Position numbers and translations under genes: made by a program. This document shows, piece by piece, positions 1-64,000 of a stretch of DNA of 64,000 bases. How positions within the stretch are numbered: position 1 is the first letter of the stretch; every line of letters begins with the position of its first letter. The notes beneath the pieces are model-generated. The model searched no databases. It was not told where the DNA came from and saw nothing but the letters and a program-made list of their open reading frames with translations. The stretch lies in sequence record NC_135730.1. The stretch is one strand, 5' to 3'. The DNA comes from a phage.

Positions 1-39
1 CGCCGTATTGACAAGAAAACGAAAGTTGATGATTTTGCA

Positions 40-270
40 GTGGCAATTACTGCAGAAGCAAAAGATGTCTTGACTAATCTAGCTGAGCCGTTGTACGATT
101 GGATCAAGAACGGTGCTGAGTCCACTGACCATCAAGAACCTCAGGCTGCCAAACAGGAAGCAGCTCCACAGCAAAACACTGTAGACGCTCCTCCTGTAAA
201 TGATGCGGAAGATGACCCAATGGATCAGAATCCAGCACAGTACGTCTTTGATGATGACATCCCATTTTAA
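40..270 (+). CDS. hypothetical acidic Gln/Pro-rich protein (GTG start)
   Basis: 76-codon ORF in track; in-frame stop at 28-30; weak RBS. Confidence 0.3.
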   Translation: MAITAEAKDVLTNLAEPLYDWIKNGAESTDHQEPQAAKQEAAPQQNTVDAPPVNDAEDDPMDQNPAQYVFDDDIPF

Positions 271-333
271 CATTTAGTTAACATAGCCCTGCCCGAAAGG
301 GTGGGGCATTTTTGTATAAGGAGATCTAAAAAA

Positions 334-750
334 ATGACATTAGAAGATATCATTGTTAAACCTGAGAACTATGACCAATACAACCTGTCAACTCAATCTG
401 TAGACCTTGGATGCGCCACGGTCAGTGCGTGGCTGGTTAACGGAAAAGAGCTGGATAAATGCTTAGAAGCTCACATGTCTATTAACAAGTTTCTGGATGA
501 AAATACTCACTGGCTTGAGGGTGCTGGAGTATATGCTTCATGGTTGGAGAGTATGGGATTCGACTACCAATCTGAAGAAGGGTGGTGGAGCTATTTAGCT
601 ATCTGTCCAGAGACGCTACAATGCTTCATGAAATACTCTGAAGATTTAGAGTACCGGGCGGTGGTTGATAGTGCTATTGCCCGTTATAGCCGTAAACCTT
701 TTTCCCACGACATTAAAACTGTGGAAGAGTTTGTTGAAGTTTTCTGTTGA
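334..750 (+). CDS. hypothetical protein
   Basis: ATG at 334 (internal to track ORF 301-750) preceded by AAGGAG at 319-324 and an upstream hairpin. Confidence 0.6.
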   Translation: MTLEDIIVKPENYDQYNLSTQSVDLGCATVSAWLVNGKELDKCLEAHMSINKFLDENTHWLEGAGVYASWLESMGFDYQSEEGWWSYLAICPETLQCFMKYSEDLEYRAVVDSAIARYSRKPFSHDIKTVEEFVEVFC

Positions 751-846
751 CACAGGTTGAAAGGTGTGCAATTATAACTTCATATGACTGGAGGACGTGA
801 TGAACGAAGAAAACTGGGATGTATAACTAACAGGAGGCCACTGCCC

Positions 847-1044
847 ATGATTTATCGAATCCGTGTAAGAGAAGATGCACCAGGCTGTTACTTTGACTGG
901 CGTGGGTGGTGGTTTCTCCACCCAATGGATGGACTCACAGATAGAATGCTGGATGCTGCCCTTTATACAGATACCGACATAGAGTATAATCTCTATCTGA
1001 AGGACGGTATAGATAACGGCCTGTTTGAAGCAATTCCTGTGTAA
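847..1044 (+). CDS. hypothetical protein
   Basis: ATG at 847 (internal to track ORF 784-1044) preceded by AGGAGG. Confidence 0.5.
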   Translation: MIYRIRVREDAPGCYFDWRGWWFLHPMDGLTDRMLDAALYTDTDIEYNLYLKDGIDNGLFEAIPV

Positions 1045-1112
1045 GAGACTGTGATAGCCATGTTTTATGATCTTCCTGTAGCACCACCACCTGTTGAACC
1101 CGGAGAACTAAG

Positions 1113-1538
1113 ATGATCTATGAAATGCCAAAACTGATTCGTGACGATGCCCAAAACGCTCACACCATTATTATGGGCAAACGCATGGATATTATTTGTC
1201 ATAAAGATTTCTGGAAAGGAAGTTACTTCACAGAGTATTTTGGTAAACTGGACAATGGTCTGCTGATCCAGTTCTACACCGATGCGGAAAACAACATTCA
1301 CTGGGAGTTCGAAACTGAAGATATCCATAAACTTTTCACCTTCCTCGGTATTAAGGTTGAGGCCAAGTTTGAAGAAGGTGAGTGCGACGATTGTGGATTC
1401 TATGAGGTAACAGATTTCTATCTTCCAAGTGGTGAGAACCTTTACTATGAAAGCCACTTCGGCAACTCCAATATGCCACAGTGTTGGACTGAGTTTTTTG
1501 AAATTGCGGAAGAGGAGCTGGCATACCGTGATTATTGA
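1113..1538 (+). CDS. hypothetical protein
   Basis: 141-aa track ORF with GGAGAA RBS. Confidence 0.6.
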   Translation: MIYEMPKLIRDDAQNAHTIIMGKRMDIICHKDFWKGSYFTEYFGKLDNGLLIQFYTDAENNIHWEFETEDIHKLFTFLGIKVEAKFEEGECDDCGFYEVTDFYLPSGENLYYESHFGNSNMPQCWTEFFEIAEEELAYRDY

Positions 1539-1986
1539 TACTGTAGGTGGAGATCTAATCTCCATTTTCAAGAAAGGGTCAGGCCACATGATCCACGGTT
1601 GTAACTGCTTTCACACAATGGGTGCAGGTATAGCGAAAGATATTGCCCGTGAGTTCCCTCAAGCACTGGCAGCCGACAAAGAAACTGCTTATGGTAATCT
1701 AGACAAGCTGGGTATGTTTTCTTGTTGGGAGCATTTTGCCAAGAACAGGGTCGTATATGGAATCAACCTGTATACCCAGTTCTACCCAGGGCCCAATGCT
1801 GAATACTTCTCAATCATGAAAGGTTTTGAGCGAGTCAACGAGGTATTCAAAGGTGTGTCATTGCCGTTCTACATTCCTAAAATTGGATGCGGTATTGGCG
1901 GTCTAAAGTGGGAACATGTAGAAGATGTAATTAATCTTGCAACCACAGATATTGATGTGGTTGTAGTAGAGTACAAAAAGTGTTGA
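1528..1986 (+). CDS. macro domain protein (TARG1/OARD1-like ADP-ribose hydrolase fold)
   Basis: GTG at 1528 overlapping upstream stop; motif HGCNCFHTMGAGIA resembles the TARG1/DarG-type macrodomain core; N-terminal GGDL. Confidence 0.6.
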   Translation: MIIDTVGGDLISIFKKGSGHMIHGCNCFHTMGAGIAKDIAREFPQALAADKETAYGNLDKLGMFSCWEHFAKNRVVYGINLYTQFYPGPNAEYFSIMKGFERVNEVFKGVSLPFYIPKIGCGIGGLKWEHVEDVINLATTDIDVVVVEYKKC

Positions 1987-2237
1987 CGACCATCTTCTGA
2001 GGTGATATAGTCTCCACAACAACTAAGAGAGGAGAGCACTGTGGAGACTAGAATCTTAATTCTTGCTGTGGTAGATACAACCGAAGGAGCTATATTCGAA
2101 TCTGCAGGAGGGTATTTCTACCTACCATACGGAAAAAGAACTTCCGAGCCAAGTAAAGATTCAATCCTCAAAGTGTTCCCGTGTGCTTTCTGGCTGGAGA
2201 TTTTGGTATAAGATTGCAGAGGATTTGGGAGAGAATT

Positions 2238-2432
2238 ATGAGAAACAAGAAAGAGCTTTACTCTGGTGAGTGGATCAACGATCAACAGGTTGGAGAGGTG
2301 ACCTGCTTCCGATGTTTTACCAGGTACAATCTTAAAACTGCACCAAAAAGTGTTCCAAAGACTGATGGTTATTACATAAAAGAACCTCATTGCCCAAAAT
2401 GTAAATGCCGATTATACTGGAGTAACCTGTAA
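2238..2432 (+). CDS. hypothetical Cys-rich (Zn-ribbon-like) protein
   Basis: ATG at 2238 within track ORF 2181-2432; CxxC and CPKCKC motifs. Confidence 0.5.
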   Translation: MRNKKELYSGEWINDQQVGEVTCFRCFTRYNLKTAPKSVPKTDGYYIKEPHCPKCKCRLYWSNL

Positions 2433-2495
2433 AAGATTGACATCTGAAAACTGCAGTGTATAATATATGCATAAACTAACAGAGAGTGATGTATT

Positions 2496-2687
2496 ATGGT
2501 AATTTTTAACCGGGATGGTATCATAGTTAGACAGCACCCGTTCCTTGAATACTATCAAATTGAGCAATGGTGCTACGGGGATTGCAGTCACTCTTATGGG
2601 CAAAGTTGGGGATATCGCACAGTTTTTGAATCAACAGACCTTGACAAAGTAAGACAGAAAGTTTTAGACCTTATTAACAACAAGTGA
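2496..2687 (+). CDS. hypothetical protein
   Basis: 63-aa track ORF, weak RBS. Confidence 0.4.
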   Translation: MVIFNRDGIIVRQHPFLEYYQIEQWCYGDCSHSYGQSWGYRTVFESTDLDKVRQKVLDLINNK

Positions 2688-2697
2688 GTATCGTGCC

Positions 2698-3030
2698 ATG
2701 GTAACATTGGAAAGACGTAAAGCTATCGCCGCCACACTGGCAGACATCTTTTGGGATTGCAACTTAAAAGATACTCGAAATTGTGGCGCATCTGTAGATG
2801 TATTATTCCCACGGCCCACCATTGTTGCAATGGGAAACCTGTTAAACGTAGTGTACGGAGCATGGGACAAAGAAGGTGGATTCTATATCTGGCAACCTGA
2901 CTACGGAGCCTGGAAAGAGGTAAGGGGTGCGGATGACTTTGGGCCTACAGTTGCTAAGATGGATGGCTGGGAAATTTATGTTGGAAACGACATGAAGCTG
3001 AAAGGCGAGATTGTTTACTGGTTACCTTAA
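2698..3030 (+). CDS. hypothetical protein
   Basis: 110-aa track ORF. Confidence 0.5.
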   Translation: MVTLERRKAIAATLADIFWDCNLKDTRNCGASVDVLFPRPTIVAMGNLLNVVYGAWDKEGGFYIWQPDYGAWKEVRGADDFGPTVAKMDGWEIYVGNDMKLKGEIVYWLP

Positions 3031-3050
3031 GAAAGCGCAGGAGATAAAGT

Positions 3051-3296
3051 ATGAGCAAAGGGTGGACATTTGTAGACGGCGTTAAAAACATGCCTCTTGG
3101 AAAGTATATCGTAGCCATGGCTGATGAGGATGGCAATGTAGATTTCGGAGCTTGCGAGGTTGTTCTTGCAGGATCTGGTAACTATGTGGACAAAACCGGG
3201 ATAATTAACGGTCAGTTCTACTTTGATCACAACCCTGTTGTAGCGTATATGGCTATGCCAGAGTTCAAGTTCCCAAAGGAGGGTGCAGATGTTTAA
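3051..3296 (+). CDS. hypothetical protein
   Basis: 81-aa track ORF with AGGAG RBS. Confidence 0.6.
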   Translation: MSKGWTFVDGVKNMPLGKYIVAMADEDGNVDFGACEVVLAGSGNYVDKTGIINGQFYFDHNPVVAYMAMPEFKFPKEGADV

Positions 3297-3486
3297 GCTT
3301 AAATCTGCATGGAACATCGCTGTGGGGGACGAGATCCGTATCCCAGGTGGAAAGACCATTATGAAGATATCTCGTATTGAGTACGAAGGTGACCGTGTAT
3401 TCCACATCTTCGCAGAAGATGGTCGAGAAATTTATATACAGGCAGGTTCTCACATCTATATCCGTAAGAAAGGGGACGACAAATGA
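3289..3486 (+). CDS. hypothetical protein
   Basis: ATG at 3289, 7 nt after AAGGAGG; overlaps previous stop. Confidence 0.5.
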   Translation: MFKLKSAWNIAVGDEIRIPGGKTIMKISRIEYEGDRVFHIFAEDGREIYIQAGSHIYIRKKGDDK

Positions 3487-3815
3487 CAGAGATCATCGTT
3501 TCAACTGCAGGGTATGTATTCCTGACAATCATTGCGCTGGCTATTCTGGTGGCGGTGTATGGATTTGTTATCCTGCCTATTCTTGAGACATTTAGTTTGT
3601 GTCGGTGTTGGAGAAAAGCTTACGGACCACAACCGTGGAAAGACTGGTTCCATTTGGTGCGTATAGCGTTCTCTTATGCCTATGACCACTCTAGCAGTGC
3701 ATGCGTAACCGGGTACCATGCCTACAACTGGAACTGGGAAGGGCTGGGGAGATGGACTGTTACAAAAACTATACCCTTACGGTTGTACAAAGGAAAGAAC
3801 ACACTGGGAGCCTGA
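3483..3815 (+). CDS. hypothetical membrane protein
   Basis: 110-aa track ORF with hydrophobic N-terminal segment. Confidence 0.5.
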   Translation: MTEIIVSTAGYVFLTIIALAILVAVYGFVILPILETFSLCRCWRKAYGPQPWKDWFHLVRIAFSYAYDHSSSACVTGYHAYNWNWEGLGRWTVTKTIPLRLYKGKNTLGA

Positions 3816-4416
3816 TATTTTAAGTTATCAGGTTGCCAGAGATCAGGAGGATTTCTAAAATGGATTTCCTCCTTTTGATATTTTACCTGCCAGGATATTT
3901 TAAAATCCTTAGAAAATCAGAAAATGGATCGAAAACTAAAATGGATTTTTCAGAGTAGGCGCGACAAGCTGAATCACTCATCCTACCGTTTGCACCATAT
4001 TCCAGACCACCATTATAGATTTCCCGCACATGCTTACATCTCGCTACTAGAACTTCCTCCACTTACCCTTGACCTTTTATAGCAATAATCCAACCACTAT
4101 CTTGAAGTTGCGGTGCAGCTTTCCAGGTACTCGATCTGTTTTTCGTTTCAAAGATTGAATTTTCTGAAAATTTTTCTCGATAAATTTCTCAGTACTCGAT
4201 CTGTTTTTCGTTTTCTGAATCGGATTTTCTGGAAATCGCTCCGGCTCTTGGCCTAAAATTTTTGGGGACGAAATCGATTTTTCGTTTTCAGAAATGGATT
4301 TTTAAAATTTCTATACGGGAATATTTTATGGGATACTGTTTTATAGGAAATTGTTACGGAGGGTAATTAGCGTGCTAATTAAATTTATTAAATGCGAGGA
4401 GTTCTCATTTAGAATT

Positions 4417-4435
4417 TTGAATGATAATCATTCTC
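4417..4435. promoter_or_regulatory. Fur-box-like site A
   Basis: ttgAATGATAATCATTcTC matches the 19-bp Fur consensus GATAATGATAATCATTATC at about 15/19. Confidence 0.45.
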
Positions 4436-4449
4436 GTTTGCAGAATAAC

Positions 4450-4495
4450 GGGCAGGCCCGGTGATTGTCTCCCGGCCCCTGTTGCCCCGGCTTGT
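4450..4495 (+). repeat. GC-rich hairpin element, copy 1
   Basis: ggcaggcccggtgattgtctccc core shared with 4590-4629 and, inverted, 13459-13507. Confidence 0.6.
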
Positions 4496-4552
4496 TATTA
4501 TAGTATCACACAGGACAAAGAAAGCAAGGATTTTTTGCATAAATTTTTAAAT

Positions 4553-4571
4553 GATAATGATAACCGTTCTC
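4553..4571. promoter_or_regulatory. Fur-box-like site B
   Basis: GATAATGATAAcCgTTcTC matches the Fur consensus at 16/19. Confidence 0.45.
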
Positions 4572-4589
4572 ATTTTATGCAGCGCCCAT

Positions 4590-4629
4590 CCCCGGTGGTT
4601 GTCTCCCCCGTCACCGGTGCCTGCCGTCC
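4590..4629 (+). repeat. GC-rich hairpin element, copy 2
   Basis: ccggtggttgtctcccccgtcaccggtgcctgcc with internal inverted repeat ccggtg/caccgg. Confidence 0.6.
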
Positions 4630-4889
4630 TTTCGATAGGTATATTGTGCCACCTGGCGGGGCCGCTGTCAACACTTTTCAAAAAATTTTTCTAACCTGAT
4701 GCGCTAACCGCTGCCACCTGGCGGGGCCAGCCTGGAAAATGTAGCTATTAATGACGCTGAGGCTATCACCCTGGTTGAAAAGGCCATGGCGGGAGCGTTG
4801 GAACATAAAGAAGAGTACGAAAAAATGATGGTTAACCTGGCAGGGCGGCGGCAGGTGGATTCTATCATAAAAATAATTTAAAATAGTCG

Positions 4890-4918
4890 TTGACAACAAG
4901 GTTAATCATGGTATTATT
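4890..4918 (+). promoter_or_regulatory. sigma70-type promoter
   Basis: TTGACA, 17-nt spacer, ATTATT. Confidence 0.6.
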
Positions 4919-4967
4919 ACCCTACAAGGTGAACAACACCGCACTAACCAGTAAAGAGGATAAATTT

Positions 4968-5165
4968 ATGAACGCATACGGGATCAAAGTACGTCGCAAC
5001 ACTCGCCAGGTGGTCACCAATCAAGTGATTTGCCGGGTGGATGTAACCATCAACAACGGGCAAGGCCTTTATAAATTTCGTCGCGGTCATAGCTATACCC
5101 TGCAACAGCTTAATCGTTGCGCCCTGACAAAAGGTCAGATCAACCACTGGTTTAATAAAAAATAA
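4968..5165 (+). CDS. hypothetical protein
   Basis: ATG at 4968 after AGAGGATAA RBS; internal to track ORF 4890-5165. Confidence 0.55.
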   Translation: MNAYGIKVRRNTRQVVTNQVICRVDVTINNGQGLYKFRRGHSYTLQQLNRCALTKGQINHWFNKK

Positions 5166-5168
5166 GTA

Positions 5169-5197
5169 TTGACATATAGTCCGACACCAAATACACT
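5169..5197 (+). promoter_or_regulatory. sigma70-type promoter
   Basis: TTGACA, 17 nt, TACACT. Confidence 0.55.
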
Positions 5198-5229
5198 AAA
5201 AGCACAAAAGACACTAAGAGGATAAAATC

Positions 5230-5628
5230 ATGAAAACCACAACCTTTAATTTTGATAATGCCGACTTTTCTTTTTCTGATGTCAAGAACTGCCGCCGTGA
5301 TCGTGGATTTTACAAGGCTTATAATCTAGTGGGCCTGGACGATGACAATAATTTGCACGAAGTAGCTGAGATCCGGTATTATGCCGCCGCCAGCGGGAAC
5401 ACTTACTACTGCGTTTTTTGGATACACGACAACAAGAACAATAAGTACGGCTATACTGGCGGCAAGGCGAGCGGTCACGGTTATGATAAAGCTAACGCAG
5501 CATTTGAGAGCGCATTAAATGCTATGGGGATCACTGCCAACGGCTGGATCTATGAAGAAGAGTTTTTGTCGGCACTTGCTAACCACCTAGGCTATAAAAA
5601 GCACATTGTAACATGTGCCCACGAATAA
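5230..5628 (+). CDS. hypothetical protein
   Basis: 132-aa track ORF; AAGAGGA RBS. Confidence 0.65.
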   Translation: MKTTTFNFDNADFSFSDVKNCRRDRGFYKAYNLVGLDDDNNLHEVAEIRYYAAASGNTYYCVFWIHDNKNNKYGYTGGKASGHGYDKANAAFESALNAMGITANGWIYEEEFLSALANHLGYKKHIVTCAHE

Positions 5629-5638
5629 AAAAAAATTA

Positions 5639-5666
5639 TTGACACGCTGCAAAATTAAAGTAAACT
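5639..5666 (+). promoter_or_regulatory. sigma70-type promoter followed by 5' leader hairpin (5677-5695)
   Basis: TTGACA, 16 nt, TAAACT; leader hairpin ggcgggaatgtttcccgcc then CA-rich leader. Confidence 0.55.
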
Positions 5667-5714
5667 AGACACAAAAGGCGGGAATGTTTCCCGCCAACAC
5701 AAAGGAAAAAGATC

Positions 5715-6110
5715 ATGAATAAGAACGTACGCCGCATCATGAACGAACTGGCAAACGATGAAAAAATTATTGATATGCATTTGGTCAACATTTGCCGCCG
5801 TTGTGTAACATATAACAACCGCGCCGCAAAAGCGCGTGAGATGAACGCAAAAGGCACCTTAAAGCCCTTTCAGGTGGTTGTAAAATCTATAGCTAATGCA
5901 GCAGGCCAGGCGCATGACCACAACAACGAGAGCACTAATATTGATCCGTCTTACGTAATGAAACGGATCCGGACTTGCAAGAATAAAGAGCAGGTGTATA
6001 ACGTCATAGATTGGCTGGACTCCATGGGCGATGGGGTTTATAATAGGTTTTCTGCAGCTATCGAGATCCAGCTTGACAGATTGGACGGGAAAGTACTGAA
6101 AACTTACTGA
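5715..6110 (+). CDS. hypothetical protein
   Basis: 131-aa track ORF. Confidence 0.65.
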   Translation: MNKNVRRIMNELANDEKIIDMHLVNICRRCVTYNNRAAKAREMNAKGTLKPFQVVVKSIANAAGQAHDHNNESTNIDPSYVMKRIRTCKNKEQVYNVIDWLDSMGDGVYNRFSAAIEIQLDRLDGKVLKTY

Positions 6111-6121
6111 GTTTATTTTTA

Positions 6122-6158
6122 GATGGCCTTGACACCAGGGCCATCAATAAAGTAAACT
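6122..6158 (+). promoter_or_regulatory. palindrome-embedded promoter, copy 1
   Basis: GATGGCC-ttgacaccag-GGCCATC inverted repeat with TTGACA in the loop; near-identical copies at 6741 and 10484. Confidence 0.55.
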
Positions 6159-6189
6159 AACCACAGTTGAGCGGAAAGGGGGCTTAAAG

Positions 6190-6309
6190 ATGAGTACTAC
6201 ACGCCAGCACACAAAGGTAACTATTATCGTTTGCATCATTGGTTACATCCTGGCGCAAATGTTGATGGGTAGCGCCAACGGTATCGCAAAATTTTTCTTA
6301 AACTTTTAA
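6190..6309 (+). CDS. small hydrophobic peptide (39 aa)
   Basis: MSTTRQHTKVTIIVCIIGYILAQMLMGSANGIAKFFLNF after AAAGGGGG RBS; below track size cutoff. Confidence 0.4.
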   Translation: MSTTRQHTKVTIIVCIIGYILAQMLMGSANGIAKFFLNF

Positions 6310-6337
6310 TTGACAAGCTAACTTAGATCAGTATACT
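6310..6337 (+). promoter_or_regulatory. sigma70-type promoter
   Basis: TTGACA, 16 nt, TATACT; leader hairpin gggaaaacttccc. Confidence 0.6.
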
Positions 6338-6387
6338 AACCACATAAACGGGAAAACTTCCCAGAACACACAAAAGGAGAAAACACC

Positions 6388-6729
6388 ATGACTACTATGA
6401 CCGCCGCAGATAAAGCTATGCAGATCGCCGCGCTGAAAAAACAGATCGCAGACCTTGAGAATAAGATCGATAACTTTGAAATCGACGAGGACAAGTACGA
6501 CGAAAACTATGATGAATGGTTAGACGAGATCTACGGCGAAATTATGATCGGAAACATTTCTTTTCTTCCGTCGCGTATCCTCAAGGAGCTAGATCCTATC
6601 GCTTACCGCTGCGGATTTAGCGACTACATCGACAGCCTGGATATTGAGGACGATGAAGAATACCAGGAATTACAGACAGAGTTGGAAGAAGCAAAAGAAG
6701 AGCTTGCGGAGCTGGAAGAAAACGAGTAA
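6388..6729 (+). CDS. hypothetical acidic coiled-coil protein
   Basis: 113-aa track ORF; AAGGAG RBS. Confidence 0.65.
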   Translation: MTTMTAADKAMQIAALKKQIADLENKIDNFEIDEDKYDENYDEWLDEIYGEIMIGNISFLPSRILKELDPIAYRCGFSDYIDSLDIEDDEEYQELQTELEEAKEELAELEENE

Positions 6730-6740
6730 GATTATTTTTA

Positions 6741-6777
6741 GATGGCCTTGACTCCAGGGCCATCAATAAAGTAAACT
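6741..6777 (+). promoter_or_regulatory. palindrome-embedded promoter, copy 2
   Basis: gatggccttgactccagggccatc. Confidence 0.55.
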
Positions 6778-6818
6778 TTATACTGTTAACACTGAACTAA
6801 TGCATAGGAGTTAAAACC

Positions 6819-7064
6819 ATGGCAGCACTAATCACCAAATATTATGCCCCTACCAACACCAAAAGCGCCCGTATCATGGTAAAAGGCTTCGGACGTAAAA
6901 AGGTTTACACCTGGGATTATGCCTTAGACACGGAAGACAACTACACCAACGCGATGACCGATTTTATTAATGATCTGAACACGCGGATCTTGACAAATTA
7001 TAAAATTACCGATATTGCCTATATAGGGGAAGGCGGGATCTGTTTTGTCGGTATCGTCAAATAA
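6819..7064 (+). CDS. hypothetical protein
   Basis: 81-aa track ORF; ATAGGAG RBS. Confidence 0.6.
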   Translation: MAALITKYYAPTNTKSARIMVKGFGRKKVYTWDYALDTEDNYTNAMTDFINDLNTRILTNYKITDIAYIGEGGICFVGIVK

Positions 7065-7139
7065 GCTGTTTTTTCGGTGGTCCTGGTAGCAGGGCCATCT
7101 ATAAAGATAGTTTATCAACACAATGAAAGGAGAAAGTAC

Positions 7140-7493
7140 ATGATCAGCGGGGCAAGTTTTATTATTGGCGCTATTGCTACGGCTTTAATTGTAAACAAGA
7201 TCCAATCTAAAAACGAAAAAGAGAGCAACGCGCTCACAGAATACCCATTTTGGGTATTCAACGACAATGAAGACTACATTATCAAGTACAAGAATGAGAA
7301 GGGCGACCAGGTAACACCGCGACCGATCCCAGCTTACAAGATGCAAGAAACACTATACCGCCTAAAGGCTGGAGGCGCAAAAATCGTAGACTTTTGGGGA
7401 TATGATTGCAAGGATCAGGAGGTTATAAAGCGCCGTATCCGGGCTATTCAGGCCAATATTGAAGTTAGCAAGGGGGGAATATATGAAGATTAA
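7140..7493 (+). CDS. hypothetical protein with N-terminal hydrophobic segment
   Basis: ATG at 7140 after AAAGGAG; track ORF 7077-7493 starts at a GTG inside the upstream palindrome variant. Confidence 0.55.
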   Translation: MISGASFIIGAIATALIVNKIQSKNEKESNALTEYPFWVFNDNEDYIIKYKNEKGDQVTPRPIPAYKMQETLYRLKAGGAKIVDFWGYDCKDQEVIKRRIRAIQANIEVSKGGIYED

Positions 7494-7680
7494 TTTTGAG
7501 AAGATTGTAAAGCGATCTCATGATTCCAAAGAGCTGCCGGAACGACGCCAGCGCAACAATAAACTGAATAAGCCAAAAAGATTTGGGAAGATCTGGCGGA
7601 ATCATTATGATCGTAAATTGCCGGGCCTACTTTTGGAACGTGAACGACAGGCGGAACGATACCGCCACAAAGGCAAATAA
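7483..7680 (+). CDS. hypothetical basic protein
   Basis: ATG at 7483 within track ORF 7459-7680; followed by a terminator. Confidence 0.5.
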   Translation: MKINFEKIVKRSHDSKELPERRQRNNKLNKPKRFGKIWRNHYDRKLPGLLLERERQAERYRHKGK

Positions 7681-7687
7681 CAACCAA

Positions 7688-7716
7688 CGCCCCGCCATTG
7701 TGCGGGGCTTTTTTAT
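7688..7716 (+). terminator. rho-independent terminator
   Basis: gccccgc-cattgt-gcggggc followed by TTTTTT. Confidence 0.7.
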
Positions 7717-7863
7717 TTCTATCCTACGAATAGCGCCCCTGGTTGGCCCTGTAAACGCCATAAAAGCCCCTACCTATGCAATCCCCTTTCTTAACCTGAA
7801 AACAGCGTCTAGGGCCGTTTTATGGCGTTAAAAATGTTATTGACAGTGATTTTATTTAAAGCT

Positions 7864-7891
7864 TGACACCTTGGAATAGTCCGGATATACT
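7864..7891 (+). promoter_or_regulatory. sigma70-type promoter (second TTGACA at 7839)
   Basis: TTGACA, 16 nt, TATACT. Confidence 0.6.
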
Positions 7892-7926
7892 GACCACATC
7901 AAAGCAAGAAGGAAGGAGTAAACGCC

Positions 7927-8187
7927 ATGCGTAAATTGAAAAATTTTGATAAGGTAGATGTAGTACTGAATAATTTTTACTACTGCAATAATAAAGCCGT
8001 TTGGTGGCGTGATAGTTCCACCGATAAAGTTAAGGCGCGCTTTCTCCAAGGGCACTGGCAAGGCCGTCCAGTGATTAAAATCATGGGGCAATTGGTAGCG
8101 TTTAAAAATTGCCGCCGTGTTGATGACGTTGAAGAGATTTTAAGCATTTTGCGCCACAATAATTTAAAAAATAGTGTTGACAAGTAA
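7927..8187 (+). CDS. hypothetical protein
   Basis: 86-aa track ORF; AAGGAG RBS. Confidence 0.65.
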   Translation: MRKLKNFDKVDVVLNNFYYCNNKAVWWRDSSTDKVKARFLQGHWQGRPVIKIMGQLVAFKNCRRVDDVEEILSILRHNNLKNSVDK

Positions 8188-8204
8188 ATCTCGATAAGTA
8201 TACT
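8177..8204 (+). promoter_or_regulatory. sigma70-type promoter with leader hairpin (about 8215-8233)
   Basis: TTGACA, 16 nt, TATACT; hairpin ggcgggaaaacttcccgcc. Confidence 0.6.
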
Positions 8205-8261
8205 TAAACACACAGGCGGGAAAACTTCCCGCCACTAACAAAGAAAATAGGAGAAAATATC

Positions 8262-8885
8262 ATGACCACCGTTAACATTACCACAGGTTACAATTTATCT
8301 TTCGACGTGCTGACCGATGAACAAAAAGAAAAAGCTATTGAAATGGTCCGCGAAAGAGAAGAACACAGCGGGGATAACTTTTTTGCAGAAAGTGTAATTG
8401 AAGACTATAAAGAACATATCTTTCCAGAGTATGGCCTTGAAGATACCAAGGTACATTGGTCCGGCTTTTGGTGCCAGGGCGACGGCGCGTCAATCAGTGC
8501 GGAAAACGTGGATTTAGAAAAATTCTTGCGTAAAGTCAAGTCTCTGACTAAATTCCGCTCAATTCGTCACTTGTTCGGCACAATGCACGATGGCGAGCTA
8601 TCCGCAAGTGTTGAGCGTGATCCATATAGCCGCTATAGTCACGAAAACACTGTAAGCGGGTACATCGATACTACATGGCTAGACCTGACAGCCAAGCAAG
8701 AAAGTAAGGTTGAAGAGCTGGAAGAGCTGATCACCGAGACGGTACGGGAGCTATCCCGCAAGGTTTATGTAGACCTGGAGGAGGCCTATCTAGAACAGTT
8801 CACTACCGAAAACCTGATCGGCCTTATTGAGGCCAATGATTGGCGGTTTGATGTGGATGAATATGGAGAGATGAGTTTTTCATAA
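8262..8885 (+). CDS. hypothetical acidic protein
   Basis: 207-aa track ORF; largest gene of the early array. Confidence 0.7.
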   Translation: MTTVNITTGYNLSFDVLTDEQKEKAIEMVREREEHSGDNFFAESVIEDYKEHIFPEYGLEDTKVHWSGFWCQGDGASISAENVDLEKFLRKVKSLTKFRSIRHLFGTMHDGELSASVERDPYSRYSHENTVSGYIDTTWLDLTAKQESKVEELEELITETVRELSRKVYVDLEEAYLEQFTTENLIGLIEANDWRFDVDEYGEMSFS

Positions 8886-8974
8886 ATAAAGTGTTGCAAT
8901 AATCTAAAAACTTGCTATATTAAAACTCAAGGGGGCAAGACGTTTGCCCCACACAAAACAAAGAGGAAAACATT

Positions 8975-9355
8975 ATGAAAAACACTACTAAAGCTATTGA
9001 CACCGTTATGTTTAACCTGGTTACCTTTCGCGAGGATATGAAAGATCTTCCACGTGAAACAGTGTGCGATCACATTGAAAACTATCGCAAACTAATCAAA
9101 GAGTTGCCTTTAAAACGTGACCAGTATGCGGCTAACGCTATGCTCAACGCCATGATCAAAAAGATGATTCAGTGTGATTTAACCCTGGCTTATGATTATG
9201 CAGGTGGTCGTTTTGCAGTATACAATCAGCCCGTGCCTGGTATGGGCACCACCGAAGAATTGCACGCGCTCAATCTAAAACAAGACGTGTGGGATAGTAT
9301 GCCCCGCGTGGTGGTGTGGGCAGAAAGCGGAAAGATTTACGGCGATAATTTTTAA
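8975..9355 (+). CDS. hypothetical protein
   Basis: 126-aa track ORF; upstream TTGCAA/TATATT promoter and leader hairpin. Confidence 0.65.
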   Translation: MKNTTKAIDTVMFNLVTFREDMKDLPRETVCDHIENYRKLIKELPLKRDQYAANAMLNAMIKKMIQCDLTLAYDYAGGRFAVYNQPVPGMGTTEELHALNLKQDVWDSMPRVVVWAESGKIYGDNF

Positions 9356-9364
9356 TCAGGTAAC

Positions 9365-9392
9365 AGGCGGCATATTTGCCGCCTTATTGTTA
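9365..9392 (+). terminator. rho-independent terminator
   Basis: ggcggca-tattt-gccgcc followed by TTATTGTT. Confidence 0.55.
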
Positions 9393-9419
9393 AACAGAAC
9401 TGCAAAAGAGGTACATAGA

Positions 9420-9791
9420 ATGGAATTTATTATTTTGGCCGTATTAGTTTCCTTGTTTAACGCCTGGATCGCTGGCAAGATGGGTAGATCCGCCTTTTTA
9501 TGGTTTATTATATCTATTTTCCTGGGGGTGGTTGCAACTATTGTACTTGTTATCCTTGCAATTGTTGACAAGGGGAATAATAGAAAGGGTAAAGTATTTT
9601 CAGACCTGTACGACGCTCAAACATTTGTCAACGCCTACTACAGCGATCTTCCAGTCTCCCTACGTTGCAGCCTTGCACAACAGGTTTTCGATGAAGCTAA
9701 AACCAGAGATCACGCCCATGAGATTTGTTTAACTGAGGCGGATCGCCTATTTGAGAGGAATAGAAAATATGTGGACCAGCCGTTTAAATAA
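9420..9791 (+). CDS. hypothetical membrane protein
   Basis: ATG at 9420 within track ORF 9387-9791; two predicted TM segments. Confidence 0.55.
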   Translation: MEFIILAVLVSLFNAWIAGKMGRSAFLWFIISIFLGVVATIVLVILAIVDKGNNRKGKVFSDLYDAQTFVNAYYSDLPVSLRCSLAQQVFDEAKTRDHAHEICLTEADRLFERNRKYVDQPFK

Positions 9792-9990
9792 TGCCACGTT
9801 AATTAATCCCTTTAGTGAAGATTTGAAGCCAGCCGCCTGGCGCGATGGATTCAATAACGAAAGCTTTATTTTCAGGCCTGATCTTAAGGAATTTTATAAC
9901 AATGGATCGAACAACGACAGAGATAATTTTTCTTGTAATGTGCGTGGTGATAATACTCCTGGGGGCCATTGCAAACCACGTCACTGCTAA
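9769..9990 (+). CDS. hypothetical Asn-rich protein (an alternative frame 9902-10027 encodes a TM peptide)
   Basis: ATG at 9769 with GAGAGGA RBS; competing overlapping frame. Confidence 0.3.
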   Translation: MWTSRLNNATLINPFSEDLKPAAWRDGFNNESFIFRPDLKEFYNNGSNNDRDNFSCNVRGDNTPGGHCKPRHC

Positions 9991-10010
9991 CAGGAGGGGA
10001 GGGGGAGACG

Positions 10011-10130
10011 ATGACAACCAAGGATAAGCCCCGCACCGATAAGGTGCGCCGTGTTATGGTATGGCTTGAGATCATCGCCCTTGAAATATTGTTAGGCGTA
10101 GGGATGTACTTTATCGCTGTAAGTAACTGA
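10011..10130 (+). CDS. small hydrophobic peptide (39 aa)
   Basis: MTTKDKPRTDKVRRVMVWLEIIALEILLGVGMYFIAVSN after AGGAGGGG RBS. Confidence 0.35.
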   Translation: MTTKDKPRTDKVRRVMVWLEIIALEILLGVGMYFIAVSN

Positions 10131-10133
10131 TAA

Positions 10134-10166
10134 CGGCCCCCAATCCCTGGGGGCTTAACTTTTTCA
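10134..10166 (+). terminator. rho-independent terminator
   Basis: gccccca/tgggggc stem followed by a T-run. Confidence 0.5.
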
Positions 10167-10270
10167 AAAATTTTTCTTCCCGGGTGTTGCAATCCGGTCC
10201 GGAATATGGATAATAACAATCAACGGGGAAACATCCCCACCAACACAAAAACCAGAAAGGAGAAACAAAA

Positions 10271-10471
10271 ATGAGCAACAATATCCGCGTTATTAACTTC
10301 AAAAAAGAAGAAAAAATTGCCGTGCTGATTGACGGTCAAGAAATCTTCAAGGGCGACTATGAAGATCATCAAACGGCGATTAGTATCACTCGCGTGATTG
10401 GTTACCATAATTTTTACCCCCAAGGCGCTGAGGCGGCGGTTAAACGAATCAAAGAGATTGTAGGCCTGTAA
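10271..10471 (+). CDS. hypothetical protein
   Basis: 66-aa track ORF; leader hairpin ggggaaacatcccc; AAAGGAG RBS. Confidence 0.6.
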   Translation: MSNNIRVINFKKEEKIAVLIDGQEIFKGDYEDHQTAISITRVIGYHNFYPQGAEAAVKRIKEIVGL

Positions 10472-10483
10472 AATTTATTTTTA

Positions 10484-10520
10484 GATGGCCTTGACTCTAG
10501 GGCCATCAATAAAGTAAATT
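10484..10520 (+). promoter_or_regulatory. palindrome-embedded promoter, copy 3
   Basis: gatggccttgactctagggccatc. Confidence 0.55.
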
Positions 10521-10556
10521 TAAACCCTGTTAAAATAATCAGTGCAAAAAGGAGTA

Positions 10557-10862
10557 ATGATCATGTTTATCCAGGCTAATAATCTTTATTTCTTTGATGG
10601 TCAGATCGTAGACGGCGTGGAGGTGGAAATCACCGGGTGCCCTGGCGGTCAGGTTATGACTTTTCGGAATAATGCCTTTGATGATTCTCATATCGTTATG
10701 AGAATGGAAGTTAGTAAGCTGGATGACAAGAAAACACTTATCGACTATTCTGTGAAAGATCATCCAGACTACCACATGATCTATGGTGATTTGTGCGTTG
10801 TTGACCGTGACAAGGTGGGCGGCATTGTGATCGCTATTGTGAACGATGTTTTCTCAAACTAA
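10557..10862 (+). CDS. hypothetical protein
   Basis: ATG at 10557 (or 10563) after AAAGGAG; within track ORF 10542-10862. Confidence 0.55.
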   Translation: MIMFIQANNLYFFDGQIVDGVEVEITGCPGGQVMTFRNNAFDDSHIVMRMEVSKLDDKKTLIDYSVKDHPDYHMIYGDLCVVDRDKVGGIVIAIVNDVFSN

Positions 10863-10879
10863 TTTCAGCAGGTGATTTT

Positions 10880-11230
10880 ATGAAAGTAAAACTATATTAC
10901 CTTAATGAGCTTAACCCCCTTGCCCAGGTCCGCGCCATAGCTAATACCTTGATTTGTGAGAAATCTGTATATTGTGTTGAGCTTAACGCCATGCGTGAAC
11001 GTCTCAAAGGTGGTTACTTTGACATCCATACTGCAATCAACGGCCTGAATATGGAATTTATACGCTTACGTAACAGCCGCTGGAATCTGGCAAGAATGGA
11101 ACAAGATCCGGCCTACCTTCGTAAGCTGGTTATTGAAAATCATCTGATGTTTAATGCCGAGGGTGATTATTACCATTTTCACCGCAGACGCTGGTACCGT
11201 GGCGGCAATACAGGCAAGAATGCAAAATAA
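10880..11230 (+). CDS. hypothetical protein
   Basis: 116-aa track ORF. Confidence 0.6.
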   Translation: MKVKLYYLNELNPLAQVRAIANTLICEKSVYCVELNAMRERLKGGYFDIHTAINGLNMEFIRLRNSRWNLARMEQDPAYLRKLVIENHLMFNAEGDYYHFHRRRWYRGGNTGKNAK

Positions 11231-11261
11231 GGCCCCTAGCAGGGCCTGCAGCAATATAATC

Positions 11262-11300
11262 ACATAAAGGCTATGCGGTTGCATGGCCTTTATTATTTTG
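11262..11300 (+). terminator. rho-independent terminator
   Basis: 8-bp stem ggctatgc/gcatggcc followed by TTTATTATTTT. Confidence 0.55.
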
Positions 11301-11430
11301 GCGTTACAACGGCATACGGGGCGCTTAAAAATTTTTAAAAAGTACTTGCATCATTCCCGACAATATGGATAATAGGACGCATCAGGGGGGCGGCCCCCAA
11401 TCATTAACCGGATAGATAGGAGTTAAAACC

Positions 11431-11715
11431 ATGGCTATTGTTACCGTTGGCGATGTAGTGGAAATGGAAGCAAAATACTTAAAAGCGGGTATGCATATCC
11501 TTCGGAACGATCAAGAAATGTTGCTGACTATGGTTGACTATAATCCTGGGCAGGATTATCCTAGCGTTGACTACTTTTTCCAGTATGTTGATGAAGAATT
11601 AAAAGAGGATGAGGCTTATTGCGGTGAGTTCTGCAACTTCTTTTGCCCGGATGAAGTTGTAAAAGTTATCTATCAACCTGGCGTACCTTTCCCGCTACAC
11701 GCTATCAATAAATAA
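11431..11715 (+). CDS. hypothetical acidic protein
   Basis: 94-aa track ORF; TTGCAT/GATAAT promoter; ATAGGAGTTAAAACC leader as for the 6819 gene. Confidence 0.65.
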   Translation: MAIVTVGDVVEMEAKYLKAGMHILRNDQEMLLTMVDYNPGQDYPSVDYFFQYVDEELKEDEAYCGEFCNFFCPDEVVKVIYQPGVPFPLHAINK

Positions 11716-11771
11716 ACCTGGCGGGGCCGAAAAGGCCCCCCAATTATGAAAATAAAGAGAGGCAAATCATC

Positions 11772-12002
11772 ATGATGGAACAAATTAAACGCGCCGAGGC
11801 TATTAATGGCAACGTGATCTATTTTGTCAGCAATAACGAAAAAGGCGTACCATATGCGGCGGTAATAGTACAGCCTGACGGCGATTATTGGTTTACTGTG
11901 TACGGCGCTTACTCTTTTGGGCGTCCAGTGCATGATAAAATTTTGAAAGTAGCGAACCCTACCGGGAAGAATATCACAGCAGAAAAATTTTTTGAAAAAT
12001 AG
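11772..12002 (+). CDS. hypothetical protein
   Basis: 76-aa track ORF; leader hairpin ggggccgaaaaggcccc. Confidence 0.6.
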   Translation: MMEQIKRAEAINGNVIYFVSNNEKGVPYAAVIVQPDGDYWFTVYGAYSFGRPVHDKILKVANPTGKNITAEKFFEK

Positions 12003-12082
12003 TTGACATGGCCTTATAAGACTGTAGAATATAAATCAAAGGGGGCAACAAGCCCCACCAACCACAAAGAGGATAAAAAATC

Positions 12083-12262
12083 ATGGCTATTATTGCAAAG
12101 ACTGAGATCGTAGGCTTAGATTCTATTCTCCTCGCATATGAGGAAGCTATAGAAATGTATGTGGTTTCCTATGGTGAATATATCCGTGAATATAAATCTA
12201 TTGATCTGGCTTTTGAATGTTATATTCGCCAGGTTAATAAAGCGTACGATGATTATCGTTAA
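12083..12262 (+). CDS. hypothetical protein (59 aa)
   Basis: own TTGACA promoter, leader hairpin, AAAGAGGA RBS; below track cutoff. Confidence 0.45.
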   Translation: MAIIAKTEIVGLDSILLAYEEAIEMYVVSYGEYIREYKSIDLAFECYIRQVNKAYDDYR

Positions 12263-12352
12263 AATAGCTTGACAACAAACAACCATCTAACAAAGCATAA
12301 TACATAAGGCGGTGGAATGGTCCGCCACCTGGAACAAGAAGAGGAAAACAAG

Positions 12353-12457
12353 ATGAAACAGAAATTAATTGATGCGGTGATCCTGGTTATTGCCCTGGGT
12401 ATTGGCCTGATTGCAACCATGTCTAATATGATCTTGTCTTCCAACGGTATCGGGTGA
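12353..12457 (+). CDS. small hydrophobic peptide (34 aa)
   Basis: MKQKLIDAVILVIALGIGLIATMSNMILSSNGIG after promoter, hairpin and AAGAGGA RBS. Confidence 0.4.
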   Translation: MKQKLIDAVILVIALGIGLIATMSNMILSSNGIG

Positions 12458-12466
12458 GGTTGGCAA

Positions 12467-12682
12467 ATGATCACTAACAAAACAGGCAAAACAGAATTTT
12501 TACGCAACTTACAGATCGGCAAGCCTGAGATCTGGTATTGCACTAAAACACCACGTGACGAAATGAAAGACTTCACCGCCACGCTGCAACGGGTAAAGAT
12601 ATCCATCACGCAGAAAAAGGCCTTATTAGTGGTGGAAGGTGAGATCCCCCAAACCGTTGTTATAGTTGAGCGTACAGCATAG
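12467..12682 (+). CDS. hypothetical protein
   Basis: 71-aa track ORF. Confidence 0.55.
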   Translation: MITNKTGKTEFLRNLQIGKPEIWYCTKTPRDEMKDFTATLQRVKISITQKKALLVVEGEIPQTVVIVERTA

Positions 12683-12773
12683 TTTAATTTATACCGATAC
12701 CCGAAAATTAACCAACAAAGCATAAACAGGCGGTTACCGCCGCCTTAAACGTAGCAGAAAGAGGATAGACACA

Positions 12774-13058
12774 ATGAAAAAGATGATCGCAGTGGTTGCC
12801 CTGGTTGTTGGACTTAATGCGCCTGTAATGGCTAAAGAGCTGGCAAAAGAGGTTAATCTAACGGATATTCATGCCGTCAATCAAATCGGGGTTACTTATC
12901 GCTTATGCCTTGCCGCTAAAACTTTCCAGGACGGCACGACAGAGTACTACGGATTCGAGGGTATCCGGTGCGGTGAGCTTGCTCGCGACCTTAAGGAAGA
13001 TCCAGATCTGGAAGATCTACCCATCACCGTAAACGGTAAAGCTTACGTAAACCGTTAA
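12774..13058 (+). CDS. hypothetical secreted/periplasmic protein
   Basis: 94-aa track ORF; N-terminal signal-peptide-like MKKMIAVVALVVGLNAPVMA. Confidence 0.6.
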   Translation: MKKMIAVVALVVGLNAPVMAKELAKEVNLTDIHAVNQIGVTYRLCLAAKTFQDGTTEYYGFEGIRCGELARDLKEDPDLEDLPITVNGKAYVNR

Positions 13059-13060
13059 CC

Positions 13061-13195
13061 ATGAGAAAGATAACCATCACCTTGGGGATTGTGGTAGCAA
13101 TACTGGCGCTCTTTCCCCTTATGGTTAGGTATGTGCTGATCAGTGTTGTCCTGATAGTCAGTGATCTATTGGAAACGGTTGGCACCTTGTTTTAA
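13061..13195 (+). CDS. small hydrophobic peptide (44 aa)
   Basis: MRKITITLGIVVAILALFPLMVRYVLISVVLIVSDLLETVGTLF; below track cutoff. Confidence 0.35.
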   Translation: MRKITITLGIVVAILALFPLMVRYVLISVVLIVSDLLETVGTLF

Positions 13196-13208
13196 AGAGC
13201 GATAAAAA

Positions 13209-13400
13209 ATGAATATCGAACAAGTTAGAAAGGTATTAGCGGTACTGCGTTATCATAATCATAGAAAGGTCATAGACGATCCTGATTATGTTGATTCAAG
13301 CCTGGAAGAGGATACACTACAAGCCATAAGTAACATGCAAGAATTGCTAAAGCGCATGACAGAGAAAAACCGACCGGACTACATAGGCGAAAAAATATAA
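13209..13400 (+). CDS. hypothetical protein
   Basis: 63-aa track ORF followed by a terminator. Confidence 0.55.
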   Translation: MNIEQVRKVLAVLRYHNHRKVIDDPDYVDSSLEEDTLQAISNMQELLKRMTEKNRPDYIGEKI

Positions 13401-13416
13401 TATTTATAAACTACAA

Positions 13417-13446
13417 AACAGGGCTTGCAATGGTCCTGTTTTTTGT
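13417..13446 (+). terminator. rho-independent terminator
   Basis: acagg/cctgt stem followed by TTTTTTG. Confidence 0.55.
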
Positions 13447-13458
13447 TATACTTATTCC

Positions 13459-13507
13459 ACGGCAGGCACCTGGCGACGGGGGGAGACAATCACCGGGCCT
13501 GCCTGTC
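13459..13507 (-). repeat. GC-rich hairpin element, copy 3 (inverted)
   Basis: reverse complement reads ggcaggcccggtgattgtctccccccgtcgccaggtgcctgcc. Confidence 0.6.
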
Positions 13508-13611
13508 ATATAAGAACTATAAAAACCGTTGACATCTGCCATGGGGTGGGGTAACATTTATCTTGAAGGGGCAAAAGTGCCCACACAACACCCAGGAGAG
13601 AGGAAAACATT

Positions 13612-13884
13612 ATGTCAAGCTGGATTAATCAAGAAGTCGAATCACGTTTTAATGCTATATGGGATCTCATCGAAAAAGAGGACGGAACATCAAGCCCCTA
13701 CCTCAACAATTTGGAATTCCATTTTGTGGAAGCGATGAACGCAGAACATGATCACGAAGGTGGCGCGGATGAGTTCGCTAAAGGTTATGGCTTTAACAAT
13801 GCCAACGAAATGATCGAGGCGGTCGTACTCCAGGCTGAGGAAGATTATCAATTAAAAACGCTTGAATTCTGCCGCCGTAAGTAA
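13612..13884 (+). CDS. hypothetical acidic protein
   Basis: 90-aa track ORF; TTGACA promoter at about 13533; leader hairpin gggcaaaagtgccc. Confidence 0.65.
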   Translation: MSSWINQEVESRFNAIWDLIEKEDGTSSPYLNNLEFHFVEAMNAEHDHEGGADEFAKGYGFNNANEMIEAVVLQAEEDYQLKTLEFCRRK

Positions 13885-13944
13885 TAAGATAATGACATGG
13901 GCCAAAAGGCCCACTAATCAGAACCACACAAAGAGAGAAAGAAA

Positions 13945-14163
13945 ATGACAACCCGTAAAATTAAAGTTGTTTGCATTGAATCGACTGGGGGCGCTTTTGT
14001 AGTTGGTCAGGAATATAATGCGGTTTTAATGGGTACGGATTGGAAGGTTAAAGGCCTTAATGGTTACGAGTACGGCACTACTTGCGGCTTGCGTGGTCGA
14101 ATCGGATACGTGAGTTTAGACAATAAAGAAAAATTTGTTTTCGACACCCTTGTGAGTAAATAG
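13945..14163 (+). CDS. hypothetical protein
   Basis: 72-aa track ORF; leader hairpin gggccaaaaggccc. Confidence 0.6.
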   Translation: MTTRKIKVVCIESTGGAFVVGQEYNAVLMGTDWKVKGLNGYEYGTTCGLRGRIGYVSLDNKEKFVFDTLVSK

Positions 14164-14240
14164 CATGAATTGCTAAAAACTGATCTGCGAACTGCTGTAT
14201 TATCAACTAATCAAAACGAACCACATAAAGAGGAAACATC

Positions 14241-14504
14241 ATGAAACGTCTGGATCAGCTTAAATTAGTTCAGTACATGGCCTACAGAATTCTTGAAGTC
14301 CAAAAAGGTAGCAAAAAAGAGGTTTGCGAGAAAGCTTATAAGATCTTTACCCGCAAAAAAGATGACTGGATGCTACGCCAGACCAAAAAGGCTGACATCT
14401 TGGGGTACCTGGAAGAAGAGATCCGCCTTGAAGAGCAAGAAGAGATCCGCCGTAGTGAGGCAGATTATCAGGCAGCTTGGGAAAGCTGGATGAGTAACAA
14501 ATAA
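14241..14504 (+). CDS. hypothetical protein
   Basis: 87-aa track ORF; AAAGAGGA RBS. Confidence 0.6.
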   Translation: MKRLDQLKLVQYMAYRILEVQKGSKKEVCEKAYKIFTRKKDDWMLRQTKKADILGYLEEEIRLEEQEEIRRSEADYQAAWESWMSNK

Positions 14505-14646
14505 TACAACAAGTTACGGTCAGGGGGTAATAAAGCCCCTTGATCACATAAAAATTATGCTATCCTTGGTTGACAAGGATCGGCAGTTTTGCTATATTCT
14601 TTTTGAAGGGAAGTTGTAAGAAAATTAACTAAGAGGTAAAAACACC

Positions 14647-15066
14647 ATGAACATTAAATCTAATAATCCGGCATATAGCTTTGATAACGCTTTTTGTCAC
14701 GGTCCGGCGGCGAAAGGATTCGAAATCGATGGTAAACTAATTATTGTCAATGTTGACGGGGAAGAGGTTGCAGTATATCCGGTGGCAGACGTTAAAAGCC
14801 GTTTGCAATGCCGCATGGATGTTACCGCCTATCAGCTTGATCCGGTCCGCATAGTTGCCCTGGTCCTGGAAGAAGAAATTAAAGCCATGCACCATAGCAA
14901 CAGGTTTATTGGTGACGCTCAGGATAATATGAAGGTATGCCGCTATAAAGTTAATGAAGTGCTTAAAGAATATGGATTTAAGGATCTGATGATCAAACGT
15001 GATGAAAAATTCCGCTACCGTAACGACCTGGCAAATCGGATTTTTGAAATATACGAATCATTATAA
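14647..15066 (+). CDS. hypothetical protein
   Basis: 139-aa track ORF; TTGACA/TATATT promoter at about 14567-14600. Confidence 0.65.
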   Translation: MNIKSNNPAYSFDNAFCHGPAAKGFEIDGKLIIVNVDGEEVAVYPVADVKSRLQCRMDVTAYQLDPVRIVALVLEEEIKAMHHSNRFIGDAQDNMKVCRYKVNEVLKEYGFKDLMIKRDEKFRYRNDLANRIFEIYESL

Positions 15067-15084
15067 TTTTTTAACTGAATTATC

Positions 15085-15110
15085 AAGGGGCTTAGGCCCC
15101 TTTCTTTTTG
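15085..15110 (+). terminator. rho-independent terminator ending the + strand early block
   Basis: aagggg-cttag-gcccct followed by TTCTTTTTG. Confidence 0.65.
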
Positions 15111-17500
15111 TCTGCTCTTCCCCCTACCATAAACGGCCCTACCTGGCAAGTGGAATAATTGACGAGCCATCAATCCCACACACTGTACAAATATACATGT
15201 AAAATAGCTATTGCATAACCTTTCATTGTGTGGTAGCAGGGCTATTTTACCCGTTTTCCCTTCCAAAATTGCACGTAATGCCGCTATTGCACAAATTTTA
15301 ACCTGATGCAGATCTTCAATATCTTGTCAACAAATAAAAATTCTTATAAGTCATACACTTACACCAACACAAAAGCGTTTTCTACGTGAAAAATCGAGTA
15401 TAACTATAGCCGCCAGATCTCAGAATTTACGTACGCTCACCATTCTATAGCCTGCTAAGTATTTATTCCAACCATAGAATAATGGAATAGTCAATACCTG
15501 CATAAAATAATTATTCGTTTAAATTGCATAACATAAATCAGCCAGGGTGTCAACATTTTTCGTAAACAGTCCGAAATTATCGCTGTGAATTATCATAAAC
15601 AGAGAAATCTTTAGTCGTCTAATGTTTACTGTACGTTACTATACTGACTGGAATCATTAGATGACTAAGAGAAAGATAAGAAATAATTAACAATACAATT
15701 ATTTTATCTGTAACAATAAGGCAACTATGCAAACGAATGGCATGGCGCGACGGAGTCGCGACATAATATAAAAGCAGTAACCATCACCCCCGTGATAGTT
15801 TGTCTGCAATCTATTAATCAGATCATAGTTGCCTTGTATTTAGTTAATCATGACATAACAAGCAAGGCAACTATAGATCTTCTAATAGTTGCCCTGCTTT
15901 TATATTATGTCATAGAAACACCCGAAGGGGTGACCAAAGGTCACCTGGCATAGCCAGCGAAAGATTATTAACTTGCTAATCGTTATCATGCAAACGAATG
16001 GCATGGCTTATAATTTTTGAGCAAATAGTCTATACGTGAACAGTGAGGCATGCAATAGTAACAATTGTTATTATATCCAGTGTTTAGTATGCCCAGTGTG
16101 TCAAAGGTGTCTAAAGTGTCAGACAAGTTTTTCTCCTCTTTGTCAAGTGCTGCATGAAAAATTTACAATCTGGTATGGTAGCATTTTTGCGGCCCTGTTT
16201 ACATCCAGTTGTGTATGTATAACCCTTGTTGTGTGGGCGTTTAGACGTCTGGACGGTTGGAAGTCTACAGGTCAATATCTAATCTATCGGCTGCTAACTA
16301 TATCCCACACAAATAGTAAGAAATATAATTGTTATATGCGTAAACAGTAACTCATGTTATCAATCCCTGTATGTATCGCCAGTGGTGCGCATAATGGGTA
16401 TTATGTTAAATTGCCCGTAATGATAATGGTTCTCACAATGATATGTATTCTCATTCCCCCACACAAAATAGATTGCAAATGTTGTGCCACTATGTGAACG
16501 GCCTCACCTATTAATTTGCCTCACTGCCTCGATATTTGAGAATTGTTATAAGAATGAGAAGTATTCCCATTTCGTCCGCCTGGCAGCACTCCTGTCGGTC
16601 AGGTCAAAATCGTGGTATAACTGGACCTGTTCAGATATTTCTGGCTGACTCTTCAGGCCTGTGTGGGAAAAGCCGACCCCTCCGGCGGCGGGGAGGGGGT
16701 CAATTAAAAAATTTACGGGGTATATGAAGCGCTCTTCAGGTAAGGCAGGTATTATGGGATGAAACCCTCTTCAGGTAATGATATTTGTGGGTGTGATATT
16801 TGCTGGAAAGCCAGATATGACGGGACTCCCGGCGGGGCAGGGGTAGTACAGACAGGGAAAATATGGAGGATGTGGTTGGGTAAATTGATCAGACAGGTAG
16901 AGTATGGAATATGTTATGAATATGTTAAATATAGAGGTTGAATATCTGTAGGATTTGTGTGTAAAATCAAAGACTTAAGTGGTGTTGTGGTATTTTCTAT
17001 AAATAATTCAAGTTTAATAGGTGATATTTGTCCCTATCTACTTTGTGTGGTAAACAGATTCAGATGAGATTGGTTTACGAGTGTATACATAATATACAAA
17101 TTAAAGATACAAGAAACCCCCCTCCCCCTTCGGCTACCATTCACCTTTTCCTCTGACTGGTACTTAAACACTTATTCAGACTCTTCAGGTTATCACCCAT
17201 ATATCATATGGCAGTGACTGGTGTCCTCCGGCCCCTCTTTCGTCACCCGTCCGCTTCGCCATGCTAATGCCATAGCCAAATGTTCGGTTGTTCACCCTGT
17301 TCACTCAGGTGTATCTCCATACCCCTTCAAACCGAAGAGAACAGAAAACCCGAATTACTCGGTAAAAGAAAAGAGAAGAACTTAATTTTATCAGGATAGG
17401 CAAGAATGTCAAGGCATGACTGCTCACTAAACAAGCAAACAGTCATGTGTGGGAGGTAAGTGATTGTGGTGGTGGGAAATTTAGTTGAAAGATGTGCTAC
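15111..17500. other. 2.4 kb non-coding repeat-rich region at the convergence of the two transcription blocks
   Basis: no credible ORF with RBS; nested inverted repeats 15757-15915, duplicated atgcaaacgaatggcatggc, four ctcttcagg repeats, CCCCTCCCCC motifs. Confidence 0.6.
16672..16705 (-). terminator. candidate minus-strand terminator
   Basis: gacccctcc/ggagggggtc hairpin followed on the minus strand by GGCTTTTCC. Confidence 0.35.
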
Positions 17501-17541
17501 AGGTGCGCTTCCAGCACTTTAGCCGGGCAGCTAATTGTGTG

Positions 17542-17757
17542 TCAGTCCAGCGGTTCATCCTCTACTTCACTGAAATCAATGTTCATGGTCTCTTCCCAAC
17601 CATCGATCTCAGCACAAGAGTGGAGTTCTTTAGGGTTTACTCCCAAAGCCTCAGCAACAGAGTCTATATTTAACACCTCTGGCAGGTATGATTCATCGAA
17701 TTCAAGGTAAATCAGGCCACGAGTGTTGTCAGCTCCACCAAATATTTCTATCTTCAT
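17542..17757 (-). CDS. small acidic protein (family A-like)
   Basis: ATG at 17757 after AGAGGAG RBS; starts MKIEIF; within track ORF 17542-17823. Confidence 0.5.
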   Translation of the reverse strand: MKIEIFGGADNTRGLIYLEFDESYLPEVLNIDSVAEALGVNPKELHSCAEIDGWEETMNIDFSEVEDEPLD

Positions 17758-17877
17758 GAAATCTCCTCTGGAAATGAGAATGTGAACAGGGTTTATATGT
17801 TCCAATGCACTGGAATTATGCACGTTTGCCTCTTCAGGCCATGCTTTAGCATGAGGAACCTGTGTGGGCTCGGTGCT

Positions 17878-18090
17878 TCATAGTCTACCACCTCTGAACT
17901 CTTCGTGCTCAGGCATAATAGAGAACCAGATATCTACGATGTCTTCCCACGTTAGGTCATCAGCCTCAGGATCTACCTGGAGCGAAGATGGAGAATCTTC
18001 AGAATCGAAGTTTTCCTCTTGCACTGGCTCAGTCAAGGGACATATAGTCACTCCTTTGGATGTCTCTTCAGATGCATGTGTGTTTATCAT
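17878..18090 (-). CDS. hypothetical acidic protein
   Basis: ATG at 18090 overlapping the stop of an upstream 29-aa TM peptide (ATGA coupling); within track ORF 17878-18291. Confidence 0.4.
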   Translation of the reverse strand: MINTHASEETSKGVTICPLTEPVQEENFDSEDSPSSLQVDPEADDLTWEDIVDIWFSIMPEHEEFRGGRL

Positions 18091-18176
18091 GTTCCACCCG
18101 TGAGTATTCCGGCAACAGCCACTATGGACGTAATGATCATCAGGATCACCACCAAAACCTCTGACAATGTTTTCAT
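18087..18176 (-). CDS. small hydrophobic peptide (29 aa)
   Basis: MKTLSEVLVVILMIITSIVAVAGILTGGT downstream of a minus-strand TTGACA promoter near 18225-18255. Confidence 0.3.
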   Translation of the reverse strand: MKTLSEVLVVILMIITSIVAVAGILTGGT

Positions 18177-18450
18177 TGTGTATCCCATATTCTCCAAACG
18201 ATGTGTGGATACTATCACTGGAGCGGCAATGTGTCAACAGAAACGCCGCGAGGGTTTGGTTAAAATCCGAGCGTATGGTGATTTGGGTCAAAACGGACGT
18301 GCGTTCTCGCTACGCTCGAAAAAGAGAGTTGTTTGTAGGAAGCTCTTAAACGCTCTGTAAGGAGATTATCTGTCCAAGGTATGCAATCGTGCACCAGATA
18401 AAGAAAAGGACGCCACAGAGCGTCCTAGGTGTCTTAAATTTGATATTTTG

Positions 18451-18750
18451 CTATACCCATGATGGCTTATCAAGGTTGGAGTAGCTGAAAGGTGTCAAAA
18501 GGTGACTGTCAAAATCTCTCAAACTATCCAGATCTTTTTCCTCGTCCTGACACCATCTGTGCCTGCATTTATTGTTGTAGTGCATAGAATGCATGGCGTT
18601 CTGCAACTTAACAGGCACAAGTGATTCCGGAGTAGATAGTATTGTTGGGTATGCTAGAACCACCTCAAACAGTGGAAACACATCGAAACTAAAATCTACC
18701 TCTGCAGAGGTTGATGGCATGTAGGAGTATTTAGCCGTCTTTGTAGACAT
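18451..18750 (-). CDS. hypothetical protein
   Basis: ATG at 18750 after GAGGTGGA RBS. Confidence 0.5.
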   Translation of the reverse strand: MSTKTAKYSYMPSTSAEVDFSFDVFPLFEVVLAYPTILSTPESLVPVKLQNAMHSMHYNNKCRHRWCQDEEKDLDSLRDFDSHLLTPFSYSNLDKPSWV

Positions 18751-18758
18751 AATCCACC

Positions 18759-19085
18759 TCACACAGGTTTGATAATACCTTCACCGAATAACTCTTCATA
18801 TCTAATCTTATCCGGATCCCACTCCTGGATAATTTCGAAGACAATATCCAACCCTGGGATAATCACTTCTCCAGTGTCAAGTTTGGCAAGAACAAAACCA
18901 GAAGGCTGAATGGTTTCCCAGTTGCGACGATTGGAATAGAAGACCTCGAAAATATCACCGACCTTGATCTGTTGATCAAGATGTTCAAGGTTCTCTTTCA
19001 TGTAGACGCAGCGTATTTTTCGTGCAGGCCATAGACCACCTGCATCACGTTCATTCAATTCTTTTACAGTGATCGGTATACCCAT
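18759..19085 (-). CDS. hypothetical protein
   Basis: 108-aa track ORF; GAGGGAG RBS. Confidence 0.6.
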   Translation of the reverse strand: MGIPITVKELNERDAGGLWPARKIRCVYMKENLEHLDQQIKVGDIFEVFYSNRRNWETIQPSGFVLAKLDTGEVIIPGLDIVFEIIQEWDPDKIRYEELFGEGIIKPV

Positions 19086-19104
19086 CTCAAATCTCCCTCA
19101 TAGA

Positions 19105-19135
19105 TAGTAAAAAGAGGGGCTTTGGCCCCTCTTTG
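19105..19135 (-). terminator. rho-independent terminator (hairpin usable on both strands)
   Basis: agaggggc-tttg-gcccctct with T-run on the minus strand. Confidence 0.55.
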
Positions 19136-19138
19136 TCA

Positions 19139-19444
19139 TTATTCTACAGAACGTTTGAACAGAATGTCTGCCTCGGACATGTGTTCAACCTCTTCTTCGA
19201 TTTTAGCTCGACGTTTTTCAGCCTCATAGCGAATATCGAACTCGGTAGCCACCAGAGATTTGATGAATTTAGGAGAATACAGGTGATCCTGCTTCTCAAC
19301 GAGAATGATATCCTTAATGGCATCTTTCAGATCTTTAATCTGAAGTTGGAGTTCTACCAGTTCTTCGATTGTTTTGCGAAGGCGATCACGCTCTGCAGTG
19401 TCAGAAGGAAGAGAGGTGAACAGTTCAACTTTAGATTTAGCCAT
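19139..19444 (-). CDS. hypothetical coiled-coil protein
   Basis: 101-aa track ORF; TAAGGAG RBS. Confidence 0.65.
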   Translation of the reverse strand: MAKSKVELFTSLPSDTAERDRLRKTIEELVELQLQIKDLKDAIKDIILVEKQDHLYSPKFIKSLVATEFDIRYEAEKRRAKIEEEVEHMSEADILFKRSVE

Positions 19445-19472
19445 AGTAAGAGTCTCCTTATGTTGTTTTAAA

Positions 19473-19724
19473 TTAACGTTCTACAAAAATACCGTTCAGT
19501 TCAATAACCAGGAATTTCTGGTCTTCACTATCGTCTCGTGCCAGCACCTCACAGACGTATCGGTCATCCCCATCATCATCGCAGTCAAATACAAGACTGA
19601 GGACTTTATCATGGTAAACCTTCGCCACTACCGCCTCGTAAGTATTGCCGATTGTGAATCCAAGATAATCTCCGATGCATTTGACAACAACATGGTCTCC
19701 AGCATTTAAGTCAATCTTCGTCAT
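19473..19724 (-). CDS. hypothetical acidic protein
   Basis: ATG at 19724 after AAGGAG; within track ORF 19473-19790. Confidence 0.55.
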   Translation of the reverse strand: MTKIDLNAGDHVVVKCIGDYLGFTIGNTYEAVVAKVYHDKVLSLVFDCDDDGDDRYVCEVLARDDSEDQKFLVIELNGIFVER

Positions 19725-19879
19725 TACTGCGCTCCTTGGGTAATAATACTGTATGTAAAACTTTAACCAGAGATGTGAATAACGCCCCAAAACACACCGA
19801 TAGCGCTAAAACAGACAAGGCCATCATTAAAGCTTCAGTAAAATCAGTCATTCCTCACCTCTTGTTAGTCACTATACTA

Positions 19880-20143
19880 TCATTTATCCTTGTCGTCAAG
19901 AACTTTTTTAAATCTTTCAGGGATATCTCCCGTTCTTAGATAGTTCATGACCTCGCAAGGTTCCCACTTGAATTTCTTACAGAGCAGGGCGGCTGAGATT
20001 GTTTCATTGCGAAAAGAAAGGATATTAATATCCCACTCTGAGAACCCCAACTTCCGAAGGGTAGCTACAGAAATCCTCACCGCAACCCAGCAGCAAAAAC
20101 ATGCAACAAACGCCACTGCTACAACCCACATCAGGATGTTCAT
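19880..20143 (-). CDS. hypothetical membrane protein
   Basis: 87-aa track ORF; N-terminal TM ILMWVVAVAFVACFCCWVAV. Confidence 0.55.
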   Translation of the reverse strand: MNILMWVVAVAFVACFCCWVAVRISVATLRKLGFSEWDINILSFRNETISAALLCKKFKWEPCEVMNYLRTGDIPERFKKVLDDKDK

Positions 20144-20232
20144 ATAAGCACCTTACTGAAATACAAGACACAGTGTTAAGGTTACTGACCAGCAAATAAT
20201 TAACAGTGCCGTTGCAACCTTGGCAAGATTTA

Positions 20233-20520
20233 TCATAGTGCCTCTAAGATTTCATATCCTTCGGGTCGGAATACAAGCCACTCCGTGGCTCCGTTTGGTC
20301 GATACGCTTTATACAGAACAACCTGGTCTCGGCACATGCACATGGCTACATAGTTTTCATCCACACCTGCAGCCTGCATTGCATCTTCTTCTCCGGCAAC
20401 TGCTTTGCTTACAACTTCCTTGGTAGGCAGGTGTGCGATCAGCTCGTCACCATCATTAATTCCAAAATGGCCGAGTTCGCCGTTGGTATCTTTAATCTTA
20501 ATCTTAACCAGATCTTTCAT
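20233..20520 (-). CDS. small acidic protein
   Basis: 95-aa track ORF in tightly packed operon. Confidence 0.6.
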   Translation of the reverse strand: MKDLVKIKIKDTNGELGHFGINDGDELIAHLPTKEVVSKAVAGEEDAMQAAGVDENYVAMCMCRDQVVLYKAYRPNGATEWLVFRPEGYEILEAL

Positions 20521-20849
20521 TAGTCTTCCCCCAGGTTCAAAGGTCCTAAGATTTCATATGCCAGATTAGAAGTTACAAGAGGGTCTTCTGCGTCTTTAGT
20601 ATTATACCACCCGTGAATAACCAGAGTCCCACTCTGTTTCATATCTAACTGGAACTGTTCTGCAGTTTCCTCATCCATCTCTAAGATCTCCATAAGGTAC
20701 TTGATGTTAGGAAGGTATGCAGCTGTTACAGTTCCCTCTACCAGACCTTCGGGCCAACCTACATCCGGATGACAAGTAGGAACCAGATTAGTCAGCTTAA
20801 TAGTGTACGCTTTTTCTGCACGAGCCTTCAGTAACGGGTCAATCTTCAT
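20520..20849 (-). CDS. hypothetical acidic protein
   Basis: 109-aa track ORF; stop/start overlap with neighbours. Confidence 0.6.
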   Translation of the reverse strand: MKIDPLLKARAEKAYTIKLTNLVPTCHPDVGWPEGLVEGTVTAAYLPNIKYLMEILEMDEETAEQFQLDMKQSGTLVIHGWYNTKDAEDPLVTSNLAYEILGPLNLGED

Positions 20850-21199
20850 TATTCGTCCTCCTCTTCGGTGCCTGCTTCCAGTAATAAGTTAAGAATATCT
20901 TCTGCACAAGGTTCATAGAACTCTTGGCCTTCATTATCGATGATTTTGTAGTCATCTCCACGAATAATCAGGGGATCACTCTCAAAATTATCGAGACCTT
21001 TAACAACGACAACACGATCGATTGCCATCATTGTAAGAACTTTATCGACATCTTCCTCTGCTACACCATACTGCAGCAGAATGTCTTTGGTAGGAGGAAC
21101 AGCATCCACCACAACGCCGTTACCAAAACCTTCTGGAAGTTTAGCTAAAATATCTTCCGGAACCACATTCACATCAAAACCGGTAATTTCTACTTTCAT
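20849..21199 (-). CDS. small acidic protein (family A-like)
   Basis: 116-aa track ORF; starts MKVEITGFD. Confidence 0.6.
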   Translation of the reverse strand: MKVEITGFDVNVVPEDILAKLPEGFGNGVVVDAVPPTKDILLQYGVAEEDVDKVLTMMAIDRVVVVKGLDNFESDPLIIRGDDYKIIDNEGQEFYEPCAEDILNLLLEAGTEEEDE

Positions 21200-21460
21200 T
21201 TACAGCACCTCTTCGTCAACTACTTCATAAAAATGGCCTGGGATTGCAATAGCGTTCTCACCTTCACCTACAAACACAGTTCCGTCAAGAATCAACATCA
21301 TAAGAATTTCTGTAATATCCTCTTCCGGAACGTTGCCAAAACCTTTAATCAGCTCGTAGGTTGGAATATTTACCTCTAAGATGTCACCATCTTTAGAACG
21401 GAAATCAACACCGTCCTGAATCTCTGCCGTTTCAAGGTTTTTCAATTTAATCTTCATCAA
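21200..21460 (-). CDS. small acidic protein (family A-like)
   Basis: 86-aa track ORF; starts MMKIKL. Confidence 0.6.
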   Translation of the reverse strand: MMKIKLKNLETAEIQDGVDFRSKDGDILEVNIPTYELIKGFGNVPEEDITEILMMLILDGTVFVGEGENAIAIPGHFYEVVDEEVL

Positions 21461-21536
21461 TCGGTCTCCTGTCTTGTTAAGATGAAGGTATTATTTCACA
21501 CAGGGTTGGCGTTGTCAACACCTGTGTGCAAGAAAA

Positions 21537-21932
21537 TTACTGAAACAGTGCGGATAAATTACCTTCTGGTGGGAACTTATCTGCCAAAAACGGTGTTAGC
21601 ACAGTAGCCTTCTGAAGATCTGGGGTCCACTCGTTGTTCAGAACATCCCAGTAGTACGCAATGTTGCTGTGTGGGTGCCGCATTACGAACTTTTTCCCTT
21701 CGTAGTCATCTGAAACCTCTACAGAAGAAATAACAACAGAATCTTCAAGGGTTTCTTCATAGAAAGATCCGCCTTCAAATTTCCAACGAGATGCAAGAGC
21801 CCCTGCCTTGAACGCTGCAGATAACGGACTGTCGGCAAGAACATACATTTCTTGCACTCTGTCGCTGCGATCTTTGCTTCTTACGTTGTATACAGTATCT
21901 GAGCTATACTCAACACGGTATAGGCTTACCAT
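21537..21932 (-). CDS. hypothetical protein, paralog family B
   Basis: 131 aa; shares HP(D/H)S...YW(N/D)...(T/E)WTP with 23739-24137. Confidence 0.65.
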   Translation of the reverse strand: MVSLYRVEYSSDTVYNVRSKDRSDRVQEMYVLADSPLSAAFKAGALASRWKFEGGSFYEETLEDSVVISSVEVSDDYEGKKFVMRHPHSNIAYYWDVLNNEWTPDLQKATVLTPFLADKFPPEGNLSALFQ

Positions 21933-22264
21933 TACCGCACCTCCTCAATAACTTCCACATCTGAACCTACCACAAATGCAAAAGGACAGGTTTCATGAAA
22001 GACATCCGGATCGCCGCCAAGCTTGCTAACAATCTCTCCACCACTAATAAACACAAGCTCACCGATATTCATCAGATTGCTGAAATAGTACCCATAATGA
22101 TTAAAGAATGCAGCAGGGTCAGGTAGACTAGTAGCCTCAAGCACTACATCAGTTGAGGTTACTTTCTTATCATAACCTCTCGCCTTCTGAGATGCAAGAT
22201 CTGCAGAATCTTCAGGCGACCGGAGATGCACAGGAATTGTTTCACCAATAAAGCGTACTTTCAT
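21932..22264 (-). CDS. small acidic protein (family A-like)
   Basis: ATG at 22264 (MKVRFIG); C-terminal FAFVVGSDVEVIEE resembles family A tails. Confidence 0.55.
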   Translation of the reverse strand: MKVRFIGETIPVHLRSPEDSADLASQKARGYDKKVTSTDVVLEATSLPDPAAFFNHYGYYFSNLMNIGELVFISGGEIVSKLGGDPDVFHETCPFAFVVGSDVEVIEEVR

Positions 22265-22268
22265 ATTA

Positions 22269-22532
22269 TCACCCAACAACCATAGCTTCAAAAGGGGTCA
22301 TGAACGAATAAACGGCATCATCATCTGCTTCAGGGAATGCTCCCAAAGACTTCATGTCTGAGCCTTTGACAAATACAAGGTTTTGATCAAAAGCTTCTTG
22401 GGGGTCAATCCGATACATATTTCGTAGAATATCGCCTACCTCCTCATCAAGAGGTGAGTATGCTGTGCACGTTTTTCCGATCAAGCTTTGAGAATCAGGG
22501 TATCCACCTGAAGTTTTAAAATAAACAATCAT
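22269..22532 (-). CDS. small acidic protein (family A-like)
   Basis: 87-aa track ORF; VFVKGSDMKSLGA motif. Confidence 0.6.
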   Translation of the reverse strand: MIVYFKTSGGYPDSQSLIGKTCTAYSPLDEEVGDILRNMYRIDPQEAFDQNLVFVKGSDMKSLGAFPEADDDAVYSFMTPFEAMVVG

Positions 22533-22623
22533 ATAGTATCACCTATGGTAAGAGATTGGGATTCCTTTCCCACAAATAATTACAAACCTTCCTTGTCGAG
22601 GAAGTATGCTAATCCAAGCAGGA

Positions 22624-22893
22624 TTATTCCTCTACAATCTCATACACATCCGGAGTTACAATCAACTCTTCTCCGTTACCTGGTGCAACAAACACCACCA
22701 TTCCTTCAGGTGTGTGCTTTTTAGCCATCTCGATAACATCTTCTCGCAGAGCTGGCTCCATCAGATCAAAACCTTCACCCAGGGCATCACGAACCACCTT
22801 CATATAGTCAACTGGTTGTGCTTCGACAATCATGCCTTCAACCAGTCCACAGTTTTTGTCTGCCAGCTCAGTTTTGAATAATTTAATTTTCAT
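22624..22893 (-). CDS. small acidic protein (family A-like)
   Basis: 89-aa track ORF; MKIKLF start, YEIVEE end. Confidence 0.6.
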   Translation of the reverse strand: MKIKLFKTELADKNCGLVEGMIVEAQPVDYMKVVRDALGEGFDLMEPALREDVIEMAKKHTPEGMVVFVAPGNGEELIVTPDVYEIVEE

Positions 22894-23030
22894 TTAGAGG
22901 TCTCCTCAATTATTTGATATTAATAGCCGTAACCTAACACATTAACTACAACTGCGATTGCAAACATAATTTCAAAGCATGCAATCTCTACATTTGGGAC
23001 TAGTTTCTTAATCACGCCCATTGTAGCACC

Positions 23031-23348
23031 TCATTCTCCAAAGTCAATCTTTACTTTGCCTTTCCCCTTACCTTTCTTTCCACCGCATTTAGCCAGCTGA
23101 CGTGCTGCAACATCTACCATACGGTCAGTTGCCTCGTAAGCATCACCACCTTTAGCCTTGGCAATAACTTCTTTTCCAGAATTGTCAAAAATGAGCGCCA
23201 TAACTTCCTGGTGATCATTTTCAACTTTTACACTCACACGTGCATAGTTGGCAGAGGGGTGCAAACGCTCCAGCTTAGACATTTTGTGGGAAATGAAAGA
23301 CACCATACCTTCAGTGATTTCTACGTTGCCAGTGATTTCAATTTGCAT
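23031..23348 (-). CDS. hpf: ribosome hibernation-promoting factor (HPF/RaiA family) homolog with Lys/Gly-rich C-terminal tail
   Basis: MQIEITGNVEITEGM...KLERL...VKVEN...ARQLAK parallels E. coli HPF MQLNITGNNVEITEAL...KLEQY...LKVEK...ARQLTK as recalled. Confidence 0.65.
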   Translation of the reverse strand: MQIEITGNVEITEGMVSFISHKMSKLERLHPSANYARVSVKVENDHQEVMALIFDNSGKEVIAKAKGGDAYEATDRMVDVAARQLAKCGGKKGKGKGKVKIDFGE

Positions 23349-23430
23349 AACGTGTTCCTTTTAAAGAAGAGGGAACCAAACCCTCTTTGAAAACAATGAT
23401 ACTAAATCTGAAGCGTTGTGTCAACAGTTT

Positions 23431-23721
23431 TTACAGCTTGTTGTCGATAGTTTTTAAAATATCCACAGCAAGATCTGCCATTTTTCGAACATACTCTGCA
23501 AACTCAACAGGATCCTTGATCAAAGAATTCACAGGGTCGTACCCTAGAGCGTTTAAAATGGCTGCAGCATCTACAACCTTCTCATCATTTGCGAAGATCT
23601 CTCCGTCAAACTTGTAGGTCCATTTTGAGTCAACCTTAGCAGAGCAGGGTTTGTCCATGCTTGTTACACCATCGTCTTTAAACTCTCCTGCGTTATCAAT
23701 ATTTAGAATTAAATCCATCAT
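23431..23721 (-). CDS. hypothetical acidic protein
   Basis: 96-aa track ORF. Confidence 0.6.
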   Translation of the reverse strand: MMDLILNIDNAGEFKDDGVTSMDKPCSAKVDSKWTYKFDGEIFANDEKVVDAAAILNALGYDPVNSLIKDPVEFAEYVRKMADLAVDILKTIDNKL

Positions 23722-23738
23722 GGTGACACCTCACTGTT

Positions 23739-24137
23739 TCAGTTTAGCTTTTCTTCAACAACCCCATAACTTGGGGCAGAGTCAAGAGCTTTCTGGTTTA
23801 AAAGTGGCGTAGCAGAATCTGCAAACGGTGTCCAAGTTTTTGTTCTGGCATTCCAGTAATGCTTCACTCTGGAATCTGGATGCACTATAACAAAAACTTT
23901 TTCACTTGTCAACACATTAATTTCTTCTACACCCTTGCTGATAATTTCTCCGTCATAGCCCCCAGTCTGGTATCCTTCGTACCAGGTTCTTGCATAGGCA
24001 TAGCCAGCCTGCCAGCATGCAGCCTCCTCCGAGGTGGAGACTACGTAGAAGTCTTTCTCAAATTCTGGAATACGCCCTTGCTTTACGCTCCAAGCCCCGC
24101 GAATTTTCATTGTAACTTTAAACAGTTTATTTTTCAC
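23739..24137 (-). CDS. hypothetical protein, paralog family B
   Basis: 132 aa; paralog of 21537-21932. Confidence 0.65.
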   Translation of the reverse strand: MKNKLFKVTMKIRGAWSVKQGRIPEFEKDFYVVSTSEEAACWQAGYAYARTWYEGYQTGGYDGEIISKGVEEINVLTSEKVFVIVHPDSRVKHYWNARTKTWTPFADSATPLLNQKALDSAPSYGVVEEKLN

Positions 24138-24149
24138 AACGGTTACCCA

Positions 24150-24404
24150 TCACAGCTCTACAATATCTGCATCTGACCCTACCCCAAAGGCATAATAGGA
24201 CTCTTCCCCGAAATAGTATTCAGGTGCACCAGCGGTGATCAGGTCTGATCCCAAGATAAACACCACGTTGTGGCCTACATAACTGTGATGTTGCCGCACA
24301 GGATCATCCCACGGCAACCCTTCAAAGTATACCGCAGGAACGACCTTTCCATTCAGGAAGGATTGTCCCAAGTAGACGTTAGAATCAAGAATTTTAACCT
24401 TCAT
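24150..24404 (-). CDS. small acidic protein, paralog family A
   Basis: MKVKILDSNVYLGQ...GSDLITAGAPE...DADIVEL. Confidence 0.65.
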   Translation of the reverse strand: MKVKILDSNVYLGQSFLNGKVVPAVYFEGLPWDDPVRQHHSYVGHNVVFILGSDLITAGAPEYYFGEESYYAFGVGSDADIVEL

Positions 24405-24621
24405 GATCGTCCTCCACTACCTCTACATCCTCACCTAGGGCAAAGTTATAGGTCCACTGACTGTCAAAGCATTCCTGAGATGCACCAGCGGCAATAAGAT
24501 CTGCTCCTTTTATTTTTAAAAGGTCAGGGTAATCTTCGTTAGGGACAGCAGTAAACACTTTTCCTACTAAAGGCTCCTGACCAATATAGAAGCTTGAATC
24601 TAAAACTTTAACTTTCATCAA
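24394..24621 (-). CDS. small acidic protein, paralog family A
   Basis: MKVKVLDSSFYIGQ...GADLIAAGAS...DVEVVED. Confidence 0.65.
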   Translation of the reverse strand: MMKVKVLDSSFYIGQEPLVGKVFTAVPNEDYPDLLKIKGADLIAAGASQECFDSQWTYNFALGEDVEVVEDDHEG

Positions 24622-24905
24622 CGGTCTCCATCGGGTGGTTGTGGGACGTAAACACTGTTACGAATATCGTCAGCAGTGTAGTAATAAGTGGTTCCAACCC
24701 TGTCTCGGGCTGCAATGTACTCTGCTATACCAATAAGTGCCATTGATTTGGTGGCGTATCTTCCCAACTCGTTAGCTCCCCAGTAGAGTTTAGACCAGTA
24801 GGGAATAAGACCGAACAAATATACCTTTTGACGAACTTCCCAGTAAGTGCCTTTTCCGACAAGTTTAAACTCTACTTCACTACTGTTAATCTTTTTCATT
24901 ATCAA
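24618..24905 (-). CDS. hypothetical protein
   Basis: 95-aa track ORF. Confidence 0.6.
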   Translation of the reverse strand: MIMKKINSSEVEFKLVGKGTYWEVRQKVYLFGLIPYWSKLYWGANELGRYATKSMALIGIAEYIAARDRVGTTYYYTADDIRNSVYVPQPPDGDR

Positions 24906-25198
24906 TCTCCCTCTACCGTGGTCGGATTGTCAGTAAGAAATTGAGCATTGGCTGGAGGCACGCCTGACATTTTCCACACAACCATAAGTTTGTAACCAGG
25001 CACTCTATTAAGTGCAGATCGAGTAGAGTTTGTGCACGTATACTTTCGCTTTCCAAACCCGTTCTCCATCATAATCCAGTACCCAGTATCTTTGTCACCA
25101 GGTATCGGTAGACCACCTTCATCAACCCACTGAATGGACCACGGCACGATGGCTACAGCTTTATATTTAAACTTTTTAAACCACTCAAAAAGTTTCAT
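24902..25198 (-). CDS. hypothetical protein
   Basis: 98-aa track ORF. Confidence 0.6.
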   Translation of the reverse strand: MKLFEWFKKFKYKAVAIVPWSIQWVDEGGLPIPGDKDTGYWIMMENGFGKRKYTCTNSTRSALNRVPGYKLMVVWKMSGVPPANAQFLTDNPTTVEGD

Positions 25199-25383
25199 AA
25201 TTCAGCCTCGCTTGGCAACTCTTCTACCTTAACATGCCGAAAAGTGTTACCGTAATGGTTGATCCATGACATCAGCTCGCTTTCTTGCTCTTCCTCTGGG
25301 ATGAACTCTCGAATGCTGACAAGTTTTAAGAAAACCCAATCACAATCTGCACCCATTCTACCAGACAGGCAATAGTGCTTCAT
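25195..25383 (-). CDS. hypothetical protein
   Basis: 62-aa track ORF, overlapping stop/start. Confidence 0.5.
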   Translation of the reverse strand: MKHYCLSGRMGADCDWVFLKLVSIREFIPEEEQESELMSWINHYGNTFRHVKVEELPSEAEL

Positions 25384-25401
25384 AAAACCCTCCTGCCTGG
25401 T

Positions 25402-25596
25402 TTAGAATATTGCTTCTTCCATTGCGCCTGAGAGCAACAAAGAGGTGATCTGGCTAACATTCATCTCAGACTCTACTTCCTCCCCTTTGAAAGGTTCGCG
25501 GCAGAATAGGACTGTTTCAGGACTTTTACTTCGAACAATATAATACAAATCATTCAATGTGTTGTAGTAATAAGTGTTAAAACGTAAGTTTTTCAT
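25402..25596 (-). CDS. hypothetical protein
   Basis: 64-aa track ORF. Confidence 0.5.
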   Translation of the reverse strand: MKNLRFNTYYYNTLNDLYYIVRSKSPETVLFCREPFKGEEVESEMNVSQITSLLLSGAMEEAIF

Positions 25597-25880
25597 TTTC
25601 TAGTCCTCTTCTTAGATTTTTGGGGAGAAACGCTTTCTGCAATACGAGACAGACGTTCTTCTGAAGCCTTACCTACTCCAGGTTTTTTGAGTGGATTATC
25701 TTTATGACCACAATCCAACTGGATATTGGATACCTCTCCAACTTTGTAAGTCAATTCTAGCAAAAGGTTGTCGTCCTTGTCAAATGTTTTTACGATAAAT
25801 TTTTTATCGTTCTCCTGAACTTCATATCTGGTACCTGCAGTATACAGCATGGTGCCATCAGCATAGGATATCCAGATCAT
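25593..25880 (-). CDS. hypothetical protein with basic C-terminus
   Basis: 95-aa track ORF. Confidence 0.55.
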   Translation of the reverse strand: MIWISYADGTMLYTAGTRYEVQENDKKFIVKTFDKDDNLLLELTYKVGEVSNIQLDCGHKDNPLKKPGVGKASEERLSRIAESVSPQKSKKRTRK

Positions 25881-26224
25881 TGAGCCTCCTTTTGCTGCAA
25901 CAGCATTAACTCTTTGTTAGAGATCTTTACTGCTGTTTTTATTGTTCCATCTTCACGAAACCACGACCAGAACTCTACAGTGTCACCACTATCAAGTAAA
26001 GCATGCCCATGGTAAAAATCTTTGTCCTTAGACAGTTTCTCATCTATATCTGCATCAACACATTCGTGATCCATAGCATTTTGCCTGAACGCATCGGTTA
26101 TGCCAATGCACGCCTTGCTCTCAAGACTGGTATATCCGATATCTTTTAATTCAGTTTCCCAAGTCCAGTACCCTATAAAAGCTAAAACAGCTACCCACAG
26201 TAATAACGTTTTAATCTTTGGCAT
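25877..26224 (-). CDS. hypothetical exported/membrane-anchored protein
   Basis: 115 aa; N-terminal hydrophobic LLLWVAVLAFIGYW. Confidence 0.55.
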   Translation of the reverse strand: MPKIKTLLLWVAVLAFIGYWTWETELKDIGYTSLESKACIGITDAFRQNAMDHECVDADIDEKLSKDKDFYHGHALLDSGDTVEFWSWFREDGTIKTAVKISNKELMLLQQKEAQ

Positions 26225-26286
26225 TCTCTCTACCTCTTTCTTAGTTTATTTCACTATGGCACATCCTTTGTGCCATATCTCAACTA

Positions 26287-26757
26287 CTACTTAAATAGTA
26301 GTTCAAAATAGTGCAAAATTAACAGAAGTTGAACTACACCTAGTGCAACGGCGAGTATGTTAATCTTAGAATCGAAAAACTTCTTAACTTTTACTCTAAA
26401 AGGTTCCTTAATGTCCTTTACGATCCTATCTATAGATGACCTCATATCTCTGATTACCATCCTGAACATTAAAGACGGATGCTCCCCCATCTCTGTAACG
26501 GAATCGAAAACATACTCTCTTCGGTCATAAGGGCCGCCAGCTCTGCGTATTAACCTCTCCACAGAGACCTCGAACGTCACACCTGTAACGTAATCATCTA
26601 TAACAAGTCGTGACGGGTCTTTACCTTTACTATCAAGAGGTATCAAAGTTATCTTTCCAGATTTTGTTAAAATTTCCCCTTTTTCAAGCAAGGTGTACCA
26701 ATGCTCTCTGCCAAGACTGTTGAGGCACGTTTTTACATATTTAACAAACATCGTCAC
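26287..26757 (-). CDS. hypothetical protein with C-terminal TM anchor
   Basis: 156 aa; C-terminal ILAVALGVVQLLLILHYF. Confidence 0.55.
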   Translation of the reverse strand: MTMFVKYVKTCLNSLGREHWYTLLEKGEILTKSGKITLIPLDSKGKDPSRLVIDDYVTGVTFEVSVERLIRRAGGPYDRREYVFDSVTEMGEHPSLMFRMVIRDMRSSIDRIVKDIKEPFRVKVKKFFDSKINILAVALGVVQLLLILHYFELLFK

Positions 26758-26939
26758 CCCTCATCGCACGTCTGATATAACCACTCTATAAAATCTTGAT
26801 ACCATTCGCCCTCTGAGCGCTCCGTAGGCCAATAATCTTCACCCTCTCGTGCATTAAAATCTGAGTATTCAACTTTCCACTCCTTTACCAGCTCGTGGAG
26901 AAGGTTTTCAGCCTGCTCTAAAGATTTATTTTTTACCAT
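26754..26939 (-). CDS. hypothetical acidic protein
   Basis: ATG at 26939 after AAAAAGGAGA; track ORF starts at upstream TTG. Confidence 0.5.
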   Translation of the reverse strand: MVKNKSLEQAENLLHELVKEWKVEYSDFNAREGEDYWPTERSEGEWYQDFIEWLYQTCDEG

Positions 26940-27022
26940 TGCTGTCTCCTTTTTCAAGATAGTTATACATCAGAACTGCACCACCTAAGATGGCTACCAG
27001 TAACAATATCCCAGATAGCATC

Positions 27023-27175
27023 TCAATAAACATGGCTTGAAACACTGGAAGGTCTCCCTAAATTAACGCACCATTTTAAATACATGCTCTTTTCCCATAA
27101 AGGTGCCTGGCTAAGATCTGCGTAGAACGCAATCTCTTTAAGAACAGTATAGATAGTTTTAGGTGCGGTCTCCAT
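27023..27175 (-). CDS. hypothetical small protein
   Basis: ATG at 27175 (METAPKT) after AGGAAGGAGAG. Confidence 0.35.
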   Translation of the reverse strand: METAPKTIYTVLKEIAFYADLSQAPLWEKSMYLKWCVNLGRPSSVSSHVY

Positions 27176-27386
27176 CCCTACTCTCCTTCCTGATATTCTT
27201 GTAGTAATCAACTAGGCACATTATTACGATGAAGATAACAACAGGCCAAAAAGGTGCAGCAGTGATGATGGTGATAAAATCATCAAACTTCACCCTTCGT
27301 CTGGACACGATGCATACACCTGTCAAGAATACCGCTGTTATAACGGACATTACCAGGTAACCTATTAGCACAACATTTATACTCAT
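27159..27386 (-). CDS. small two-TM membrane protein (holin-like topology)
   Basis: 75 aa; two hydrophobic helices and charged C-terminus KNIRKESRDGDRT. Confidence 0.45.
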   Translation of the reverse strand: MSINVVLIGYLVMSVITAVFLTGVCIVSRRRVKFDDFITIITAAPFWPVVIFIVIMCLVDYYKNIRKESRDGDRT

Positions 27387-27416
27387 TGGTCCTCCCTTTG
27401 TAGGTTAAATTGTATA

Positions 27417-27950
27417 CTACAAATGGTCGCTGAGGGTGTCAAGAAAATTATCCCGTTCTTTCTCAGAGTTTTCATGTGTGTAGCTGAAAAACATATCGAG
27501 AATAACCTTATTGATATATTCCAGCTCCTCTGTGTTCAGATGCTTAGCAGGATCTACAATGACATCCCAAATATCATACAGACCACACTCATGATACCCA
27601 TAACGCCACTCAATTGTCAAGCTGAGCGGCAAATCTTTACCTTCACAAACAACCTTCCATCTACATATGTTGGTATCTGGTCGTACCTGTGCACGGTACA
27701 CCTGCACAAAATCCAATTTGAATTTGAGGTACTCGTCATACAATTTAAGCACAAAGCTCTCGATTTGTGGAGACACTTTTGCAGCAAACTGTGCGTATTT
27801 GTACTTGCACTGGATGATCTTTCTGCGTTTTGCAGTTAAATTTTTTGCCGCCAGTTGTTCTTCAGTGTATCTCCACCTACGATCAACAAACGCAACAGGG
27901 TCTTTGTCCCCATAGAGGTCTTCCCAGTTAATCAGAAGCATACCTGTCAC
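27417..27950 (-). CDS. hypothetical protein
   Basis: 177-aa track ORF. Confidence 0.65.
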   Translation of the reverse strand: MTGMLLINWEDLYGDKDPVAFVDRRWRYTEEQLAAKNLTAKRRKIIQCKYKYAQFAAKVSPQIESFVLKLYDEYLKFKLDFVQVYRAQVRPDTNICRWKVVCEGKDLPLSLTIEWRYGYHECGLYDIWDVIVDPAKHLNTEELEYINKVILDMFFSYTHENSEKERDNFLDTLSDHL

Positions 27951-28180
27951 TCCTCCACAACTTCAAGGCCTTTACCGCCTCGCTCTGGCAGATTACTTAA
28001 AGATAGGTAATACATATAATCAGGAGAGATCCTGCCAGACTCTGCACCTGCAGCTAGTAAATCCTTCCCTTTAACCAGGACAACATTCTCGTTTGCAGAT
28101 AGCCGTTTTGCTTCCACAATTTTACCGACACAGTCAACCAAGGAAGGGTACCCTAAATCTGTAAGAAATTTAACTTTCAT
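27947..28180 (-). CDS. small acidic protein, paralog family A
   Basis: MKVKFLTDLGY...GKDLLAAGAESG...GLEVVEE. Confidence 0.65.
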   Translation of the reverse strand: MKVKFLTDLGYPSLVDCVGKIVEAKRLSANENVVLVKGKDLLAAGAESGRISPDYMYYLSLSNLPERGGKGLEVVEE

Positions 28181-28217
28181 GCTACCTCCTACCTACCGTC
28201 CCTGGTAAGATAAATTA

Positions 28218-28616
28218 TTACTGAACAGAGCGCGGTGCTGGGAAGGATAACTCTTCTAAAGAGAAGATTTCATTTCCTACCACCCAAGTTGCTGGGTCAT
28301 CTGGATCAACAGGTTGGATAATCATTACCTCATCCGCCTCGCACACACGTTTCCCACCCATAGTAGCGTCAGCCACTAACATACGCGGCTCTTCAGAAAT
28401 GCACAGGTAGCCACCTCGGCCCACTGTTCCTTCCACGGGATCCTGCCCTTTGACCACAATGAATACCTTCTCTCCTGTGGAGATATTACTTTTCACACTA
28501 ACAGTTTGACCAACTTTAGATGTACCGATCTTGGTGGCTTCAAACATTAAATCTCGAATTACTGTTGCATAGTTGCCGGACACTTTCTTACCTTCTTTAG
28601 TAATCTCAATCTTCAT
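28218..28616 (-). CDS. hypothetical protein (MKIEIT start, family A-like N-terminus)
   Basis: 132-aa track ORF. Confidence 0.6.
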   Translation of the reverse strand: MKIEITKEGKKVSGNYATVIRDLMFEATKIGTSKVGQTVSVKSNISTGEKVFIVVKGQDPVEGTVGRGGYLCISEEPRMLVADATMGGKRVCEADEVMIIQPVDPDDPATWVVGNEIFSLEELSFPAPRSVQ

Positions 28617-28888
28617 AATCTAGGCTCCTTAAATGAATCTATGTAATCAATTAAATCCCAAGCATCGCGATGGGCTGTCAGAGGGTATACTTCTCCGAGA
28701 GGGATCATAGCAATAAGTCTATCAAAAACCCAGTCTGGACGCAACATTTTATGGTGATATTCCCACTCACCTTCCACAGATTTTTTCTGAGTGATCAGGA
28801 TCTCTGTGTAGTGTTTCGCCTGTCTTGAGTAGATTGAAAATGACTTGTACATAAATGACCCCCTCTTGTTGAAAACAACAATACACAA
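28613..28888 (-). CDS. hypothetical protein
   Basis: 91-aa track ORF. Confidence 0.55.
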   Translation of the reverse strand: MCIVVFNKRGSFMYKSFSIYSRQAKHYTEILITQKKSVEGEWEYHHKMLRPDWVFDRLIAMIPLGEVYPLTAHRDAWDLIDYIDSFKEPRL

Positions 28889-29203
28889 CTACCAGGTTAC
28901 TGTCAAGTAGGCAACCGTATTATTTTTCTCTGGGGAGATCCCAACAACATCTACCTGCAGACCTCCTGCCCTTAAATCTCCAACAATGTGCGGGAAGTAA
29001 TCTGAGAGATGCGAGGGTAGATTTATCGAAAATCCGCACCCCAGAAAGCCTGCTAACGCTTTATTTTGTATCTCCCCTACAATCGCATCATAAATGGAGT
29101 TAAGCTCGTCAGGGAGCGTTACAGGGCGTTTTAGCGCTAGCTGGTGTAATTTGTCCTTAGCACTCATTTTCATTTCAGGTCTACCTCTGGGGGTGCCAAC
29201 CAC
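28889..29203 (-). CDS. hypothetical protein
   Basis: 104-aa track ORF. Confidence 0.55.
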   Translation of the reverse strand: MVGTPRGRPEMKMSAKDKLHQLALKRPVTLPDELNSIYDAIVGEIQNKALAGFLGCGFSINLPSHLSDYFPHIVGDLRAGGLQVDVVGISPEKNNTVAYLTVTW

Positions 29204-29703
29204 ATAAACGGCGGCAAGTCTAAACGGTTTTTCTTATCCCACACAAAATATGCATATGCTTGCCCGTCAGTTCTGCCGTTTGATTGAAATGATGGACGCT
29301 TAGATATTGTGATCACAGTAGTAGGTGCATTATCAAGCCACCATTCAAATCTGGCTTTGCTTTCCAGAAAATTAAGACGCAAAAGCATAATAACTACGTC
29401 AGCATCTTTCAACGCCTTGTCTACAAACTCACGAGCCAGGCTGTATGGTGGGTTGGTGATAATACAGTCAACATGGTTGTATTCTGTATTCAGATAGTCA
29501 ACACCTTCTTGTATTTCTCCCCATGCAGATCCTAACGGCATACGGGAGTAGAACACACCTGAGGCACTATTCCTGCAAGGCTCTAAGTAGGTCCAGTCTT
29601 CTGGGAACGGAATAAGGTCATACAGCCCTTCTGCACACCACTCCGGTGTCACATACTCATCGTAGGCGTTACGTTGTTCATCAGGTTTTCTAGCACAAGT
29701 CAT
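29170..29703 (-). CDS. DNA N6-adenine methyltransferase
   Basis: catalytic motif IV CIITNPPY. Confidence 0.65.
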   Translation of the reverse strand: MTCARKPDEQRNAYDEYVTPEWCAEGLYDLIPFPEDWTYLEPCRNSASGVFYSRMPLGSAWGEIQEGVDYLNTEYNHVDCIITNPPYSLAREFVDKALKDADVVIMLLRLNFLESKARFEWWLDNAPTTVITISKRPSFQSNGRTDGQAYAYFVWDKKNRLDLPPFMWLAPPEVDLK

Positions 29704-29754
29704 GCAAATCTCCAGATCATAAAAGCCCTCCGAAGAGGGCTTTAGAATTAATGT

Positions 29755-30804
29755 TTAAGCTTCTTCGACAATTCCTGCACCCAGGATTTTTTCATTGAGC
29801 TCTTTTGCTGTTTTAATAATATTGTCCACCAGACGCTTGCGAGTCTTATCTTTCACCTTAACCTCTTCACCGCCGTTCAGAGTAGTCTTCAATTGAGACA
29901 GAATATCCTGAAGTTCAACGACAGAGAATCTCTGCAGATCTTCTGAAGTAATCTCACCCAGGGCAATTCTGACGGTCTCGCCACTCTCCATCTGCAGATT
30001 CAGGAACACAGTGTGAACATCACCTTTCGAACCACCCGCTTTTGCAGATTCAACAGCATGAACTAACTCATCTAAAGATGTGCACTGGTGAATCTCCGGA
30101 AGACCTGCTTCACCTAACACGCCTTCTTCATCACCTTTTGCCAGAAGCTTTTTCGGTTTTTGTCCGTTCTGGATGCGTTGTATGTTGCCTTCATCCAGAA
30201 TAATAGCTCCAGTGCGTGCTGCCAGCTCTTCTCCGTCCAACCACACTTCGCCACCAGCTGTGATGGATGCGATCTCATCTTCTGTCAGCACCCCACCGTA
30301 GTATTTTTCGATCAGGCGTTCAAAACGTTTTTTCCAGTAGCTGACCTGAGTATTCATGTTCACACCGTTACCATAAGTGCCACCTTGATAGTAGTGGAAC
30401 ATAAACTCTGTGTCCGGAGCCACAGTACGTTCTTTACAACCAAGCCATAAGATTGTTCCAGCAGAGCAGCACATCCCTTCAGCATGTGCAACAACGCTTG
30501 CCTGAGACTCGCGGAATGCCTGCAAATACGCCATAGCAATGTGAACGCAACCACCAGGACTGTTAATGATTACACGGATACTTTCTTCTGGCTGAGCCAT
30601 ACGGATCGTCTGCAGACGAGACATATGATCTTGTAAGTCTTCCAAATCGTCGATATAAAGAACGTGGTCAACAACAGGTGTTGGGTAGCTGTATGTTTCC
30701 ATAATACCACCCGGCATACCAAACATTTTATTACTCATAGGTTCGAAACCGTTCTGTTTTTCTTTCATGCCGTGTACCATGGTGCTGCGAGGTGTTAAAT
30801 TCAT
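29755..30804 (-). CDS. ClpP-like serine peptidase (S14) with about 170-aa helical C-terminal extension
   Basis: SPGGCVHIAMAYL and GMCCSAGTILWLG resemble the ClpP active-site region; Lys/Glu-rich C-terminus. Confidence 0.6.
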   Translation of the reverse strand: MNLTPRSTMVHGMKEKQNGFEPMSNKMFGMPGGIMETYSYPTPVVDHVLYIDDLEDLQDHMSRLQTIRMAQPEESIRVIINSPGGCVHIAMAYLQAFRESQASVVAHAEGMCCSAGTILWLGCKERTVAPDTEFMFHYYQGGTYGNGVNMNTQVSYWKKRFERLIEKYYGGVLTEDEIASITAGGEVWLDGEELAARTGAIILDEGNIQRIQNGQKPKKLLAKGDEEGVLGEAGLPEIHQCTSLDELVHAVESAKAGGSKGDVHTVFLNLQMESGETVRIALGEITSEDLQRFSVVELQDILSQLKTTLNGGEEVKVKDKTRKRLVDNIIKTAKELNEKILGAGIVEEA

Positions 30805-30864
30805 GAGAAATCCTTAATATTGGAAGTTGAAAGCTATTTATTTAAAACTGATTCACATTTACCT

Positions 30865-31176
30865 TTATTTAGCAATCACTAGGGAATACTTACGATTGTC
30901 AGAAGCATCACAGCTCAATGATTGCCAGTCTACCACATACCACGTATCATTGTCAACAATTACTTTATCGCCTGTTCTGTAGCAGGTGCTGCTTTCAATA
31001 ATCCGAGACTCGATAAAGAATCTGTGTCGGCGCTCACGTAGCAACGCTAAGTTGATTATATTACCACCACTGTCCTTGATCCACACATTCTTGGATCCTT
31101 TATTTGCCAAAATTGTCTCGCCGTTATAGACAAACAGGCAGTATATTTTATTCAGTCTCTCTTGTATTGTAGCCAT
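30865..31176 (-). CDS. hypothetical protein
   Basis: 103-aa track ORF. Confidence 0.55.
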   Translation of the reverse strand: MATIQERLNKIYCLFVYNGETILANKGSKNVWIKDSGGNIINLALLRERRHRFFIESRIIESSTCYRTGDKVIVDNDTWYVVDWQSLSCDASDNRKYSLVIAK

Positions 31177-31231
31177 ACTATCTCCTTCTCCTTGTTTTGT
31201 CCGATAATAATACCTAAAGCTTATCTGTTTG

Positions 31232-32161
31232 TCAACAATTGTCTTCTAGAAACTCTACAATATCATGAGAGTACCAGAACCACTCCGTTGCCCCGTCGAA
31301 ACCTTCGAAGTGGCAGTTGCGATCTGCAAAGACTTTATGCACCAATTTTTCAAGCTGCATGGTAGCACACCCCTGCTCGAAAGTAAATACTTTAAGCACG
31401 TGAACAGGAAAATTTGTGTTCCTTCTTATGTTGTATAGTCTGCTCTGTAGATTGATAGTCACCCCAACTTTTATAACCGTGGGAATGGTAAGATCATCAA
31501 CAAGAAGGTACAGACAGCTCTCTTTAGTACTCTGCCTGAATCCTGAAGTAGAGCATTCTGGGCAACCGTTACCGCACAGGTGGTTTGCAGGCTGTTGAAG
31601 AAACTTACACCCGCAAGACTTGCAGATAATGGTTACAGGAGTGTGGGTATTCACATACTTCACTTCTGAATAGTCATATATGTCTCCGTGTAGTTGAGTA
31701 GCATCCTCTATGAATCTATCTTTAGACTTCCTCATCTTTTTAGCTGTCGCTCTTTTTCCACACTTGTAGCACCCACCAGCTAAATGATTTGCAACTGTCT
31801 GCTTGAACTCTCCGTGGATGGGGCAAATAATAGTAACAGTGTCGTTCCTGTTAGAAAAACTTTTTACAAGAGAGTAGTCATACTTCCCCTTGTGCAGTTC
31901 TGTTGCCCTTTTTACAAACTCCTCCTTAGACATTCGGAATCTCTCACTTAACTCCCTGTTCTTACAATCTGGGCATCCTGCGCCTATAAGGTGAGACTTA
32001 GGAGTTTTACTAAAAACTGTACCACACTTGTTGCACACTATATTCACAGGTGTTGTGTTGTTTTTGTATACAACTTTGGAGTAATCATACTTGTCACCAT
32101 GCTTATCAGTAGCTTTCTTGATAAACACTTCTTCTCGTGATAACTGTTCTCCTAAACGCAT
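31232..32161 (-). CDS. putative free-standing homing-endonuclease-like protein (three Zn-ribbon repeats plus T5orf172/GIY-YIG-like C-terminal domain)
   Basis: three tandem repeats KYDYS...P(V)(N/T)I(V/I)C..CG..F...P..HL.G.GCP.C; C-terminal domain family named from memory. Confidence 0.45.
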   Translation of the reverse strand: MRLGEQLSREEVFIKKATDKHGDKYDYSKVVYKNNTTPVNIVCNKCGTVFSKTPKSHLIGAGCPDCKNRELSERFRMSKEEFVKRATELHKGKYDYSLVKSFSNRNDTVTIICPIHGEFKQTVANHLAGGCYKCGKRATAKKMRKSKDRFIEDATQLHGDIYDYSEVKYVNTHTPVTIICKSCGCKFLQQPANHLCGNGCPECSTSGFRQSTKESCLYLLVDDLTIPTVIKVGVTINLQSRLYNIRRNTNFPVHVLKVFTFEQGCATMQLEKLVHKVFADRNCHFEGFDGATEWFWYSHDIVEFLEDNC

Positions 32162-32202
32162 CTTAAATAGAGGGTGAATAATATCACCCTCTCTCCTATA
32201 TA

Positions 32203-32997
32203 TTATAAACCTGCCTCAGGGGTCCACACACCTTTATTACGGTCAGTCATAAGGCCTAGTGCAAACAGTCTACCAATGCCTGAGCGAACCACATCTTCTG
32301 GCTCGTCAAAATCTACGATACCAACACCGTTGATTTCGTGCCTCGTTACAAAGTCGATCAGCCACTGAAGTCCTGAGGTGCCTTTGAGATCGTTCTGTCG
32401 TAAGTCTCCCATGCAAATCATTTGTGCATGCTCACCAAGCCGTGTGGCAATTGCCAAAGCCTCTGCACAGGTTGTCAACTGAAACTCATCAACTAGGATG
32501 ATGCAACGATCAGAGAAATCTCGACCTCGGATTGTTGCAACCTCTTGCACCTCGATGCGCCCAGTCTGACCGTCTCCCAATAACGTACTATAAGCACCAG
32601 GTCCGAGTCGTTTTTTGAGAGTTTCTAAAATTGATTTTAAGAAAGGTTCGTTTTTCTGTAATACACCTCCAGGTTTGAACCCCGTGCCATGGCTTCCACA
32701 TTCAACATTTGGGCGGCAAACAATAATTCTATCAATCTCGTTCTTACGAAGCAGGTCTGCAGCATAAGCTGCAGCCATAAACGACTTGCCTGTGCCAAAC
32801 AGCCCTGTTGCGATCACTAACTGTTTAGTTTTAAGAAGGTGGAGATAATACTCTTGTTTTTTATTCATCGGTCGGAGAGCTGGAGCTGTGTGCTCTCGTT
32901 CTTCAGCAAATTTCTCAGCAGCTTTACGCAGGCGATCAGATTTGCGAGCCTCTTTAGCTTCATCACGCATGCGTTTTGTTTCTTTAGCTCGACCCAT
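32203..32997 (-). CDS. phoH: PhoH-like ATPase
   Basis: P-loop ATGLFGTGKSFMAAA and Walker B ILVDEFQ in PhoH-like arrangement. Confidence 0.7.
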   Translation of the reverse strand: MGRAKETKRMRDEAKEARKSDRLRKAAEKFAEEREHTAPALRPMNKKQEYYLHLLKTKQLVIATGLFGTGKSFMAAAYAADLLRKNEIDRIIVCRPNVECGSHGTGFKPGGVLQKNEPFLKSILETLKKRLGPGAYSTLLGDGQTGRIEVQEVATIRGRDFSDRCIILVDEFQLTTCAEALAIATRLGEHAQMICMGDLRQNDLKGTSGLQWLIDFVTRHEINGVGIVDFDEPEDVVRSGIGRLFALGLMTDRNKGVWTPEAGL

Positions 32998-33035
32998 GTT
33001 GGGACTCCTTTCAGATTGAGATGTGTCTGGAACTT

Positions 33036-33386
33036 TTACTGCAACAGTTTTTCAATAGCCGCTTCCATGCTGCTTGCAACAGCCTGAACTCGGATATTCA
33101 TCTCTTCTTGGTGGATCAGCTCCTTAAGCTCTTTAATGGTAAATTCTTTAGAGAAACCTTCCACCATAATCTTGTGTAAGGCTTCTTGCGTACCTACTTG
33201 CAAGAACTTTTCCAGTTTGTTGGCAGAGGCTTCTAAATCAGCCCGAATACGAGGGTCATCTGTGCGATTCAGCATTAGACGTAAGCCATCAAGATTAGTA
33301 GAAATAGCATCTGCATGTTGAGTAACTAACCGTGGCAAAATGAGATCTACAAACTTATTAGCCAAATCGATACGTTCTTGTGTCAC
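33036..33386 (-). CDS. hypothetical alpha-helical protein (GTG start)
   Basis: 116-aa track ORF; GTG start overlaps stop of upstream micro-ORF. Confidence 0.55.
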   Translation of the reverse strand: MTQERIDLANKFVDLILPRLVTQHADAISTNLDGLRLMLNRTDDPRIRADLEASANKLEKFLQVGTQEALHKIMVEGFSKEFTIKELKELIHQEEMNIRVQAVASSMEAAIEKLLQ

Positions 33387-33496
33387 TGTTGCACCCCCTC
33401 TTCATCTTCATGATGTTTCTTTTCACGCTTGTGTTTTTTCTTAAGCTCAAGCGCAATCTCTTTCTTGTACGCCTTCTTCAAGGCTTTTTTAGCCAT
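33383..33496 (-). CDS. Lys-rich micro-protein (37 aa)
   Basis: MAKKALKKAYKKEIALELKKKHKREKKHHEDEEGVQQ after GAGGAGGTG RBS; coupled to downstream GTG. Confidence 0.4.
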   Translation of the reverse strand: MAKKALKKAYKKEIALELKKKHKREKKHHEDEEGVQQ

Positions 33497-33560
33497 TTGG
33501 CACCTCCTCTGCTTTCATTTTACGATAATTATACCTATCTAAACAAAGCTTTGTCAACAA

Positions 33561-34034
33561 CTAGTCTACCTGGACCCAACCGCCTGCTACTTTTTTAAAC
33601 ATTCTTTGGTTATCGCTACCTCGGAACGGTTTCTTGGTTGGTAAATCTTTTACATACTTACCGTCAATGATGATATCAGCCAGTTTAAGAACATTACTAG
33701 AGATATGGTCAAATGTGAACCCAGTATATACAAGAATAGTTTTCTTGTCACCAAATTTTTCCTTAATTTTCTCCATCAGGCTAATAATATCTGGCTCATT
33801 ATAGTATGCTAAGGGTTCTCCACCCAGCAGAGAGATACCGCACACAGACGGGTTATCTAAATCTGACAAGATTTTTTGCAAGTCTTCTTCAGTAAACTCT
33901 CTCCCCTTATCTTTTGACCAAAATGCCTGATTAAAGCAACCAGGGCAAGCGTGTGGGCACCCAGATACCCATAAGGCAGTTCTAATACCTGGCCCTTCGG
34001 TGTAAGATATTTCTGTGTATCCGGCAATATTCAT
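33561..34034 (-). CDS. nrdG: anaerobic ribonucleotide reductase activating protein (radical SAM)
   Basis: CPHACPGC cluster near N-terminus; adjacent to nrdD. Confidence 0.8.
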   Translation of the reverse strand: MNIAGYTEISYTEGPGIRTALWVSGCPHACPGCFNQAFWSKDKGREFTEEDLQKILSDLDNPSVCGISLLGGEPLAYYNEPDIISLMEKIKEKFGDKKTILVYTGFTFDHISSNVLKLADIIIDGKYVKDLPTKKPFRGSDNQRMFKKVAGGWVQVD

Positions 34035-34147
34035 AGATACTCCGCATCACATTTAGGGCAATGCCAAATAAAATCGTCCAGTGCCTTGCACCAACGAAGA
34101 TTGCAACGACAACCACACTTGCAAATTTTATAAATACCTGTAGACAT
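34031..34147 (-). CDS. Cys-rich Zn-ribbon micro-protein (38 aa)
   Basis: MSTGIYKICKCGCRCNLRWCKALDDFIWHCPKCDAEYL after AGGAGG; stop overlaps nrdG ATG. Confidence 0.45.
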   Translation of the reverse strand: MSTGIYKICKCGCRCNLRWCKALDDFIWHCPKCDAEYL

Positions 34148-34210
34148 ACTGTACCTCCTAGCTCACTGTGTGTCAATAATATGCCACATCCTTGTGGCTT
34201 TTGTCAAGTA

Positions 34211-35206
34211 TCAGCAACCACAACTTCCGTAGTGCTTAACCCGTTCTATAACTTCCGCTTGCTTACCTTTATTGTAAGGACGGGAGTTTGGACTAGACAG
34301 GTACCCGGATACACGTCTGATCACACTGATCGTTCCCTCTTCATGGTTTCCACACTCTGGGCATACGAATCCCTTAGCTGTTGCACTGAACTCACCAGAG
34401 AAACCACACTTAAGACATTTATCCACAGGCTGGTTGATACCAAAATACATAATGTGTTTATATCCGAAATCAACAAGAGCTTCCAAAGCATCTAAGTTGT
34501 TTTTCAGATTTGGTGTCTCTACGTATCCGATGTTGCCACCAGAGGAGATCATAGCAAAACCTTCCTCATACTCCCACTTATCAAAAGGAGAGCTATTGAT
34601 CCATACTGGCTGATGGAAACTGTTGGTGAGATATTCATGCTCGTGCTTCAACACTTCAGGATATTCACGATCCAGACAGGTTGCAGCTTTATAGCATAGA
34701 CTCTCAGAAGGGGTGCCGTACAAGCTAAATGCTAGTCCACTTTCCTTCTTATATCGCTCACAAGCATCTTTCATGTGCTGAAGGATTCCAAGAGCTAAAG
34801 CCTTGTCACCCTCTCTGCCCAAAATCTGACAGGTTTCATACACACCAATATACCCAATACTGATGGAAGCGTACCCGTCATAGAAGAGTTTATCAATACT
34901 CTCTTCAGGATCCAGGCGAGCAAGAGCGCCTTCACACCACATGATGGGGTTCTGCCCTGCCTTTGTTCCTTTTAGACGGTTAACCCTTACAAGGTGAGCC
35001 TCGTATGCAAGATCTAAGTATTCGTCAAGAACTGCAAAGAAATCAACACCTTCCGTCTTAGCTTTTGCCGCAATCATTGGCAAGTTAAGGCTAACAACAC
35101 CCAAGTTGAATCTGCCAAGGTATTTCTCCTCGCCTGTTACAGGGTCGCTATATTTCGATAAGAAACTTCTACACATTATGTTCAGGGTGGTTCGCAAGTC
35201 CACCCC
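34211..35206 (-). CDS. nrdD: anaerobic ribonucleoside-triphosphate reductase NrdD, exon 2 (C-terminal part; 5' boundary approximate)
   Basis: glycyl-radical region RVSGYL and C-terminal Zn-ribbon CPECG...CGC; frame open upstream of the first track Met. Confidence 0.75.
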   Translation of the reverse strand, partial: GVDLRTTLNIMCRSFLSKYSDPVTGEEKYLGRFNLGVVSLNLPMIAAKAKTEGVDFFAVLDEYLDLAYEAHLVRVNRLKGTKAGQNPIMWCEGALARLDPEESIDKLFYDGYASISIGYIGVYETCQILGREGDKALALGILQHMKDACERYKKESGLAFSLYGTPSESLCYKAATCLDREYPEVLKHEHEYLTNSFHQPVWINSSPFDKWEYEEGFAMISSGGNIGYVETPNLKNNLDALEALVDFGYKHIMYFGINQPVDKCLKCGFSGEFSATAKGFVCPECGNHEEGTISVIRRVSGYLSSPNSRPYNKGKQAEVIERVKHYGSCGC

Positions 35207-35935
35207 CGCACCTTTACGTGCTGCTGCATGTTCCCATGCAGATCAGACTATATCTTCACACTTAGTGTGTCTACCATTTCGAGTGTCATCGGCTTACACC
35301 CTACACCGCTACATTCATCACGGTTAGTCGTTAGGCATTTCGTAACAGAACTCGTAATCATAGTTATTAGGCGCACCACGTTTCAGGATAGCAGATATTC
35401 TTTTTCTATCCACTCCTAAAACATCAGCACAACATCTCAGACTTTTAAAGTGGAAAACCTCACCAGTTAATTTGTTGGTGGCTTTCACACCGTGGCATCT
35501 TGTGTAAAAAGCATAACAGTTGTTGTTGTATCCTTCTTGCGTATTGTCTGGGCAAGCTCCCCACTCAAGGTTGTATACACTGTTATCTTTCCTGTTGTCC
35601 CCTTTGTGCTTAACATAGGGTAAATTGTCTGGATTTGGTAAGAACGCTTCAGCAACAAGTCTGTGAACCCTTAGGCAAACAGTCTTTTTGTTCTTGCGTA
35701 TCCTAACAAGACGGTAACCTGTGTTTATCTCTTCCCACGAATGAATAATTCTTTCATTTTCGTAGCGGGTGCAATAAACATTGCCCATCTCGTCAATTTC
35801 ATAACCTTCAAAATCACGAATTTGTTTTCTCATTTCAGGACTCCTCTTGGTCAGGAGTTCTGTTACGTTTAGCACGGGATTGTCCGTTCTGGAGTTTCCC
35901 CGTTTAGATAGATTTTACATGAGCAGTTATAGTTT
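35207..35935 (-). mobile_element. group I intron in nrdD (boundaries approximate)
   Basis: core elements on minus strand: P-like cuaAACGGGGAAAcucc, Q-like AAUCCCGUG, R-like AACGACUAA, exact S AAGAUAUAGUC; exon ends GGGU. Confidence 0.65.
35324..35875 (-). CDS. HNH homing endonuclease (intron-encoded)
   Basis: HRLVAEAF...VKHKGDNRKDNSVYNLEW HNH motif; lies between the two NrdD halves. Confidence 0.7.
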   Translation of the reverse strand: MLNVTELLTKRSPEMRKQIRDFEGYEIDEMGNVYCTRYENERIIHSWEEINTGYRLVRIRKNKKTVCLRVHRLVAEAFLPNPDNLPYVKHKGDNRKDNSVYNLEWGACPDNTQEGYNNNCYAFYTRCHGVKATNKLTGEVFHFKSLRCCADVLGVDRKRISAILKRGAPNNYDYEFCYEMPND

Positions 35936-37096
35936 ACCCATGCTCGTTACTTTGCCATCTGTCGAGCCTGTCACTTTACGATTTAGTGGAACAGAAACAA
36001 AGTCAGGATAAATCCGCTCTGCAGAGCATTCCAGAGCTAATCGTTTCAAATCATAGTTAGGATCTCCAGGGTTCATGTTGACACCCTCTTCTAGGAAGAA
36101 CAGCACTTTAGGGAACACAGGTGTGATACGTTCTTCACCAAGACCCATTTTGTGGACTTTCAAGTAATTTTTGGTAATCATTCTACCAAAGACCGAGGTA
36201 TCCAGACCTAAACTTAATGTGATGAATGGGGTTTGCCCGTTGACAGAAGTTAACGTATTGATTTGATAGAGTAAAGTCTGCATGCTGTCAAATACGTCTT
36301 TATCTGTCATCTGCATTGCAACAGTCTCAGCATCTGGCAACCAATGTTCCTGGCAAAATTTAAGGTTCTTCTCATAAGTCGCCTCAGCATACTGTGCCAG
36401 ATAATGATCAATATGGCTCATAGTCTGACCCCCATATTGAGCACTAGCTACCGCACTAGAGATTTGGCTAAGGATTGTTGTTGCAACCCCTATTGACTTC
36501 GGCTTACTGACATGGGCGTTACCAATGTTGAATCCGTTTTCCAACATATCTGGATAATTTACCAAACAACAGTTTGTTAACGGACTGATCAAGTAGTCAA
36601 GATCATGCACATGGATGAAGCCTTTATTGTGCTCTTCTGAGACACGGTCTGGCAGGATCTGTGTTGATGCAAGGTGTTTGCTAAGGATGCCTGCAAGCAG
36701 GTCACGATGAGTGTGTACATGATTGGTAGGCTTATTTGCGTTTTCTTTTGTAAATTCATCACAAGTTCGATCCAAGAAGCCACTAATATCTGCAAGCAGT
36801 TTTCCACCTGCCTCTCTGTTATTATCTCTTGTCTGTCTATACTGGATGTATTCTCTGGCTGCACATTTTAAACCCATATCCATAAGAGCATCTTCAACAA
36901 GGATATGGATATTTTTTACAGAGATCGTGCACTGGTCGGTTGGTAGATTGTTAGCAACAACTTCATTAACCGCACAAGCGATCCGGTAAGCTTCTTCTTC
37001 AGTATGTCCAGACTCAAGTAAGGCGGACTCTGCCGCCTTGATCACCTTAATTCCGTTATAGAACTCTTCTCTACCGTCCCGTTTTACAACTTTCAC
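35936..37096 (-). CDS. nrdD: NrdD, exon 1 (N-terminal part; track ORF reads through 3 codons to stop at 35927)
   Basis: N-terminal ATP-cone-like MKVVKRDGREEFYNGIKV; ends where intron begins. Confidence 0.75.
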
Positions 37097-37371
37097 TTTT
37101 TCTCTCCAAAACCATTCTTAACAAAAGAGATGAAATCGTCGGCACCGCCTATATGGATACTGTCAAGATCGCTTTCTAAGAAGATCTGCGGCAACGTTCT
37201 GGGGACGATTGGACTACACTTCTCAATAAGCTCTTCTTTTGTGTAGCCCTCGCCAAGTGTCTTATATACAAAAGGCAGACCTTTGCTGATTGCAAATTCT
37301 TTTGCTCTGACACAATGTGGGCAGTTATCCTTACCGTAAATGATGATGAAAAAAGATTTTTCGCAGCTCAT
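37093..37371 (-). CDS. glutaredoxin/NrdH-like redoxin
   Basis: CPHC active-site motif; 92 aa; between nrdD and nrdB. Confidence 0.75.
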   Translation of the reverse strand: MSCEKSFFIIIYGKDNCPHCVRAKEFAISKGLPFVYKTLGEGYTKEELIEKCSPIVPRTLPQIFLESDLDSIHIGGADDFISFVKNGFGEKK

Positions 37372-37374
37372 ATA

Positions 37375-38463
37375 TTAAAACTCCCAAATTTCTTCTTCAG
37401 CGTCGTTAACAGTTGTGTTGACGCGGTAGTCAGTGTTCGACATTTCTTGGTTCGCCGTCTGTTGTAATGAAGGTTTCATCCACACCTGCATAAACGGTAG
37501 CGGGTCCTTTGTTGGCGGCACAAAGTCTTTGTCGATGTCGTAGTAATCATAAATCGGTGAGCAGTTATAGTCAACCCACTCTTTAAGCAACGGTGAGTTA
37601 AGACCTATAATCGCTCTTCCTTCGCTGAAAATATAGTCACTCCAACCGTACTCTTTGGTTCGTACTTCATCAAGAATCTCTTTTAACTCCCCCTTTATCT
37701 CAAGGAAGCTTTTCTCCCATGCGGGATCATTAAGCAAGATATCAATGATGGCAAAATCACCTTTCGAATGCAGCATTTCGTCAAGCATGATTTTTTGAAC
37801 AAGCTGCGCCACCTGAACAAAGATACCCTGTTCAGCTACTGCGAAAGTGCATGCAAAACTTGCAATAAACTCAATACTTTCCAGAGCTAAAAGCGCAAAA
37901 AGCGCTCTAAGAATGCATTTCCGCACAATATCTTCTTCAACACTAGAAGGATCCAGGCGGTATTTTGCACCAATAACCTCAAGCTCTTGCATGTATTTGA
38001 CAATAACGCCGGATCTGCTCAGAACGTTTTGGTTTTCCTGAATCTCTTCTATAATCTCACGGGCATTGGGGAGGCATTGTCTAACAATCTCTGAGTAAGT
38101 TAGTGCGTGAAGAACTTCAATCTCTGACTGTTTCATCAATAGAGTGAAAAGCTCACTATTAGTGATGAATGGTGAAAAGAGGCAGATGATCGATCTTGCC
38201 GCAACGCTATCAGCCTCCCATTGCCACATCAAGGTCTGCACCATCACGTCATAAGTTGACTTTGAGCATGTTACAAAATCTGAAATAGATTGCGACAAAT
38301 CCACTTCATCCTCTGCCCAATCTTGCTCTTTTTGTTTTTTGTATAGTTCAAACAGTTGTGGATATTTTTTGTTGATAGAGTCGTACATACCCATTTGCTG
38401 TCCCAGAAACAGCGGATAGTCACCAGTTTTATGAGCGGTGTTCTCAGCATTAAATACAGCCAT
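37375..38463 (-). CDS. nrdB: ribonucleotide reductase class Ia beta subunit
   Basis: ATG at 38463 after AGAGGTAG RBS; size and position next to nrdA. Confidence 0.8.
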   Translation of the reverse strand: MAVFNAENTAHKTGDYPLFLGQQMGMYDSINKKYPQLFELYKKQKEQDWAEDEVDLSQSISDFVTCSKSTYDVMVQTLMWQWEADSVAARSIICLFSPFITNSELFTLLMKQSEIEVLHALTYSEIVRQCLPNAREIIEEIQENQNVLSRSGVIVKYMQELEVIGAKYRLDPSSVEEDIVRKCILRALFALLALESIEFIASFACTFAVAEQGIFVQVAQLVQKIMLDEMLHSKGDFAIIDILLNDPAWEKSFLEIKGELKEILDEVRTKEYGWSDYIFSEGRAIIGLNSPLLKEWVDYNCSPIYDYYDIDKDFVPPTKDPLPFMQVWMKPSLQQTANQEMSNTDYRVNTTVNDAEEEIWEF

Positions 38464-38501
38464 TATTCTACCTCTAAAATGGGGCCGAAGCCCCTTTAAA
38501 A

Positions 38502-40817
38502 TTATAGTGCACAGCTTTCGCAATACGGATCTTCAACTGAACTATCTGCAATCAAAGGATAGTTCTTTCTGGTTTCATCTTCAGCCTGTTTCTTGGCATG
38601 AAGTTCCTCTGCCAAGGAGTCACCAGCACCAACCCTAGAGTTTAAATAATACCATGTCTTCATCCCGAATTTAGTGGCACGGATAAGGTACCCTAACTGC
38701 TCCTTCATTGAAATTTTACCATCTTTCAACTTGGTGTAGTCTATGTATAAATCCGCGCTGATTGCCTGACCTGTGAATTTTTGAATCACGGCATACATAT
38801 CGATCATGTCGTTAGTATCAACGTCCCAAGCCGAGGTGTAATACTCTTTCAACTCATCATAGTCAGGAACGATAAACAGCACCTGCCCTTGTGGCGACTT
38901 TTTAAAGATAATGTGCTCACGGACAGGATAAACCCCGTTAGTGGTGTTTGTTGCCAGCGAAGAGCTTTCATTAGGCATATATGCTTCAAGAACGCTATTA
39001 CGTAGCCCACCATTCTCAATGATTTCTTTACGTAACCCTTCCCAATCCTGTTTAAGAGAAGGATCTTTCACCACGCTATCGACCTCTTTGTTATAGGTGT
39101 CGATTGGTAACCAACCTTCTGGATATTTTGTTTTATGCATCCACTCGCAGACACCACGCTCTTTTGCCAACCGTAAACTTGCCTTATGCAAGCTGTAGCT
39201 GTGAAGTTCTGCAAGATCGTGAACGAGCTGTTTACTTTCAGGAGACCCGTAAGTAACCTTGTGGCTGGCAATAAAATGTGCAACATTGGTAAGGCCAACC
39301 CCGATGGATCTGCGTTTTTTAACTGTGCTTTCCATATTTTCATACGGATATGTCATGATTTCCATAACATTGTCAATCATAAGCACCGTATAGTATGCAA
39401 CATCCTCATACTCCTCTGGAGTAACCCTCCCAGCTACAAGAGATGACAGGAAGCACAATGCAACCTCTCCATCATCAGCATCGTACTTGAAGATATTACG
39501 CATATCTGAATAGCCTTTTGTCGGGAGGGCTATTTCTGCACACAGGTTGCTTGAATAGATCACATCTTTAAAAGGTGTATGTCTATTCATCTCATCTGTC
39601 CAGTATACGTACAGCCTTCCCACCTCAGTGCGCTGCGTGATCAGTTCAACAGCAAGATCTCTAGCTCGGATCCATGTTTTAGGAATACTGTCATCTTTAG
39701 CAATACGATCAACCTCTGCATCAAACTCCTCCATAGACATGGTGAAGATACCCTCATGCAGTTGAGGCGCGTGCTTATAAGAAACAAGCATCCAATCTAA
39801 ATTCTTAGCCACACGGTTGATAAACGACCTATTAATACCGATGGAGTAGTCCATGGTGTTGATTCTTTTTGAAGCAACAGTCATAGGGTTTCTCAAACGG
39901 ATTAGCTCATCAATCTGCGGGTCCAGTGCAAGGAATGATACTGTTGCAGAACCACCACGTGATTGTTGTCTGTTCTCCTTAACCCCAGCATCAATACCTC
40001 GATAATATGGAATCTTACCCATATGTTTAATAGTGTTACCACGAACACCATCGCCTGCAGATCTTGAGGATAAGTAGTAGCCGATACCTGCTTGGTTAAC
40101 CGTCATTGTGTACGCAACTTCACGTGCCACACCAATAGATTTTGCTGTATCGTCAGCTTTTATTACACAACAAGATGCATACCCTGTCTTACCTGTGCGC
40201 AGCCCGTTTAAGTACGGTGTTGGGGCATTGATCTTTAAGTCGGACAGATAAGTGTATAATTTTACAACATCGTTGATACGACGTTCTTTCGGCATATTCT
40301 TCATGACAGCCATTGCTATCCCCATAAACATCATCTGGGGAGATTCAAACAAGGTGTCTTTAAGAGTATCCTTGATCCCGTATTTGTCGCGAAACTGTTT
40401 AAGGACTGCATAGCCATAACCGAGATCTTTACTGTGGTCAATAACAGCGTCTAAAGTGTTTAGCTCGGTAAAGCTATAACCCATATCCTCCCAATAACCT
40501 TTCTTAACCATGTCATTGTAAAATGATGGTAAGGAAGGGATCTTTGTAAACCCTCCAAAAGCCTCTTTATAGATCTGACCAATAAGAACACGACCAGCCA
40601 TACGGGAATGTGCTTCGTCTTTACGGCTAACACAAGAGTCTATAATAGCTTGGTTAACTTCTTTGGTTGTACATCCATCATACAACCGCTTGTAGGCATC
40701 CAGTGCAATATGTGACCAATTGCCGTTACCATCGTCACCGAAAATAGCTGCCTTATTTAAACGTTCTGGATCGAATGCCACTTCACATCCGTTGCTTTTA
40801 ATTACCTTGGTGATCAA
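38502..40817 (-). CDS. nrdA: ribonucleotide reductase class Ia alpha subunit (TTG start)
   Basis: 771 aa; N-terminal ATP-cone; TTG start 6 nt after GGAGGA, no in-frame ATG/GTG upstream. Confidence 0.85.
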   Translation of the reverse strand: MITKVIKSNGCEVAFDPERLNKAAIFGDDGNGNWSHIALDAYKRLYDGCTTKEVNQAIIDSCVSRKDEAHSRMAGRVLIGQIYKEAFGGFTKIPSLPSFYNDMVKKGYWEDMGYSFTELNTLDAVIDHSKDLGYGYAVLKQFRDKYGIKDTLKDTLFESPQMMFMGIAMAVMKNMPKERRINDVVKLYTYLSDLKINAPTPYLNGLRTGKTGYASCCVIKADDTAKSIGVAREVAYTMTVNQAGIGYYLSSRSAGDGVRGNTIKHMGKIPYYRGIDAGVKENRQQSRGGSATVSFLALDPQIDELIRLRNPMTVASKRINTMDYSIGINRSFINRVAKNLDWMLVSYKHAPQLHEGIFTMSMEEFDAEVDRIAKDDSIPKTWIRARDLAVELITQRTEVGRLYVYWTDEMNRHTPFKDVIYSSNLCAEIALPTKGYSDMRNIFKYDADDGEVALCFLSSLVAGRVTPEEYEDVAYYTVLMIDNVMEIMTYPYENMESTVKKRRSIGVGLTNVAHFIASHKVTYGSPESKQLVHDLAELHSYSLHKASLRLAKERGVCEWMHKTKYPEGWLPIDTYNKEVDSVVKDPSLKQDWEGLRKEIIENGGLRNSVLEAYMPNESSSLATNTTNGVYPVREHIIFKKSPQGQVLFIVPDYDELKEYYTSAWDVDTNDMIDMYAVIQKFTGQAISADLYIDYTKLKDGKISMKEQLGYLIRATKFGMKTWYYLNSRVGAGDSLAEELHAKKQAEDETRKNYPLIADSSVEDPYCESCAL

Positions 40818-41044
40818 TTTGCTTCCTCCACTTCACTAACGTATTTATCAAGGCAGGTATCAGTATCTTGCTGGATAAAAGTATCCTCTTCTACAGAGAT
40901 ATTTATAATTTTACCTGTATACTCGTCATAATAGACATCATCATACATTTTAATATCGTTTGTCAGGCCATTGAACCAAAGCCAACCAACATACTCTGCC
41001 CGACTTGCAAAACCAAGATCCTTCCACTTGGAGTTATGACTCAT
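40814..41044 (-). CDS. hypothetical protein
   Basis: ATG at 41044 after AAGGTGGTG RBS. Confidence 0.5.
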   Translation of the reverse strand: MSHNSKWKDLGFASRAEYVGWLWFNGLTNDIKMYDDVYYDEYTGKIINISVEEDTFIQQDTDTCLDKYVSEVEEAN

Positions 41045-41054
41045 CTTCACCACC

Positions 41055-41555
41055 TTAGCTTTCAATACCGAATAATTTTTCCAGGCGATGCAGATCTTCA
41101 AAATTGAAAGGTTCATCAACAATATGAATATCTTCAGCCTTTTCAGATTGTTTTGTATACTTTCTTACATTAACACGATCCTCTACAGGGATATCATACG
41201 GGAGATCTTGAACAAGCATTGCCTCACCAGGTGCTTTATCTACATCTAAAATATCTACACCGTTATACATTTGTGGGTATCTAAAGTCTGCACGCATGAC
41301 ACCAGCAAATACATCTGCCTTTCGATAATGTGTTGGCTTATTTTTGCATCGAACGTTTTTTCCACGAAGAACATCAATACTTTTTAAATCAAACCCTACG
41401 GCAAAGAGTGCAGCTCGGAGACCGTTTCGTGTGCGAACGTTAAACCCGGGGACGGTAGATAGAAAATCTAAAGTAACTGAAATAAATGTCTTTTTAGGAA
41501 TCATAACATTACTCATATCTGTCTCCATTTCTGGCTCACCAACAAAGTGAGCCAT
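41055..41555 (-). CDS. hypothetical protein
   Basis: 166-aa track ORF in nucleotide-metabolism block. Confidence 0.6.
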   Translation of the reverse strand: MAHFVGEPEMETDMSNVMIPKKTFISVTLDFLSTVPGFNVRTRNGLRAALFAVGFDLKSIDVLRGKNVRCKNKPTHYRKADVFAGVMRADFRYPQMYNGVDILDVDKAPGEAMLVQDLPYDIPVEDRVNVRKYTKQSEKAEDIHIVDEPFNFEDLHRLEKLFGIES

Positions 41556-41614
41556 TATTATAGATTATCTAATACTATTAGTCAACACAAAAGTTACCTA
41601 TCGCTGTGATAGGA

Positions 41615-42598
41615 TTAACCTTTCACGAAGTGGTTATTAAGCAGCTGTCTGTGCTGAACCCACCCACAAAAGTTGGCAGACCAGAATTTACCATCACGGT
41701 CTTGATGGGTTACACCTTCCTGCCAAGTACTGATGTCTTGTGTGATTTCACATGAAGACAGGTAGTAGTTTAAACGTTCCATTGCGTTATCGTGATCCAT
41801 AGGTGTTGCCTGGTGCTCGTAAGGGCTTGCATGAATACGATCCCCACCAATCAATTTTTTAGCCACACTATCTGCCTTTTCAAACGTGCTGTCAATATTT
41901 CGATAAGATACTTGTGCACAGCAACTAGCACTGATAGACAGAGCTTCTTTAGTATCGAGAATGCAGAGCTTTCCTTCTGTGTCACGTACAGCGTAGTTAA
42001 ACTCTCCGTCCAAATAAACGTGCTCTACATATGGGGTGTGCCATTGACCCGGTTTAAGGATTTCAGGAGTGCTATTCTCAAGAGCCTCCCACATACAATT
42101 AGCTAACATCTGAATTGTAGGATCCGCATCGTGCCAGCAACGGAGGTGGAAAAAATTATTCCACTCGGTGCTTGTTACAACTGTTTTCATGCGCTGGAAC
42201 GGCTCCACTAAGCGGTTACATACTTGCTTATGGTAACCAGCAAGGGCGAACTTCTCTGCATGCCAAGCGGCGTTTTTTGCAGCTTCTTTCCAAAACTCTT
42301 CAGGAGTTAGCTCCATGTCAGTGTACTCTACACGGATCTTTTGATCGTGTTCCCCACCATCTTCCATTCCTCGCTTATTTACACCGAAGCGAACTGGCAT
42401 TGCCGGATTCTCCACAATCTGTTGTAGCATCTTGCCGACAGGTACTGCACGGGAAGACATGGCGTTTCGGCTGAACACTCGGTGCGTCATAAGCTCTGAG
42501 TGAATAATTCGAGGATACTCTAGTTCAAAAGTGGTGATACGCTTACCTTTCTCGGAAATGCTGTCAGCAATAATCTTTGCAGTGCACAGTTTTAGCAT
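41615..42598 (-). CDS. thyX: flavin-dependent thymidylate synthase (ThyX-like)
   Basis: ELMTHRVFSRNAMSSRAV resembles the ThyX HR...S.N..S.R signature. Confidence 0.6.
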   Translation of the reverse strand: MLKLCTAKIIADSISEKGKRITTFELEYPRIIHSELMTHRVFSRNAMSSRAVPVGKMLQQIVENPAMPVRFGVNKRGMEDGGEHDQKIRVEYTDMELTPEEFWKEAAKNAAWHAEKFALAGYHKQVCNRLVEPFQRMKTVVTSTEWNNFFHLRCWHDADPTIQMLANCMWEALENSTPEILKPGQWHTPYVEHVYLDGEFNYAVRDTEGKLCILDTKEALSISASCCAQVSYRNIDSTFEKADSVAKKLIGGDRIHASPYEHQATPMDHDNAMERLNYYLSSCEITQDISTWQEGVTHQDRDGKFWSANFCGWVQHRQLLNNHFVKG

Positions 42599-42798
42599 TA
42601 TTTAGCTCTCCTTGTTTTAATTTTGGAAATTTCGTCTGGGTTTATGTTGGCCTTAAATGCAAGGTATCTGTTGAACATGTCAGAGCACATATCTTGGGTG
42701 ATCCTAGAGGCATACACTAGCTTACCTCCTAGATCATACACCTCTAGCCAGTCACCGTATCTGACTACAGGATCGCCACCTTTAGAACATCTGCCCAT
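42598..42798 (-). CDS. hypothetical protein
   Basis: 66-aa track ORF. Confidence 0.5.
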   Translation of the reverse strand: MGRCSKGGDPVVRYGDWLEVYDLGGKLVYASRITQDMCSDMFNRYLAFKANINPDEISKIKTRRAK

Positions 42799-42799
42799 T

Positions 42800-43393
42800 T
42801 CAAATACCTTCTAAAAATTTTCCTATTTTATACCAGCTATTAGCGGTATAGTCAACACTGACCTTTAACTCCTCGAATTGCTCATAAGGCGTATCTTTTA
42901 GGATTTTAATAACTTCAGGTCGTGAAGCGAATTGGTTCAGGTATTCATGCCTGTCGTCAATTATAACATCTACAGCCACATTCCCTTTGAAATGTGTGGC
43001 GTAGAAGCCGTGGCCCTGGGTGTGATCGTCCAGATCCATAAAATCACTGGTCCAACGCTTTAAGAACCTTGATTTAGATGCAAGGTGACCTTTCTTGCAT
43101 ACCGAGATAAATGCAAGCTTGTGACCACGAGCCACCAAATCTTTCATAACCTCAATAGCCCCCTCTTCAGGCTTAAGGAAGTCGTAGAGGAACGGATCAC
43201 TCCAGAAATCAAAAGGTCCTATGATGTTTTCTTTGGGACGATCAGGCCAATACTTTGACAGATCGTAATACATTAACCCATTAGAAGGTTTAGCTACTGT
43301 CTTACTGGCTGGACCATACAAACGCTCCAACCACTCCCACCATGCTGTTCCTGAATCTACCAGTGTCAGATCTACATCAATTCCGATTAACAT
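42800..43393 (-). CDS. HAD-superfamily phosphatase (5'-deoxyribonucleotidase-like)
   Basis: N-terminal GIDVDLTLVD (DxDxT motif I). Confidence 0.5.
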   Translation of the reverse strand: MLIGIDVDLTLVDSGTAWWEWLERLYGPASKTVAKPSNGLMYYDLSKYWPDRPKENIIGPFDFWSDPFLYDFLKPEEGAIEVMKDLVARGHKLAFISVCKKGHLASKSRFLKRWTSDFMDLDDHTQGHGFYATHFKGNVAVDVIIDDRHEYLNQFASRPEVIKILKDTPYEQFEELKVSVDYTANSWYKIGKFLEGI

Positions 43394-44001
43394 TCTTCTT
43401 GGGCCTCTTTAGCATCAATATACTTGCACACAATCTCCGATGCACACTCCCAAGGTGCACCTTCAGGGTTTACAACATCAAACTCAACCCCTTTTATTCC
43501 GTTCTTTTCCAGACTTAGATAGGTTCTGGAATCATTTCCCCAGTCATATCCTACACGGTGAATACGGAACAACAACAGACCTCCACCTGTGCTGTATGCG
43601 TACTCGCTAAGGCATGCCAGCTCCTCTTTGAATCCCCCATCGGAGTAAACAATAACCCCTTTACCTTCAGGGAAATCTTTCTTCAAAGATGCGACTGCGG
43701 CTTTACCGAAAGCATCTTCACCAAAGATAGGTTTAATCAGATTTTCACTACAATGGATCATCCATTCTCGCGGAGAAACATGCTTGCCGTCTATCATTAA
43801 GAAAGGGCAAGGCTCTTCTTTGTAGTGGCGGTCATAAAGTGCATTCCAGAGTTGAGGAGTTACACCAGCTGCCTTAATTGCCACACTGAAGAGCATTTCC
43901 TTAACCTCACGGTGGTGTGAGTTAGGAATAGCTTCCAACAAGAGATCTGCAATGTGATCCTTACCACTGCTGGGTGGGGCGTTAAGAACAATAATATCCA
44001 T
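43387..44001 (-). CDS. deoxynucleoside monophosphate kinase
   Basis: P-loop NAPPSSGKDHIAD resembles T4 gp1 GVKRSGKDTTAD. Confidence 0.6.
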   Translation of the reverse strand: MDIIVLNAPPSSGKDHIADLLLEAIPNSHHREVKEMLFSVAIKAAGVTPQLWNALYDRHYKEEPCPFLMIDGKHVSPREWMIHCSENLIKPIFGEDAFGKAAVASLKKDFPEGKGVIVYSDGGFKEELACLSEYAYSTGGGLLLFRIHRVGYDWGNDSRTYLSLEKNGIKGVEFDVVNPEGAPWECASEIVCKYIDAKEAQEEC

Positions 44002-44204
44002 TAAAAACCTCCGTGGTATTCTTCAACTGCATCAATAATACTTTTACACTTATCTACCAGCTCGTTAGCCACTACAGCATCGTCTTCCCAAACAGCCTCC
44101 TCAATCTGATCAAGCAATGATCGCATCTTACTCATCATTTCTGGGATAAAGTTTTCTGAAAAGCTGTCTGGAATTGTTAACTCTAGTGTCATTTCGGTCT
44201 CCAA
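44001..44204 (-). CDS. hypothetical acidic protein
   Basis: 67-aa track ORF. Confidence 0.5.
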   Translation of the reverse strand: METEMTLELTIPDSFSENFIPEMMSKMRSLLDQIEEAVWEDDAVVANELVDKCKSIIDAVEEYHGGF

Positions 44205-44219
44205 TCATACTATGCGTTA

Positions 44220-44678
44220 TTAGAAGTTTGTTTTTACACGTCCCTTCTCATCAACCTCGTTGTTAGCTAAAAGCGTTACAAAGTCTGTGAAACGAACATG
44301 AAGAACCCTTTTCTTATCAAGGTATCCTAAAGCCACCCCTGAGAAATTTAGCATCAAAGGGGCTAAAGAAGCTCTGGCACTGAAATGCTGTTGTTCTACC
44401 CTTCCAACACCCTTAGTGTAGGATGGGTTAAGATTGTAAGTTCTGAATCCCAGTTTTGTTGGAGCTTTAGAATTAAAAACGACTTTATAGCGTTTCTTAC
44501 TCAACTTATGCTCCAGGATAAGCATTCCCTTATCACCTTTGATAAGTTGAAAATCTGTAAAGTGCTCTTTTAAGACGAAAGGTAGTGCCAGTCCCATCGC
44601 CTGTCCTCTTTGTACCGCTGTCTCACCAAAAGCTTTTGCATCAGTAAGTTCTTTGGTCAAGTCTATGCTTTTGATCAT
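44220..44678 (-). CDS. hypothetical protein
   Basis: 152-aa track ORF. Confidence 0.55.
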   Translation of the reverse strand: MIKSIDLTKELTDAKAFGETAVQRGQAMGLALPFVLKEHFTDFQLIKGDKGMLILEHKLSKKRYKVVFNSKAPTKLGFRTYNLNPSYTKGVGRVEQQHFSARASLAPLMLNFSGVALGYLDKKRVLHVRFTDFVTLLANNEVDEKGRVKTNF

Positions 44679-45459
44679 ACCTGGTCTCCAAAATGTATTG
44701 TAGTTCTTTCTTACCTATACTCTTCATTCCAGCAGTCTTACCTGCTTCTTCTTGAAAAGAAGAATAGCATTCAGCAAACACTCTGTCAACACCGTTAACT
44801 AAAGATTTTATGAAATATGTTGATTCTTCAGATTTTGGGTCATCATCCCCCAATACTTTTCCAGCATTATACCCAACACGTCTTACACAGAAGTCGTAGT
44901 CATCTGGTGTGCTAAAAGAAAATAACTTATTCTCTCCAATCTCTACAGGATCCCTATTGCACGCCTTTTTCTCCCAAATTTGGAAAACACATGGCACGTC
45001 ATAAGGTTTGCCATTAAGTAAAAACGAATTCTTAGGGCACCTTTCGCTGTAGACAAGGTGCATCGACATGTCCAGTTTGTTTGCAAAAAATATTTTTTCA
45101 AATGTCCGTGGCAAGATGAAGGCTATAGCCCCTCCAAGCTCTAGCAATGATGCACAATGGTTAAAGAATTTGCAAGCTAAGGATGAATTCTTGCCAAATG
45201 GTGGGTTACCTATGAAGACATCTGCCTTGGGATGCACCTCCAAGAAGTTTGCCTGAATGCACGGTGTTGGTCCTTCAAATTCAGGATCTGGTACTAAATC
45301 GTACGACAGTATCTCTGAAAATAGTTTTGAAAAAGAACCCCTTCCAGCAGAAGGCTCAACGTATGCACAATTCCCATACTTATCTTTTACTTTACCAACA
45401 AGATATTCTGCATACTCAGGGTTTGTGTAGTATTTGTCGTTGGACTCTTTCTTGCTCAA
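44641..45459 (-). CDS. DNA N6-adenine methyltransferase (second)
   Basis: motif I EPSAGRGSF and motif IV IGNPPFG. Confidence 0.6.
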   Translation of the reverse strand: MSKKESNDKYYTNPEYAEYLVGKVKDKYGNCAYVEPSAGRGSFSKLFSEILSYDLVPDPEFEGPTPCIQANFLEVHPKADVFIGNPPFGKNSSLACKFFNHCASLLELGGAIAFILPRTFEKIFFANKLDMSMHLVYSERCPKNSFLLNGKPYDVPCVFQIWEKKACNRDPVEIGENKLFSFSTPDDYDFCVRRVGYNAGKVLGDDDPKSEESTYFIKSLVNGVDRVFAECYSSFQEEAGKTAGMKSIGKKELQYILETRYDQKHRLDQRTY

Positions 45460-45504
45460 AGTGCCTCCAAAAGGAAAAGGGAGGCTTGCGCCTCCCTATA
45501 ATTG

Positions 45505-46488
45505 TTAGATTATCTGAATCAGGGTATTTTTCATTTCTTCTCTGGTGCGGATGTTGTTACGGTCACGAACAACAGATCCACAACCTTCACAGCGGTATGT
45601 TTTAAATGCACTCAGTTGAGTATACGCCAAAGCTTCTTCCTCGTGAAGGTGTTCTCCACCACAGCGTGGGCAACGAACTTTTGGCTCCTCATCCTGGTAG
45701 TACAATGACATGTTGGGGTGCTGCTTAGCAAACGGGCGAGCCAGCAAATACAAGCCTTCCAGAGACAGGATATCACCAACATTATACTCCCGCATCTGTT
45801 TAAATGCCTCAAGATCGCCATGGACACACTTGATCCACATTTCAAATGTGTGGTCAATCAGTTTCTGTCGGGCCAGTTGGAAGTATTTGCATGCATACTC
45901 TAAAGTGTTTGCATTCAAACGGAATGCCTTCTTGATCATTTTAAGGGTGTCAACCTCTTTGTAGGGGCTTGTTGGAGGCAACCCGTGAAATGCAAATCGT
46001 TGGTTGGCCCACCCGCAGTCAAAACCTGAATTGTGGGCTACTGCGACATCGCATTTATCCAGATAATACCACAAATCCTGAATCAATTCGAGATCATTGT
46101 GAATATCCTCATCCCACATTTTGTAATCTGGAAGAGCGCAGTCAACCACACTAGGGCTGTCTAACCACTTACCTGCGAAAGTTAGCATATAGGGCATAAC
46201 TTCAATACCACAGGTTTGAATGTTGGTCTTATAGTGCCCAAAGAACCAGCCGTTTGTTGGGGATGTCTCTGTATCATACACCCAAACTTTAGCACCTTTG
46301 TGCTCTTCAAGGAAGCGCTCCGTTGCTTCTCCTACAATCTCTGACATATTCTCTTGTGCACGTTTAAGCTGTAGTCGGATCCAGCTCTCACGTGACTCAC
46401 GGCCTAAAAATTCACGAGCAATTTGTCTATTAGTGTATCCTTGTTGCTTTAGTGTTAAAATTTGCTCAAGAGTTAACTTTGTCATCAT
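45505..46488 (-). CDS. DnaQ-like DEDDh 3'-5' exonuclease with N-terminal HTH
   Basis: VYDTET (Exo I), HNSGFDCGW (Exo II), HGDLE (Exo III). Confidence 0.6.
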   Translation of the reverse strand: MMTKLTLEQILTLKQQGYTNRQIAREFLGRESRESWIRLQLKRAQENMSEIVGEATERFLEEHKGAKVWVYDTETSPTNGWFFGHYKTNIQTCGIEVMPYMLTFAGKWLDSPSVVDCALPDYKMWDEDIHNDLELIQDLWYYLDKCDVAVAHNSGFDCGWANQRFAFHGLPPTSPYKEVDTLKMIKKAFRLNANTLEYACKYFQLARQKLIDHTFEMWIKCVHGDLEAFKQMREYNVGDILSLEGLYLLARPFAKQHPNMSLYYQDEEPKVRCPRCGGEHLHEEEALAYTQLSAFKTYRCEGCGSVVRDRNNIRTREEMKNTLIQII

Positions 46489-46500
46489 CGTTAAGATTCC

Positions 46501-46722
46501 TTAGTAAAACTGAAGAATGTCTTTTAAAGCGAAGTCACGATATTCGCCCTTGTCTACATCGAAGGCACGCATCAACCACTGCTCTTCTTTATGATACTCT
46601 GTAGAGCCAAACCATAAATTAGGCTCAGTAACGCAGCGATCTGCAACAACACCTTTCCAGTTACGGTATTTCATCCTGATCAGGACTGAGTCGCAAGGAT
46701 TGAATACCTTTTTCATCCCCAT
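46501..46722 (-). CDS. hypothetical protein
   Basis: 73-aa track ORF. Confidence 0.5.
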   Translation of the reverse strand: MGMKKVFNPCDSVLIRMKYRNWKGVVADRCVTEPNLWFGSTEYHKEEQWLMRAFDVDKGEYRDFALKDILQFY

Positions 46723-47266
46723 AGAAATCTCTCTCCTCAGTTTTCTTTATAAACTCCTGCATGTAGAGCTCAATAGCCTCATGCTTGGTGCACTCTGGAT
46801 TAATGACAAGATTGAGATCTGATTCTGCTCGTGCAATAATCGTAGCTTTAGAGCATCTCCTCAAGAACTTTGTCATATCATCTCTGTAGTTTTTGTGGAG
46901 CGGGAAGTCGCTGTAGTCTTTCTCCAAATAGTCAGCCATCCGGCGCAACGCCTCTGATAAACTGCAATCTGTATACTCGTTACAGTATTTCATCCAGTAT
47001 TTAAGCACATACCCCTCAAAGGTATTAGTGCATTGAGACAAAACACCCCTGCAACGACCAGTCAGATGATCATGATCTAAACAAGGCTTACGAAGTGGCT
47101 CGCACAAGATCGGATCAAGACCATCCTGCTCCTCTGACAATTCTTTTCGAAAGTTGGCTATGTCCTTAGAATCTTTTAACCACCCGTTATGAACTGGGGC
47201 TTTGACAGCTTTCTTTCTTATTTTACGCTTTGCGATAATCCCTCCAGATGAGCCCTGCCTATCCAA
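46661..47266 (-). CDS. endonuclease VII-like Holliday junction resolvase
   Basis: CLDHDHLTGRCRGVLSQCTN parallels T4 endo VII HLDHDHELNG...RGLLCNLCN. Confidence 0.7.
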   Translation of the reverse strand: MDRQGSSGGIIAKRKIRKKAVKAPVHNGWLKDSKDIANFRKELSEEQDGLDPILCEPLRKPCLDHDHLTGRCRGVLSQCTNTFEGYVLKYWMKYCNEYTDCSLSEALRRMADYLEKDYSDFPLHKNYRDDMTKFLRRCSKATIIARAESDLNLVINPECTKHEAIELYMQEFIKKTEERDFYGDEKGIQSLRLSPDQDEIP

Positions 47267-47847
47267 TAAGCATCTGCGAGATCGGTCTTACCTTGTACCA
47301 AATTGATCCCGTCTAGGAACCCAGGTTCAGATACTTCGCAGGCCTTAACCATCAACTTTTTATCCATTGTAACAGGTTTCTTCACAGTATGCTCTTTACC
47401 TGTCTTTTTGTCAAGCTTTTTCTTCTCCTCAAAAGCAAGTTCTTCAGGAAGATGACTACGAGCAAACTTTTTGGCAGTTGTTGGTGTCACTGTGTGGACC
47501 TTAAACAGGCCGTCATTTTCACAATCAGCTAAGGCATCCCAAAGCATAATTTCAAGACCGTAAAACAACCCAGCCAGTTCACGTGTGGCATCCCCGCGTG
47601 ATCCAAAGGAAAGCCCTTCCATAACCACGGTGTCAACGTGATGCGTGTGGATATAATATCTGACCTGTTTGCAGATCCAGTCAATACGCTCAGCAGCTGT
47701 TGCAAAAGAAACCGTCCCTGGTTTCTTCTCTTTTGCAGATGAGCTTTGAGTTCGTAACACAACCTTATGAACAGGCTTTCCATCGTCCCATACAACGCAA
47801 GCTGTGTGTGTCAACGACTGGTCTATGGATAATAGACGCTCTCTCAT
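47218..47847 (-). CDS. putative RuvC/YqgF-like nuclease
   Basis: N-terminal LLSIDQSLTHTACVV resembles the RuvC-fold first catalytic strand. Confidence 0.4.
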   Translation of the reverse strand: MRERLLSIDQSLTHTACVVWDDGKPVHKVVLRTQSSSAKEKKPGTVSFATAAERIDWICKQVRYYIHTHHVDTVVMEGLSFGSRGDATRELAGLFYGLEIMLWDALADCENDGLFKVHTVTPTTAKKFARSHLPEELAFEEKKKLDKKTGKEHTVKKPVTMDKKLMVKACEVSEPGFLDGINLVQGKTDLADAYWIGRAHLEGLSQSVK

Positions 47848-48179
47848 GCTTCCTCATCCTCCTCTCCTTCATCAGGAGCATAAGCCTTATCTTTGAACAA
47901 GACGAGAGAGCAAAGCTTAACATCTGTTTCCACACTGGTGAACATGCATAACCGCTCGCCCTCAATCAACTCACAATCCTCTTTTAAAACAGCAGACCAT
48001 ACACGGTCATCTGCGTAATCATCTGTGTACAGGATGTATGAAATAGTGTCATCTTCATACAACCGCCACATACCTGTGGCAACAATAAATGTATTTTTTG
48101 TTTTAATGGTCCCTGTTGTATGATCATCCTCAAAAACAGCTTCCATAATTGCATTATCTACAGAATTTTTAGTCATCAA
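47844..48179 (-). CDS. hypothetical acidic protein
   Basis: 111-aa track ORF. Confidence 0.55.
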   Translation of the reverse strand: MMTKNSVDNAIMEAVFEDDHTTGTIKTKNTFIVATGMWRLYEDDTISYILYTDDYADDRVWSAVLKEDCELIEGERLCMFTSVETDVKLCSLVLFKDKAYAPDEGEEDEEA

Positions 48180-49315
48180 ATTGCTCCAACATTTCTAAGA
48201 ACGTTAACAAGTTTTGTTCGATCATTGAATGTTCGCTTCATATACAAACAGTCAAAAATTATACTCATCCACTGACCTACGGAAATTCTACGATCAATAC
48301 CATTGAAGTCAGTATACTTAACAACACCTTTCGGGAACCACTTCTTGTACTGATCAATAATAGCCGCCCACATCTCCTTTGGAGTGCTGCACTGAGACAG
48401 TAGGTAGAATGCTGAGGCATCCCCGAACTTACCCTTACCGATAAGTCCTTGATACGGCTTGATGTTGTCAGCAGAGTCACCACACAGCATTTGGTATCCG
48501 AAGAACAGCATTCCGTAACCACCAACCTCTCCATTAGGCTTCATGAAGATGTTACCCATACCGTTATCGATCAGCATAGGGGTTTCCCTTACAAAATCTC
48601 CCTTATCATTTCGCATGGGATCGAACACAAGCCCCGGTAGTGTTCTTTGGTCCTTATCAATAGAGATAATAAACTTGTTGAACTTACCTGTTTTTTGGTA
48701 GTGGTTCCAACCTTCAAATTGCTGGATAGCTAACCAGTCGTCAGCCTCGATACCGTTGATCACTTGAGCATTATACTGCTTTTGGAGATACTGTCTTGCA
48801 TCTCCAAGCAGCAGTGGTCGAAGAGTATTGTTACGGTTGGCTTTATATCTTTCCGGCATTGGGAGATCTAGTCTGAAGTTACCTGTGCCTCCCAGCACCC
48901 CAACGCACCGATCTTCCGGAATACCGAGATAATTAAGGACTGCATTAGCTTTACACTTAATTGTGTGCAAGCAGTTCTCTACAGGATCTGGGGTTTGGAT
49001 ATCCAAGACGTCGAAATCTTCTCGTGTCCACGGAATAAACTCCTTGCCAGCCTTTTTACATGCAGCTTCACGGTTGGTATTCTCAGCTTTTAACCAACCA
49101 CCAACGGTGTTCTTCTGCCGCCCCCAGAACTCTGTTCGTGTTTTAAACATCTTCTTACGTCCGGAGGCTTTGTGTGTTACCTCAATTGTCCTTTTTTCAC
49201 AACTTGCTGCAGCTTGATATGCAACCTGATCGAAGTCATAATAAACTATAGCGTCAGGTTCAAGAAGATCAGCCAGACAATCTATGGACTCAATAAGTGG
49301 ATATTCTCTACTCAA
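48176..49315 (-). CDS. putative 5'-3' exonuclease / flap endonuclease
   Basis: INGIEADDWLA resembles FEN motif G(Y/I)EADD. Confidence 0.5.
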   Translation of the reverse strand: MSREYPLIESIDCLADLLEPDAIVYYDFDQVAYQAAASCEKRTIEVTHKASGRKKMFKTRTEFWGRQKNTVGGWLKAENTNREAACKKAGKEFIPWTREDFDVLDIQTPDPVENCLHTIKCKANAVLNYLGIPEDRCVGVLGGTGNFRLDLPMPERYKANRNNTLRPLLLGDARQYLQKQYNAQVINGIEADDWLAIQQFEGWNHYQKTGKFNKFIISIDKDQRTLPGLVFDPMRNDKGDFVRETPMLIDNGMGNIFMKPNGEVGGYGMLFFGYQMLCGDSADNIKPYQGLIGKGKFGDASAFYLLSQCSTPKEMWAAIIDQYKKWFPKGVVKYTDFNGIDRRISVGQWMSIIFDCLYMKRTFNDRTKLVNVLRNVGAI

Positions 49316-49616
49316 AGACCCTCCTGTTAGTTATTCTGCAAGATGGTTGGATGCTGTAATGGAATGCATCATCACTCTCTGCAATAAGTGACTCAACATC
49401 CCAATACTTTTCAAAAAGGAACGGATTAGACCCCCAGTGGTGGGTTATTTTCATCAAGGAGTCTGGTATCATATAACCACAGATCTTAATTACATCGCCA
49501 GGTTGAATTGTGTTTTCATGAAGGTTGCTTGCCTTCTTCAGAATCATACCTTTATGATTCTCGTTTGCATACAACTGGACAATATCTTTATCTTCAATAA
49601 TAAAAATTTTAAGCAT
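49308..49616 (-). CDS. hypothetical protein
   Basis: 102-aa track ORF. Confidence 0.55.
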   Translation of the reverse strand: MLKIFIIEDKDIVQLYANENHKGMILKKASNLHENTIQPGDVIKICGYMIPDSLMKITHHWGSNPFLFEKYWDVESLIAESDDAFHYSIQPSCRITNRRVFE

Positions 49617-49675
49617 ATCTAGTTCTCCTAGTTTATAGATATCTGACCGATAATATCAGATTAATAACACTTTTG

Positions 49676-49969
49676 TCAAGACTTTTTAGTCTTTCTTGGA
49701 GAGCTTTTTGTTGATCTTTTCCTTTTGTGGTAGATTCCAAGTGCAGCGTTTTCTTGGGCGCACGTTTTAACAGTTCTCAGACAAGAACTTTCAGCTTTAG
49801 GCAGGTTTAACTCCCACCAACCAAGCCAGTAAAGTTCTGATTCAGACAACTGCTCAGATTCAGCCTTCCGATACAAGGCTTGCATACCTCTGATGATATC
49901 GTCCAGAGGTGTATCGAATACAAAAGCTGTCTTATCGAATTTCTCTTTTACAGGTCTCTTAGCCATCAA
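49676..49969 (-). CDS. hypothetical protein
   Basis: 97-aa track ORF. Confidence 0.55.
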   Translation of the reverse strand: MMAKRPVKEKFDKTAFVFDTPLDDIIRGMQALYRKAESEQLSESELYWLGWWELNLPKAESSCLRTVKTCAQENAALGIYHKRKRSTKSSPRKTKKS

Positions 49970-50423
49970 GGTAACCCTCTATCCACGAAAAGTCAGTCTT
50001 CCATTCTGGAACTTTACTAAGCTCACGCCACTCTGCAAAGCAGTCTCGGTAATACGCCTCTGCCATACCTTTGGTGATCTTATTCACCTTAGCCAACTGA
50101 TTAACTGCCTGAGCATACTTTCCACGGATATTTGCTAACCCAGGATGCACCGATGTGTGACAATCTGGGCACAACGCTATCAGTCCGACAAGCCGGATCA
50201 CTCCCTCTTCGAAAGTGTAAAGTTCATGACACTCCACTGGGTGTTTGCTGCCTTTACCGCCGCACACCTCACAGGTGTAGTTGGCTTCTCTATAGCACTT
50301 CTTGCGGATCTTATCCCACTCACTCTTCTTTACAGCGTTTCGGAGGTTATTATACCAAGCTGTTTCTGGGATCAGTTGCACAATAAGCCTGCGTTCAGAC
50401 TTCATTAAACGTCCGTCTTCCAC
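49959..50423 (-). CDS. putative HNH/Zn-finger nuclease
   Basis: CEVCGG...HPVECHELYTF...CPDCH. Confidence 0.45.
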   Translation of the reverse strand: MEDGRLMKSERRLIVQLIPETAWYNNLRNAVKKSEWDKIRKKCYREANYTCEVCGGKGSKHPVECHELYTFEEGVIRLVGLIALCPDCHTSVHPGLANIRGKYAQAVNQLAKVNKITKGMAEAYYRDCFAEWRELSKVPEWKTDFSWIEGYLDG

Positions 50424-50432
50424 GTATTCTCC

Positions 50433-50639
50433 TCATTCAAAGAAATGGGTGCGAGGGCAGGAACCTGCCTCACCTTGTTTCACAAGTTCGTAGAGCTCAC
50501 CTTGGCTTGTCTCATAAAGGCAAATACGTTTACCATTGTCCCGATATACATCGACAAGATACGCTGTTTCACCTGCAAACACGACACCACAGGCCAGACA
50601 TGCTGCCATGAACAAAATTGCCAACAGAAAATCTTTCAT
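50433..50639 (-). CDS. small lipoprotein
   Basis: LFMAACLACG signal plus lipobox Cys; 68 aa; immediately downstream of endolysin. Confidence 0.55.
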   Translation of the reverse strand: MKDFLLAILFMAACLACGVVFAGETAYLVDVYRDNGKRICLYETSQGELYELVKQGEAGSCPRTHFFE

Positions 50640-50702
50640 GGTTAAACCCTCCTAAACATTTTATGAGGTAAAAATACCACGTCCGTGTGGTTATGTCAAT
50701 GA

Positions 50703-51173
50703 TCAATCAAGGACAACACCGCCTGCCTTTTTAAACACCTCGATCAACTTCTCAATCTTCTGTTCATGCTGACCATATCCAGCACCAGGTAACGAAGCCC
50801 AGCGGGAACGGCATTTATGGATAGCCTGGTGAATACGACCTTCATCAATATCATCGAGCGCCTTACACTCACGGATCAGTTGCAACGCAATCTTGTCCTG
50901 GCTGGCAGGTCCAAAATCTGGTAATCCTAGCTGTTTCATATAGTGTTTAGCAAACTTCTCCAAAATCTGGTAACGCCCAGCAGCAGAAGAGGTAAGTTTA
51001 GCATTTAGCTTAACGTAAACACCTGGATGCTTGCTGTAATCGCTGAACAGATTGCCACCGACTATGACATCGTATCCACGATCCTTGGTAGGTTGTCTAC
51101 CATTATCTGTGCCTTCTGAATATGCGATCATATCCAAGAAAGCTTTTCGTTGAACATTTTTATCAAGTTTCAT
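50703..51173 (-). CDS. endolysin, lambda R-like lytic transglycosylase
   Basis: QRKAFLDM...EGTDNGRQ...GYDVIVGG...AGRYQ...WASLPGAGYGQ closely parallels lambda R as recalled. Confidence 0.85.
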   Translation of the reverse strand: MKLDKNVQRKAFLDMIAYSEGTDNGRQPTKDRGYDVIVGGNLFSDYSKHPGVYVKLNAKLTSSAAGRYQILEKFAKHYMKQLGLPDFGPASQDKIALQLIRECKALDDIDEGRIHQAIHKCRSRWASLPGAGYGQHEQKIEKLIEVFKKAGGVVLD

Positions 51174-51296
51174 TTTTCATACTCTCCAGTTTACTCATAA
51201 CTAACCCGATCAACAACACTACACAGTGTGGTTATGTAGGTGCCGATTGAAAACCATCATTCAATTGGCTACCGTTACCTACTGAACCTTCCTACA

Positions 51297-52580
51297 TCAT
51301 TCAAGCACCTCCCAAGTATCTGGGTTAACATTTCGGACGCAGATACCGACAGGGAATTGGTAGTTGTTGTCTTCTGTCCTTGCTTGGTATTTGAAGGTGA
51401 CAAACTTGCCGATCATTTCCTGCATCCTGTCATAGCTACGCTCCTCGTGCGTGCCTTTCATCTTCATTTTAACAACAATACCTTCCTTGTCAACGCAGAT
51501 AAGAACACCTTCATCATTCTTATCTTTCTCAACGTCAATAACTTTCACCTCTGCGTCGTTGAACTTTTTCCATTTCAATGCTTCAGATGTTCGCTGACCG
51601 TACTCGTATTTACCGCAGAAATTACGCATGATAGTACCTTCATATCCTTCGGACATGAATATACCAACAGATTCTTCGCAATGATCAACTGTGTACGCAA
51701 GCTCTGCGTCAACAACCTTGATATGGTCAAGCATCAGAGTGGTAACGGTATCCTCTGCATCCATAAGATCCTTGCAGCGTCCAGACTCTGTTTCTGGATC
51801 CCACCACACCTTGTCGCTAGGAATATCAAAAATGTGATACTCCAGATCGTAGCTACAGTATCCACCGTAACGCAAATCATCACGAACAGGCTCAACATCG
51901 ACAGGAATATCTACCTTGTTGAAGTTTTTGTATGTTGATAAGCCTGCCTTAATTGCTGCATGACGGCGTTTTTTATCTGCCTCATAGTCTTTATCGATCT
52001 CGGCCTGAATCTCTTCCTGTGTGCGCCACCGTTTAGCAAGAGACACTATTTTCTGCAAAGGAAGACCATGAATGTATAGTTCCCCATCAAGTTGTTTAAT
52101 CCCAGTGGTAGAATGGAAAGAACGAAGTTGCTCTAAAAGCTTTCCTTGAATAGGGTAGGACTTATTACCACGGGAAATAAATTTAGGCTCACCATTTTGG
52201 AAAACAACAAGCAGACGAAGGCCATCTAACTTACGCAAGATCCAGCAAGGTAATTTAAGTGCCTTGCCACGCTTCAGGTAGTCATGCACCAGCATAGGTA
52301 AAAGATCAACACCCTGCTCGCAATCTTCCATGTTTTCAACATACCCCAGACGGACTTGTTTTTCCCACTTGCTGATAGCCTCAAGCTCGGCCTGTTGCTC
52401 AGCTGTAGTCTCGTTGGCACGACCTACGTTTTTAGGTGTACATACCGTCTCTTTGTACTGCAATTTACCGTCAAGCTTGCCAAACTCTACGATAACCTTT
52501 TCGCCATCAGTGAATACTTTCCACTGTTGGTAGCTGCCATCTTTGTTCAGTGCGTACAGTGTTGTTTTGATTTGATGCAT
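51297..52580 (-). CDS. ATP-dependent DNA ligase
   Basis: adenylation motif I KLDGLR; 427 aa. Confidence 0.8.
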   Translation of the reverse strand: MHQIKTTLYALNKDGSYQQWKVFTDGEKVIVEFGKLDGKLQYKETVCTPKNVGRANETTAEQQAELEAISKWEKQVRLGYVENMEDCEQGVDLLPMLVHDYLKRGKALKLPCWILRKLDGLRLLVVFQNGEPKFISRGNKSYPIQGKLLEQLRSFHSTTGIKQLDGELYIHGLPLQKIVSLAKRWRTQEEIQAEIDKDYEADKKRRHAAIKAGLSTYKNFNKVDIPVDVEPVRDDLRYGGYCSYDLEYHIFDIPSDKVWWDPETESGRCKDLMDAEDTVTTLMLDHIKVVDAELAYTVDHCEESVGIFMSEGYEGTIMRNFCGKYEYGQRTSEALKWKKFNDAEVKVIDVEKDKNDEGVLICVDKEGIVVKMKMKGTHEERSYDRMQEMIGKFVTFKYQARTEDNNYQFPVGICVRNVNPDTWEVLE

Positions 52581-52849
52581 TACTCGGCCTCTTCCTTAAA
52601 AATTTTAAACATCTCTTCTTTACTCATTACCAACCAGTCTCCCATAAAGTCAACTAACCAATCTCCCTGGTACAAAACCAAGTTGCCAAACGGCTCAACA
52701 AGCTCACACATGCGACGAATATCTCTGGTCCGAACAGGTGACGATGTAAACACACCTGTATCAATCCACCGTTGCAGATCAGATACTGATGAAGAGCTTC
52801 CATCAAACTGGTGTGCTTCTACAGGTTTAGCAAGATTAAATAACGGCAT
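52580..52849 (-). CDS. hypothetical protein
   Basis: 89-aa track ORF. Confidence 0.55.
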   Translation of the reverse strand: MPLFNLAKPVEAHQFDGSSSSVSDLQRWIDTGVFTSSPVRTRDIRRMCELVEPFGNLVLYQGDWLVDFMGDWLVMSKEEMFKIFKEEAE

Positions 52850-53144
52850 TGCAGTCCTCCTTCTGTAGTAGGTCTTTTATAGGATAAACAAGTAAGTGTG
52901 GATAGGAATAACGTATAGTCCTATTCTGCCACACTATGAACTTTATTACAACCAAATTTACAATATCTTTATCACCATGTAGCCCAACACACACATTTGT
53001 CCATATTTTGTGGTTGAAGATCTTGCTATCGATGTAGATTTTAGTGTCAAACTTATCTTCCATTCTACCTATAAGTTTGATCAGCTCCTTCATCTGATCG
53101 CCAAACACAGCATCTTTTTCAAGATCTCTGGAATGCTTGTACAT
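52836..53144 (-). CDS. hypothetical protein
   Basis: 102-aa track ORF. Confidence 0.55.
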   Translation of the reverse strand: MYKHSRDLEKDAVFGDQMKELIKLIGRMEDKFDTKIYIDSKIFNHKIWTNVCVGLHGDKDIVNLVVIKFIVWQNRTIRYSYPHLLVYPIKDLLQKEDCNAVI

Positions 53145-53206
53145 AACTAACTACCTCACTGCATACTTTCCATAATAAGTAAAGCCGGGTAATCCCGGCT
53201 ATGTTG

Positions 53207-53920
53207 TTAAATATACTCTGTTACATCCTTGAAGCTCGAAGGCTTCATGATCTTACCTTTACTGTCAAGGAATATGATAACTTTATTACCGTTGTAGAAT
53301 TCTTCCTTGGCAACAAAACCTTCATATCGACCATCAAAGCGGCGTTCAAGATCTTTAATCTCCAACTCGATTAGTTGTTCAGCAGGCATATCTGCACTGG
53401 CACCGTGTGAATACCGTAGATGGTTGACCCGTGCAAACTTGCTGTCATTCGATTTGAGAACCTTACGCATCATCCCGCACACATCGCCGCGAAGCTGGAA
53501 CAGCAAAGCTGTTGACAACTCTGCTAAGCGGTAAGCAGACGCTCTTTGCTTAGAGGTGTTTTTCGCAGCGATCAGTGTATCATAGAACTCGCCGATCTTG
53601 AACTTAAGACCTCGTGGATTATCAAACAGGTTTGACCACTTTTCGTGATTATCATTAACAAGATAAGCGGCATAACTTGTGACAACGTGAAGATCGCAGG
53701 CCTCTTTTAGCAGGTGATCTCCACCATCACCTTTCTCCAGCTCTTCCAAAACCTCATTGAACTCTTCCTCAATGAAGCTAAGCTGTAATTCGAATGGCGT
53801 GTATGATTTTTTCACTTTAGCTGCCACACGGTTCCAGTTTTCCACCCAATTGGCAGACCAAAGGTAGTTTTCAGGCTGAGACAGTTTTTCCAGGTTGTCG
53901 ATCAGTTTAGTATTCAGCAT
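53207..53920 (-). CDS. hypothetical protein with MazG-like all-alpha NTP pyrophosphatase motif
   Basis: EEEFNEVLEELEKGD...LLKEACDLHVV resembles MazG/HisE EExxE repeats. Confidence 0.35.
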   Translation of the reverse strand: MLNTKLIDNLEKLSQPENYLWSANWVENWNRVAAKVKKSYTPFELQLSFIEEEFNEVLEELEKGDGGDHLLKEACDLHVVTSYAAYLVNDNHEKWSNLFDNPRGLKFKIGEFYDTLIAAKNTSKQRASAYRLAELSTALLFQLRGDVCGMMRKVLKSNDSKFARVNHLRYSHGASADMPAEQLIELEIKDLERRFDGRYEGFVAKEEFYNGNKVIIFLDSKGKIMKPSSFKDVTEYI

Positions 53921-53933
53921 TAAAGGTCTCCTT

Positions 53934-54695
53934 TTAAAGTTCCATAAAGTTTTCTACAGTTTCAATAAATGCTTTATCAGAGAAAGCGTCAACAGCACCG
54001 TTAAACCATACAGGGATCCCGCGATCCTCATATTGATAAAGGTCGCTACGTGAAATGCCACTTCCATCTGCACTCTGCGAATCATACTTGTTTACAATCA
54101 GCAGTTTTGTTCCTTTACAAGTAGCAGGAAACAATTCCCAGTTAAAATTAATAACTGTGTTAGAACAACCCACTAGGATCACCATATCATTGCTGGTGAG
54201 AGATGTCAACAGGTCATACATGTCTGTATACTTAGGAGCAACCTCGCCGAAGAACACTACATTGGGCTTAACCCAGGTATACTTGCCTGTATCTACCTCC
54301 GTGTATCCGATATTTTTAATTACATCATTACCTTCAGCATCTTCGTAGGTGATTTCAGGCAAATACCCGTGGACATGTAAAATATCTTCATGTTTTACAC
54401 CAGCCCGCTCCAGCAAATCATCTACATTGGTGGTAAGGTTGATCACACGACCAGACCAGCGGGAATACCACTCAGCGATCCGAAGATGTGCAAGGTTAGG
54501 ATCAACACTGCCCAGAGCTACACGACGTGCATTGTAAAAGTCATGCACCTTGTAGTAGTTCTTGGCAAAGGTGTGGATGTTGCACACCTCATCGATGCTG
54601 AAATTCTCCCACATTGCAGTGCTACCAGATCGGAAAGTGGGAATACCAGATTCAGCGCTCAAACCAGCACCGGAGATAATAATCAGTCGTCGCAT
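53934..54695 (-). CDS. Sir2-family NAD-dependent deacylase/ADP-ribosyltransferase
   Basis: GAGLSAESGIPTFRS NAD-binding motif, TTNVDDL, HG. Confidence 0.75.
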   Translation of the reverse strand: MRRLIIISGAGLSAESGIPTFRSGSTAMWENFSIDEVCNIHTFAKNYYKVHDFYNARRVALGSVDPNLAHLRIAEWYSRWSGRVINLTTNVDDLLERAGVKHEDILHVHGYLPEITYEDAEGNDVIKNIGYTEVDTGKYTWVKPNVVFFGEVAPKYTDMYDLLTSLTSNDMVILVGCSNTVINFNWELFPATCKGTKLLIVNKYDSQSADGSGISRSDLYQYEDRGIPVWFNGAVDAFSDKAFIETVENFMEL

Positions 54696-54703
54696 AAGTG
54701 TCC

Positions 54704-55054
54704 TCAGTAGATGTTTTGTTTAATCTCTATTCCAAACTTTTTAAACGAGTCAGCTGCAAGCATGAATTTACGAGCCGCTGATGGGTTAGAAGTATGCACG
54801 AAAATCTTCACGTTGTCAACTACAGGGGGCTTACCAAATACAAATTTTTCCTCCAACATAGATAGGCAATCGTACCCTTCGAACAACTCTCCAAGGTCGT
54901 TGTCCATGTGCCACTCAGAAACGCGTCTGTAGAGCTTTCTATTATCGTTAATAAAATCTATAAACTCGGAGGAATTCTTTAGCCAAACAGCGTCTTGGAG
55001 CCCGTAATTTGACGGATCTCTCAAGTCATCCAGCCACACAATCAACTTCTTCAT
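54704..55054 (-). CDS. hypothetical protein (possible flavodoxin-like fold)
   Basis: 116-aa track ORF; IVWLDDLRDP motif. Confidence 0.5.
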   Translation of the reverse strand: MKKLIVWLDDLRDPSNYGLQDAVWLKNSSEFIDFINDNRKLYRRVSEWHMDNDLGELFEGYDCLSMLEEKFVFGKPPVVDNVKIFVHTSNPSAARKFMLAADSFKKFGIEIKQNIY

Positions 55055-55986
55055 TGCATATAGTTCTCGTTGTGGAAATAGTAATCAAGTATCTCACGGC
55101 GTTCCTGCTCCAGGAGGCAGTTCCACACATCTTCTGTGTAATTGTTACGAATGAAGTTTACCATGCCGTAAAACTCTTCGTCAACACGTTTAAAGATATC
55201 ATCATCCCAAATCTTCCAAGCTTTACCCCTCATTACGGCCTTCCGTGCCAGGTAGTATGGAGACTTGATCTTCAGCTGCAGGTCATAAGGGTAGTAAGGC
55301 TTACGGATCATATACCCTTCGCCCATTGTTTCTGCAGCTAATTCTTTTGCATAGCTGAACGGGATTTCACGCACAGTGTGAGGACGTTTTGCACCAAGGT
55401 ATTTGGCAATCCCATCTAAAGCTGCTTCTGGTAGCATTATTCCAGAATCATTATATCTGCAACCTATCAAATATGCGCCATGGTCTTCTTGAACAATATG
55501 CGGATCTGAAGGGTGACAAATTTCAAACATGAATGTCATGTTTTCATTGCCCATAACCTTCTTGATAAGATCTAAATTACCACATTGCTCTTGGATGGTT
55601 TCCTTTGCAAGGTTACAATATGGAGAATCAAGAGACCCGGTTGTTGAGAACAATAGGTCACCTTTATGAGATGATACCACACCAAGGAATCCGTTCTTTT
55701 TCTCTACCGCCGTCACAAGCTTATTGTCAGGCAGGTTGGTGGAGTTTTCTCCCAAGTTAAACACTTTTGTGAAGGGCCATGCCACAACATTCCCTTCATT
55801 ACCTACAACAATGCCTCGGCACTCCAGCAGACGAGGAGACAAATGCCATAAATTGTTGTAAAATACTTTTCTGGCATATTTATAGATCTTTAATCCAAGA
55901 TCTGGGTAATATCTGCTGGTTACAAGACCTTTGTCAACTAGGTCGTCTGCATTAAAATACTTCATCATGCGTTCCTCATTTGTCAT
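55051..55986 (-). CDS. putative RNA ligase (Rnl1/Trl1-type nucleotidyltransferase)
   Basis: motif I KKNG, motif IV EGYMIRK, motif V LKIK; separate from the KLDG DNA ligase. Confidence 0.55.
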   Translation of the reverse strand: MTNEERMMKYFNADDLVDKGLVTSRYYPDLGLKIYKYARKVFYNNLWHLSPRLLECRGIVVGNEGNVVAWPFTKVFNLGENSTNLPDNKLVTAVEKKNGFLGVVSSHKGDLLFSTTGSLDSPYCNLAKETIQEQCGNLDLIKKVMGNENMTFMFEICHPSDPHIVQEDHGAYLIGCRYNDSGIMLPEAALDGIAKYLGAKRPHTVREIPFSYAKELAAETMGEGYMIRKPYYPYDLQLKIKSPYYLARKAVMRGKAWKIWDDDIFKRVDEEFYGMVNFIRNNYTEDVWNCLLEQERREILDYYFHNENYMQ

Positions 55987-56029
55987 TTTGTCAGTCTATC
56001 CTGCCACACAAATAACCTGGTGTCAACAC

Positions 56030-56058
56030 TTGAAATTAACAAAACAGTTGGGTATACT
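56030..56058 (+). promoter_or_regulatory. sigma70-type promoter in divergent intergenic region
   Basis: TTGAAA, 17 nt, TATACT; a TTGACA box for the minus-strand RNA ligase lies back-to-back. Confidence 0.55.
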
Positions 56059-56087
56059 ATCGTTGAAATTAAAACGGAGGATTACTA

Positions 56088-56497
56088 TGTCTAAAATGCT
56101 ATATATCGTGCGTGGTCTACCAGGGTCTGGCAAATCAACACTGGCAAATGCGCTATCTTTAGACGGTCTGTATCCACATTTTGAGAACGACATGTTCTGG
56201 TACGACGATGATGGAAATTATAACTGGGGTGCAAGTAAAGTAACACTTGCAGCAAAATGGTGCAAAGATAACGTAGAAGATATGATGCGTATGGGATACG
56301 ACCGTATCGTGGTAAGTAATACGTTTACAAAAGAAAAATATGTGCAAGAATATATTGACATGGCGATCAGTCATGGGTATAGTTATACCGTGATCGTGGT
56401 TGAAAACCGCCATGGTAATAAAAGCATTCATGATGTTCCAGACAGGGTTGTGGATCGTATGGAACGCCAGCTTAAAAACTGCATTAAACTTAAATGA
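56088..56497 (+). CDS. polynucleotide 5'-kinase-like P-loop kinase
   Basis: GLPGSGKST resembles T4 Pnk kinase domain GCPGSGKST; ACGGAGGA RBS. Confidence 0.6.
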
Positions 56498-56504
56498 GGA
56501 ATGT

Positions 56505-57059
56505 ATGAAATACTTTGTAACAAGCGACACACACTTTCTCCACCAGCGGGTCATGGAGTTCGATTCATGTCAAAAACACAGATCTCAGTATGATCACAAT
56601 CTTGACAGTATGAATGCGGGAATCATCACCAAGTGGAACTCTGTTGTGTCACCTGCAGACACTGTGTTTCACTTGGGAGATATTGCGTGCACTAATGATA
56701 AGAATATCAACAAATTGCTCCCAGATGTTCTAAATATGTTGAACGGACATATTATTCTTGTTCGTGGTAACCATGACACAAGGACGACTGTCAGAATTAT
56801 GAAAGAGTTCGGTCATGAGGTTGTAGATTATTACGAGCTTCGCCACAACAAGAATTTGATCTGTATGAGCCATTACCAGTTTGCAAAGTGGAACAGAAAG
56901 CCTCACGGATCAGTCCAACTGTTCGGTCATGCTCACGGAACCACACAGCAGTTGTTTGGCAGGCAGTTTGATGTCGGTTGGGATGTGTGGGGGAGACTCT
57001 TACCATTGGAAGAGGCATACCGTATTGCAATGAGTCTTGCTATTGACAGCGGGGAGTAA
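56505..57059 (+). CDS. calcineurin-like metallophosphoesterase
   Basis: ATG at 56505 (MKYFVTSDTHF) within track ORF; GDI, GNHD and HAHG metal-binding motifs. Confidence 0.7.
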   Translation: MKYFVTSDTHFLHQRVMEFDSCQKHRSQYDHNLDSMNAGIITKWNSVVSPADTVFHLGDIACTNDKNINKLLPDVLNMLNGHIILVRGNHDTRTTVRIMKEFGHEVVDYYELRHNKNLICMSHYQFAKWNRKPHGSVQLFGHAHGTTQQLFGRQFDVGWDVWGRLLPLEEAYRIAMSLAIDSGE

Positions 57060-57106
57060 TCCCTGCTATTTTAAAGAAAATTGCCACACAAGGAGAATCA
57101 GGAGAT

Positions 57107-57457
57107 ATGAAAGATGGGGATAAGCTGCTATATCTTAAAGTCCCCCTTGAAATACTGTCTATGTCAAAAGTTTTGAATGACACAACTGGGGAGGTTGTTG
57201 TTCTTGACTTATATGACAAGATCGTATACTGCTACCTGCACAACTGGTATAAGCTTGGAGGAAATTCACGCTTCACACCCAGCACAAGGAAAATTGCAGC
57301 AGATGTTGGGATAAAGAAAACAAAAGCAGCAGCGTGCGTTAAAACTTTAGAATGTGCAGGAGTGGTTGAAATATCCACACAAGGGAGAGGTAAAAGATGT
57401 ACATTTTCCAAAGTTTTGCCACCAGAAGAGGTTATTCGAATGTCAACAACTGGTTAG
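57107..57457 (+). CDS. hypothetical protein, possible DNA-binding protein adjacent to iterons
   Basis: 116-aa track ORF; CAGGAGA RBS. Confidence 0.55.
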   Translation: MKDGDKLLYLKVPLEILSMSKVLNDTTGEVVVLDLYDKIVYCYLHNWYKLGGNSRFTPSTRKIAADVGIKKTKAAACVKTLECAGVVEISTQGRGKRCTFSKVLPPEEVIRMSTTG

Positions 57458-57531
57458 ACCAGTAAAAACTTAAATATCTGTACTATAAGGATTAGTATGT
57501 TTTATGTTCGCTCTGGAACAGAGGTTAGTAA

Positions 57532-57760
57532 CTGTCCGTGATACGGACACTACTGTCCGTCACGCGGACACATCTGCCCGTAATACGGACACTAACTGTC
57601 CGTGATACGGACACATAAAGAATATAACTAAAATAACTAAATAATAAAAATAAAAGATCTAGTACTTATGGTACTAAGTACATATACTTAACTTATGTAG
57701 AATATACTAGATCCTAAGTACCATGTTTTAAAATTATTACTTACTATAGGTAGTGTCGGC
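57532..57760. promoter_or_regulatory. origin-like element: four palindromic iterons plus AT-rich tract
   Basis: CTGTCCGTgATACGGACAc repeated at about 57532, 57553, 57574, 57596 (21-22 bp period), then about 150 bp of AT-rich DNA. Confidence 0.55.
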
Positions 57761-58010
57761 CCTTCATTGGCACTCGCCTACGAGGGGCGAGATGCCGGGC
57801 CTCCTTGGTGCACACAATAACAGAAGTGCATACATGCAGGTCTGTTAACATGTGTGGGAGCGAAGCGATAGCGCAGGCCAAAGGCCGAGCACTGATGTGG
57901 ACCACCGACGAAAGCTTGCCAGCGCCGTAAGGAGTCGGTTGAGAGTCTCCCGCGCGAGCTTGGATGAAGTTTATGTGTGGAAACTGACAAGAAGGCCCCT
58001 AAATCGCTCC
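57760..58010. other. GC-rich structured segment (candidate ncRNA or cis-element)
   Basis: about 250 bp GC-rich island with many short hairpins; only a spurious-looking minus ORF. Confidence 0.3.
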
Positions 58011-58116
58011 ACAGCTATATAAACTATACCAGGTAATGCAATCGCACCAGTTTGATAGAAAAGCTCGTTACAAAGTGATACAGTGAGTTTTTCTATAACT
58101 TGAAGAGGAGGCAGCT

Positions 58117-58695
58117 ATGGGTTCACGCAAAGATGACCGTGAAAAGATTGCAAAACGTTATCAGAATGAAGAACAGATGGAGAAAACTTTCAAGTGGAAG
58201 CCTGGTTTCCAGCGTAATCATTCTAACGCTCGTGATCGTAAGCATCCGGATAAGTGGCTAACACCGCCAAATGATGGCATGCAGGTTGGTGATGAGAAGG
58301 AGATGTCACCTGGAAAAGATGGCAACTACATTCGCACTAAGGAAGCTGGTCCAAAGGATGACAGCTATCTTGTAGATAAGGTTCTTAATGGTATTGATGT
58401 AGATGTTGACACTGCACGAAACCTTTTTCTTGGTTGGTATCGTACAGGGTTTTTCGACATCAAGGCTATTCGTCGTGTTTGCGATATTAAAAAGTCTGCC
58501 TATGATGATGACTCCCTACATCGCACTCTGAGACAATACTCAGAGAGATACGGTCATCCAGTTATCACTCTTGACGATATTAACGAAGTGATGTATCATG
58601 CAGAGGTTGTTGCAGGTAGATTCGGTGATGCATATCTAGATATCCTTTCTGCAAAGGATGAGGTAATGTTAAATAAGATTTACTATGAACGCTGA
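58117..58695 (+). CDS. hypothetical protein
   Basis: 192-aa track ORF; AGAGGAGG RBS. Confidence 0.65.
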   Translation: MGSRKDDREKIAKRYQNEEQMEKTFKWKPGFQRNHSNARDRKHPDKWLTPPNDGMQVGDEKEMSPGKDGNYIRTKEAGPKDDSYLVDKVLNGIDVDVDTARNLFLGWYRTGFFDIKAIRRVCDIKKSAYDDDSLHRTLRQYSERYGHPVITLDDINEVMYHAEVVAGRFGDAYLDILSAKDEVMLNKIYYER

Positions 58696-58705
58696 GGGGT
58701 GCTTA

Positions 58706-58894
58706 ATGAACAATCCGGTAGCAAAGAACTGTACTAAGTTTAACAAGTCTGCGATTCACACTGACAGGAAAAAGGGCTGGTCTCCTGACATTGACGAGGA
58801 GCTTGAGAGTTACTTTGAAGACCTGGTCACTAATGCAGATGAGGTTGCGATTAAAGAATACGCAGACAGGAAGGATAAGGCCGGAATCTGTTGA
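58706..58894 (+). CDS. hypothetical acidic protein
   Basis: ATG at 58706 within track ORF 58685-58894; GAGGGG RBS. Confidence 0.5.
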   Translation: MNNPVAKNCTKFNKSAIHTDRKKGWSPDIDEELESYFEDLVTNADEVAIKEYADRKDKAGIC

Positions 58895-58970
58895 CAAAAA
58901 TAGTGTTACCTGATAAGATCTGCAATATGATGTGATGCAATTTTAACTTACGAGGTCTACAGGTAATGCT

Positions 58971-59213
58971 ATGTTTAAGGTTAAGCTCGTTTTTCGTTCC
59001 ATGAATGAGGATTATTTAGAAGATGAAGGTGAATTTCGTGCACTGGATGATGCAATAGATTTTGCCAACGATTTAGCTTGTATGAATACAGGTTATGGGC
59101 TATGTTGTTGGGATGGTGGTGTTCAGATCGGTGATAGCAAGATCTTCTACTTCTACCCTGAGCCTGATAACAAACAAATTAAGTATGTTTTATTTATTTG
59201 TGCTTTACAATGA
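58971..59213 (+). CDS. hypothetical protein
   Basis: 80-aa track ORF; TTGACA promoter at about 58893. Confidence 0.5.
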   Translation: MFKVKLVFRSMNEDYLEDEGEFRALDDAIDFANDLACMNTGYGLCCWDGGVQIGDSKIFYFYPEPDNKQIKYVLFICALQ

Positions 59214-59239
59214 GGTTGTTTTCGTGTATCATGATGAAT

Positions 59240-59500
59240 ATCCAATTTAAAGATGAATTTGATGGCTTTATCTCTGGATGCTTTGAAACAGGGTTCGGAG
59301 AAGGCTGAGTTCCCCTTAGAGGGCTTGATAGTGCACCACACTTAAAATGGTAGGGGCAGCCAGCACATGACGATGTGACCCCAGCCAACCTGTAACAAGG
59401 TCGAGCCGAAGCGCGGGTAATAGGCCTCTGGTAACCCACTTGGTGGGTCTTGCTGGTCCAGGACGCTGGACAAGTCGCAGGGAATACCACCCTGCGGCGA
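59240..59500. other. GC-rich structured segment (candidate ncRNA or packaging element)
   Basis: clean hairpins gtccag-gacg-ctggac and cgcaggg-aatacca-ccctgcg; no credible ORF. Confidence 0.3.
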
Positions 59501-59502
59501 AC

Positions 59503-59531
59503 TTGACAATCAGTATTTGCTATGATAAAAT
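59503..59531 (+). promoter_or_regulatory. sigma70-type promoter
   Basis: TTGACA, 17 nt, TAAAAT. Confidence 0.55.
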
Positions 59532-59559
59532 CCACCTATCACGTGATAATGGAGGAAAC

Positions 59560-59898
59560 ATGGCGGATACAACTAAAAAGCGTCGCCGTAGAGGCAGACC
59601 TCTGAAAGAGGAGTCCAACGCCATTCAGCTAGAGAAGAACATCCTTGATATGAAGGAATCTTTTATAGCGATGGTTCCAGAAGCTCACAAAGTTTTAAGA
59701 GAGCTGATGTTGGACCCGAAAACCAAACAAAATATTCGTCAAAGCATTGCAGAGTATGTTCTTGATAAGGCAGACCGAATGCAGGAAGAATATGATGAGA
59801 TGTTTGGTGAAGAGGAAGAGGTGGTAGTGGAAGAGGCTGAAAAACCAGCACCTTTTATGCCATTTACTACAGAAATACAGCCTGTTAGCAATAGCTAA
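59560..59898 (+). CDS. putative terminase small subunit / DNA-binding protein
   Basis: ATG at 59560 after AATGGAGGA; basic N-terminus KKRRRRGRPLK, acidic C-terminus; upstream of terminase large subunit. Confidence 0.4.
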   Translation: MADTTKKRRRRGRPLKEESNAIQLEKNILDMKESFIAMVPEAHKVLRELMLDPKTKQNIRQSIAEYVLDKADRMQEEYDEMFGEEEEVVVEEAEKPAPFMPFTTEIQPVSNS

Positions 59899-59907
59899 AA
59901 TATTTTC

Positions 59908-59936
59908 TTGACAAACTTTGCTTAACAGTGTAATAT
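59908..59936 (+). promoter_or_regulatory. promoter of tRNA cluster
   Basis: TTGACA, 17 nt, TAATAT about 60 nt upstream of first tRNA. Confidence 0.55.
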
Positions 59937-59994
59937 TGTAAACATGGTCTCCCACCTTTTCTGGCGGCTAAGGTGTAAAAGAAAGCCACCCAGT

Positions 59995-60069
59995 GCCCTG
60001 TTAGCTTAGTGGATAAAGCAGCGGCCTTCTAAGCCGTTGACACTGGTTCGAGTCCAGTACGGGGTGCCA
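59995..60069 (+). tRNA. tRNA-Arg (anticodon UCU)
   Basis: manual cloverleaf; anticodon loop CTTCTAA; T-loop GGTTCGAGTCC; CCA present. Confidence 0.7.
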
Positions 60070-60073
60070 AATT

Positions 60074-60160
60074 GGGGAGTTATCCCGTAGAGGTAGCGGT
60101 GTAGACTGTAAATCTATTGTCATTGCGACTCGGGTGGTTCGACTCCACCACTCCCCACCA
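60074..60160 (+). tRNA. tRNA-Tyr (anticodon GUA), type II
   Basis: acceptor GGGGAGT/ACTCCCC; loop CTGTAAA; long variable arm; T-loop TTCGACT. Confidence 0.7.
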
Positions 60161-60274
60161 AATTTATATTTTTAGATGCATAAATAATACAGATAATGGC
60201 ATTGATATTTATCGTCGTTTATACTAGTCACTAACTGCTCGAAAATCAGTGTCATTATCAGTATAATTTATAAA

Positions 60275-60365
60275 GGAGGGTAGGGAGCAATGGTGCTCAA
60301 GCGGTCTTGAAAACCGTCCCGTTGAGGATGACTCGATGATGGTTCGATTCCATTACTCTCCGCCA
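60275..60365 (+). tRNA. tRNA-Ser (anticodon UGA), type II
   Basis: anticodon arm CGGTCTTGAAAACCG matches E. coli tRNA-Ser as recalled; long variable arm. Confidence 0.75.
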
Positions 60366-60463
60366 CATTGTTGACCTTGTAATTAAGCGAAAGCCGGAAG
60401 CAGAACCGGATTATCAAATGTTACAGTCGTCATCGCCGACTAGCAACATGGTCAACATACTGA

Positions 60464-60562
60464 GCTAGGTAAGCCCTTTGGCAAGGGCGAGGATTTTTAA
60501 TCCTGAAAATAGACGAGGTAGTCGTTGAATACATAGGTGGTTCGATTCCATCGCCTAGCACC
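60464..60562 (+). tRNA. atypical type-II-length tRNA-like gene, anticodon ambiguous (UUU or UAA)
   Basis: good acceptor, D and T arms; anticodon stem only 4 bp; about 29-nt variable region. Confidence 0.4.
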
Positions 60563-60567
60563 TTTTT

Positions 60568-60643
60568 GCTGATGTAGCACAATCGGTAGTGCAATTGATT
60601 TGTAATCAATAGGTTGTAGGTTCAAGTCCTGCCATCAGCACCA
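60568..60643 (+). tRNA. tRNA-Thr (anticodon UGU)
   Basis: all four stems pair cleanly; loop TTTGTAA. Confidence 0.8.
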
Positions 60644-60644
60644 A

Positions 60645-60719
60645 GGCCCTGTAGCTGGAAGGTTCAAGCAAGCGACTCATAATCGCCAGACGGTGGTTCA
60701 ATTCCACCCAGGGCCACCA
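60645..60719 (+). tRNA. tRNA with CAU anticodon (Met or lysidine-Ile)
   Basis: acceptor GGCCCTG/CAGGGCC; loop CTCATAA; T-stem GGTGG/CCACC. Confidence 0.7.
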
Positions 60720-60730
60720 AATAGTAAATA

Positions 60731-60807
60731 CTCCGCGTAGCTCAGCTTGGTAGAGCGCCTGATTTGGGATCAGGAGGTCGAGTGTTCGAATCACTCCGTG
60801 GAGACCA
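60731..60807 (+). tRNA. tRNA-Pro (anticodon UGG)
   Basis: C1:G72 first pair typical of bacterial tRNA-Pro; loop TTTGGGA; clean cloverleaf. Confidence 0.8.
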
Positions 60808-60853
60808 CTTTCAGTTATACTTTAAACATATACAAACAAAAGGAACCTTTAAA

Positions 60854-61123
60854 ATGTATACACTTAAAATTGTAGAGCGTGTAAATCCAACCCATACCGT
60901 AGATTTTCGTGACGATTTCAATCCTCTGGCTGTAAATCTTCGAGAGTCATATCATGAACTCAGCTGCGATGCAGTGGTGGTCTTTTTTGAAGACAACTCT
61001 GAAGGGGCAGTAGCTTGTGTTGTTGATAGTGAGCAGAAGTTTTATATTTACAGAGATGTAGATGCATACTTGATGAATGAAAATGCAGTTACTGTTAGAA
61101 TCATCCACCGAGTGCCTCGATAA
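60854..61123 (+). CDS. hypothetical protein
   Basis: ATG at 60854 (MYTLKIV) after AAAAGGAA; track ORF 60764 start overlaps tRNA-Pro. Confidence 0.55.
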   Translation: MYTLKIVERVNPTHTVDFRDDFNPLAVNLRESYHELSCDAVVVFFEDNSEGAVACVVDSEQKFYIYRDVDAYLMNENAVTVRIIHRVPR

Positions 61124-61174
61124 GTATTAGTCTCCTTTTAGTTAGTTTCGATCTATTTAGGTTACTCAATTTTA

Positions 61175-61215
61175 ACCCGCCCCGTTAGCTGCATAGCTGC
61201 GGGGTTTTTTCGTTT
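61175..61215 (+). terminator. rho-independent terminator
   Basis: GC stem around agctgcatagctgcgggg followed by TTTTTT. Confidence 0.5.
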
Positions 61216-61228
61216 CTGGAGCCTTAAA

Positions 61229-61627
61229 ATGATTTCAGTTTTAACATGGCTGAGTAGGTATAAAGGGATCATAAAAGGTTTAGTTTTTGCAGCTGCGATA
61301 GGTACAGCTTATCTTGGGGCCGTGTATTGGTTTAACTCTAAGCTTAATGATGCCTACCAGGAGGGTGTGTCAGCAACAGAGTTAAAGTGGGAACGGATCC
61401 TTGATCAGCAACAAAAGCAGGCCGACAAGATTAAAATGGGCCACGCAGAGGAGGTTAAAAACCTTGAAAAATCTCTTTCTGATCTGCAGGATAAATTAAA
61501 TATAGCTGAGAGGGCAGGTAGAGAAAAGCAGATTATCTACCTCCAATCACCTGAAGGTAAGAAGTCAACACTCCCTGATCAGCTTATAGATATTTATAAT
61601 GAGAGTATCAATCAGGAGGATCGATGA
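61229..61627 (+). CDS. i-spanin (Rz-like)
   Basis: N-terminal TM LVFAAAIGTAYLGAVYWF then coiled-coil; overlaps next gene start. Confidence 0.6.
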   Translation: MISVLTWLSRYKGIIKGLVFAAAIGTAYLGAVYWFNSKLNDAYQEGVSATELKWERILDQQQKQADKIKMGHAEEVKNLEKSLSDLQDKLNIAERAGREKQIIYLQSPEGKKSTLPDQLIDIYNESINQEDR

Positions 61628-61911
61628 GAGTTGCTGCACTGTTTATTGTGTGCTTTTTATTATGTGGGTGTGCAACCAGCGTTGAGAGAGAATACAAGAT
61701 TGACCCTCCAGATGTAGGAAGGTTGATTGTTAAACCCCCGGAAGGTGCCATGAAACCACCTGCTAAAGCTATGCCTTTGAAGAAAGGTGCTCCAGATGCA
61801 GTAAATTCTGGCATTATGAGGGATAATAATTTGTCTTGTAGCAATGATAGAGCTAAATTGATCATTTTGCAAGACTATATTAGAACACTGTTTCCAAAGG
61901 AGAGAGGTTAA
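61624..61911 (+). CDS. o-spanin (Rz1-like lipoprotein)
   Basis: signal plus lipobox FLLCGCATS; Pro-rich mature region. Confidence 0.6.
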   Translation: MRVAALFIVCFLLCGCATSVEREYKIDPPDVGRLIVKPPEGAMKPPAKAMPLKKGAPDAVNSGIMRDNNLSCSNDRAKLIILQDYIRTLFPKERG

Positions 61912-62336
61912 TGTCTAAGATTTACGGACCGTGTTCTGAAAAGCAGAAGATGATCCTCGAAAACGATGCAGATATTTTGGTAATCGGCGGTGCCGCAGGG
62001 TCTGGCAAGTCGTTCCTCTTGCAGTTGATGCCGCTTAAAATTATTGATGACCCCCACAGCTCTGTGGTTATGTTCCGAAGAACAACCCCACAGTTGGAAG
62101 GTGAGGGTGGGCTATGGCCTAAAGCAGTAGCTATTTATAGTGATCTGCCTGAAAACATTAAGCCAAAGTTCAGAGAGAAGGATCATAAGTTCATTTTCCC
62201 ACGGTTTGATCCGAGCACTGGCAAGTGGGATAGAAGCAAAAAGGGAGCTGTTGTAAAATACTGCCACATGGAGTATGTCCAAGATAAGCTTAACCATCAA
62301 GGTCTTGAGTACACCATGGTTTGCTTCGATGAGGGT
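61911..62336 (+). CDS. terminase large subunit, exon 1 (ATPase domain)
   Basis: Walker A GGAAGSGKS, Walker B MVCFDE; ends at intron 5' splice site. Confidence 0.8.
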
Positions 62337-62653
62337 TAATTTGTAGCTCTCGTAAAACCTCCCTAATTGCGGGGAAATCTTTACTATTAATACCACCAAC
62401 CTGTCATGGTAACATGATAGAGGCTTCGAAGAGAGATCGAAGGTATGGTAACAGTGTGTTAATTTAGATAATCCGCAGCGAAGCATCCGAGAGGATGAAC
62501 GTTCAACGACTAGTCGAAAGACGTAGAATCAAGCGATTCGAAACGGGAGGGTAAGCGGTTGTTGTCGCTTATAAGATATAGTCTGGTCTGCATGGAGACA
62601 TGCAGCTGCCTGAAAAATGGCGGGGCAAGACTAGCGACCTTGCCCGAACATAG
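62337..62653 (+). mobile_element. ORF-less group I intron in terminase large subunit gene (3' boundary +/- 3 nt)
   Basis: all four core elements in order: P AAUUGCGGGGAAA (about 62364), Q AAUCCGCAGC (about 62470), R GUUCAACGACUAG (about 62501), S AAGAUAUAGUCU (about 62573). Confidence 0.75.
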
Positions 62654-63778
62654 ACGACACAATTCGAATGGGAGCAGATAGACTATCTGATGTCTCGTCT
62701 GCGATCTCAGTCAAAGTATCCATCAAGAATGGTTATCAGCTGTAACCCCGATTCAGAACACATGCTTGCCAAACTGGTTAGATGGTGGTTGGACGATGAA
62801 GGGTATCCAGATCCGGAGAAATGCGGTAAGAAAAGATATTTTATCCGACGCGACGGTGAATTTATATGGGGAGATTCTAAAGAAGAGTTGATAGAGAAAT
62901 ACACCACGGTTAACGGACTGGGTGTGGAGATCAAGCCAAGACCGTTGTCATTCTCGTTTATAGGCGCAACAATATTCGATAATCCTGTTTGCTTAAGAGA
63001 CAACCCAGAATACCTTGCTTTCCTTGAAGGTCTGCCGGAACTGGAAAAAGCTCAGCTTCTTCATGGTAACTGGTTTGCAAAGCCTGAGGGTGCAAACTAT
63101 TTTCAAAGATCTTTCCTTCGTGATGCCGATAGAGTACCCCTTGGATCAGTATCTTGCAGGGCATGGGATAAGGCAGGAACCGAGAGAACTTCCGGTAATA
63201 AATTTCCTGACTTTACCGCCAGTATTAAGGTAAGTAAAGATAGCGACGGCTTTTATTACCTGTCCGGTGATTATTGTCCTGAGAACGTGGATGACGGGAG
63301 GTATTCCACAGGTCTGGAAGGCAAGTTCTGTAAAAAGGCTGGTGAACGAGATGTGATCATCAGGAAACAGGCGCAGTTTGATGGTGATGATTGCATAATC
63401 GTATTCTCTGTGGACCCTGGTCAGGCAGGTAAGAGTGAGTTCTTAACCTCATCCAGATCCTTGCTTGCCGAAGGGTTCAGGGTTGAAGAAGACCCAATGC
63501 CTTCCAACAAGTCTAAACTGACAAGGTTCTCACCTTTTGCCAATCTTGCCCAACAAGGAATGGTGAGGATTGTAAAATCCAGTTTCCATCCTGATACTCT
63601 GGAAGCATTTCTGACTGAACTTGAAAAATTCAACGGGGAAAGATCAACATTTAACAGAAAAGACGACTGGGCCGACTGTGTAGCTTCTGCGATTAATTTC
63701 CTAGAGAAAGAGGAGGTAGCACTTCCTTGTGTGATTCCATCAATCTCATCACCTTCTATGTTCAAGCGTTTTATCTAA
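62654..63778 (+). CDS. terminase large subunit, exon 2 (nuclease domain)
   Basis: frame open from 62654; nuclease-domain region IVFSVDPGQAGKSE; track ORF begins at internal Met 62690. Confidence 0.75.
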   Translation, partial: TTQFEWEQIDYLMSRLRSQSKYPSRMVISCNPDSEHMLAKLVRWWLDDEGYPDPEKCGKKRYFIRRDGEFIWGDSKEELIEKYTTVNGLGVEIKPRPLSFSFIGATIFDNPVCLRDNPEYLAFLEGLPELEKAQLLHGNWFAKPEGANYFQRSFLRDADRVPLGSVSCRAWDKAGTERTSGNKFPDFTASIKVSKDSDGFYYLSGDYCPENVDDGRYSTGLEGKFCKKAGERDVIIRKQAQFDGDDCIIVFSVDPGQAGKSEFLTSSRSLLAEGFRVEEDPMPSNKSKLTRFSPFANLAQQGMVRIVKSSFHPDTLEAFLTELEKFNGERSTFNRKDDWADCVASAINFLEKEEVALPCVIPSISSPSMFKRFI

Positions 63779-63827
63779 GTGTTGCCAATCTTAATTAGAT
63801 GTGGTACAATAAAGTAATTGGAGATAC

Positions 63828-63855
63828 TAGCCCTCTGACGAGGGCTATTTTGTTA
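63828..63855 (+). terminator. rho-independent terminator
   Basis: agccctc-tgac-gagggct followed by ATTTTGTT. Confidence 0.55.
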
Positions 63856-63878
63856 TACTGTTTTGAGGGGTAAAGCTT

Positions 63879-64000
63879 GTGTCCAAAAAGAACCGCAGGA
63901 AACACAACGCCACAGCCAAAACTGTGAATAAATCTGGGAACGCAGGCGCACCAACTCATAATGTTCGTATGAGTGAGATCGGTTCTGGCGCACTTTCCCA
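63879..64000 (+). CDS. hypothetical protein, 5' partial at window edge (GTG start)
   Basis: GAGGGG RBS then open frame to window end; position after terminase suggests a structural gene. Confidence 0.35.
   Translation, partial: MSKKNRRKHNATAKTVNKSGNAGAPTHNVRMSEIGSGALS

Follow-up and report, generated by a model that had tools for sequence, protein, structure and literature searches.

Conserved genes for very small predicted membrane proteins in the accessory arrays of an rV5-like Vequintavirus genome

The window, a 64,000-nt stretch of NC_135730.1, is part of an rV5-like Vequintavirus genome and shows 95–98% identity to many GenBank records. The rV5-like vequintaviruses are a well-known E. 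coli phage group. Nine short ORFs (c1–c9) are dispersed among short accessory genes that form two convergent arrays:

c1, 6190–6309, plus strand: 39 aa, one TM helix, predicted N-in; rV5 gp193 ortholog
c2, 9902–10027, plus strand: 41 aa, one TM helix, predicted N-out/C-in
c3, 10011–10130, plus strand: 39 aa, basic N-terminus and TM helix; rV5 gp181
c4, 12353–12457, plus strand: 34 aa, single-TM; rV5 gp173
c5, 13061–13195, plus strand: 44 aa, very hydrophobic, one or two helices; rV5 gp170
c6, 18087–18188, minus strand: 29–33 aa, single-TM; AlexBoehm bas56_0133
c7, 19711–19851, minus strand: 46 aa, single-TM, predicted N-out/C-in; rV5 gp156
c8, 26926–27045, minus strand: 35–39 aa, single-TM, predicted N-out/C-in; rV5 gp131
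c9, 27159–27386, minus strand: 75 aa, two TM helices, charged tail; rV5 gp129

All nine small hydrophobic ORFs proposed in a first-pass annotation were recovered (9/9), each with a hydrophobic stretch of at least 19 residues. TM segments were called throughout from hydropathy and flanking charges alone; the best 19-residue Kyte-Doolittle means (KD19) range from 2.08, seen for c1, to 3.08, and the hydrophobic core of each peptide has charges on its flanks. Two small TM ORFs had been left out of that list:

20153–20236, minus strand: hydrophobic ORF of 27 aa, unannotated in rV5 and AlexBoehm
22920–23021, minus strand: single-TM peptide of 33 aa; rV5 gp145 ("membrane protein"), phrog_15151

The 27-aa ORF overlaps the stop of its upstream gene by 4 nt, has no PHROG match and is unbroken in 10 loci, where its only 3 variable alleles (2 synonymous) give low power. 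The 29-aa TM gene bas56_0157 is missing from the window, a case of presence/absence variation.

Earlier annotation of these genes had also been overlooked. The list of Kropinski et al. (2013) already contains seven of the nine, with gp193, gp181, gp173, gp170, gp156 and gp131 of rV5 described as "membrane protein, 1 TMD", so the set is largely known. The exact c1 sequence is present in GenBank as a hypothetical protein, and c6 is annotated in BASEL phages.

Are such short ORFs genuine genes? When ORFs of 25–60 aa with an ATG start, an SD motif of 4 nt or more and a KD19 of 2.0 or higher were counted, nine were found on the coding strands and none on the non-coding strands (758 vs 699 start sites). 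The reading frames of c1–c9 are unbroken in every relative compared (9–16 related loci). For seven of the ORFs, changes lean towards synonymous ones in the proposed frame alone: 12–18 synonymous and 11–25 non-synonymous alleles were counted there, as against 1–9 and 17–37 in the other frames. The selection statistics draw on 5–13 unique variants and on non-independent pairwise sums. The pN/pS of c1 is 0.25 in frame vs 0.78 and 3.77 in the other frames, and values of 0.20–0.22, 0.38, 0.22 and 0.35 were obtained for c3, c4, c6 and c7, respectively. Constraint on the candidate peptides is weaker than on neighboring genes. A decoy ORF (11283–11372) used as negative control gave 5/23, 5/21 and 5/20 synonymous/non-synonymous alleles across frames, loses its start codon in relatives and thus behaves as non-coding. 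In the curated annotation of the homologous 23 kb of AlexBoehm, hydrophobic products are encoded by 9/13 CDS of at most 50 aa and by 5/55 longer ones (Fisher p = 2e-5).

PHROG families were matched by c1 (phrog_16391, E = 2e-31), c3 (phrog_13629), c4 (phrog_14631), c5 (phrog_16005), c6 (phrog_34195), c7 (phrog_16755), c8 (phrog_15251) and c9 (phrog_10061), but not by c2. The families are genus-restricted, but three of them, those of c4, c5 and the secreted c5 partner, also occur in Phapecoctavirus. In Phapecoctavirus ESCO5 the c4 ortholog (locus L016, 2407–2511) is syntenic, unbroken, unannotated and 59% identical at the aa level, and the c5 ortholog (4179–4313 of the same locus) is unbroken and 77% identical. 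A positional ortholog of c8 with 54% identity lies on a divergent phage contig (L018, 4373–4486), and c9 has a syntenic ortholog in a divergent phage that is 29% identical.

Some of the ORFs might still be chance open frames or annotation artefacts, as very short ORFs arise easily. Within the genus c8, like the 27-aa ORF, has too few variable sites for selection counts, c9 is ambiguous (9/15 synonymous/non-synonymous alleles in frame vs 9/14 in the +1 frame), c5 is under weak constraint (pN/pS 0.65) and c2 overlaps an annotated ORF. Yet all of them remain open in every relative, occur on coding strands only and fill gaps between genes; c4, c5, c8 and c9 are kept at the identities given above in other genera or divergent phages; the frame test described below comes out in favor of c2; and the decoy shows what a non-gene looks like. 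Chance frames are thus highly improbable, and c1–c9 are, judging from their conservation, genuine genes for very small predicted membrane proteins.

Ribosome-binding sites had been proposed upstream of the ORFs. An SD-like motif 4–12 nt upstream was found for c1, c2, c3, c4, c7 and c9 (AAGGGAGG for c9), but c5 and c6 have none, nor does c8 when started at ATG. Where it is absent the ORFs are linked to their neighbors: c5 starts 2 nt past the stop of the upstream gene, the c6 stop overlaps the start of the next gene (ATGA), and c8 overlaps the genes on both sides by 14–23 nt. Similar arrangements are seen for c7 (14-nt overlap with the next gene) and c4 (next gene 9 nt further on). Such short gaps and overlaps support the frequent translational coupling suggested earlier, and in many cases the coupled gene encodes a small soluble or secreted protein. 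The partner of c5 lies directly upstream of it:

12774–13058, plus strand: 94 aa with a cleavable-looking signal peptide (MKKMIAVVALVVGLNAPVMA/KE)

This protein (phrog_9845, pN/pS 0.28) is 83% identical in ESCO5, where the c5 ortholog is again the next gene. The c4 peptide carries a conserved C-terminal motif, ATMxNMILSSxGIG. Its start was placed at 12353; a start at 12317 was rejected because the upstream extension is disrupted in AlexBoehm. For c8, GTG 27045 (39 aa, as in rV5 gp131) is more likely than ATG, since GGGAG lies 8 nt upstream as SD sequence and the distant ortholog begins MWQAVVIEML. The c6 start may be 18188 (33 aa) or 18176 (29 aa).

A consensus scan identified conserved promoter-like sites upstream of four of the ORFs:

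6129–6158, plus strand: sigma-70-like promoter of c1, TTGACA-18-TAAACT
18237–18209, minus strand: sigma-70-like promoter of c6
19899–19871, minus strand: promoter-like site of c7
27414–27442, minus strand: sigma-70-like promoter directly upstream of c9, TTGACA-17-TAGTAT

The sigma-70-type sites match 10–11 of the 12 consensus positions, lie on the coding strand only and are conserved: in nine aligned related variants the -10 hexamer of the c1 promoter is invariant and its -35 hexamer varies at the sixth base alone, and relatives keep both hexamers of the c9 promoter. The conserved sites upstream of c1, c6, c7 and c9 are of the sigma-70 type, not of the proposed late type, and expression timing is predicted from these consensus matches. 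Proteomics of rV5 detected gp133, gp137 and gp152, products of the window's minus-strand array, in virions, so this array is not all strictly early.

Two of the peptides, c2 and c3, belong to a compact hairpin-flanked cassette (9420–10130) with the following additional features:

9365–9384: second hairpin, upstream of the cassette
9420–9791, plus strand: 123-aa protein, two TM helices at the N-terminus and then a soluble tail of 73 aa; rV5 gp183 family, phrog_13090
9769–9990, plus strand: rV5 ORF182 homolog, phrog_12060
10135–10155, plus strand: terminator-like hairpin closing the cassette, from the consensus scan and, independently, a terminator in the EdH4 annotation

The first-pass annotation had overlooked that c2 (9902–10027) overlaps an annotated ORF in another frame, c2 lying in the +1 frame relative to the ORF182 homolog. 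The pN/pS of the ORF182 homolog is 0.29 in 9769–9901 vs 1.08 in 9902–9987, and its stop position differs among relatives; constraint is limited to the first ∼44 codons and the tail overlapping c2 is neutral. In the c2 frame the overlap has a pN/pS of 0.31, with 15 synonymous and 14 non-synonymous alleles vs 4 and 25 (Fisher p = 0.0045), and c2 is unbroken in all 12 unique variants. Compared frame by frame in this way, selection points to c2 as the frame under constraint, even though, of the 17 annotated records checked at the locus, a single one (Gotham, F10B_0188) annotates it and most annotate the overlapping ORF. The first 17 nt of c3 are shared with the end of c2, and the c3 TM helix contains two invariant Glu residues.

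The 123-aa protein is labelled "putative holin" in BASEL records; the curators had screened every small TM protein before picking it. Its constraint is the strongest among the membrane proteins of the region (pN/pS 0.07), its aa identity is 93.5% or higher across 118 records, every one of them from the genus, and the cassette unites three membrane proteins of opposite predicted orientation. The cassette might therefore be a lysis-timing module in which the 123-aa protein would be the holin and c2 and/or c3 antiholin-type regulators. Against this, the 123-aa protein has no holin-family match (nor any match in Pfam, NCBIfam or PDB), carries a 73-aa mixed-charge C-terminal domain instead of a short basic tail and is encoded 41 kb from the endolysin. 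The array is rich in sigma-70-type promoters and an upstream late motif was not found, while relatives outside the genus in which adjacency could be checked were not found either. We consider such a module very unlikely.

The endolysin (50703–51173) was correctly noted to lack an adjacent holin, as no holin-like gene adjoins it. Two further features of the window give the context:

50433–50639, minus strand: protein of 68 aa, hydrophobic signal or anchor at the N-terminus, encoded 64 nt downstream of the endolysin
61229–61911, plus strand: i-spanin and o-spanin pair (phrog_4297 and phrog_1267, "Rz-like spanin")

The 68-aa protein (phrog_4641, function unknown in PHROGs) is not holin-like. Across 119 close records of the Vequintavirus type its identity never falls below 95.6%, and phages of Serratia, Salmonella and Acinetobacter supply four remote matches, each under 60%. 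The spanin pair lies far from the endolysin and likewise from the candidate peptides, and none of c1–c9 adjoins the endolysin or the spanins.

The two-TM protein c9 had been named among the holin candidates. Its architecture is indeed holin-like, but taking it as the best holin-like candidate is not new, as rV5 gp129 was listed as "putative holin, 2 TMD" (Kropinski et al., 2013). As a class-II-type holin, c9 would have two TM segments, its N- and C-termini on the cytoplasmic side and a basic tail there, and would let out the soluble lambda-R-like endolysin, whose gene lies 23 kb away. This endolysin has neither a signal nor a SAR sequence and hence requires a holin. In T4, too, the holin gene t is separate from the endolysin gene e. 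Members of the family are 75–78 aa long, have two TM segments and a tail rich in Lys, Arg and Glu, and are present in 115 records of the genus as well as the divergent syntenic phage. Identity falls to 55–57% within the genus, where the loop and TMD2 motif KFDDFITIITAAPFWPVV is nearly invariant, and remote relatives share the architecture, always with a basic tail.

Several observations nevertheless argue against a lysis role for c9. No holin family is matched in Pfam, NCBIfam or PHROGs, and c9 adjoins neither endolysin nor spanins here or in relatives. It is the first gene of an overlapping block (c9-gp130h-c8-gp132h-gp133h) in which it diverges fastest (29% vs 43–88% identity for its neighbors), and directly upstream lies the conserved sigma-70-type promoter, the late-type motif not being found. 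The basic inter-helix loop SRRRVK speaks against an N-in/C-in topology, and the upstream "putative glycosidase" is without muralytic similarity. For LL12, annotators at the Center for Phage Technology (CPT) made no holin call, stating explicitly that a holin could not be identified, and the late region outside the window has other membrane proteins. A lysis role for c9 is thus unlikely.

The first-pass annotation was right in describing small membrane-protein genes that are often coupled, and its list of possible roles was reasonable, but none of the specific functions was borne out, as c1–c9 match no holin, antiholin, Imm/Sp or toxin family in Pfam, NCBIfam or PHROGs. The single-pass peptides could instead be host-killing membrane toxins, acting by pores or depolarization in host shut-off rather than in exclusion or regulation. 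With 27–46 aa, a single hydrophobic helix and short charged flanks they recall type I toxins such as Hok and TisB, which form pores or depolarize the membrane. The two Glu residues of c3 are compatible with an ion-conducting oligomer, and several of the peptides have early-type promoters upstream. However, they show no sequence relationship to any toxin family in these databases, and about a dozen distinct depolarizing toxins in one phage would be redundant. Specific protein interactions are suggested by the conserved non-TM motifs that c4 and c5 retain and by the co-translation of many of the peptides with particular soluble or secreted partners. A general toxin function therefore seems quite unlikely.

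Our preferred reading, to which we give a probability of roughly 0.6 on the sequence evidence, is that c1–c9 and their kin are a mixed set of small, probably early accessory inner-membrane proteins and mostly not lysis genes. They would represent about a dozen unrelated families rather than one system, and at most one protein in the window, either c9 or the 123-aa protein, would be a holin. The genes would be transcribed early or continuously by host RNA polymerase, and the peptides may insert in the inner membrane and act on components of the host envelope by binding or perturbing them, possibly in superinfection exclusion, in a block of host membrane proteins or membrane-bound defences, or in membrane depolarization. 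The genus-restricted ORFans among the families count towards this accessory character, as do the presence/absence variation and the weaker constraint noted above, and each peptide is probably individually dispensable. In this respect the set may resemble the small genes of phage PhiKZ, 185 of 210 of which tolerate transposon insertion.

A megablast search with positions 6000–28000 and 44000–56000 of the window returned more than 100 phage records at 90–98% identity, including rV5, FFH2, Murica, the BASEL vequintaviruses and about 20 records labeled 'UNVERIFIED Campylobacter phage'. The window is therefore part of the genome of a Vequintavirus, i.e., an rV5-like myovirus of E. coli. The Campylobacter records (MG0656xx; loci L003, L004, L006, and L010–L012) are 95–98% identical to the window phage, and they probably carry a wrong host label or are contaminants. 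In the tRNA cluster of the window (59995–60807), ARAGORN calls a 'tRNA-???' at 60464–60562 (+) that is 99 nt long and has atcc as its four-base anticodon; it could be an intron-containing, degenerate or frameshift-suppressor-like tRNA.

Short genes form two convergent arrays, one on the plus strand (end at about 15066) and one on the minus strand (end at about 17500), separated by some 2.4 kb without ORFs. The layout is the same in the rV5 paper, with '88 mainly small ORFs', transcription units 10-1-238-164 and 82-163, and a block between the convergent arrays that is termed 'non-coding'. GC content is lower in 14001–16000 (0.389), and the motif ATAGTTGCCYTG is repeated in both orientations at 15711–15911, inside the ORF-free block (15100–17450). 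An Rfam scan of this block gave no meaningful match, only one sub-threshold chance match. This block may serve as an origin or have a regulatory role.

All nine ORFs that the first-pass annotation had listed as encoding small hydrophobic peptides are found in these arrays and translate as it described, with a best 19-residue mean hydropathy of 2.08–3.08.

Small hydrophobic ORFs of the two arrays, with in-frame pN/pS among relatives and, where present, the promoter consensus match directly upstream
c1, 6190–6309 (+), single-TM peptide; pN/pS 0.25; promoter 6129–6158
c2, 9902–10027 (+), single-TM peptide; pN/pS 0.35
c3, 10011–10130 (+), single-TM peptide; pN/pS 0.22
c4, 12353–12457 (+), single-TM peptide; pN/pS 0.38
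c5, 13061–13195 (+), peptide with one or two predicted TM helices; pN/pS 0.65
c6, 18087–18188 (−), single-TM peptide; pN/pS 0.22; promoter 18237–18209
c7, 19711–19851 (−), single-TM peptide; pN/pS 0.35; promoter 19899–19871
c8, 26926–27045 (−), single-TM peptide; pN/pS 0.21 (substitutions too few for a selection test)
c9, 27159–27386 (−), two-TM protein; pN/pS 0.40; promoter 27442–27414

The ribosome-binding sites claimed for these ORFs held up in part: an SD-like motif lies 4–12 nt upstream of c1, c2, c3, c4, c7, and c9, and c5 starts 2 nt past the preceding stop. The proposed translational coupling to neighbors agrees with the overlaps or tight gaps seen at c5, c6, c7, c8, and c9. The stop codon of c6 overlaps the start of the next gene (ATGA), and c7, c8, and c9 overlap their neighbors by 14–23 nt. 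The start of c8 is most likely the GTG at 27045, which matches the start in rV5 and that of a distant ortholog beginning MWQAVVIEML; c6 may start at 18188. For c4 the start was placed at 12353 since the longer start used in rV5 is broken in phage AlexBoehm; the start of the rV5 counterpart (gp173) is annotated 12 codons too early.

Hydrophobic ORFs of 25–60 aa with an ATG and an SD motif occur nine times on the coding strands of the whole window and not at all on the non-coding strands, at similar numbers of candidate start sites (758 and 699, respectively). Conservation was assessed in up to 15 related loci, giving 5–13 unique variants per ORF; these were taken from GenBank phage records, as an IMG/VR scan for relatives gave only two loci. 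The start and stop of the nine ORFs are kept in nearly all relatives. For most of them the other two frames give a pN/pS of 0.5–3.8, the exception being c9 with 0.42 in the +1 frame. Allele counts agree with pN/pS for seven ORFs and are ambiguous for c9 within the genus (9/15 vs. 9/14, synonymous/non-synonymous). A negative control ORF (11283–11372), which overlaps a terminator hairpin, gave 5/23, 5/21, and 5/20 across the three frames, and in relatives its start is lost and internal stops appear. In the curated annotation of AlexBoehm, 9 of the 13 CDSs of at most 50 aa are hydrophobic, compared with 5 of the 55 longer ones (p = 2e-5). The nine ORFs are genuine, conserved genes for very small predicted membrane proteins, located in promoter-rich arrays of accessory ORFans, and the peptides are often co-translated with partner ORFs.

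The arrays also contain five larger ORFan products (87–154 aa) with a hydrophobic helix at the N- or C-terminus:
19880–20143 (−), helix-bearing ORFan
7140–7493 (+), helix-bearing ORFan
3483–3815 (+), helix-bearing ORFan
25877–26224 (−), helix-bearing ORFan
26287–26751 (−), helix-bearing ORFan

The arrays thus encode more membrane proteins than the first-pass annotation lists. Among these five, only 19880–20143 lacks a TM flag in the rV5 table, with the counterpart of 7140–7493 not established. The 29-aa TM gene bas56_0157 of AlexBoehm (MIASILTFMGGVAFGFIVCLFIVIMSMRG; 20063–20152 in the AlexBoehm locus L001) has no counterpart in the window, where 25370–25480 (−) was compared with it, and small membrane genes thus vary in presence and absence within the genus.

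Both the literature and the databases already carry annotations for the listed features. Table S3 of Kropinski et al. (2013) gives 'membrane protein, 1 TMD' for gp193 (c1), gp181 (c3), gp173 (c4), gp170 (c5), gp156 (c7), and gp131 (c8) as well as for gp145 (22920–23021), 'membrane protein, 1-2 TMD' for gp183 (9420–9791) and 'putative holin, 2 TMD' for gp129 (c9). The 1-TMD gene products and gp129 of rV5 are directly orthologous to those of the window and occupy matching positions in the genome, with 76–100% aa identity and a separate PHROG family for each, and the small-ORF loci are collinear with the annotated loci of rV5 and AlexBoehm. Differences from rV5 are allelic only; c9, for example, has 75 aa here and 78 aa in rV5 (three tail residues fewer). 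Missing from the rV5 annotation are c2, c6 and a 27-aa ORF at 20153–20236 (−). The latter is a second unannotated candidate besides c2 and is intact in 10 loci, with low-powered statistics, as its substitutions are too few for a selection test. Annotations of c6 are found in AlexBoehm and MiataMamis, and GenBank has identical entries for c1, c3, and c4, annotated as hypothetical proteins. Exact-sequence look-up is unreliable for absence: it returned c7 as 'not in the collection' though AlexBoehm annotates c7.

Full-length PHROG profile matches were obtained for c1 and c3–c9 (E = 3e-19 to 6e-40) and for 22920–23021 (3.7e-26), the families being 16391, 13629, 14631, 16005, 34195, 16755, 15251, 10061, and 15151. 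Those matched by eight of the nine ORFs have no assigned function, and neither c2 nor the 27-aa ORF matched a PHROG. The 33-aa membrane peptide of 22920–23021 had been overlooked in the first-pass annotation. Directly upstream of it, in the middle of the small-gene array, lies a RaiA/HPF homolog (23031–23348 (−), rV5 gp144), a phage-encoded ribosome hibernation factor known from published annotations.

By DNA and tblastn comparison the families do not extend beyond the genus, apart from the c4/c5 block, which Phapecoctavirus has as well. ESCO5, a Phapecoctavirus belonging to another subfamily than the window phage, has intact and syntenic orthologs of c4 (59% aa identity) and c5 (77%) that are unannotated in its RefSeq record. 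A divergent metagenomic contig of a vequintavirus-like phage (L018; Logan DRR842904, 1–6459), whose genes are 29–88% identical at the aa level, carries orthologs of c8 (54% identity) and c9 (29%) with the ClpP-to-gp137 gene order whole. In this contig an extra 68-aa Cys-rich ORF is inserted just ahead of the c9 ortholog. Our additions to the existing annotation are modest, i.e., frame evidence for c2, the 27-aa candidate, the ESCO5 orthologs of c4 and c5 and the more distant orthologs of c8 and c9.

Within the set only c2 is partly new. It overlaps a 73–81-aa ORF, the homolog of rV5 ORF182 (9769–9990 (+)), by 89 nt in the +1 frame. Most records annotate the ORF182 homolog at this locus, and among 17 annotated records only that of phage Gotham has c2 itself (F10B_0188); annotators favor the longer of the two overlapping ORFs, which leaves c2 systematically mis-annotated. 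The ORF182 frame is under constraint in the part that precedes 9902 (pN/pS 0.29). Within the overlap this frame is neutral (1.08) and the position of its stop codon shifts, and it is the c2 frame that is constrained (0.31), with 15/14 synonymous/non-synonymous alleles in the c2 frame vs. 4/25 in the ORF182 frame (Fisher p = 0.0045). A +1 slip at the conserved TTT-T (9892–9895) within GAA-TTT-TAT (9889–9897) could in principle join c2 and the ORF182 homolog in one product. However, the ATG at 9902 is conserved together with an AAGGA/GAGGA motif 11 nt upstream, which makes initiation of c2 on its own the simpler explanation, and programmed frameshifting was set aside as the main reading for this reason.

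Strong sigma-70-type promoter matches (10–11/12) are confined to the coding strand of each array. The −10 hexamers of the four promoters directly upstream of c1, c6, c7, and c9 are conserved in relatives, and so are the −35 hexamers except for the last base in the c1 promoter and a single variant in the c6 promoter. The late-promoter motif proposed for rV5 (TGGTAAAATA) gave 16 one-mismatch hits, compared with an expectation of 7, and no hit precedes c9 or 9420.

Flanking charges predict an N-in orientation with almost no C-terminal tail for c1, c3, c4, c5, c6, the 27-aa ORF and 22920–23021, and an N-out orientation with a basic C-terminal tail for c2, c7, and c8. Two invariant Glu residues are located inside the helix of c3. 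The c5 gene follows that of a 94-aa signal-peptide protein with two Cys residues (12774–13058 (+)), and the pair is found in ESCO5 (L016 3892–4313) with 83 and 77% aa identity. In the minus-strand array c9, the gp130 homolog, c8 and the homologs of gp132 and gp133 form an overlapping block; the gp133 homolog has a C-terminal TM helix and is found in rV5 virions.

The endolysin (50703–51173) is a soluble lambda-R-like enzyme (phrog_90), and a holin is therefore needed. As the first-pass annotation had noted, there is none beside it: the holin candidates c9 and a 123-aa protein (9420–9791 (+), gp183 family) are 23 and 41 kb away, respectively, and the spanins are at 61229–61911. Class II holins of the S21 type have two TM helices, an N-in/C-in topology and a basic cytoplasmic tail. 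With its holin-like size, two hydrophobic helices and charged tail (about +6/−5 in the 78-aa form, basic in remote relatives), c9 resembles these proteins. Unlike them, it has no family membership, no dual-start motif and no adjacency to endolysin or spanins, and it has a conserved sigma-70-type promoter and a basic inter-helix loop. The c9 family diversifies to 55–57% identity in a genus that is otherwise 90–98% identical, with a nearly invariant loop-plus-TMD2 motif (KFDDFITIITAAPFWPVV); in one of the 'UNVERIFIED Campylobacter phage' records (C2, L003) c9 is frameshifted. A profile search of 1.84 billion representatives found only three remote relatives, which have the same architecture; none belongs to a holin family, and no lysin adjoins the two whose contigs were looked up.

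Membership of a holin family was found for none of the candidates (Pfam, NCBIfam, and PHROGs), and Pfam, NCBIfam, and PDB sequence searches with c9, the 123-aa protein, c5, c7, and the larger neighbors gave nothing above threshold. In Certrevirus, CB7_82 (65 aa, two TM helices) is a proposed class II holin located downstream of the SleB-like CB7_83 (PMC7344957). Like c9 it is a small two-TM proposed holin from the wider rV5-related group without a classic lysis cassette. The upstream neighbor of c9, in contrast, showed no similarity to cell-wall hydrolases by sequence or in a low-confidence model. This 174-aa protein (27417–27941) is a 'putative glycosidase' in BASEL, and a muralytic enzyme at this position found no support in sequence or model: only three homolog clusters were found, the AlphaFold model is of low confidence (pLDDT 63), and the best Foldseek PDB match was to NTF2/SnoaL-like folds (E = 0.066, TM ≈0.25). 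The annotators of phage LL12 (Center for Phage Technology) stated that they were unable to find its holin, and the KPP-1 paper reports likewise for KPP-1.

The BASEL curators placed 'putative holin' on the gp183 homolog and not on gp129. The 123-aa protein of this family has two hydrophobic helices and a 73-aa mixed-charge domain, is very strongly conserved (pN/pS 0.07, at least 93.5% identity) and showed neither a family match nor relatives beyond the genus. It lies with the ORF182 homolog, c2, and c3 between two hairpins, the downstream one being an annotated terminator in EdH4. Read as a lysis-timing module, this cassette (9420–10130) would combine the conserved two-TM protein with a soluble module of 44 codons and a pair of single-pass peptides in opposite orientations; c2, a member of this pair, might itself be a fusion produced by +1 frameshifting at GAA-TTT-TAT. 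We consider it very unlikely that the cassette is the missing holin/antiholin module of Vequintavirus, and a lysis role for either c9 or the cassette would be a minority reading.

Other lysis candidates are present as well. The rV5 late region, outside the window, encodes the further membrane proteins gp29 and gp31. At 50433–50639 (−), 64 nt downstream of the endolysin, a 68-aa protein carries a hydrophobic signal or anchor at its N-terminus (MKDFLLAILFMAACLACGVVFAG, which includes a lipobox-like MAAC), and its acidic tail has two Cys residues. It belongs to phrog_4641, is at least 95.6% identical in 119 close records of the Vequintavirus type and gave remote hits to phages of Serratia, Salmonella, and Acinetobacter; the protein could act with the lysis system as a periplasmic or lipoprotein partner. 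Given these candidates, the holin is perhaps none of the listed peptides. The interpretation first put forward is supported only in part: the small membrane protein genes stand, and none of the proposed exclusion, holin or toxin roles gained specific support.

By analogy with T4 Imm and Sp, with small bacterial membrane proteins and with a transposon screen of PhiKZ, in which insertions were tolerated in 185 of 210 small genes, we infer that the host RNA polymerase would drive early expression of the peptides and that these would modulate the host envelope, each being dispensable on its own. The literature searched held nothing specific on transcriptomics, Ribo-seq or essentiality in Vequintavirus. 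Phages of the rV5 type are common in therapeutic and biocontrol cocktails, and tiny ORFans account for about 88 of their genes. The present result gives a short list for small-protein work and for annotation fixes, including c2 and the c4 and c5 orthologs of ESCO5; no new kind of system is revealed.

The smallest proteins of bacteria are often single-pass membrane proteins. The single-TM peptides described here (<60 aa, one TM helix) share with type I toxins and other bacterial small membrane proteins of at most 50 aa their length, the single TM helix and the enrichment of TM helices among the smallest products. They differ from type I toxins in being phage-encoded, co-translated with partner ORFs and without homology to them. 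With regard to control by a cis-encoded antisense RNA, a consensus scan found no strong opposite-strand promoters (at least 10/12) in the arrays.

In T4, a large virulent myovirus, superinfection exclusion is the role of Imm and Sp, which are early proteins of the membrane and periplasm. No sequence similarity to them emerged for the proteins searched in Pfam and PDB: Imm/Sp domains were absent from 9420–9791, c9, and 12774–13058 in Pfam, and a PDB sequence search with 12774–13058 returned nothing, its single-sequence model (pLDDT 49) being unusable for fold comparison. The likeness is one of type and position, since the peptides described here too are small, predicted to be membrane or periplasmic proteins and encoded among presumably early accessory genes, and the pair of the secreted 94-aa protein and c5 comes closest to the Imm/Sp layout.

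Follow-up and report, generated by a model that had tools for sequence, protein, structure and literature searches.

A gene-free island lies between two converging gene blocks

The DNA that was analysed, a window of 64,000 nt from sequence record NC_135730.1, derives from a Vequintavirus (an rV5-like coliphage), a 137-kb myovirus. Within this window, a repeat-rich island (Table 1) separates two gene blocks that converge as originally predicted, with a plus-strand ORF stopping at 15066 and a minus-strand ORF stopping at 17542. The island corresponds in position to the interval between ORF164 and ORF163 of rV5, and was found in 121 phage records with 88–97% identity. The terminator at its left boundary, found by a terminator scan, has a GC stem of 7 bp and then a T run, with a folding energy of –12.9 kcal/mol, and is also annotated in phages Murica and EdH4.

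In agreement with the predicted absence of genes, the island displayed neither codon periodicity nor protein-family matches. Specifically, the 3-nt periodicity of substitutions was absent from all 17 segments into which the island was divided for an alignment of 13 genomes (the lowest p-value, 0.04, failing multiple-test correction), while the six flanking ORFs that served as coding controls yielded p-values of 6e-4 to 2e-14. The eight longest ORFs of the island had no family match in PHROG, and for four of these eight no family match was found in Pfam. Because of this lack of codon periodicity and of PHROG or Pfam matches, the many small CDSs annotated in phages Mangalyan, NHEP1 and PMBT16 are probably spurious. 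No tRNA or tmRNA was detected by a scan of the island. Conservation of the island nevertheless equalled or exceeded that of the genes around it (pairwise identity of 0.81–1.00 versus 0.72–1.00). An alignment with Septuagintavirus genomes (A73 and A5-4) revealed no likeness past ORF164. A host origin of the DNA was considered and rejected, the sole match being one of 52 nt to two small plasmids.

The view that such a long non-coding stretch is unusual in a compact phage had to be tempered, and non-coding concatemer junctions are in fact normal in phages with terminal repeats. The gene-free stretch itself is real, but had already been drawn at this locus as a grey "non-coding" box without ORFs on the rV5 genome map (Kropinski et al. 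2013, PMC3606486). The same report places GC-skew shifts at nt 104425–105475 of rV5, within the island stretch.

Table 1. Features of the island and its borders (positions in the window).
Feature	Position	Strand	Remarks
Intrinsic terminator	15085–15103	+	Closes the plus-strand gene block, after the ORF164 homologue (14647–15066)
Non-coding island	15104–17541		Repeat-rich, conserved
Left spacer, conserved non-coding	15104–15726		Pairwise identity 0.87–0.95; GC 0.34–0.38; no codon periodicity
Module between two exact 20-bp direct repeats	15727–16007	+	Copies at 15727–15746 and 15988–16007
Nested palindrome of ~150 bp	15760–15911		Inverted repeats; ssDNA fold
Optional cassette with three small hairpins	15912–15963		Missing or replaced in 6/13 genomes
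Hypervariable zone	15964–16121		Short repeats in variable copy number (alignment, TRF)
Direct terminal repeat (DTR), single collapsed copy	16122–16580	+	Assigned by homology to the EdH4 record
Sigma-70-like promoter match	16140–16169	+	TTGTCA-18-TACAAT, 10/12 matches (promoter scan)
Box A, GATATTTGAGAATTGT	16531–16546	+	34 nt inside the right end; candidate recognition element
Right outer border	16581–16640		Ten conserved bases, TGGCAGCACT, directly outside the right end, then insertion site for 0–52-nt cassettes
Four CTCTTCAGG copies, same strand	16649–17189	+	At 16649, 16732, 16767 and 17181
GC-rich hairpin, GACCCCTCC...GGAGGGGGTC	16676–16702	-	Followed by GGCTTTTCC on the minus strand
Almost invariant block	17107–17384		83–100% of columns invariant in 13 genomes
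Strong sigma-70 promoter, toward the DTR	17385–17412	-	TTGACA-16-TGnTAAAAT, 11/12 matches, extended –10

The terminal repeat of close relatives maps inside the island

In close relatives, one and the same sequence stands once at each end of the linear genome. The EdH4 record opens and closes with exactly the same 459 nt, and this repeat maps to positions 16580–16122 of the window with 96% identity. The report on EdH4 and HdK5 (Korf et al. 2019, PMC6563267), in its passages on genome ends, describes terminal redundancies of 458 bp for both phages and reads that stop abruptly at distinct positions at either extremity, where EdH4 was linearised. At least nine records (EdH4, HdK5, ECP2309, ECP2303, YN3, Pr121LW, bov11CS3, bov25_3 and bov22_2) break exactly at 16122 or 16580, these nine perhaps not being independent as some depositors may have oriented theirs after EdH4. 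At least seven further records are broken elsewhere within the island, where by arithmetic estimate chance alone would account for ~2 of the 121. The records of ECP2309 and YN3 start with the repeat and contain it at two places, while the window carries a single copy that takes up 459 of the ~2440 bp of the island. Judging from these relatives, the virion DNA would start at 16122 and end at 16580 in the orientation of the window, both positions having been placed by homology (96% identity, with 1 mismatch within 15 nt of the right border).

Because the 459-bp repeat of EdH4 maps inside the island and at least nine records break at its borders, the island very probably represents a collapsed concatemer junction, that is, the terminal region of a linear chromosome with fixed ends and a 459-bp repeat. 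Among the candidate functions that the original prediction had left open, it is thus the packaging or physical-ends option that gained support, the DTR and the ends having been located through close relatives with read-derived ends. A cohesive-end (cos) site was rejected since a duplex segment of 459 bp is duplicated in the deposited linear genomes.

Within the DTR, 50–93% of columns were invariant among the 13 genomes (mean per-column majority of 0.91–0.98), and the most indel-prone DNA of the island was found just outside each DTR border. The promoter match near its left end (93% of columns invariant) starts 19 nt inside that end and is overlapped by the conserved word CTCTTTGTCAA. Its function as a promoter is doubtful, however, because the distant relative L004 keeps this word but not the promoter spacing. 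The 36-nt "repeat_region" annotated in phage navn falls inside the DTR after coordinate conversion. Another word, TGTGTGGG, was considered as a conserved site; it is enriched, yet one of its three copies inside the DTR varies among genomes and no role was therefore given to it.

Repeats, a palindrome and a promoter flank the probable terminal repeat

L004 keeps the layout of the island with most of the sequence diverged. The order in this phage is a direct repeat, a palindrome and a second direct repeat, followed by a short-repeat array, box A with its 34-nt spacer and CGCCTGCC, four CTCTTCAGG copies and a promoter.

To the left of the DTR, the conserved spacer becomes AT-rich toward its right end, where the module delimited by two copies of ATGCAAACGAATGGCATGGC begins. 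The duplication of this 20-mer, as predicted, is exact, and both copies are altered together in L004, to ATGCAACGATAACATGGCGC. The nested inverted repeat that had been proposed was likewise recovered, with perfect 18-nt arms (15760–15777 and 15894–15911) around 12-nt arms (15825–15836 and 15863–15874). In fact, all of the repeats listed earlier were real, their coordinates being off by at most 3 nt. By arithmetic estimate, a perfect 18-nt inverted or 20-nt direct repeat is expected less than 1e-4 times in 2.6 kb. When folded as ssDNA, the segment 15705–16010 reached –61.8 kcal/mol (z = –8.75), a value equalled by none of 100 shuffles. The palindrome carries four copies of ATAGTTGCC/GGCAACTAT and, one 33-nt insertion site excepted, has 85–97% of its columns invariant in the 13 genomes, with arms that co-vary in L004 (GACATAATAACGCTGAG and CTCAGCGTTATTATGTC).

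The optional cassette next to the palindrome is shared with the E. coli plasmid pE275a_13 (52 nt, 88% identity), and the differences between both are found mainly in the hairpin loops, with one located within the third stem. In the adjoining variable DNA (16027–16146), just 2–39% of columns were invariant and the alignment gained up to 65 extra columns per 40 nt. This zone contains 2.7 tandem copies of the 9-mer GTGTCAAAA (16098–16121; referred to as the GTGTCA array), which stop one base before the left end of the DTR, and rV5 has an additional 16-mer array here.

To the right of the DTR, the insertion site has 9% of its columns invariant (16587–16626). The GC-rich hairpin that follows (–20.1 kcal/mol; z = –1.7 on the minus strand versus 0.1 on the plus strand) has a counterpart at the equivalent place in L004, and is probably a terminator that halts leftward transcription before the DTR. 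Several C/G-rich hairpins had been predicted in the island, of which only this one held, while CCCCCCTCCCCC at ~17122 turned out to be without a pairing partner. The four predicted CTCTTCAGG copies were all confirmed, a fifth being located at 17830 inside the neighbouring gene, and the window as a whole contains 8 copies versus 0.52 expected, all on the plus strand. Some copies are followed by TGTGTGG or GATATTTG words. Of the four L004 copies, two fall within segments alignable to window copies, the other two being located at about the matching places, and positions 16759–16857 align to L004 with 75% identity. From its sequence, the CTCTTCAGG array beside the DTR is a candidate protein-binding array.

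The almost invariant block further to the right has a pairwise identity of 0.97–1.00, which is above that of most flanking coding DNA, and displays no codon periodicity. The segment 17095–17380 folded no better than its shuffles (z = –1.2 on the minus strand and –0.2 on the plus strand). At the place of the strong promoter that borders this block, L004 has TTGCAA-17-TATAAT, followed by a hairpin of different sequence.

Box A is shared with another phage genus and with E. coli mobile elements

Box A was found in 13/13 Vequintavirus genomes with 0–2 mismatches, and in L004 with the same 34-nt spacer. In the Phapecoctavirus Schickermooser, 15/16 of its bases are identical, and it is located 36 nt from the mapped right end, versus 34 nt here. 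The 16-mer GATATTTGRGAATTGT is found 34–36 nt inside the right end in both genera, with repeats that are otherwise unalignable: the exact 329-bp repeat of Schickermooser does not align with the 459-bp DTR, and an alignment of the junctions yielded short matches only. The gene series of Schickermooser closes with the homologue of ORF164 (90% aa identity), at a distance of 1.26 kb from its right end. The 13 genomes, L004 and Schickermooser all conserve box A and the cut-site bases, and conserved sequence thus marks the borders at which the nine records break. A scan of IMG/VR for box A returned 95 hits, which is roughly the chance expectation, and 13 of these extend into a Schickermooser-type module.

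The module from box A to the cut site also occurs in E. coli, in two related types of mobile element of 13.7 kb, each of which matches one of the phage types, spacer length included. The first type sits integrated at tRNA-Thr in the chromosome of 288 out of 5426 complete E. coli genomes, and the other is the circular "plasmid" pE275a_13. Both have genes for a lambda-E-type capsid protein and for a tape-measure-like protein, to which the chromosomal element adds an integrase and a resolvase. Besides the module, pE275a_13 and the vequintaviruses have TGTGTGG and CTCTTCAGG words and a 61-nt structured element in common. As a tentative proposal, box A and the cut site 34–36 nt downstream might be the signal that the terminase of rV5-like and phAPEC8-like virulent myoviruses recognises and cleaves, and that both 13.7-kb elements have copied for their packaging by these phages. 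No paper linking satellites to rV5-like or phAPEC8-like phages was found in the literature.

A model for end formation and its parallels in other phages

By analogy with other short-terminal-repeat phages, the virion DNA would be linear with fixed ends and have the same 459 bp (16122–16580) at both, the assembler merging these copies. The junction would then consist of ~1.0 kb of right-end non-coding DNA (15104–16121), one DTR and ~1.0 kb of left-end DNA (16581–17541). Replication and recombination would yield head-to-tail concatemers with one DTR copy per junction, after which terminase would read signals within and beside the DTR, and cuts at both DTR borders together with DTR duplication would provide each packaged genome with one copy per end. 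Box A with the cut site 34 nt downstream is the candidate signal for the right border and the GTGTCA tandem array that for the left border, while the CTCTTCAGG array right of the DTR and the 150-bp palindrome left of it are further candidates. The putative terminators at 15085–15103 (plus strand) and 16676–16702 (minus strand) would hold both converging transcription units off the ends, and the conserved sigma-70 promoter at 17412 would fire toward the junction.

Phages T7 and T3 have short direct terminal repeats of 160–230 bp, fixed ends, a gene-free junction of 1–2 kb and, at a few hundred bp from the repeat, a palindrome implicated in repeat duplication. In T7, the SRL and SRR short-repeat arrays lie beside the repeat, and the phiOR promoter near the end fires into the junction. 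The region described here resembles these systems in its fixed ends, short exact direct repeat, gene-free junction, flanking short-repeat arrays, nearby palindrome and inward promoter. It differs from them in belonging to a 137-kb myovirus rather than a 40-kb podovirus, in a DTR that is ~3x longer, in flanking gene blocks that both run toward the ends and in a promoter of the sigma-70 instead of the phage-polymerase type, and there is no sequence similarity. In lambda cos (cosQ-cosN-cosB) and SPP1 pac (pacL-pacC-pacR), the cut site has same-orientation repeats on one side that bind the small terminase subunit, and a similar role is suggested by analogy for the box A, GATATTTG and CTCTTCAGG words. 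Lambda has 12-nt cohesive ends and SPP1 packages by the headful mechanism, whereas the relatives of the phage described here have a 459-bp duplication and two fixed borders.

The non-coding box of rV5 and the redundancy of EdH4 and HdK5 represent the same locus and the same repeat, with 92–97% nucleotide identity (PMC3606486, PMC6563267). The passages of these two reports that concern the box and the redundancy do not connect them, nor do they describe the border anatomy, box A, the palindrome or the motif arrays. A functional non-coding locus is known from a related myovirus, the rV5-like phage PhiTE, in which pseudo-ToxI repeats form an intergenic "escape locus" (Blower et al. 2012, PMC3475682). 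A pseudo-ToxI locus was rejected for the island, in which no tandem 36-nt repeats and no Rfam match were found.

Alternative readings of the island

The 9-mers repeated in both orientations, the large palindrome and the AT-rich flank (GC 0.34–0.37) might also be those of a replication origin, alone or beside the termini, at which an initiator on the four ATAGTTGCC/GGCAACTAT sites (palindrome, 15718–15899) would melt the AT-rich DNA of 15640–15720. The near-invariance of this module across the 13 genomes, and its retention in L004 beside ~160 bp of very AT-rich DNA, speak for such an origin, as does the presence in T7 of secondary origins at promoters near both genome ends. We nevertheless regard this reading as rather unlikely, since no initiator gene adjoins, since iterated sites and an AT-rich flank fit packaging, repeat-duplication or other DNA–protein functions equally well, and since the DTR and the right half of the island would be left unexplained. 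The skew changes in rV5 were moreover attributed by the authors to a switch in the direction of transcription, in the part of their report on this feature (PMC3606486). The near-consensus promoter with extended –10, on the other hand, raises the option of a cluster of non-coding RNA genes, with an RNA running on the minus strand from 17412–17385 to a hairpin at 17350–17362 or to the GC-rich hairpin at 16702–16676. The 300 nt downstream of this promoter are non-coding and are the most conserved DNA of the neighbourhood, and L004 retains the promoter in a different sequence, again followed by a different hairpin. That conservation can equally be explained by a function at the DNA level, and the promoter-bounded candidate folded no better than shuffles, nor did the short hairpins clearly do so (z = –0.3 to –1.7). 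Structured RNAs, which the original prediction had also listed, received no support from a covariance search of the whole window (Rfam 15): no gathering-score match was obtained in the island, nor any credible one even at E ≤ 10, where 14900–17700 gave three chance-level hits to eukaryotic families (E 0.4–9). An RNA gene cluster thus appears unlikely, and no transcriptome of any vequintavirus was found in the literature.

That the island would instead be the start region of headful (pac) packaging, with a single series of cuts here and all other ends set by head filling, is improbable. For a vequintavirus from a phage cocktail, a 2026 paper does report that PhageTerm called headful packaging with partial permutation, and older work described terminally redundant genomes with circular permutation in the related PVP-SE1 and PhiTE. 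However, several deposited genomes have both of their ends fixed to the exact base, the passages on EdH4 and HdK5 report an abrupt stop of the reads at each end (PMC6563267), and the redundancy is a fixed 458–459 bp (0.3% of the genome) in different phages, versus the variable several percent of headful packaging. Decayed genes or a neutral spacer where transcription units meet would account for the lack of ORFs and family matches and for the several indel-prone segments. Yet most of the island is conserved as well as the neighbouring genes or better, its layout outlasts sequence divergence in L004, and repeat arms and direct-repeat copies change in concert in that phage, which makes this explanation highly improbable.

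Implications

As a collapsed concatemer junction, the island would belong to a known type of feature with a detailed layout that is new for this phage group. It would account for a box without genes that the rV5 map has shown since 2013, and would apply to the more than 100 deposited vequintavirus genomes in which the island is unannotated or filled with spurious small ORFs. It would also provide these genomes with a defined start coordinate (16122 in the window, sequence GACAAGTTTTT...). As vequintaviruses are common in phage-therapy and biocontrol cocktails, the distinction between fixed ends and headful packaging bears on generalised transduction and on genome engineering. The short right-end signal would in turn offer a mutable target for studying end formation in a 137-kb myovirus. 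If the 13.7-kb elements have indeed copied this signal for packaging, they would be satellites of large virulent coliphages, of a class not recognised before, and a new handle on phage–satellite interaction in E. coli.

The non-coding island and its record in related phages

The original prediction of a long non-coding, repeat-rich island between the two gene blocks was confirmed for 15104–17541, and every repeat that it listed was found, at most 3 nt from where it had been placed. In a 13-genome alignment, 3-nt periodicity of the variable positions was absent in 17 of 17 island windows, and six neighbouring ORFs gave p values of 6e-4 to 2e-14 in the same test. Since the longest island ORFs also matched no PHROG or Pfam family, the non-coding status of the island is borne out. 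Pairwise identity in the island (0.81–1.00) was equal to or above that of the flanking genes (0.72–1.00), which argues that it is not neutral DNA. The island holds four copies of CTCTTCAGG, all on one strand (8 observed against 0.52 expected in the whole window), and the stretch 15705–16010, folded as single-stranded DNA, gave z = –8.75.

Features of the island, its borders and plasmid pE275a_13 (window coordinates unless stated)
Feature	Position	Strand	Remark
Upstream gene of island (ORF164 homologue)	14647–15066	+	ORF
Terminator after this ORF	15085–15103		clean terminator
Direct repeat	15727 and 15988		exact 20-mer
Outer inverted repeat	15760–15777 / 15894–15911		18 nt, perfect
Inner inverted repeat	nested within the outer inverted repeat		12 nt
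Left-side short repeats	15907–16121		CGTAAAC-type 16-mers and GTGTCA-type 9-mers; variable copy number
GTGTCAAAA array	ends 16121		x2.7; ends on the last base before the left border
Ten conserved bases	directly outside right border		TGGCAGCACT
Downstream gene of island	ends 17542	-	ORF
pE275a_13 piece 1			52-nt cassette
pE275a_13 piece 2			box A, 34 nt, then GCGCCTGCC/TGGCA (slash, cut site)
pE275a_13 piece 3	plasmid 7704–7764 vs window 57895–57955		61-nt element, 85% identity

The island was matched by 121 phage records at 88–97% identity, and those that were annotated and fetched are classified as Vequintavirus. Most matching records leave it without annotation, and a few place 3–16 tiny CDSs there. 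In rV5 it lies between ORF164 and ORF163. In the parts of the rV5 paper that concern this locus (Kropinski et al. 2013, PMC3606486), Figure 2 has a grey box marked 'non-coding', which 'contained no ORFs', GC-skew shifts at nt 104425–105475, within the island stretch, are attributed to a change in transcription direction, and no function is proposed for the box. Nineteen GenBank MG0656xx records (e.g. MG065659.1, MG065655.1), named 'Campylobacter phage' with Campylobacter jejuni as host, carry the island at 89–97% identity to the window, like E. coli vequintaviruses; judging by these matches, the organism or host seems to be mislabelled, unless the samples were mixed.

A terminal repeat and the probable physical ends of the genome

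Several records in the similarity tables begin or break off within the island, and do so at identical query positions. The record of EdH4, a close relative linearised where reads end abruptly (Korf et al. 2019, PMC6563267), has identical first and last 459 nt (both ends fetched), and this repeat maps to 16580–16122 at 96% identity, the EdH4 record being the reverse complement of the window. This mapping, by which the ends of the window are assigned through homology, would place the start of the virion DNA at 16122 (GACAAGTTTTTCTCC...) and its end at 16580 (...CCCATTTCGTCCGCC) in window orientation. Nine records break exactly at 16122 or 16580 (EdH4, HdK5, ECP2309, ECP2303, YN3, Pr121LW, bov11CS3, bov25_3 and bov22_2), a count in which some depositors may have copied the orientation of EdH4. 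Breaks at other positions within the island occur in at least seven more records, against about 2 of 121 expected by chance according to our own arithmetic. With the repeat as query, two places were found in eight records, including EdH4, ECP2309 and YN3; the window has a single copy, as expected of an assembly running through the junction.

Within the repeat, 50–93% of the columns per 40-nt window are invariant (13-genome alignment), and the most indel-prone DNA of the whole island lies just outside both repeat borders. The short repeats to the left include the CGTAAAC-type 16-mers that form a TRF array in rV5, and beyond the ten conserved bases to the right lies a site with cassettes of 0–52 nt. 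This anatomy agrees with real borders.

Together, these data make it probable that the phage has fixed ends with a short direct terminal repeat, and that the island is its terminal region and concatemer junction. The interpretation in the original prediction, which had named a replication origin or terminus, a packaging or injection-stop region, or structured RNAs, was thus right in part, since it had allowed for packaging and physical ends, the reading that the repeat of the relatives supports. Against fixed ends stand a PhageTerm headful call for one vequintavirus from a cocktail, in one recent paper, and the description of PVP-SE1 and PhiTE as circularly permuted. The palindrome module with its AT-rich flank might serve as a replication origin, a reading that we consider unlikely and that would be compatible with a terminal region.

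T7/T3-type phages provide the basis for a scheme of end formation. By analogy, concatemers would carry one repeat per junction, terminase would recognise signals at the junction and cut at both repeat borders, and the repeat would be duplicated, giving two copies in each virion DNA. Judged by position and conservation only, the strongest candidate signal is box A, a 16-mer at 16531–16546 (+), with its fixed spacer, and weaker candidates are the GTGTCA array, the CTCTTCAGG and GATATTTG words, and the palindrome. A near-invariant block (17107–17384) with a junction-facing promoter recalls the end-proximal promoter of T7; the RNA of this block folded no better than shuffles, and no vequintavirus transcriptome was found in the literature. 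The feature as such is of a known kind, the repeat having already been reported for sister phages. In the sources searched, no description was found of the anatomy in detail, of the right-end signal shared between genera or of the occurrence of this signal in mobile elements.

A candidate right-end signal across genera

The ORF164 homologue closes the gene block that leads to the right end and is absent from EdH4. Its protein is 86–91% identical across Vequintavirus, Phapecoctavirus and Septuagintavirus, the surrounding DNA being unrelated. It matched no Pfam family; a Rel homology domain was noted in it by the annotators of Murica. Schickermooser is a Phapecoctavirus whose record is likewise linearised at read ends, with a terminal repeat of exactly matching 329-bp copies. 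Its last gene is the ORF164 homologue, followed by a terminator, 1.26 kb from the right end. Its junction DNA gave no alignment with the window (best E = 0.004). Box A is nevertheless present in both, at a distance from the right end of 36 nt in Schickermooser (GATATTTGGGAATTGT) and of 34 nt in vequintaviruses (GATATTTGAGAATTGT), and the left ends resemble each other, with GACAAGTTTTTCTC in one and AGCAAGTTCTCTT in the other.

The distant IMG/VR relative L004 (140.6 kb; UViG 3300045988_159287) repeats the layout of the window island element by element, with alignment between the two limited to six short segments. Both copies of the 20-mer are altered together, as are the palindrome arms (GACATAATAACGCTGAG / CTCAGCGTTATTATGTC; ssDNA fold z = –5.85), a 3x GTATGCC array precedes ACAAATT...CTCTTTTTGTCAA, and box A is followed by a 34-nt spacer and CGCCTGCC. 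There are four copies of CTCTTCAGG, two within segments aligning to window copies and two at roughly corresponding places, and a GC hairpin. At the site of the window's TTGACA-16-TGnTAAAAT (17412–17385), L004 has a sigma-70 promoter, TTGCAA-17-TATAAT, and then a hairpin whose sequence differs from that in the window. An HNH_3 homing-endonuclease gene (8776–9483, E = 1e-18) is inserted in this otherwise gene-free island. In the septuagintavirus A73, locus tags wrap at 1668–1753 (A73_1 beside A73_264) in the equivalent gene-poor stretch, which suggests that the original contig ends also lay there.

End modules in a plasmid and in chromosomal elements

In E. coli DNA, similarity to the island was confined to a 52-nt three-hairpin cassette in two plasmids of 13.6–13.7 kb. 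Plasmid pE275a_13 (NZ_CP035869.1; regions of interest 7331–9536 and 10375–11473) has three non-coding pieces in common with vequintaviruses only, and beyond these it resembled none of the phages in the collection at the nucleotide level; its non-coding region also holds one reverse-strand CTCTTCAGG. The window copy of the 61-nt element sits in intergenic stretch 57458–58116. Its 6-bp stem differs by three pair changes, all compensatory (ACCGAC/GTCGGT vs GCTGCC/GGCAGC), which argues that the structure is under selection; at gathering thresholds it had no Rfam match. Further along the window lie a cluster of seven predicted tRNAs (59995–60807; Arg, Tyr, Ser, Thr, Met, Pro), one of them an odd 99-nt ARAGORN call with a 4-base anticodon (60464–60562) that Rfam did not confirm, and, about 1.5 kb downstream of the cluster, a group I intron (62327–62605; Rfam RF00028, 84 bits, E = 6e-20).

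CCACACA words (TGTGTGG on the other strand) flank the 61-nt element in window and plasmid alike. The window has 31 copies of TGTGTGG (8.9 expected), most of them non-coding and with clusters at 15176–17452 and 55034–57980; pE275a_13 has 14 (1.3 expected), and its non-coding DNA is enriched in the word too. The heptamer often stands directly behind a small GC hairpin, as it does upstream of the genes starting near 8920 and 13550, and is a possible phage-specific promoter, terminator or processing signal.

A scan of IMG/VR for box A yielded about as many matches as expected by chance; 13 matches continue through all 75 nt of the Schickermooser-type module, cut site included. In E. coli E3, the module is part of a 13.7-kb island that is integrated at tRNA-Thr, beside proA (L117, the E3 chromosome, 1863–15619), and has genes for an integrase, a resolvase, a lambda-E-type capsid protein and a tape-measure-like protein. 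Of 5426 complete E. coli genomes, 288 were matched by a 599-nt query that covers the module. Two related 13.7-kb element types were thus found, the plasmid being circular and the other integrated at tRNA-Thr. Both encode lambda-E-type capsid and tape-measure-like proteins, with integrase and resolvase in the chromosomal type, and their capsid proteins are homologous (22% identity, E = 3e-15). The right-end module (box A, spacer, cut site) is of the Vequintavirus/L004 type in the plasmid and of the Phapecoctavirus type in the chromosomal island. The IMG/VR loci grouped with these two element types are L023, L024, L026, L031, L032, L038, L056, L068, L099, L107 and L112. No paper on satellites of these phages was found in the literature. 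The end modules of the two element types match different phage types, which suggests that these virulent myoviruses could have satellites that borrow the packaging signal of their helper.

Follow-up and report, generated by a model that had tools for sequence, protein, structure and literature searches.

What are the small acidic proteins that an rV5-like E. coli phage encodes side by side, and are they true relatives of one another? We analyzed a 64,000-nucleotide stretch of sequence record NC_135730.1 (the window), which stems from a Vequintavirus, i.e., an rV5-like E. coli phage, with 98.6% identity to Murica and EdH4. About two thirds of the genes of rV5-like phages are without function, and these phages are candidates for therapy and biocontrol. 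Between 17.5 and 29.2 kb the window carries a block of 34 small genes, all on the minus strand. The open reading frames named in an initial annotation of this region were all found on that strand with the same coordinates. Its picture of packed genes with overlapping stops and starts holds for 12 of the 33 junctions, where genes overlap or abut, and not for the others. The single array of ten relatives that it had proposed resolved instead into three separate paralog families, A (five members), B (five) and C (two), which comprise 12 of the 34 genes and read A...AAC..BAACBBBB in transcription order (Table 1).

Table 1. Members of the three paralog families and further features of the block (positions in the window).
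Feature	Coordinates	Strand	Remarks
g24394, family A, 74 aa	24394..24618	-	upstream gene of A-A-C cassette 1; ortholog bas54_0159
g24150, family A, 84 aa	24150..24404	-	11-nt overlap with g24394; ortholog bas54_0158
g22269, family A, 87 aa	22269..22532	-	helical insertion after strand 2; first in cassette 2; ortholog bas54_0152
g21932, family A, 110 aa	21932..22264	-	longest insertion; second in cassette 2; ortholog bas54_0151
g27947, family A, 77 aa	27947..28180	-	isolated copy; ortholog bas54_0166
g22624, family B, 89 aa	22624..22893	-	leave-one-out E=1.5e-3; ortholog bas54_0153
g21200, family B, 85 aa	21200..21457	-	model pLDDT 84: beta1-beta2-two helices-beta3-5
g20849, family B, 116 aa, net charge -21	20849..21199	-	leave-one-out E=1.9e-8
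g20520, family B, 109 aa, weakest member	20520..20849	-	leave-one-out E=9e-3 vs best decoy 0.78
g20233, family B, 95 aa	20233..20520	-	leave-one-out E=2e-5
g23739, family C, 132 aa	23739..24137	-	third in cassette 1; ortholog bas54_0157
g21537, family C, 131 aa	21537..21932	-	third in cassette 2; ortholog bas54_0150
CCGCTGGTGCA in g24394, 11-mer, codons of conserved AGA motif	24481..24491	-	crossover site of natural hybrid gene
CCGCTGGTGCA in g24150	24225..24235	-	partner crossover site
sigma-70-like promoter TTGACA-17-AATAAT, TG extended	21490..21518	-	gap separating cassette 2 from B run
sigma-70-like promoter TTGACA-17-TATCAT	23396..23424	-	gap upstream of HPF gene
ribosome hibernation factor (RaiA/HPF) homolog	23031..23348	-	PF02482 E=1.6e-12; located between the two cassettes
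g18451, 99-aa singleton, not a paralog	18451..18750	-	98% ortholog of bas54_0140

With their short, acidic sequences and shared starts and tails of low information, the proteins look as would be expected if the similarities were merely compositional or the reading frames were not genes. We compared Smith-Waterman scores with 500 shuffles per pair and obtained z-scores of 22 for g24150/g24394, 13.7 for g24394/g27947 and 17 for g21537/g23739. As none of the 500 shuffles reached the observed score, the paralogy is not compositional. Moreover, leave-one-out profiles found each member, dN/dS was 0.03–0.22 with dS as high as 1.3, homologs occur in unrelated phages, and structure models were confident. 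Together, these findings rule out the compositional or non-gene explanation, to which we give virtually no credence. Similarity beyond composition, on which the initial annotation had made its case depend, was hence borne out by shuffles and profile recovery. Both motifs that it quoted, MKVK.LD...G.DL.AAGA...EVVE and HP(D/H)S..YW..(T/E)WTP, were seen in the alignments, and its small, acidic, duplicated phage proteins agree with the shuffle z-scores and with net charge, which was negative in 97% of 38 diverse A members and in 100% of B members.

The start MK(V/I)(K/E/R)(I/L/F/V) is concentrated in the block (9 of 34 genes versus 1 of 84 elsewhere, p=5e-5), and seven of these nine genes belong to family A or B. 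The other two, g17542 and g28218, have nothing beyond the start motif in common with the families. Of the seven further genes that had been listed beside a trio of clear paralogs, five are indeed paralogs of one another, as the distinct family B, and not demonstrably kin of the trio. The trio itself (24150-24404, 24394-24621, 27947-28180) is real, and its count rises to five with g22269, recovered by a leave-one-out profile at E=1.2e-8, and g21932, found at E=9.5e-7 by a broad A profile built without it (901 six-frame segments). The PHROG 5009 profile gave full-length matches for g24394 (1.7e-38), g27947 (8.3e-36) and g24150 (3.7e-32), a weak one for g22269 (1.2e-4), and none for g21932, which the broader A profile does match. 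The family signature is MKVKxL-GGY-GK.V.A-G.(D/E)LI.AGA-F-Y.F-E.EVVE.

The AlphaFold2 model of g24394 (pLDDT 93) suggests an SH3-like barrel, and we predict family A to be an acidic module of about 70 residues with this small beta-barrel fold, where the initial annotation had recognised no known fold. SH3-like small beta-barrels are five-stranded, strongly bent antiparallel barrels of about 60 residues; the class predicted for family A includes SH3, the KOW domain of Spt5/NusG, PsaE and the retroviral integrase C-terminal domain. That family A might be a nucleic-acid-binding KOW/SH3-like regulator of transcription or translation complexes we consider very unlikely. For KOW (PF00467) or NusG-Spt5 there was no Pfam match at E<=0.01 among 38 family A members, and the window genes had none at E<=1. 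Pfam holds no family for A, B or C, and the fusion partners of longer A relatives were also without a Pfam match. In NCBIfam there is no family A entry, with one spurious match in 1 of the 38 members. Best profile matches in the PDB were E=0.011 for A, 1.2 for B and 0.74 for C, all over short partial stretches. Of the characterised anti-defence families (Ocr, Arn, Tad, Gad, Acb, anti-CRISPR and others), those represented in Pfam or the PDB are made less likely by the lack of matches there; PADLOC, which covers defence systems only, likewise returned nothing for A, B or C.

Family A is widespread: within 1.84 billion proteins its members form 45 clusters at 50% identity, and some homologs carry two to three modules per chain. 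Its host phages are T4-like, T1-like, lambdoid and rV5-like, with copies in Krischvirus (3-5, clustered), Moonvirus, Tlsvirus and lambdoid Q-holin regions. As the family is uncurated throughout these phages, learning what it does in this block would provide annotation for many genomes at once.

Family B consists of acidic proteins of about 85 residues with a predicted alpha/beta fold and is nearly restricted to rV5-like phages. Leave-one-out profiles recovered each of its five members at E=1.9e-8 to 9e-3, with the best decoy at E>=0.78. All ten genes starting with MK could nevertheless descend from one ancestor with a shared beta-barrel core, B having a helical insert as in g22269/g21932 and having lost the G.DLI.AGA helix. 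In the models of A and B the strand order is identical and the insert lies in an equivalent position, the common start motif is enriched within the block, and hhalign paired the first 32 columns (MKVKL...G.vv.A) at E=0.0012. However, the hhalign probability was 1.6-19% only, the A profile found no B member and the B profile no A member, Foldseek with the B model gave no A member, and no cross-family pair exceeded z=3. We regard a common superfamily as unlikely; profile comparison and structure search of predicted models gave no demonstrable relationship between families A and B.

Family C was described correctly as a second family with two members, whose sizes are 131 and 132 rather than twice 131 residues. 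Its PHROG 7379 profile matched g21537 (2.1e-66) and g23739 (4.3e-74), both across 131 of 131 positions. Each C gene follows two A genes, and this A-A-C order occurs twice, as cassette 1 (g24394, g24150, g23739) and cassette 2 (g22269, g21932, g21537), an arrangement reached in 111 of 1e6 permutations (p~1e-4). A run of four B genes was reached in 616 of 2e5 permutations. The repeated cassette and the four consecutive B genes suggest that the families arose through tandem and segmental duplication. A natural 70-residue hybrid of g24394 and g24150, with its crossover within the shared 11-mer (two matches in the window versus 0.02 expected), shows the duplication mechanism at work. Such hybrids were limited to a few SRA assemblies; of 117 genome records, 115 keep the tandem pair intact. 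The isolated copy g27947 shares 48% identity with the lambdoid-prophage protein P0031 versus <=36% with its own paralogs and seems to be at least one case of horizontal exchange with lambdoid phages.

The proteins had also been called rapidly diverging, which our comparison with the most divergent Vequintavirus does not support. Median ortholog identity was 94.5% versus 95.6% in the rest of the genome (p=0.14), and median dN/dS was 0.079 versus 0.067 (p=0.32), with individual block genes in the range given above. The lower ortholog identity of the A trio is accompanied by dS of 0.75-1.33. Copy number, which the initial annotation had proposed to compare across related phages, is unchanged for A, B and C in the most divergent relative. 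This stable copy number together with low dN/dS is not the classic signature of an arms race. Identities among the paralogs are 22-47%. The three families would be old, all copies now being held by purifying selection and their number being fixed.

Transposon data of phage Bas54 gave access to phenotypes (HIDEN-SEQ, preprint 10.1101/2025.11.20.689424, Extended Data Table 8). Bas54 tags were assigned to window genes by blastp at 99-100% identity; the proteins of the two phages are 98-100% identical, and Bas54 naturally lacks six of the block genes. Every Bas54 ortholog of the block is non-essential or intermediate in K-12, the latter including 0151-0153. From separate published data, EdH4 gp214, which corresponds to g19880, is deletable. 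The sheet labelled CFE303 repeats the numbers of CFE311, a uropathogenic clinical E. coli isolate, so one clinical host was readable. In CFE311 compared with K-12, log2 fold changes were -7.16 for 0152 (g22269, A), -6.17 for 0151 (g21932, A), -6.77 for 0150 (g21537, C) and -2.14 for 0157 (g23739, C), all with an adjusted p shown as 0, and -2.78, not significant, for 0153 (g22624, B) (10.1101/2025.11.20.689424). This depletion of four paralogs is contained in the supplementary table and absent from the main-text discussion of the preprint. By these transposon data, all three members of cassette 2 as well as g23739, the other C gene, appear to gain importance in this one clinical host. The other eight paralogs were not required in CFE311; bas54_0159 (g24394) is non-essential in K-12 and showed no change in CFE311, and altogether three A and four B members had no phenotype in either host.

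Depletion of 0152 and 0151 need not reflect a function of their own. The three genes of cassette 2 are closely spaced (g22269 and g21932 lie 4 nt apart, g21932 and g21537 overlap by 1 nt), so polarity or lost translational coupling onto the downstream C gene 0150 is possible, and family C alone might matter. Both C genes were depleted and the A genes of cassette 1 were not, and 0153, upstream of cassette 2, dropped partially. However, 0140 and 0157 were depleted, yet insertions in the genes upstream of them had no effect, neither in 0141, at a distance of 8 nt from 0140, nor in 0158/0159, which precede 0157; the transposon is therefore not generally polar, which argues against strong polarity. 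We consider a phenotype of family C alone rather unlikely, and family A itself may have a role in CFE311.

The block forms the promoter-distal end of a long minus-strand transcription unit that also contains DNA-metabolism genes and sigma-70-type promoters, the latter described for rV5 in its genome paper (PMC3606486). From gene position and the promoters in Table 1 we infer early expression. Within the block, g18451 corresponds to bas54_0140, which was validated as needed against the defence system DS-28 (10.1101/2025.11.20.689424); Smith-Waterman comparison with shuffles gave no sequence similarity of g18451 to families A, B or C. The two anti-DS-28 genes of Bas54, bas54_0140 and bas54_0063, come from the same genus as the window, and bas54_0140 shares with the four depleted paralogs a phenotype class, i.e., not needed in K-12 yet depleted in CFE311. 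The host-interaction role suggested by the initial annotation thus gains support from the four paralogs and from this neighbour.

As the explanation of the whole we favour, with some confidence, three old duplicated families of K-12-dispensable, host-strain-specific, protein-binding accessory factors. They would be made from promoters of the host RNA polymerase. Each protein is probably tailored to a barrier of its own that is specific to a host strain and most probably consists in immunity, and A and C proteins that share a cassette probably cooperate. More tentatively, A-A-C may be a cassette of three proteins that counters defence and is based on an SH3-like phage domain not described before. 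A complex of g22269, g21932 and g21537 would disable some barrier of CFE311, g24394/g24150/g23739 would be a diverged duplicate with another target, and the A genes, single or clustered, of T4-like, T1-like and lambdoid phages would be portable versions of the binding module; we hold this to be possible and no better than that.

Alternatively, no immune system is involved, and the cassette proteins tune some host function in which K-12 and CFE311 are unlike, for example in transcription, translation, envelope or metabolism. This would fit the ribosome hibernation factor homolog in the block, the location in a DNA-metabolism transcription unit (PMC3606486), and purifying selection with fixed copy number, which suit a housekeeping-like accessory role. 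In addition, the K-12 counts of 0150-0152 were already below those of their neighbours, with 0151-0153 classed as intermediate, and the preprint itself points out that genes of conditional essentiality may draw on resources particular to a host (10.1101/2025.11.20.689424). On the other hand, counter-defence by the neighbour 0140 has been demonstrated in this very strain, family A genes of unrelated phages occupy classic accessory or moron regions, and immunity varies among E. coli strains far more than core physiology, as is generally known and also stated in the preprint (10.1101/2025.11.20.689424). Host adaptation of this kind is conceivable and, in our judgement, doubtful.

Accessory factors in compact clusters are known from other phages. 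The T4-type small-gene clusters (hyperplastic regions: nrdC.1-nrdC.11, gene 32-frd) and the lambdoid Q-lysis moron regions are likewise packed, overlapping and dispensable in the laboratory. Some of their genes proved to act in counter-defence, T4 nrdC.1 being a reported example (10.1101/2025.11.20.689424), and the family A genes of KFS-EC, Merlin and MagusPhagus sit in such T4-type or lambdoid accessory regions. The present block differs in that 12 of its 34 genes are paralogs of others within it, in three families, and that the order A-A-C recurs, an organisation for which we found no literature description in T4-type or lambdoid regions.

Existing groupings capture part of this organisation. 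PHROG 5009 and PHROG 7379 match three A genes (a fourth, g22269, weakly) and both C genes, in entries without function, fold or context. Every B member, like g22269 and g21932, is placed in a separate single-genus group, so that neither the paralogy nor the order within the cassettes nor the broader distribution becomes visible. What had been hypothetical proteins now resolve into three families, two with a predicted fold, a repeated cassette and a phenotype existing in public data.

Gene accordions, i.e., poxvirus K3L amplification and segmental amplification of T4 dmd-tifA, are tandem duplicates of host-range or counter-defence genes with recombination between copies, to which the g24394/g24150 hybrid is the likeness found here. 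Accordion copies, however, are recent, near-identical and variable in number, in contrast to the diverged paralogs of this block, which are fixed in number genus-wide under purifying selection. With DNA-mimic proteins of the Ocr/Arn type, whose strongly acidic surface imitates the phosphate backbone, the comparison concerned net charge, which is predominantly negative in families A and B.

The 11-kb span carrying the small genes shares 98.6% identity with Escherichia phages Murica and EdH4 and with about 115 more Vequintavirus (rV5-like) genomes. Strand composition and ORFs define a single long minus-strand gene block from ~17.5 to 56 kb, and the span is its promoter-distal end, i.e., 34 small genes corresponding to Murica gp130-gp167, nearly all annotated as "hypothetical". 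These genes, named here by g and their lower coordinate, exceed the remaining window genes in acidity (p=0.001). They are packed as the initial annotation had described, with 12 of 33 junctions overlapping or abutting. In rV5, block genes are grouped with nucleotide-metabolism and replication genes in the "genes 82-163" transcription unit, and sigma-70-type promoters occur genome-wide; paralogs or duplication are not mentioned in that genome paper (PMC3606486). Our consensus scan found both annotated terminators and several TTGACA-type promoters on the minus strand of the window. From the promoters and the transcription-unit placement we infer early or middle expression of the block, and the paralogs would be transcribed from host-polymerase promoters.

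We aligned all 561 protein pairs by Smith-Waterman with 500 shuffles per pair, using start codons that match the Murica annotation. This all-against-all comparison, which the initial annotation had called for, placed three protein groups far above composition. In family A (g24394, g24150, g22269, g21932 and g27947), g24150/g24394 reached z=22 and g24394/g27947 z=13.7, g21932 scored z about 8 to both, and g22269 scored z 5-6 against three members. Family B (g22624, g21200, g20849, g20520 and g20233) was connected by g20849/g21200 (z=7.6), g20233/g20849 (z=6.4), g21200/g22624 (z=5.0) and g20520/g20849 (z=4.6). The two family C proteins, g21537 and g23739, are 28% identical over their full length (z=17). 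Because a profile containing its own targets scores circularly, we built each profile anew after leaving out one paralog and all its orthologs. All A members were recovered at E 1e-8 to 3e-20 and all B members at E 1.9e-8 to 9e-3, with the best decoy at E>=0.78. Moreover, a broad A profile built without g21932 recovered this gene at E=9.5e-7 and matched nothing else among 901 six-frame window segments. Shuffle scores, leave-one-out profiles and dN/dS (see below) rule out a compositional artefact. The array of paralogs proposed earlier is hence real, with its membership corrected to five A, five B and two C genes. The shared MK(V/I)(K/E)(I/L/F) start was likewise enriched, in 9/34 block genes vs 1/84 outside (p=5e-5); of these nine, seven belong to A or B, and g17542 and g28218 have the start motif in common with them and nothing more.

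A single array of ten relatives, as initially read, did not hold. Profile-profile comparison of A and B with hhalign gave a probability of 1.6% when only the paralogs were used and of 19% after the alignments were enriched, and covered no more than the first 32 columns. The A profile found no B member and the B profile no A member, and when the B model was run against viral models in Foldseek, no A members came back; uncharacterised proteins from Vibrio phage Vc1, ECP32 and CM1 scored best. We therefore reject one family of ten genes. A common origin of A and B is improbable on the same three results, although the predicted structures have identical strand order and two helices in the B model sit where the A members g22269 and g21932 have insertions.

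Family A was confidently predicted to form a barrel, and family B is modelled as an alpha/beta fold. Three core A members belong to PHROG 5009, a group without assigned function, and family A had no sequence relative in Pfam, NCBIfam or PDB. Searches of these databases for families B and C and the fusion proteins, and of PADLOC for all three families, were likewise negative. In an exhaustive search of 1.84 billion representatives, 45 clusters matched the A profile, mainly 65-85-aa proteins bearing the same signature. A few longer relatives hold two or three module copies per protein, and their other parts matched no Pfam family. The module recurs in tandem, as neighbour genes in phage KFS-EC and as in-chain repeats in the proteins P0048, P0052 and P0076, a pattern that would fit action as multimers. 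We propose that the A, B and C products may be acidic protein-binding modules. The new protein family is uncurated and of a kind already known, namely phage accessory genes for host range or counter defence.

Taken in the direction of transcription, the 34 genes follow the pattern ---A----------AAC--BAACBBBB-------, where dashes stand for other genes. A-A-C occurs twice, as g24394-g24150-g23739 and g22269-g21932-g21537. Two such units were reached by 111/10^6 label permutations and the four-B run by 616/2x10^5. The A-A-C repeat and the B run indicate that B genes and A pairs arose by tandem duplication and that a segment of three genes was duplicated as well. Direct evidence that tandem copies recombine comes from a 133-kb relative and from a few more SRA assemblies, where a single 70-aa gene stands in place of g24394 and g24150. 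This hybrid matches g24394 over its first 139 nt (96.4% identity) and g24150 over its last 72 nt (98.6%). The switch point lies in CCGCTGGTGCA, the codons of the most conserved family A motif, an 11-mer with exactly two sites in the window (0.02 expected). Of 117 phage records, 115 retain an intact tandem pair.

The paralogs had also been described as rapidly diverging, which comparison with OX460980.1, the most divergent sequenced Vequintavirus, did not bear out. All 34 genes are collinear in this genome, and the proposed copy-number comparison gave identical A, B and C counts. Median protein identity was 94.5% in the block vs 95.6% in 78 other genes (p=0.14), and median dN/dS 0.079 vs 0.067 (p=0.32). 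All twelve paralogs are under purifying selection (dN/dS 0.03-0.22). Identity, dN/dS, the intact tandem pair and constant copy number rule out rapid diversification or an accordion. Conservation is lower in the three core A genes (79-86%), but they also have a high dS (0.75-1.33), which indicates older alleles or mosaic exchange rather than relaxed or positive selection. Block content does vary, as Bas54 (phage MaxBurger, MZ501093.1, identified by its locus tags and 227 features) and another relative are without six non-paralog genes, g24902, g25195, g25402, g25593, g25877 and g26287. The segment is absent from Bas54 and partly missing in the SRA relative L006 and is thus a natural presence/absence polymorphism. 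Within it, g25402 is the most divergent block gene (68% identity).

By tblastn, the core A gene g24394 and families B and C stayed restricted to genomes of Vequintavirus size. Divergent A members, of which two real ones served as tblastn queries, reach phages outside this genus. KFS-EC (Krischvirus, a T4-like genus) carries three adjacent and two marginal copies within 3.4 kb. Single copies occur in Citrobacter phage Merlin (a T4-like Moonvirus by its record) between gene 32 and frd, in the left-end early region of LL5 (Tlsvirus), and in lambdoid phages and prophages among the small genes between antiterminator Q and holin; Iodobacter phage PhiPLPE was also matched. Whatever the lineage, the A gene is part of a series of small accessory genes. 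With the lambdoid protein P0031, g27947 shares 48% identity, compared with at most 36% with its own paralogs. Recent duplication in place therefore does not account for at least this copy, which was either exchanged between lineages of phage or split off very long ago. g19473 is one more small gene common to unrelated phage lineages, with homologs in T1-like LL5 (gp10 region, E=8e-7) and lambdoid MagusPhagus; a structural match of the B model to its CM1 ortholog was weak and unconvincing (TM 0.52). PLSDB entry CP057073.1 (E. coli; 137,565 bp) was submitted as a non-mobilisable plasmid and bears a family A gene; as its size fits a Vequintavirus genome, it probably represents a misfiled phage genome. 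Eighteen MG0656xx "Campylobacter phage" records (e.g., MG065635.1; host Campylobacter jejuni) contain the whole block at 98% identity; either the host assignment seems to be mistaken or the sequences may stem from contamination.

The HIDEN-SEQ preprint of 2025 reports saturating transposon mutagenesis of Bas54 (10.1101/2025.11.20.689424), whose genes we matched to window genes by blastp (98-100% identity). In K-12, all block genes are "non-essential" or "intermediate" (Extended Data Table 8, sheet S2), the intermediates including bas54_0151, 0152 and 0153 (saturation 0.69-0.73). Sheet S7 compares K-12 BW25113 with uropathogenic CFE311 and lists 27 significant genes, among them four paralogs with adjusted p shown as 0: bas54_0150 (g21537, C; log2FC -6.77), 0151 (g21932, A; -6.17), 0152 (g22269, A; -7.16) and 0157 (g23739, C; -2.14). 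Not significant were 0153 (g22624, B; -2.78), the other A genes 0158, 0159 and 0166 (-0.30 to +0.98) and the four B genes in a row, 0146-0149 (about 0). The insertion data show the block to be dispensable in K-12 and point to a host-specific requirement for the four depleted paralogs, which the main text of the preprint does not discuss. Depletion of 0140 and 0157 in CFE311 was not mirrored by insertions in the genes upstream, 0141 (at a distance of 8 nt from 0140) and 0158/0159 respectively, which were harmless; the transposon is therefore not generally polar. Nevertheless, 0152-0151-0150 are tightly coupled, and polarity onto downstream genes may contribute there. The sheet before S7 (S6, labelled CFE303) holds the same numbers for every gene compared, which suggests that the deposit contains one sheet twice, and only the CFE311 comparison is therefore used here.

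We suggest that each paralog would neutralise a barrier particular to certain strains, an immune system being the most probable one, and that the A and C products of one cassette may act jointly. A phenotype due to family C alone is a main rival to this view; both C genes are depleted, and the A genes of the g24394 cassette are not. The other main rival is a non-immune, host-factor role of the paralogs. Within the same span, g18451 is the ortholog (98% identity) of bas54_0140, which together with bas54_0063 is needed against the predicted CFE311 defence system DS-28 (10.1101/2025.11.20.689424). The genes were already deposited and PHROG-grouped and the transposon data public; we could not find descriptions of the family structure, the A fold, the A-A-C repeat, the cross-lineage spread or the link between paralogs and CFE311. 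The CRISPRi-ART and Hachiman papers employ EdH4, and the small-gene block is absent from their reported results. In a Cas13a editing study, EdH4 remained viable after deletion of gp214, the ortholog of the non-paralog block gene g19880 encoding a small membrane protein (PMC9712115). The mid-block RaiA/HPF gene has a non-essential ortholog in Bas54 (10.1101/2025.11.20.689424).

Positions of features in the window
Feature	Position	Strand	Remarks
Region without convincing ORFs	15700-17540		~1.8 kb, separates divergent gene blocks
ATAGTTGCC(T/C)TG or complement	15711-15902	both	four occurrences
Direct repeat	15727-15746 / 15988-16007		perfect, 20 nt
Inverted repeat	15760-15777 / 15894-15911		perfect, 18 nt
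Annotated terminators (n=2)	~18.4 and ~19.1 kb
g18451	18451-18750	-	99 aa, PHROG 12072, no paralog
g19473	19473-19724	-	83 aa
TTGACA-type promoter	21518-21490	-	intergenic gap
Ribosome hibernation factor RaiA/HPF	23031-23348	-	PF02482, E=1.6e-12
TTGACA-type promoter	23424-23396	-	intergenic gap
11-mer at hybrid switch point	24225-24235 and 24481-24491
Six-gene variable segment	24902-26757	-	no ortholog in Bas54
tRNA calls (seven)	59995-60807	+	six: Arg-tct, Tyr-gta, Ser-tga, Thr-tgt, Met-cat, Pro-tgg
Seventh tRNA call	60464-60562	+	ARAGORN, 99 nt, anticodon atcc
Group I catalytic intron	62327-62605	+	RF00028, 84 bits, E=6e-20

Beyond the block, the repeat-bearing region at 15700-17540 had no Rfam match at E<=0.1. 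Its Bas54 counterpart, ~2 kb between bas54_0134 and 0135, tolerated zero transposon insertions (10.1101/2025.11.20.689424), and the region could be an origin or regulatory hub. The seventh tRNA call is odd in its four-base anticodon and was unconfirmed by Rfam.
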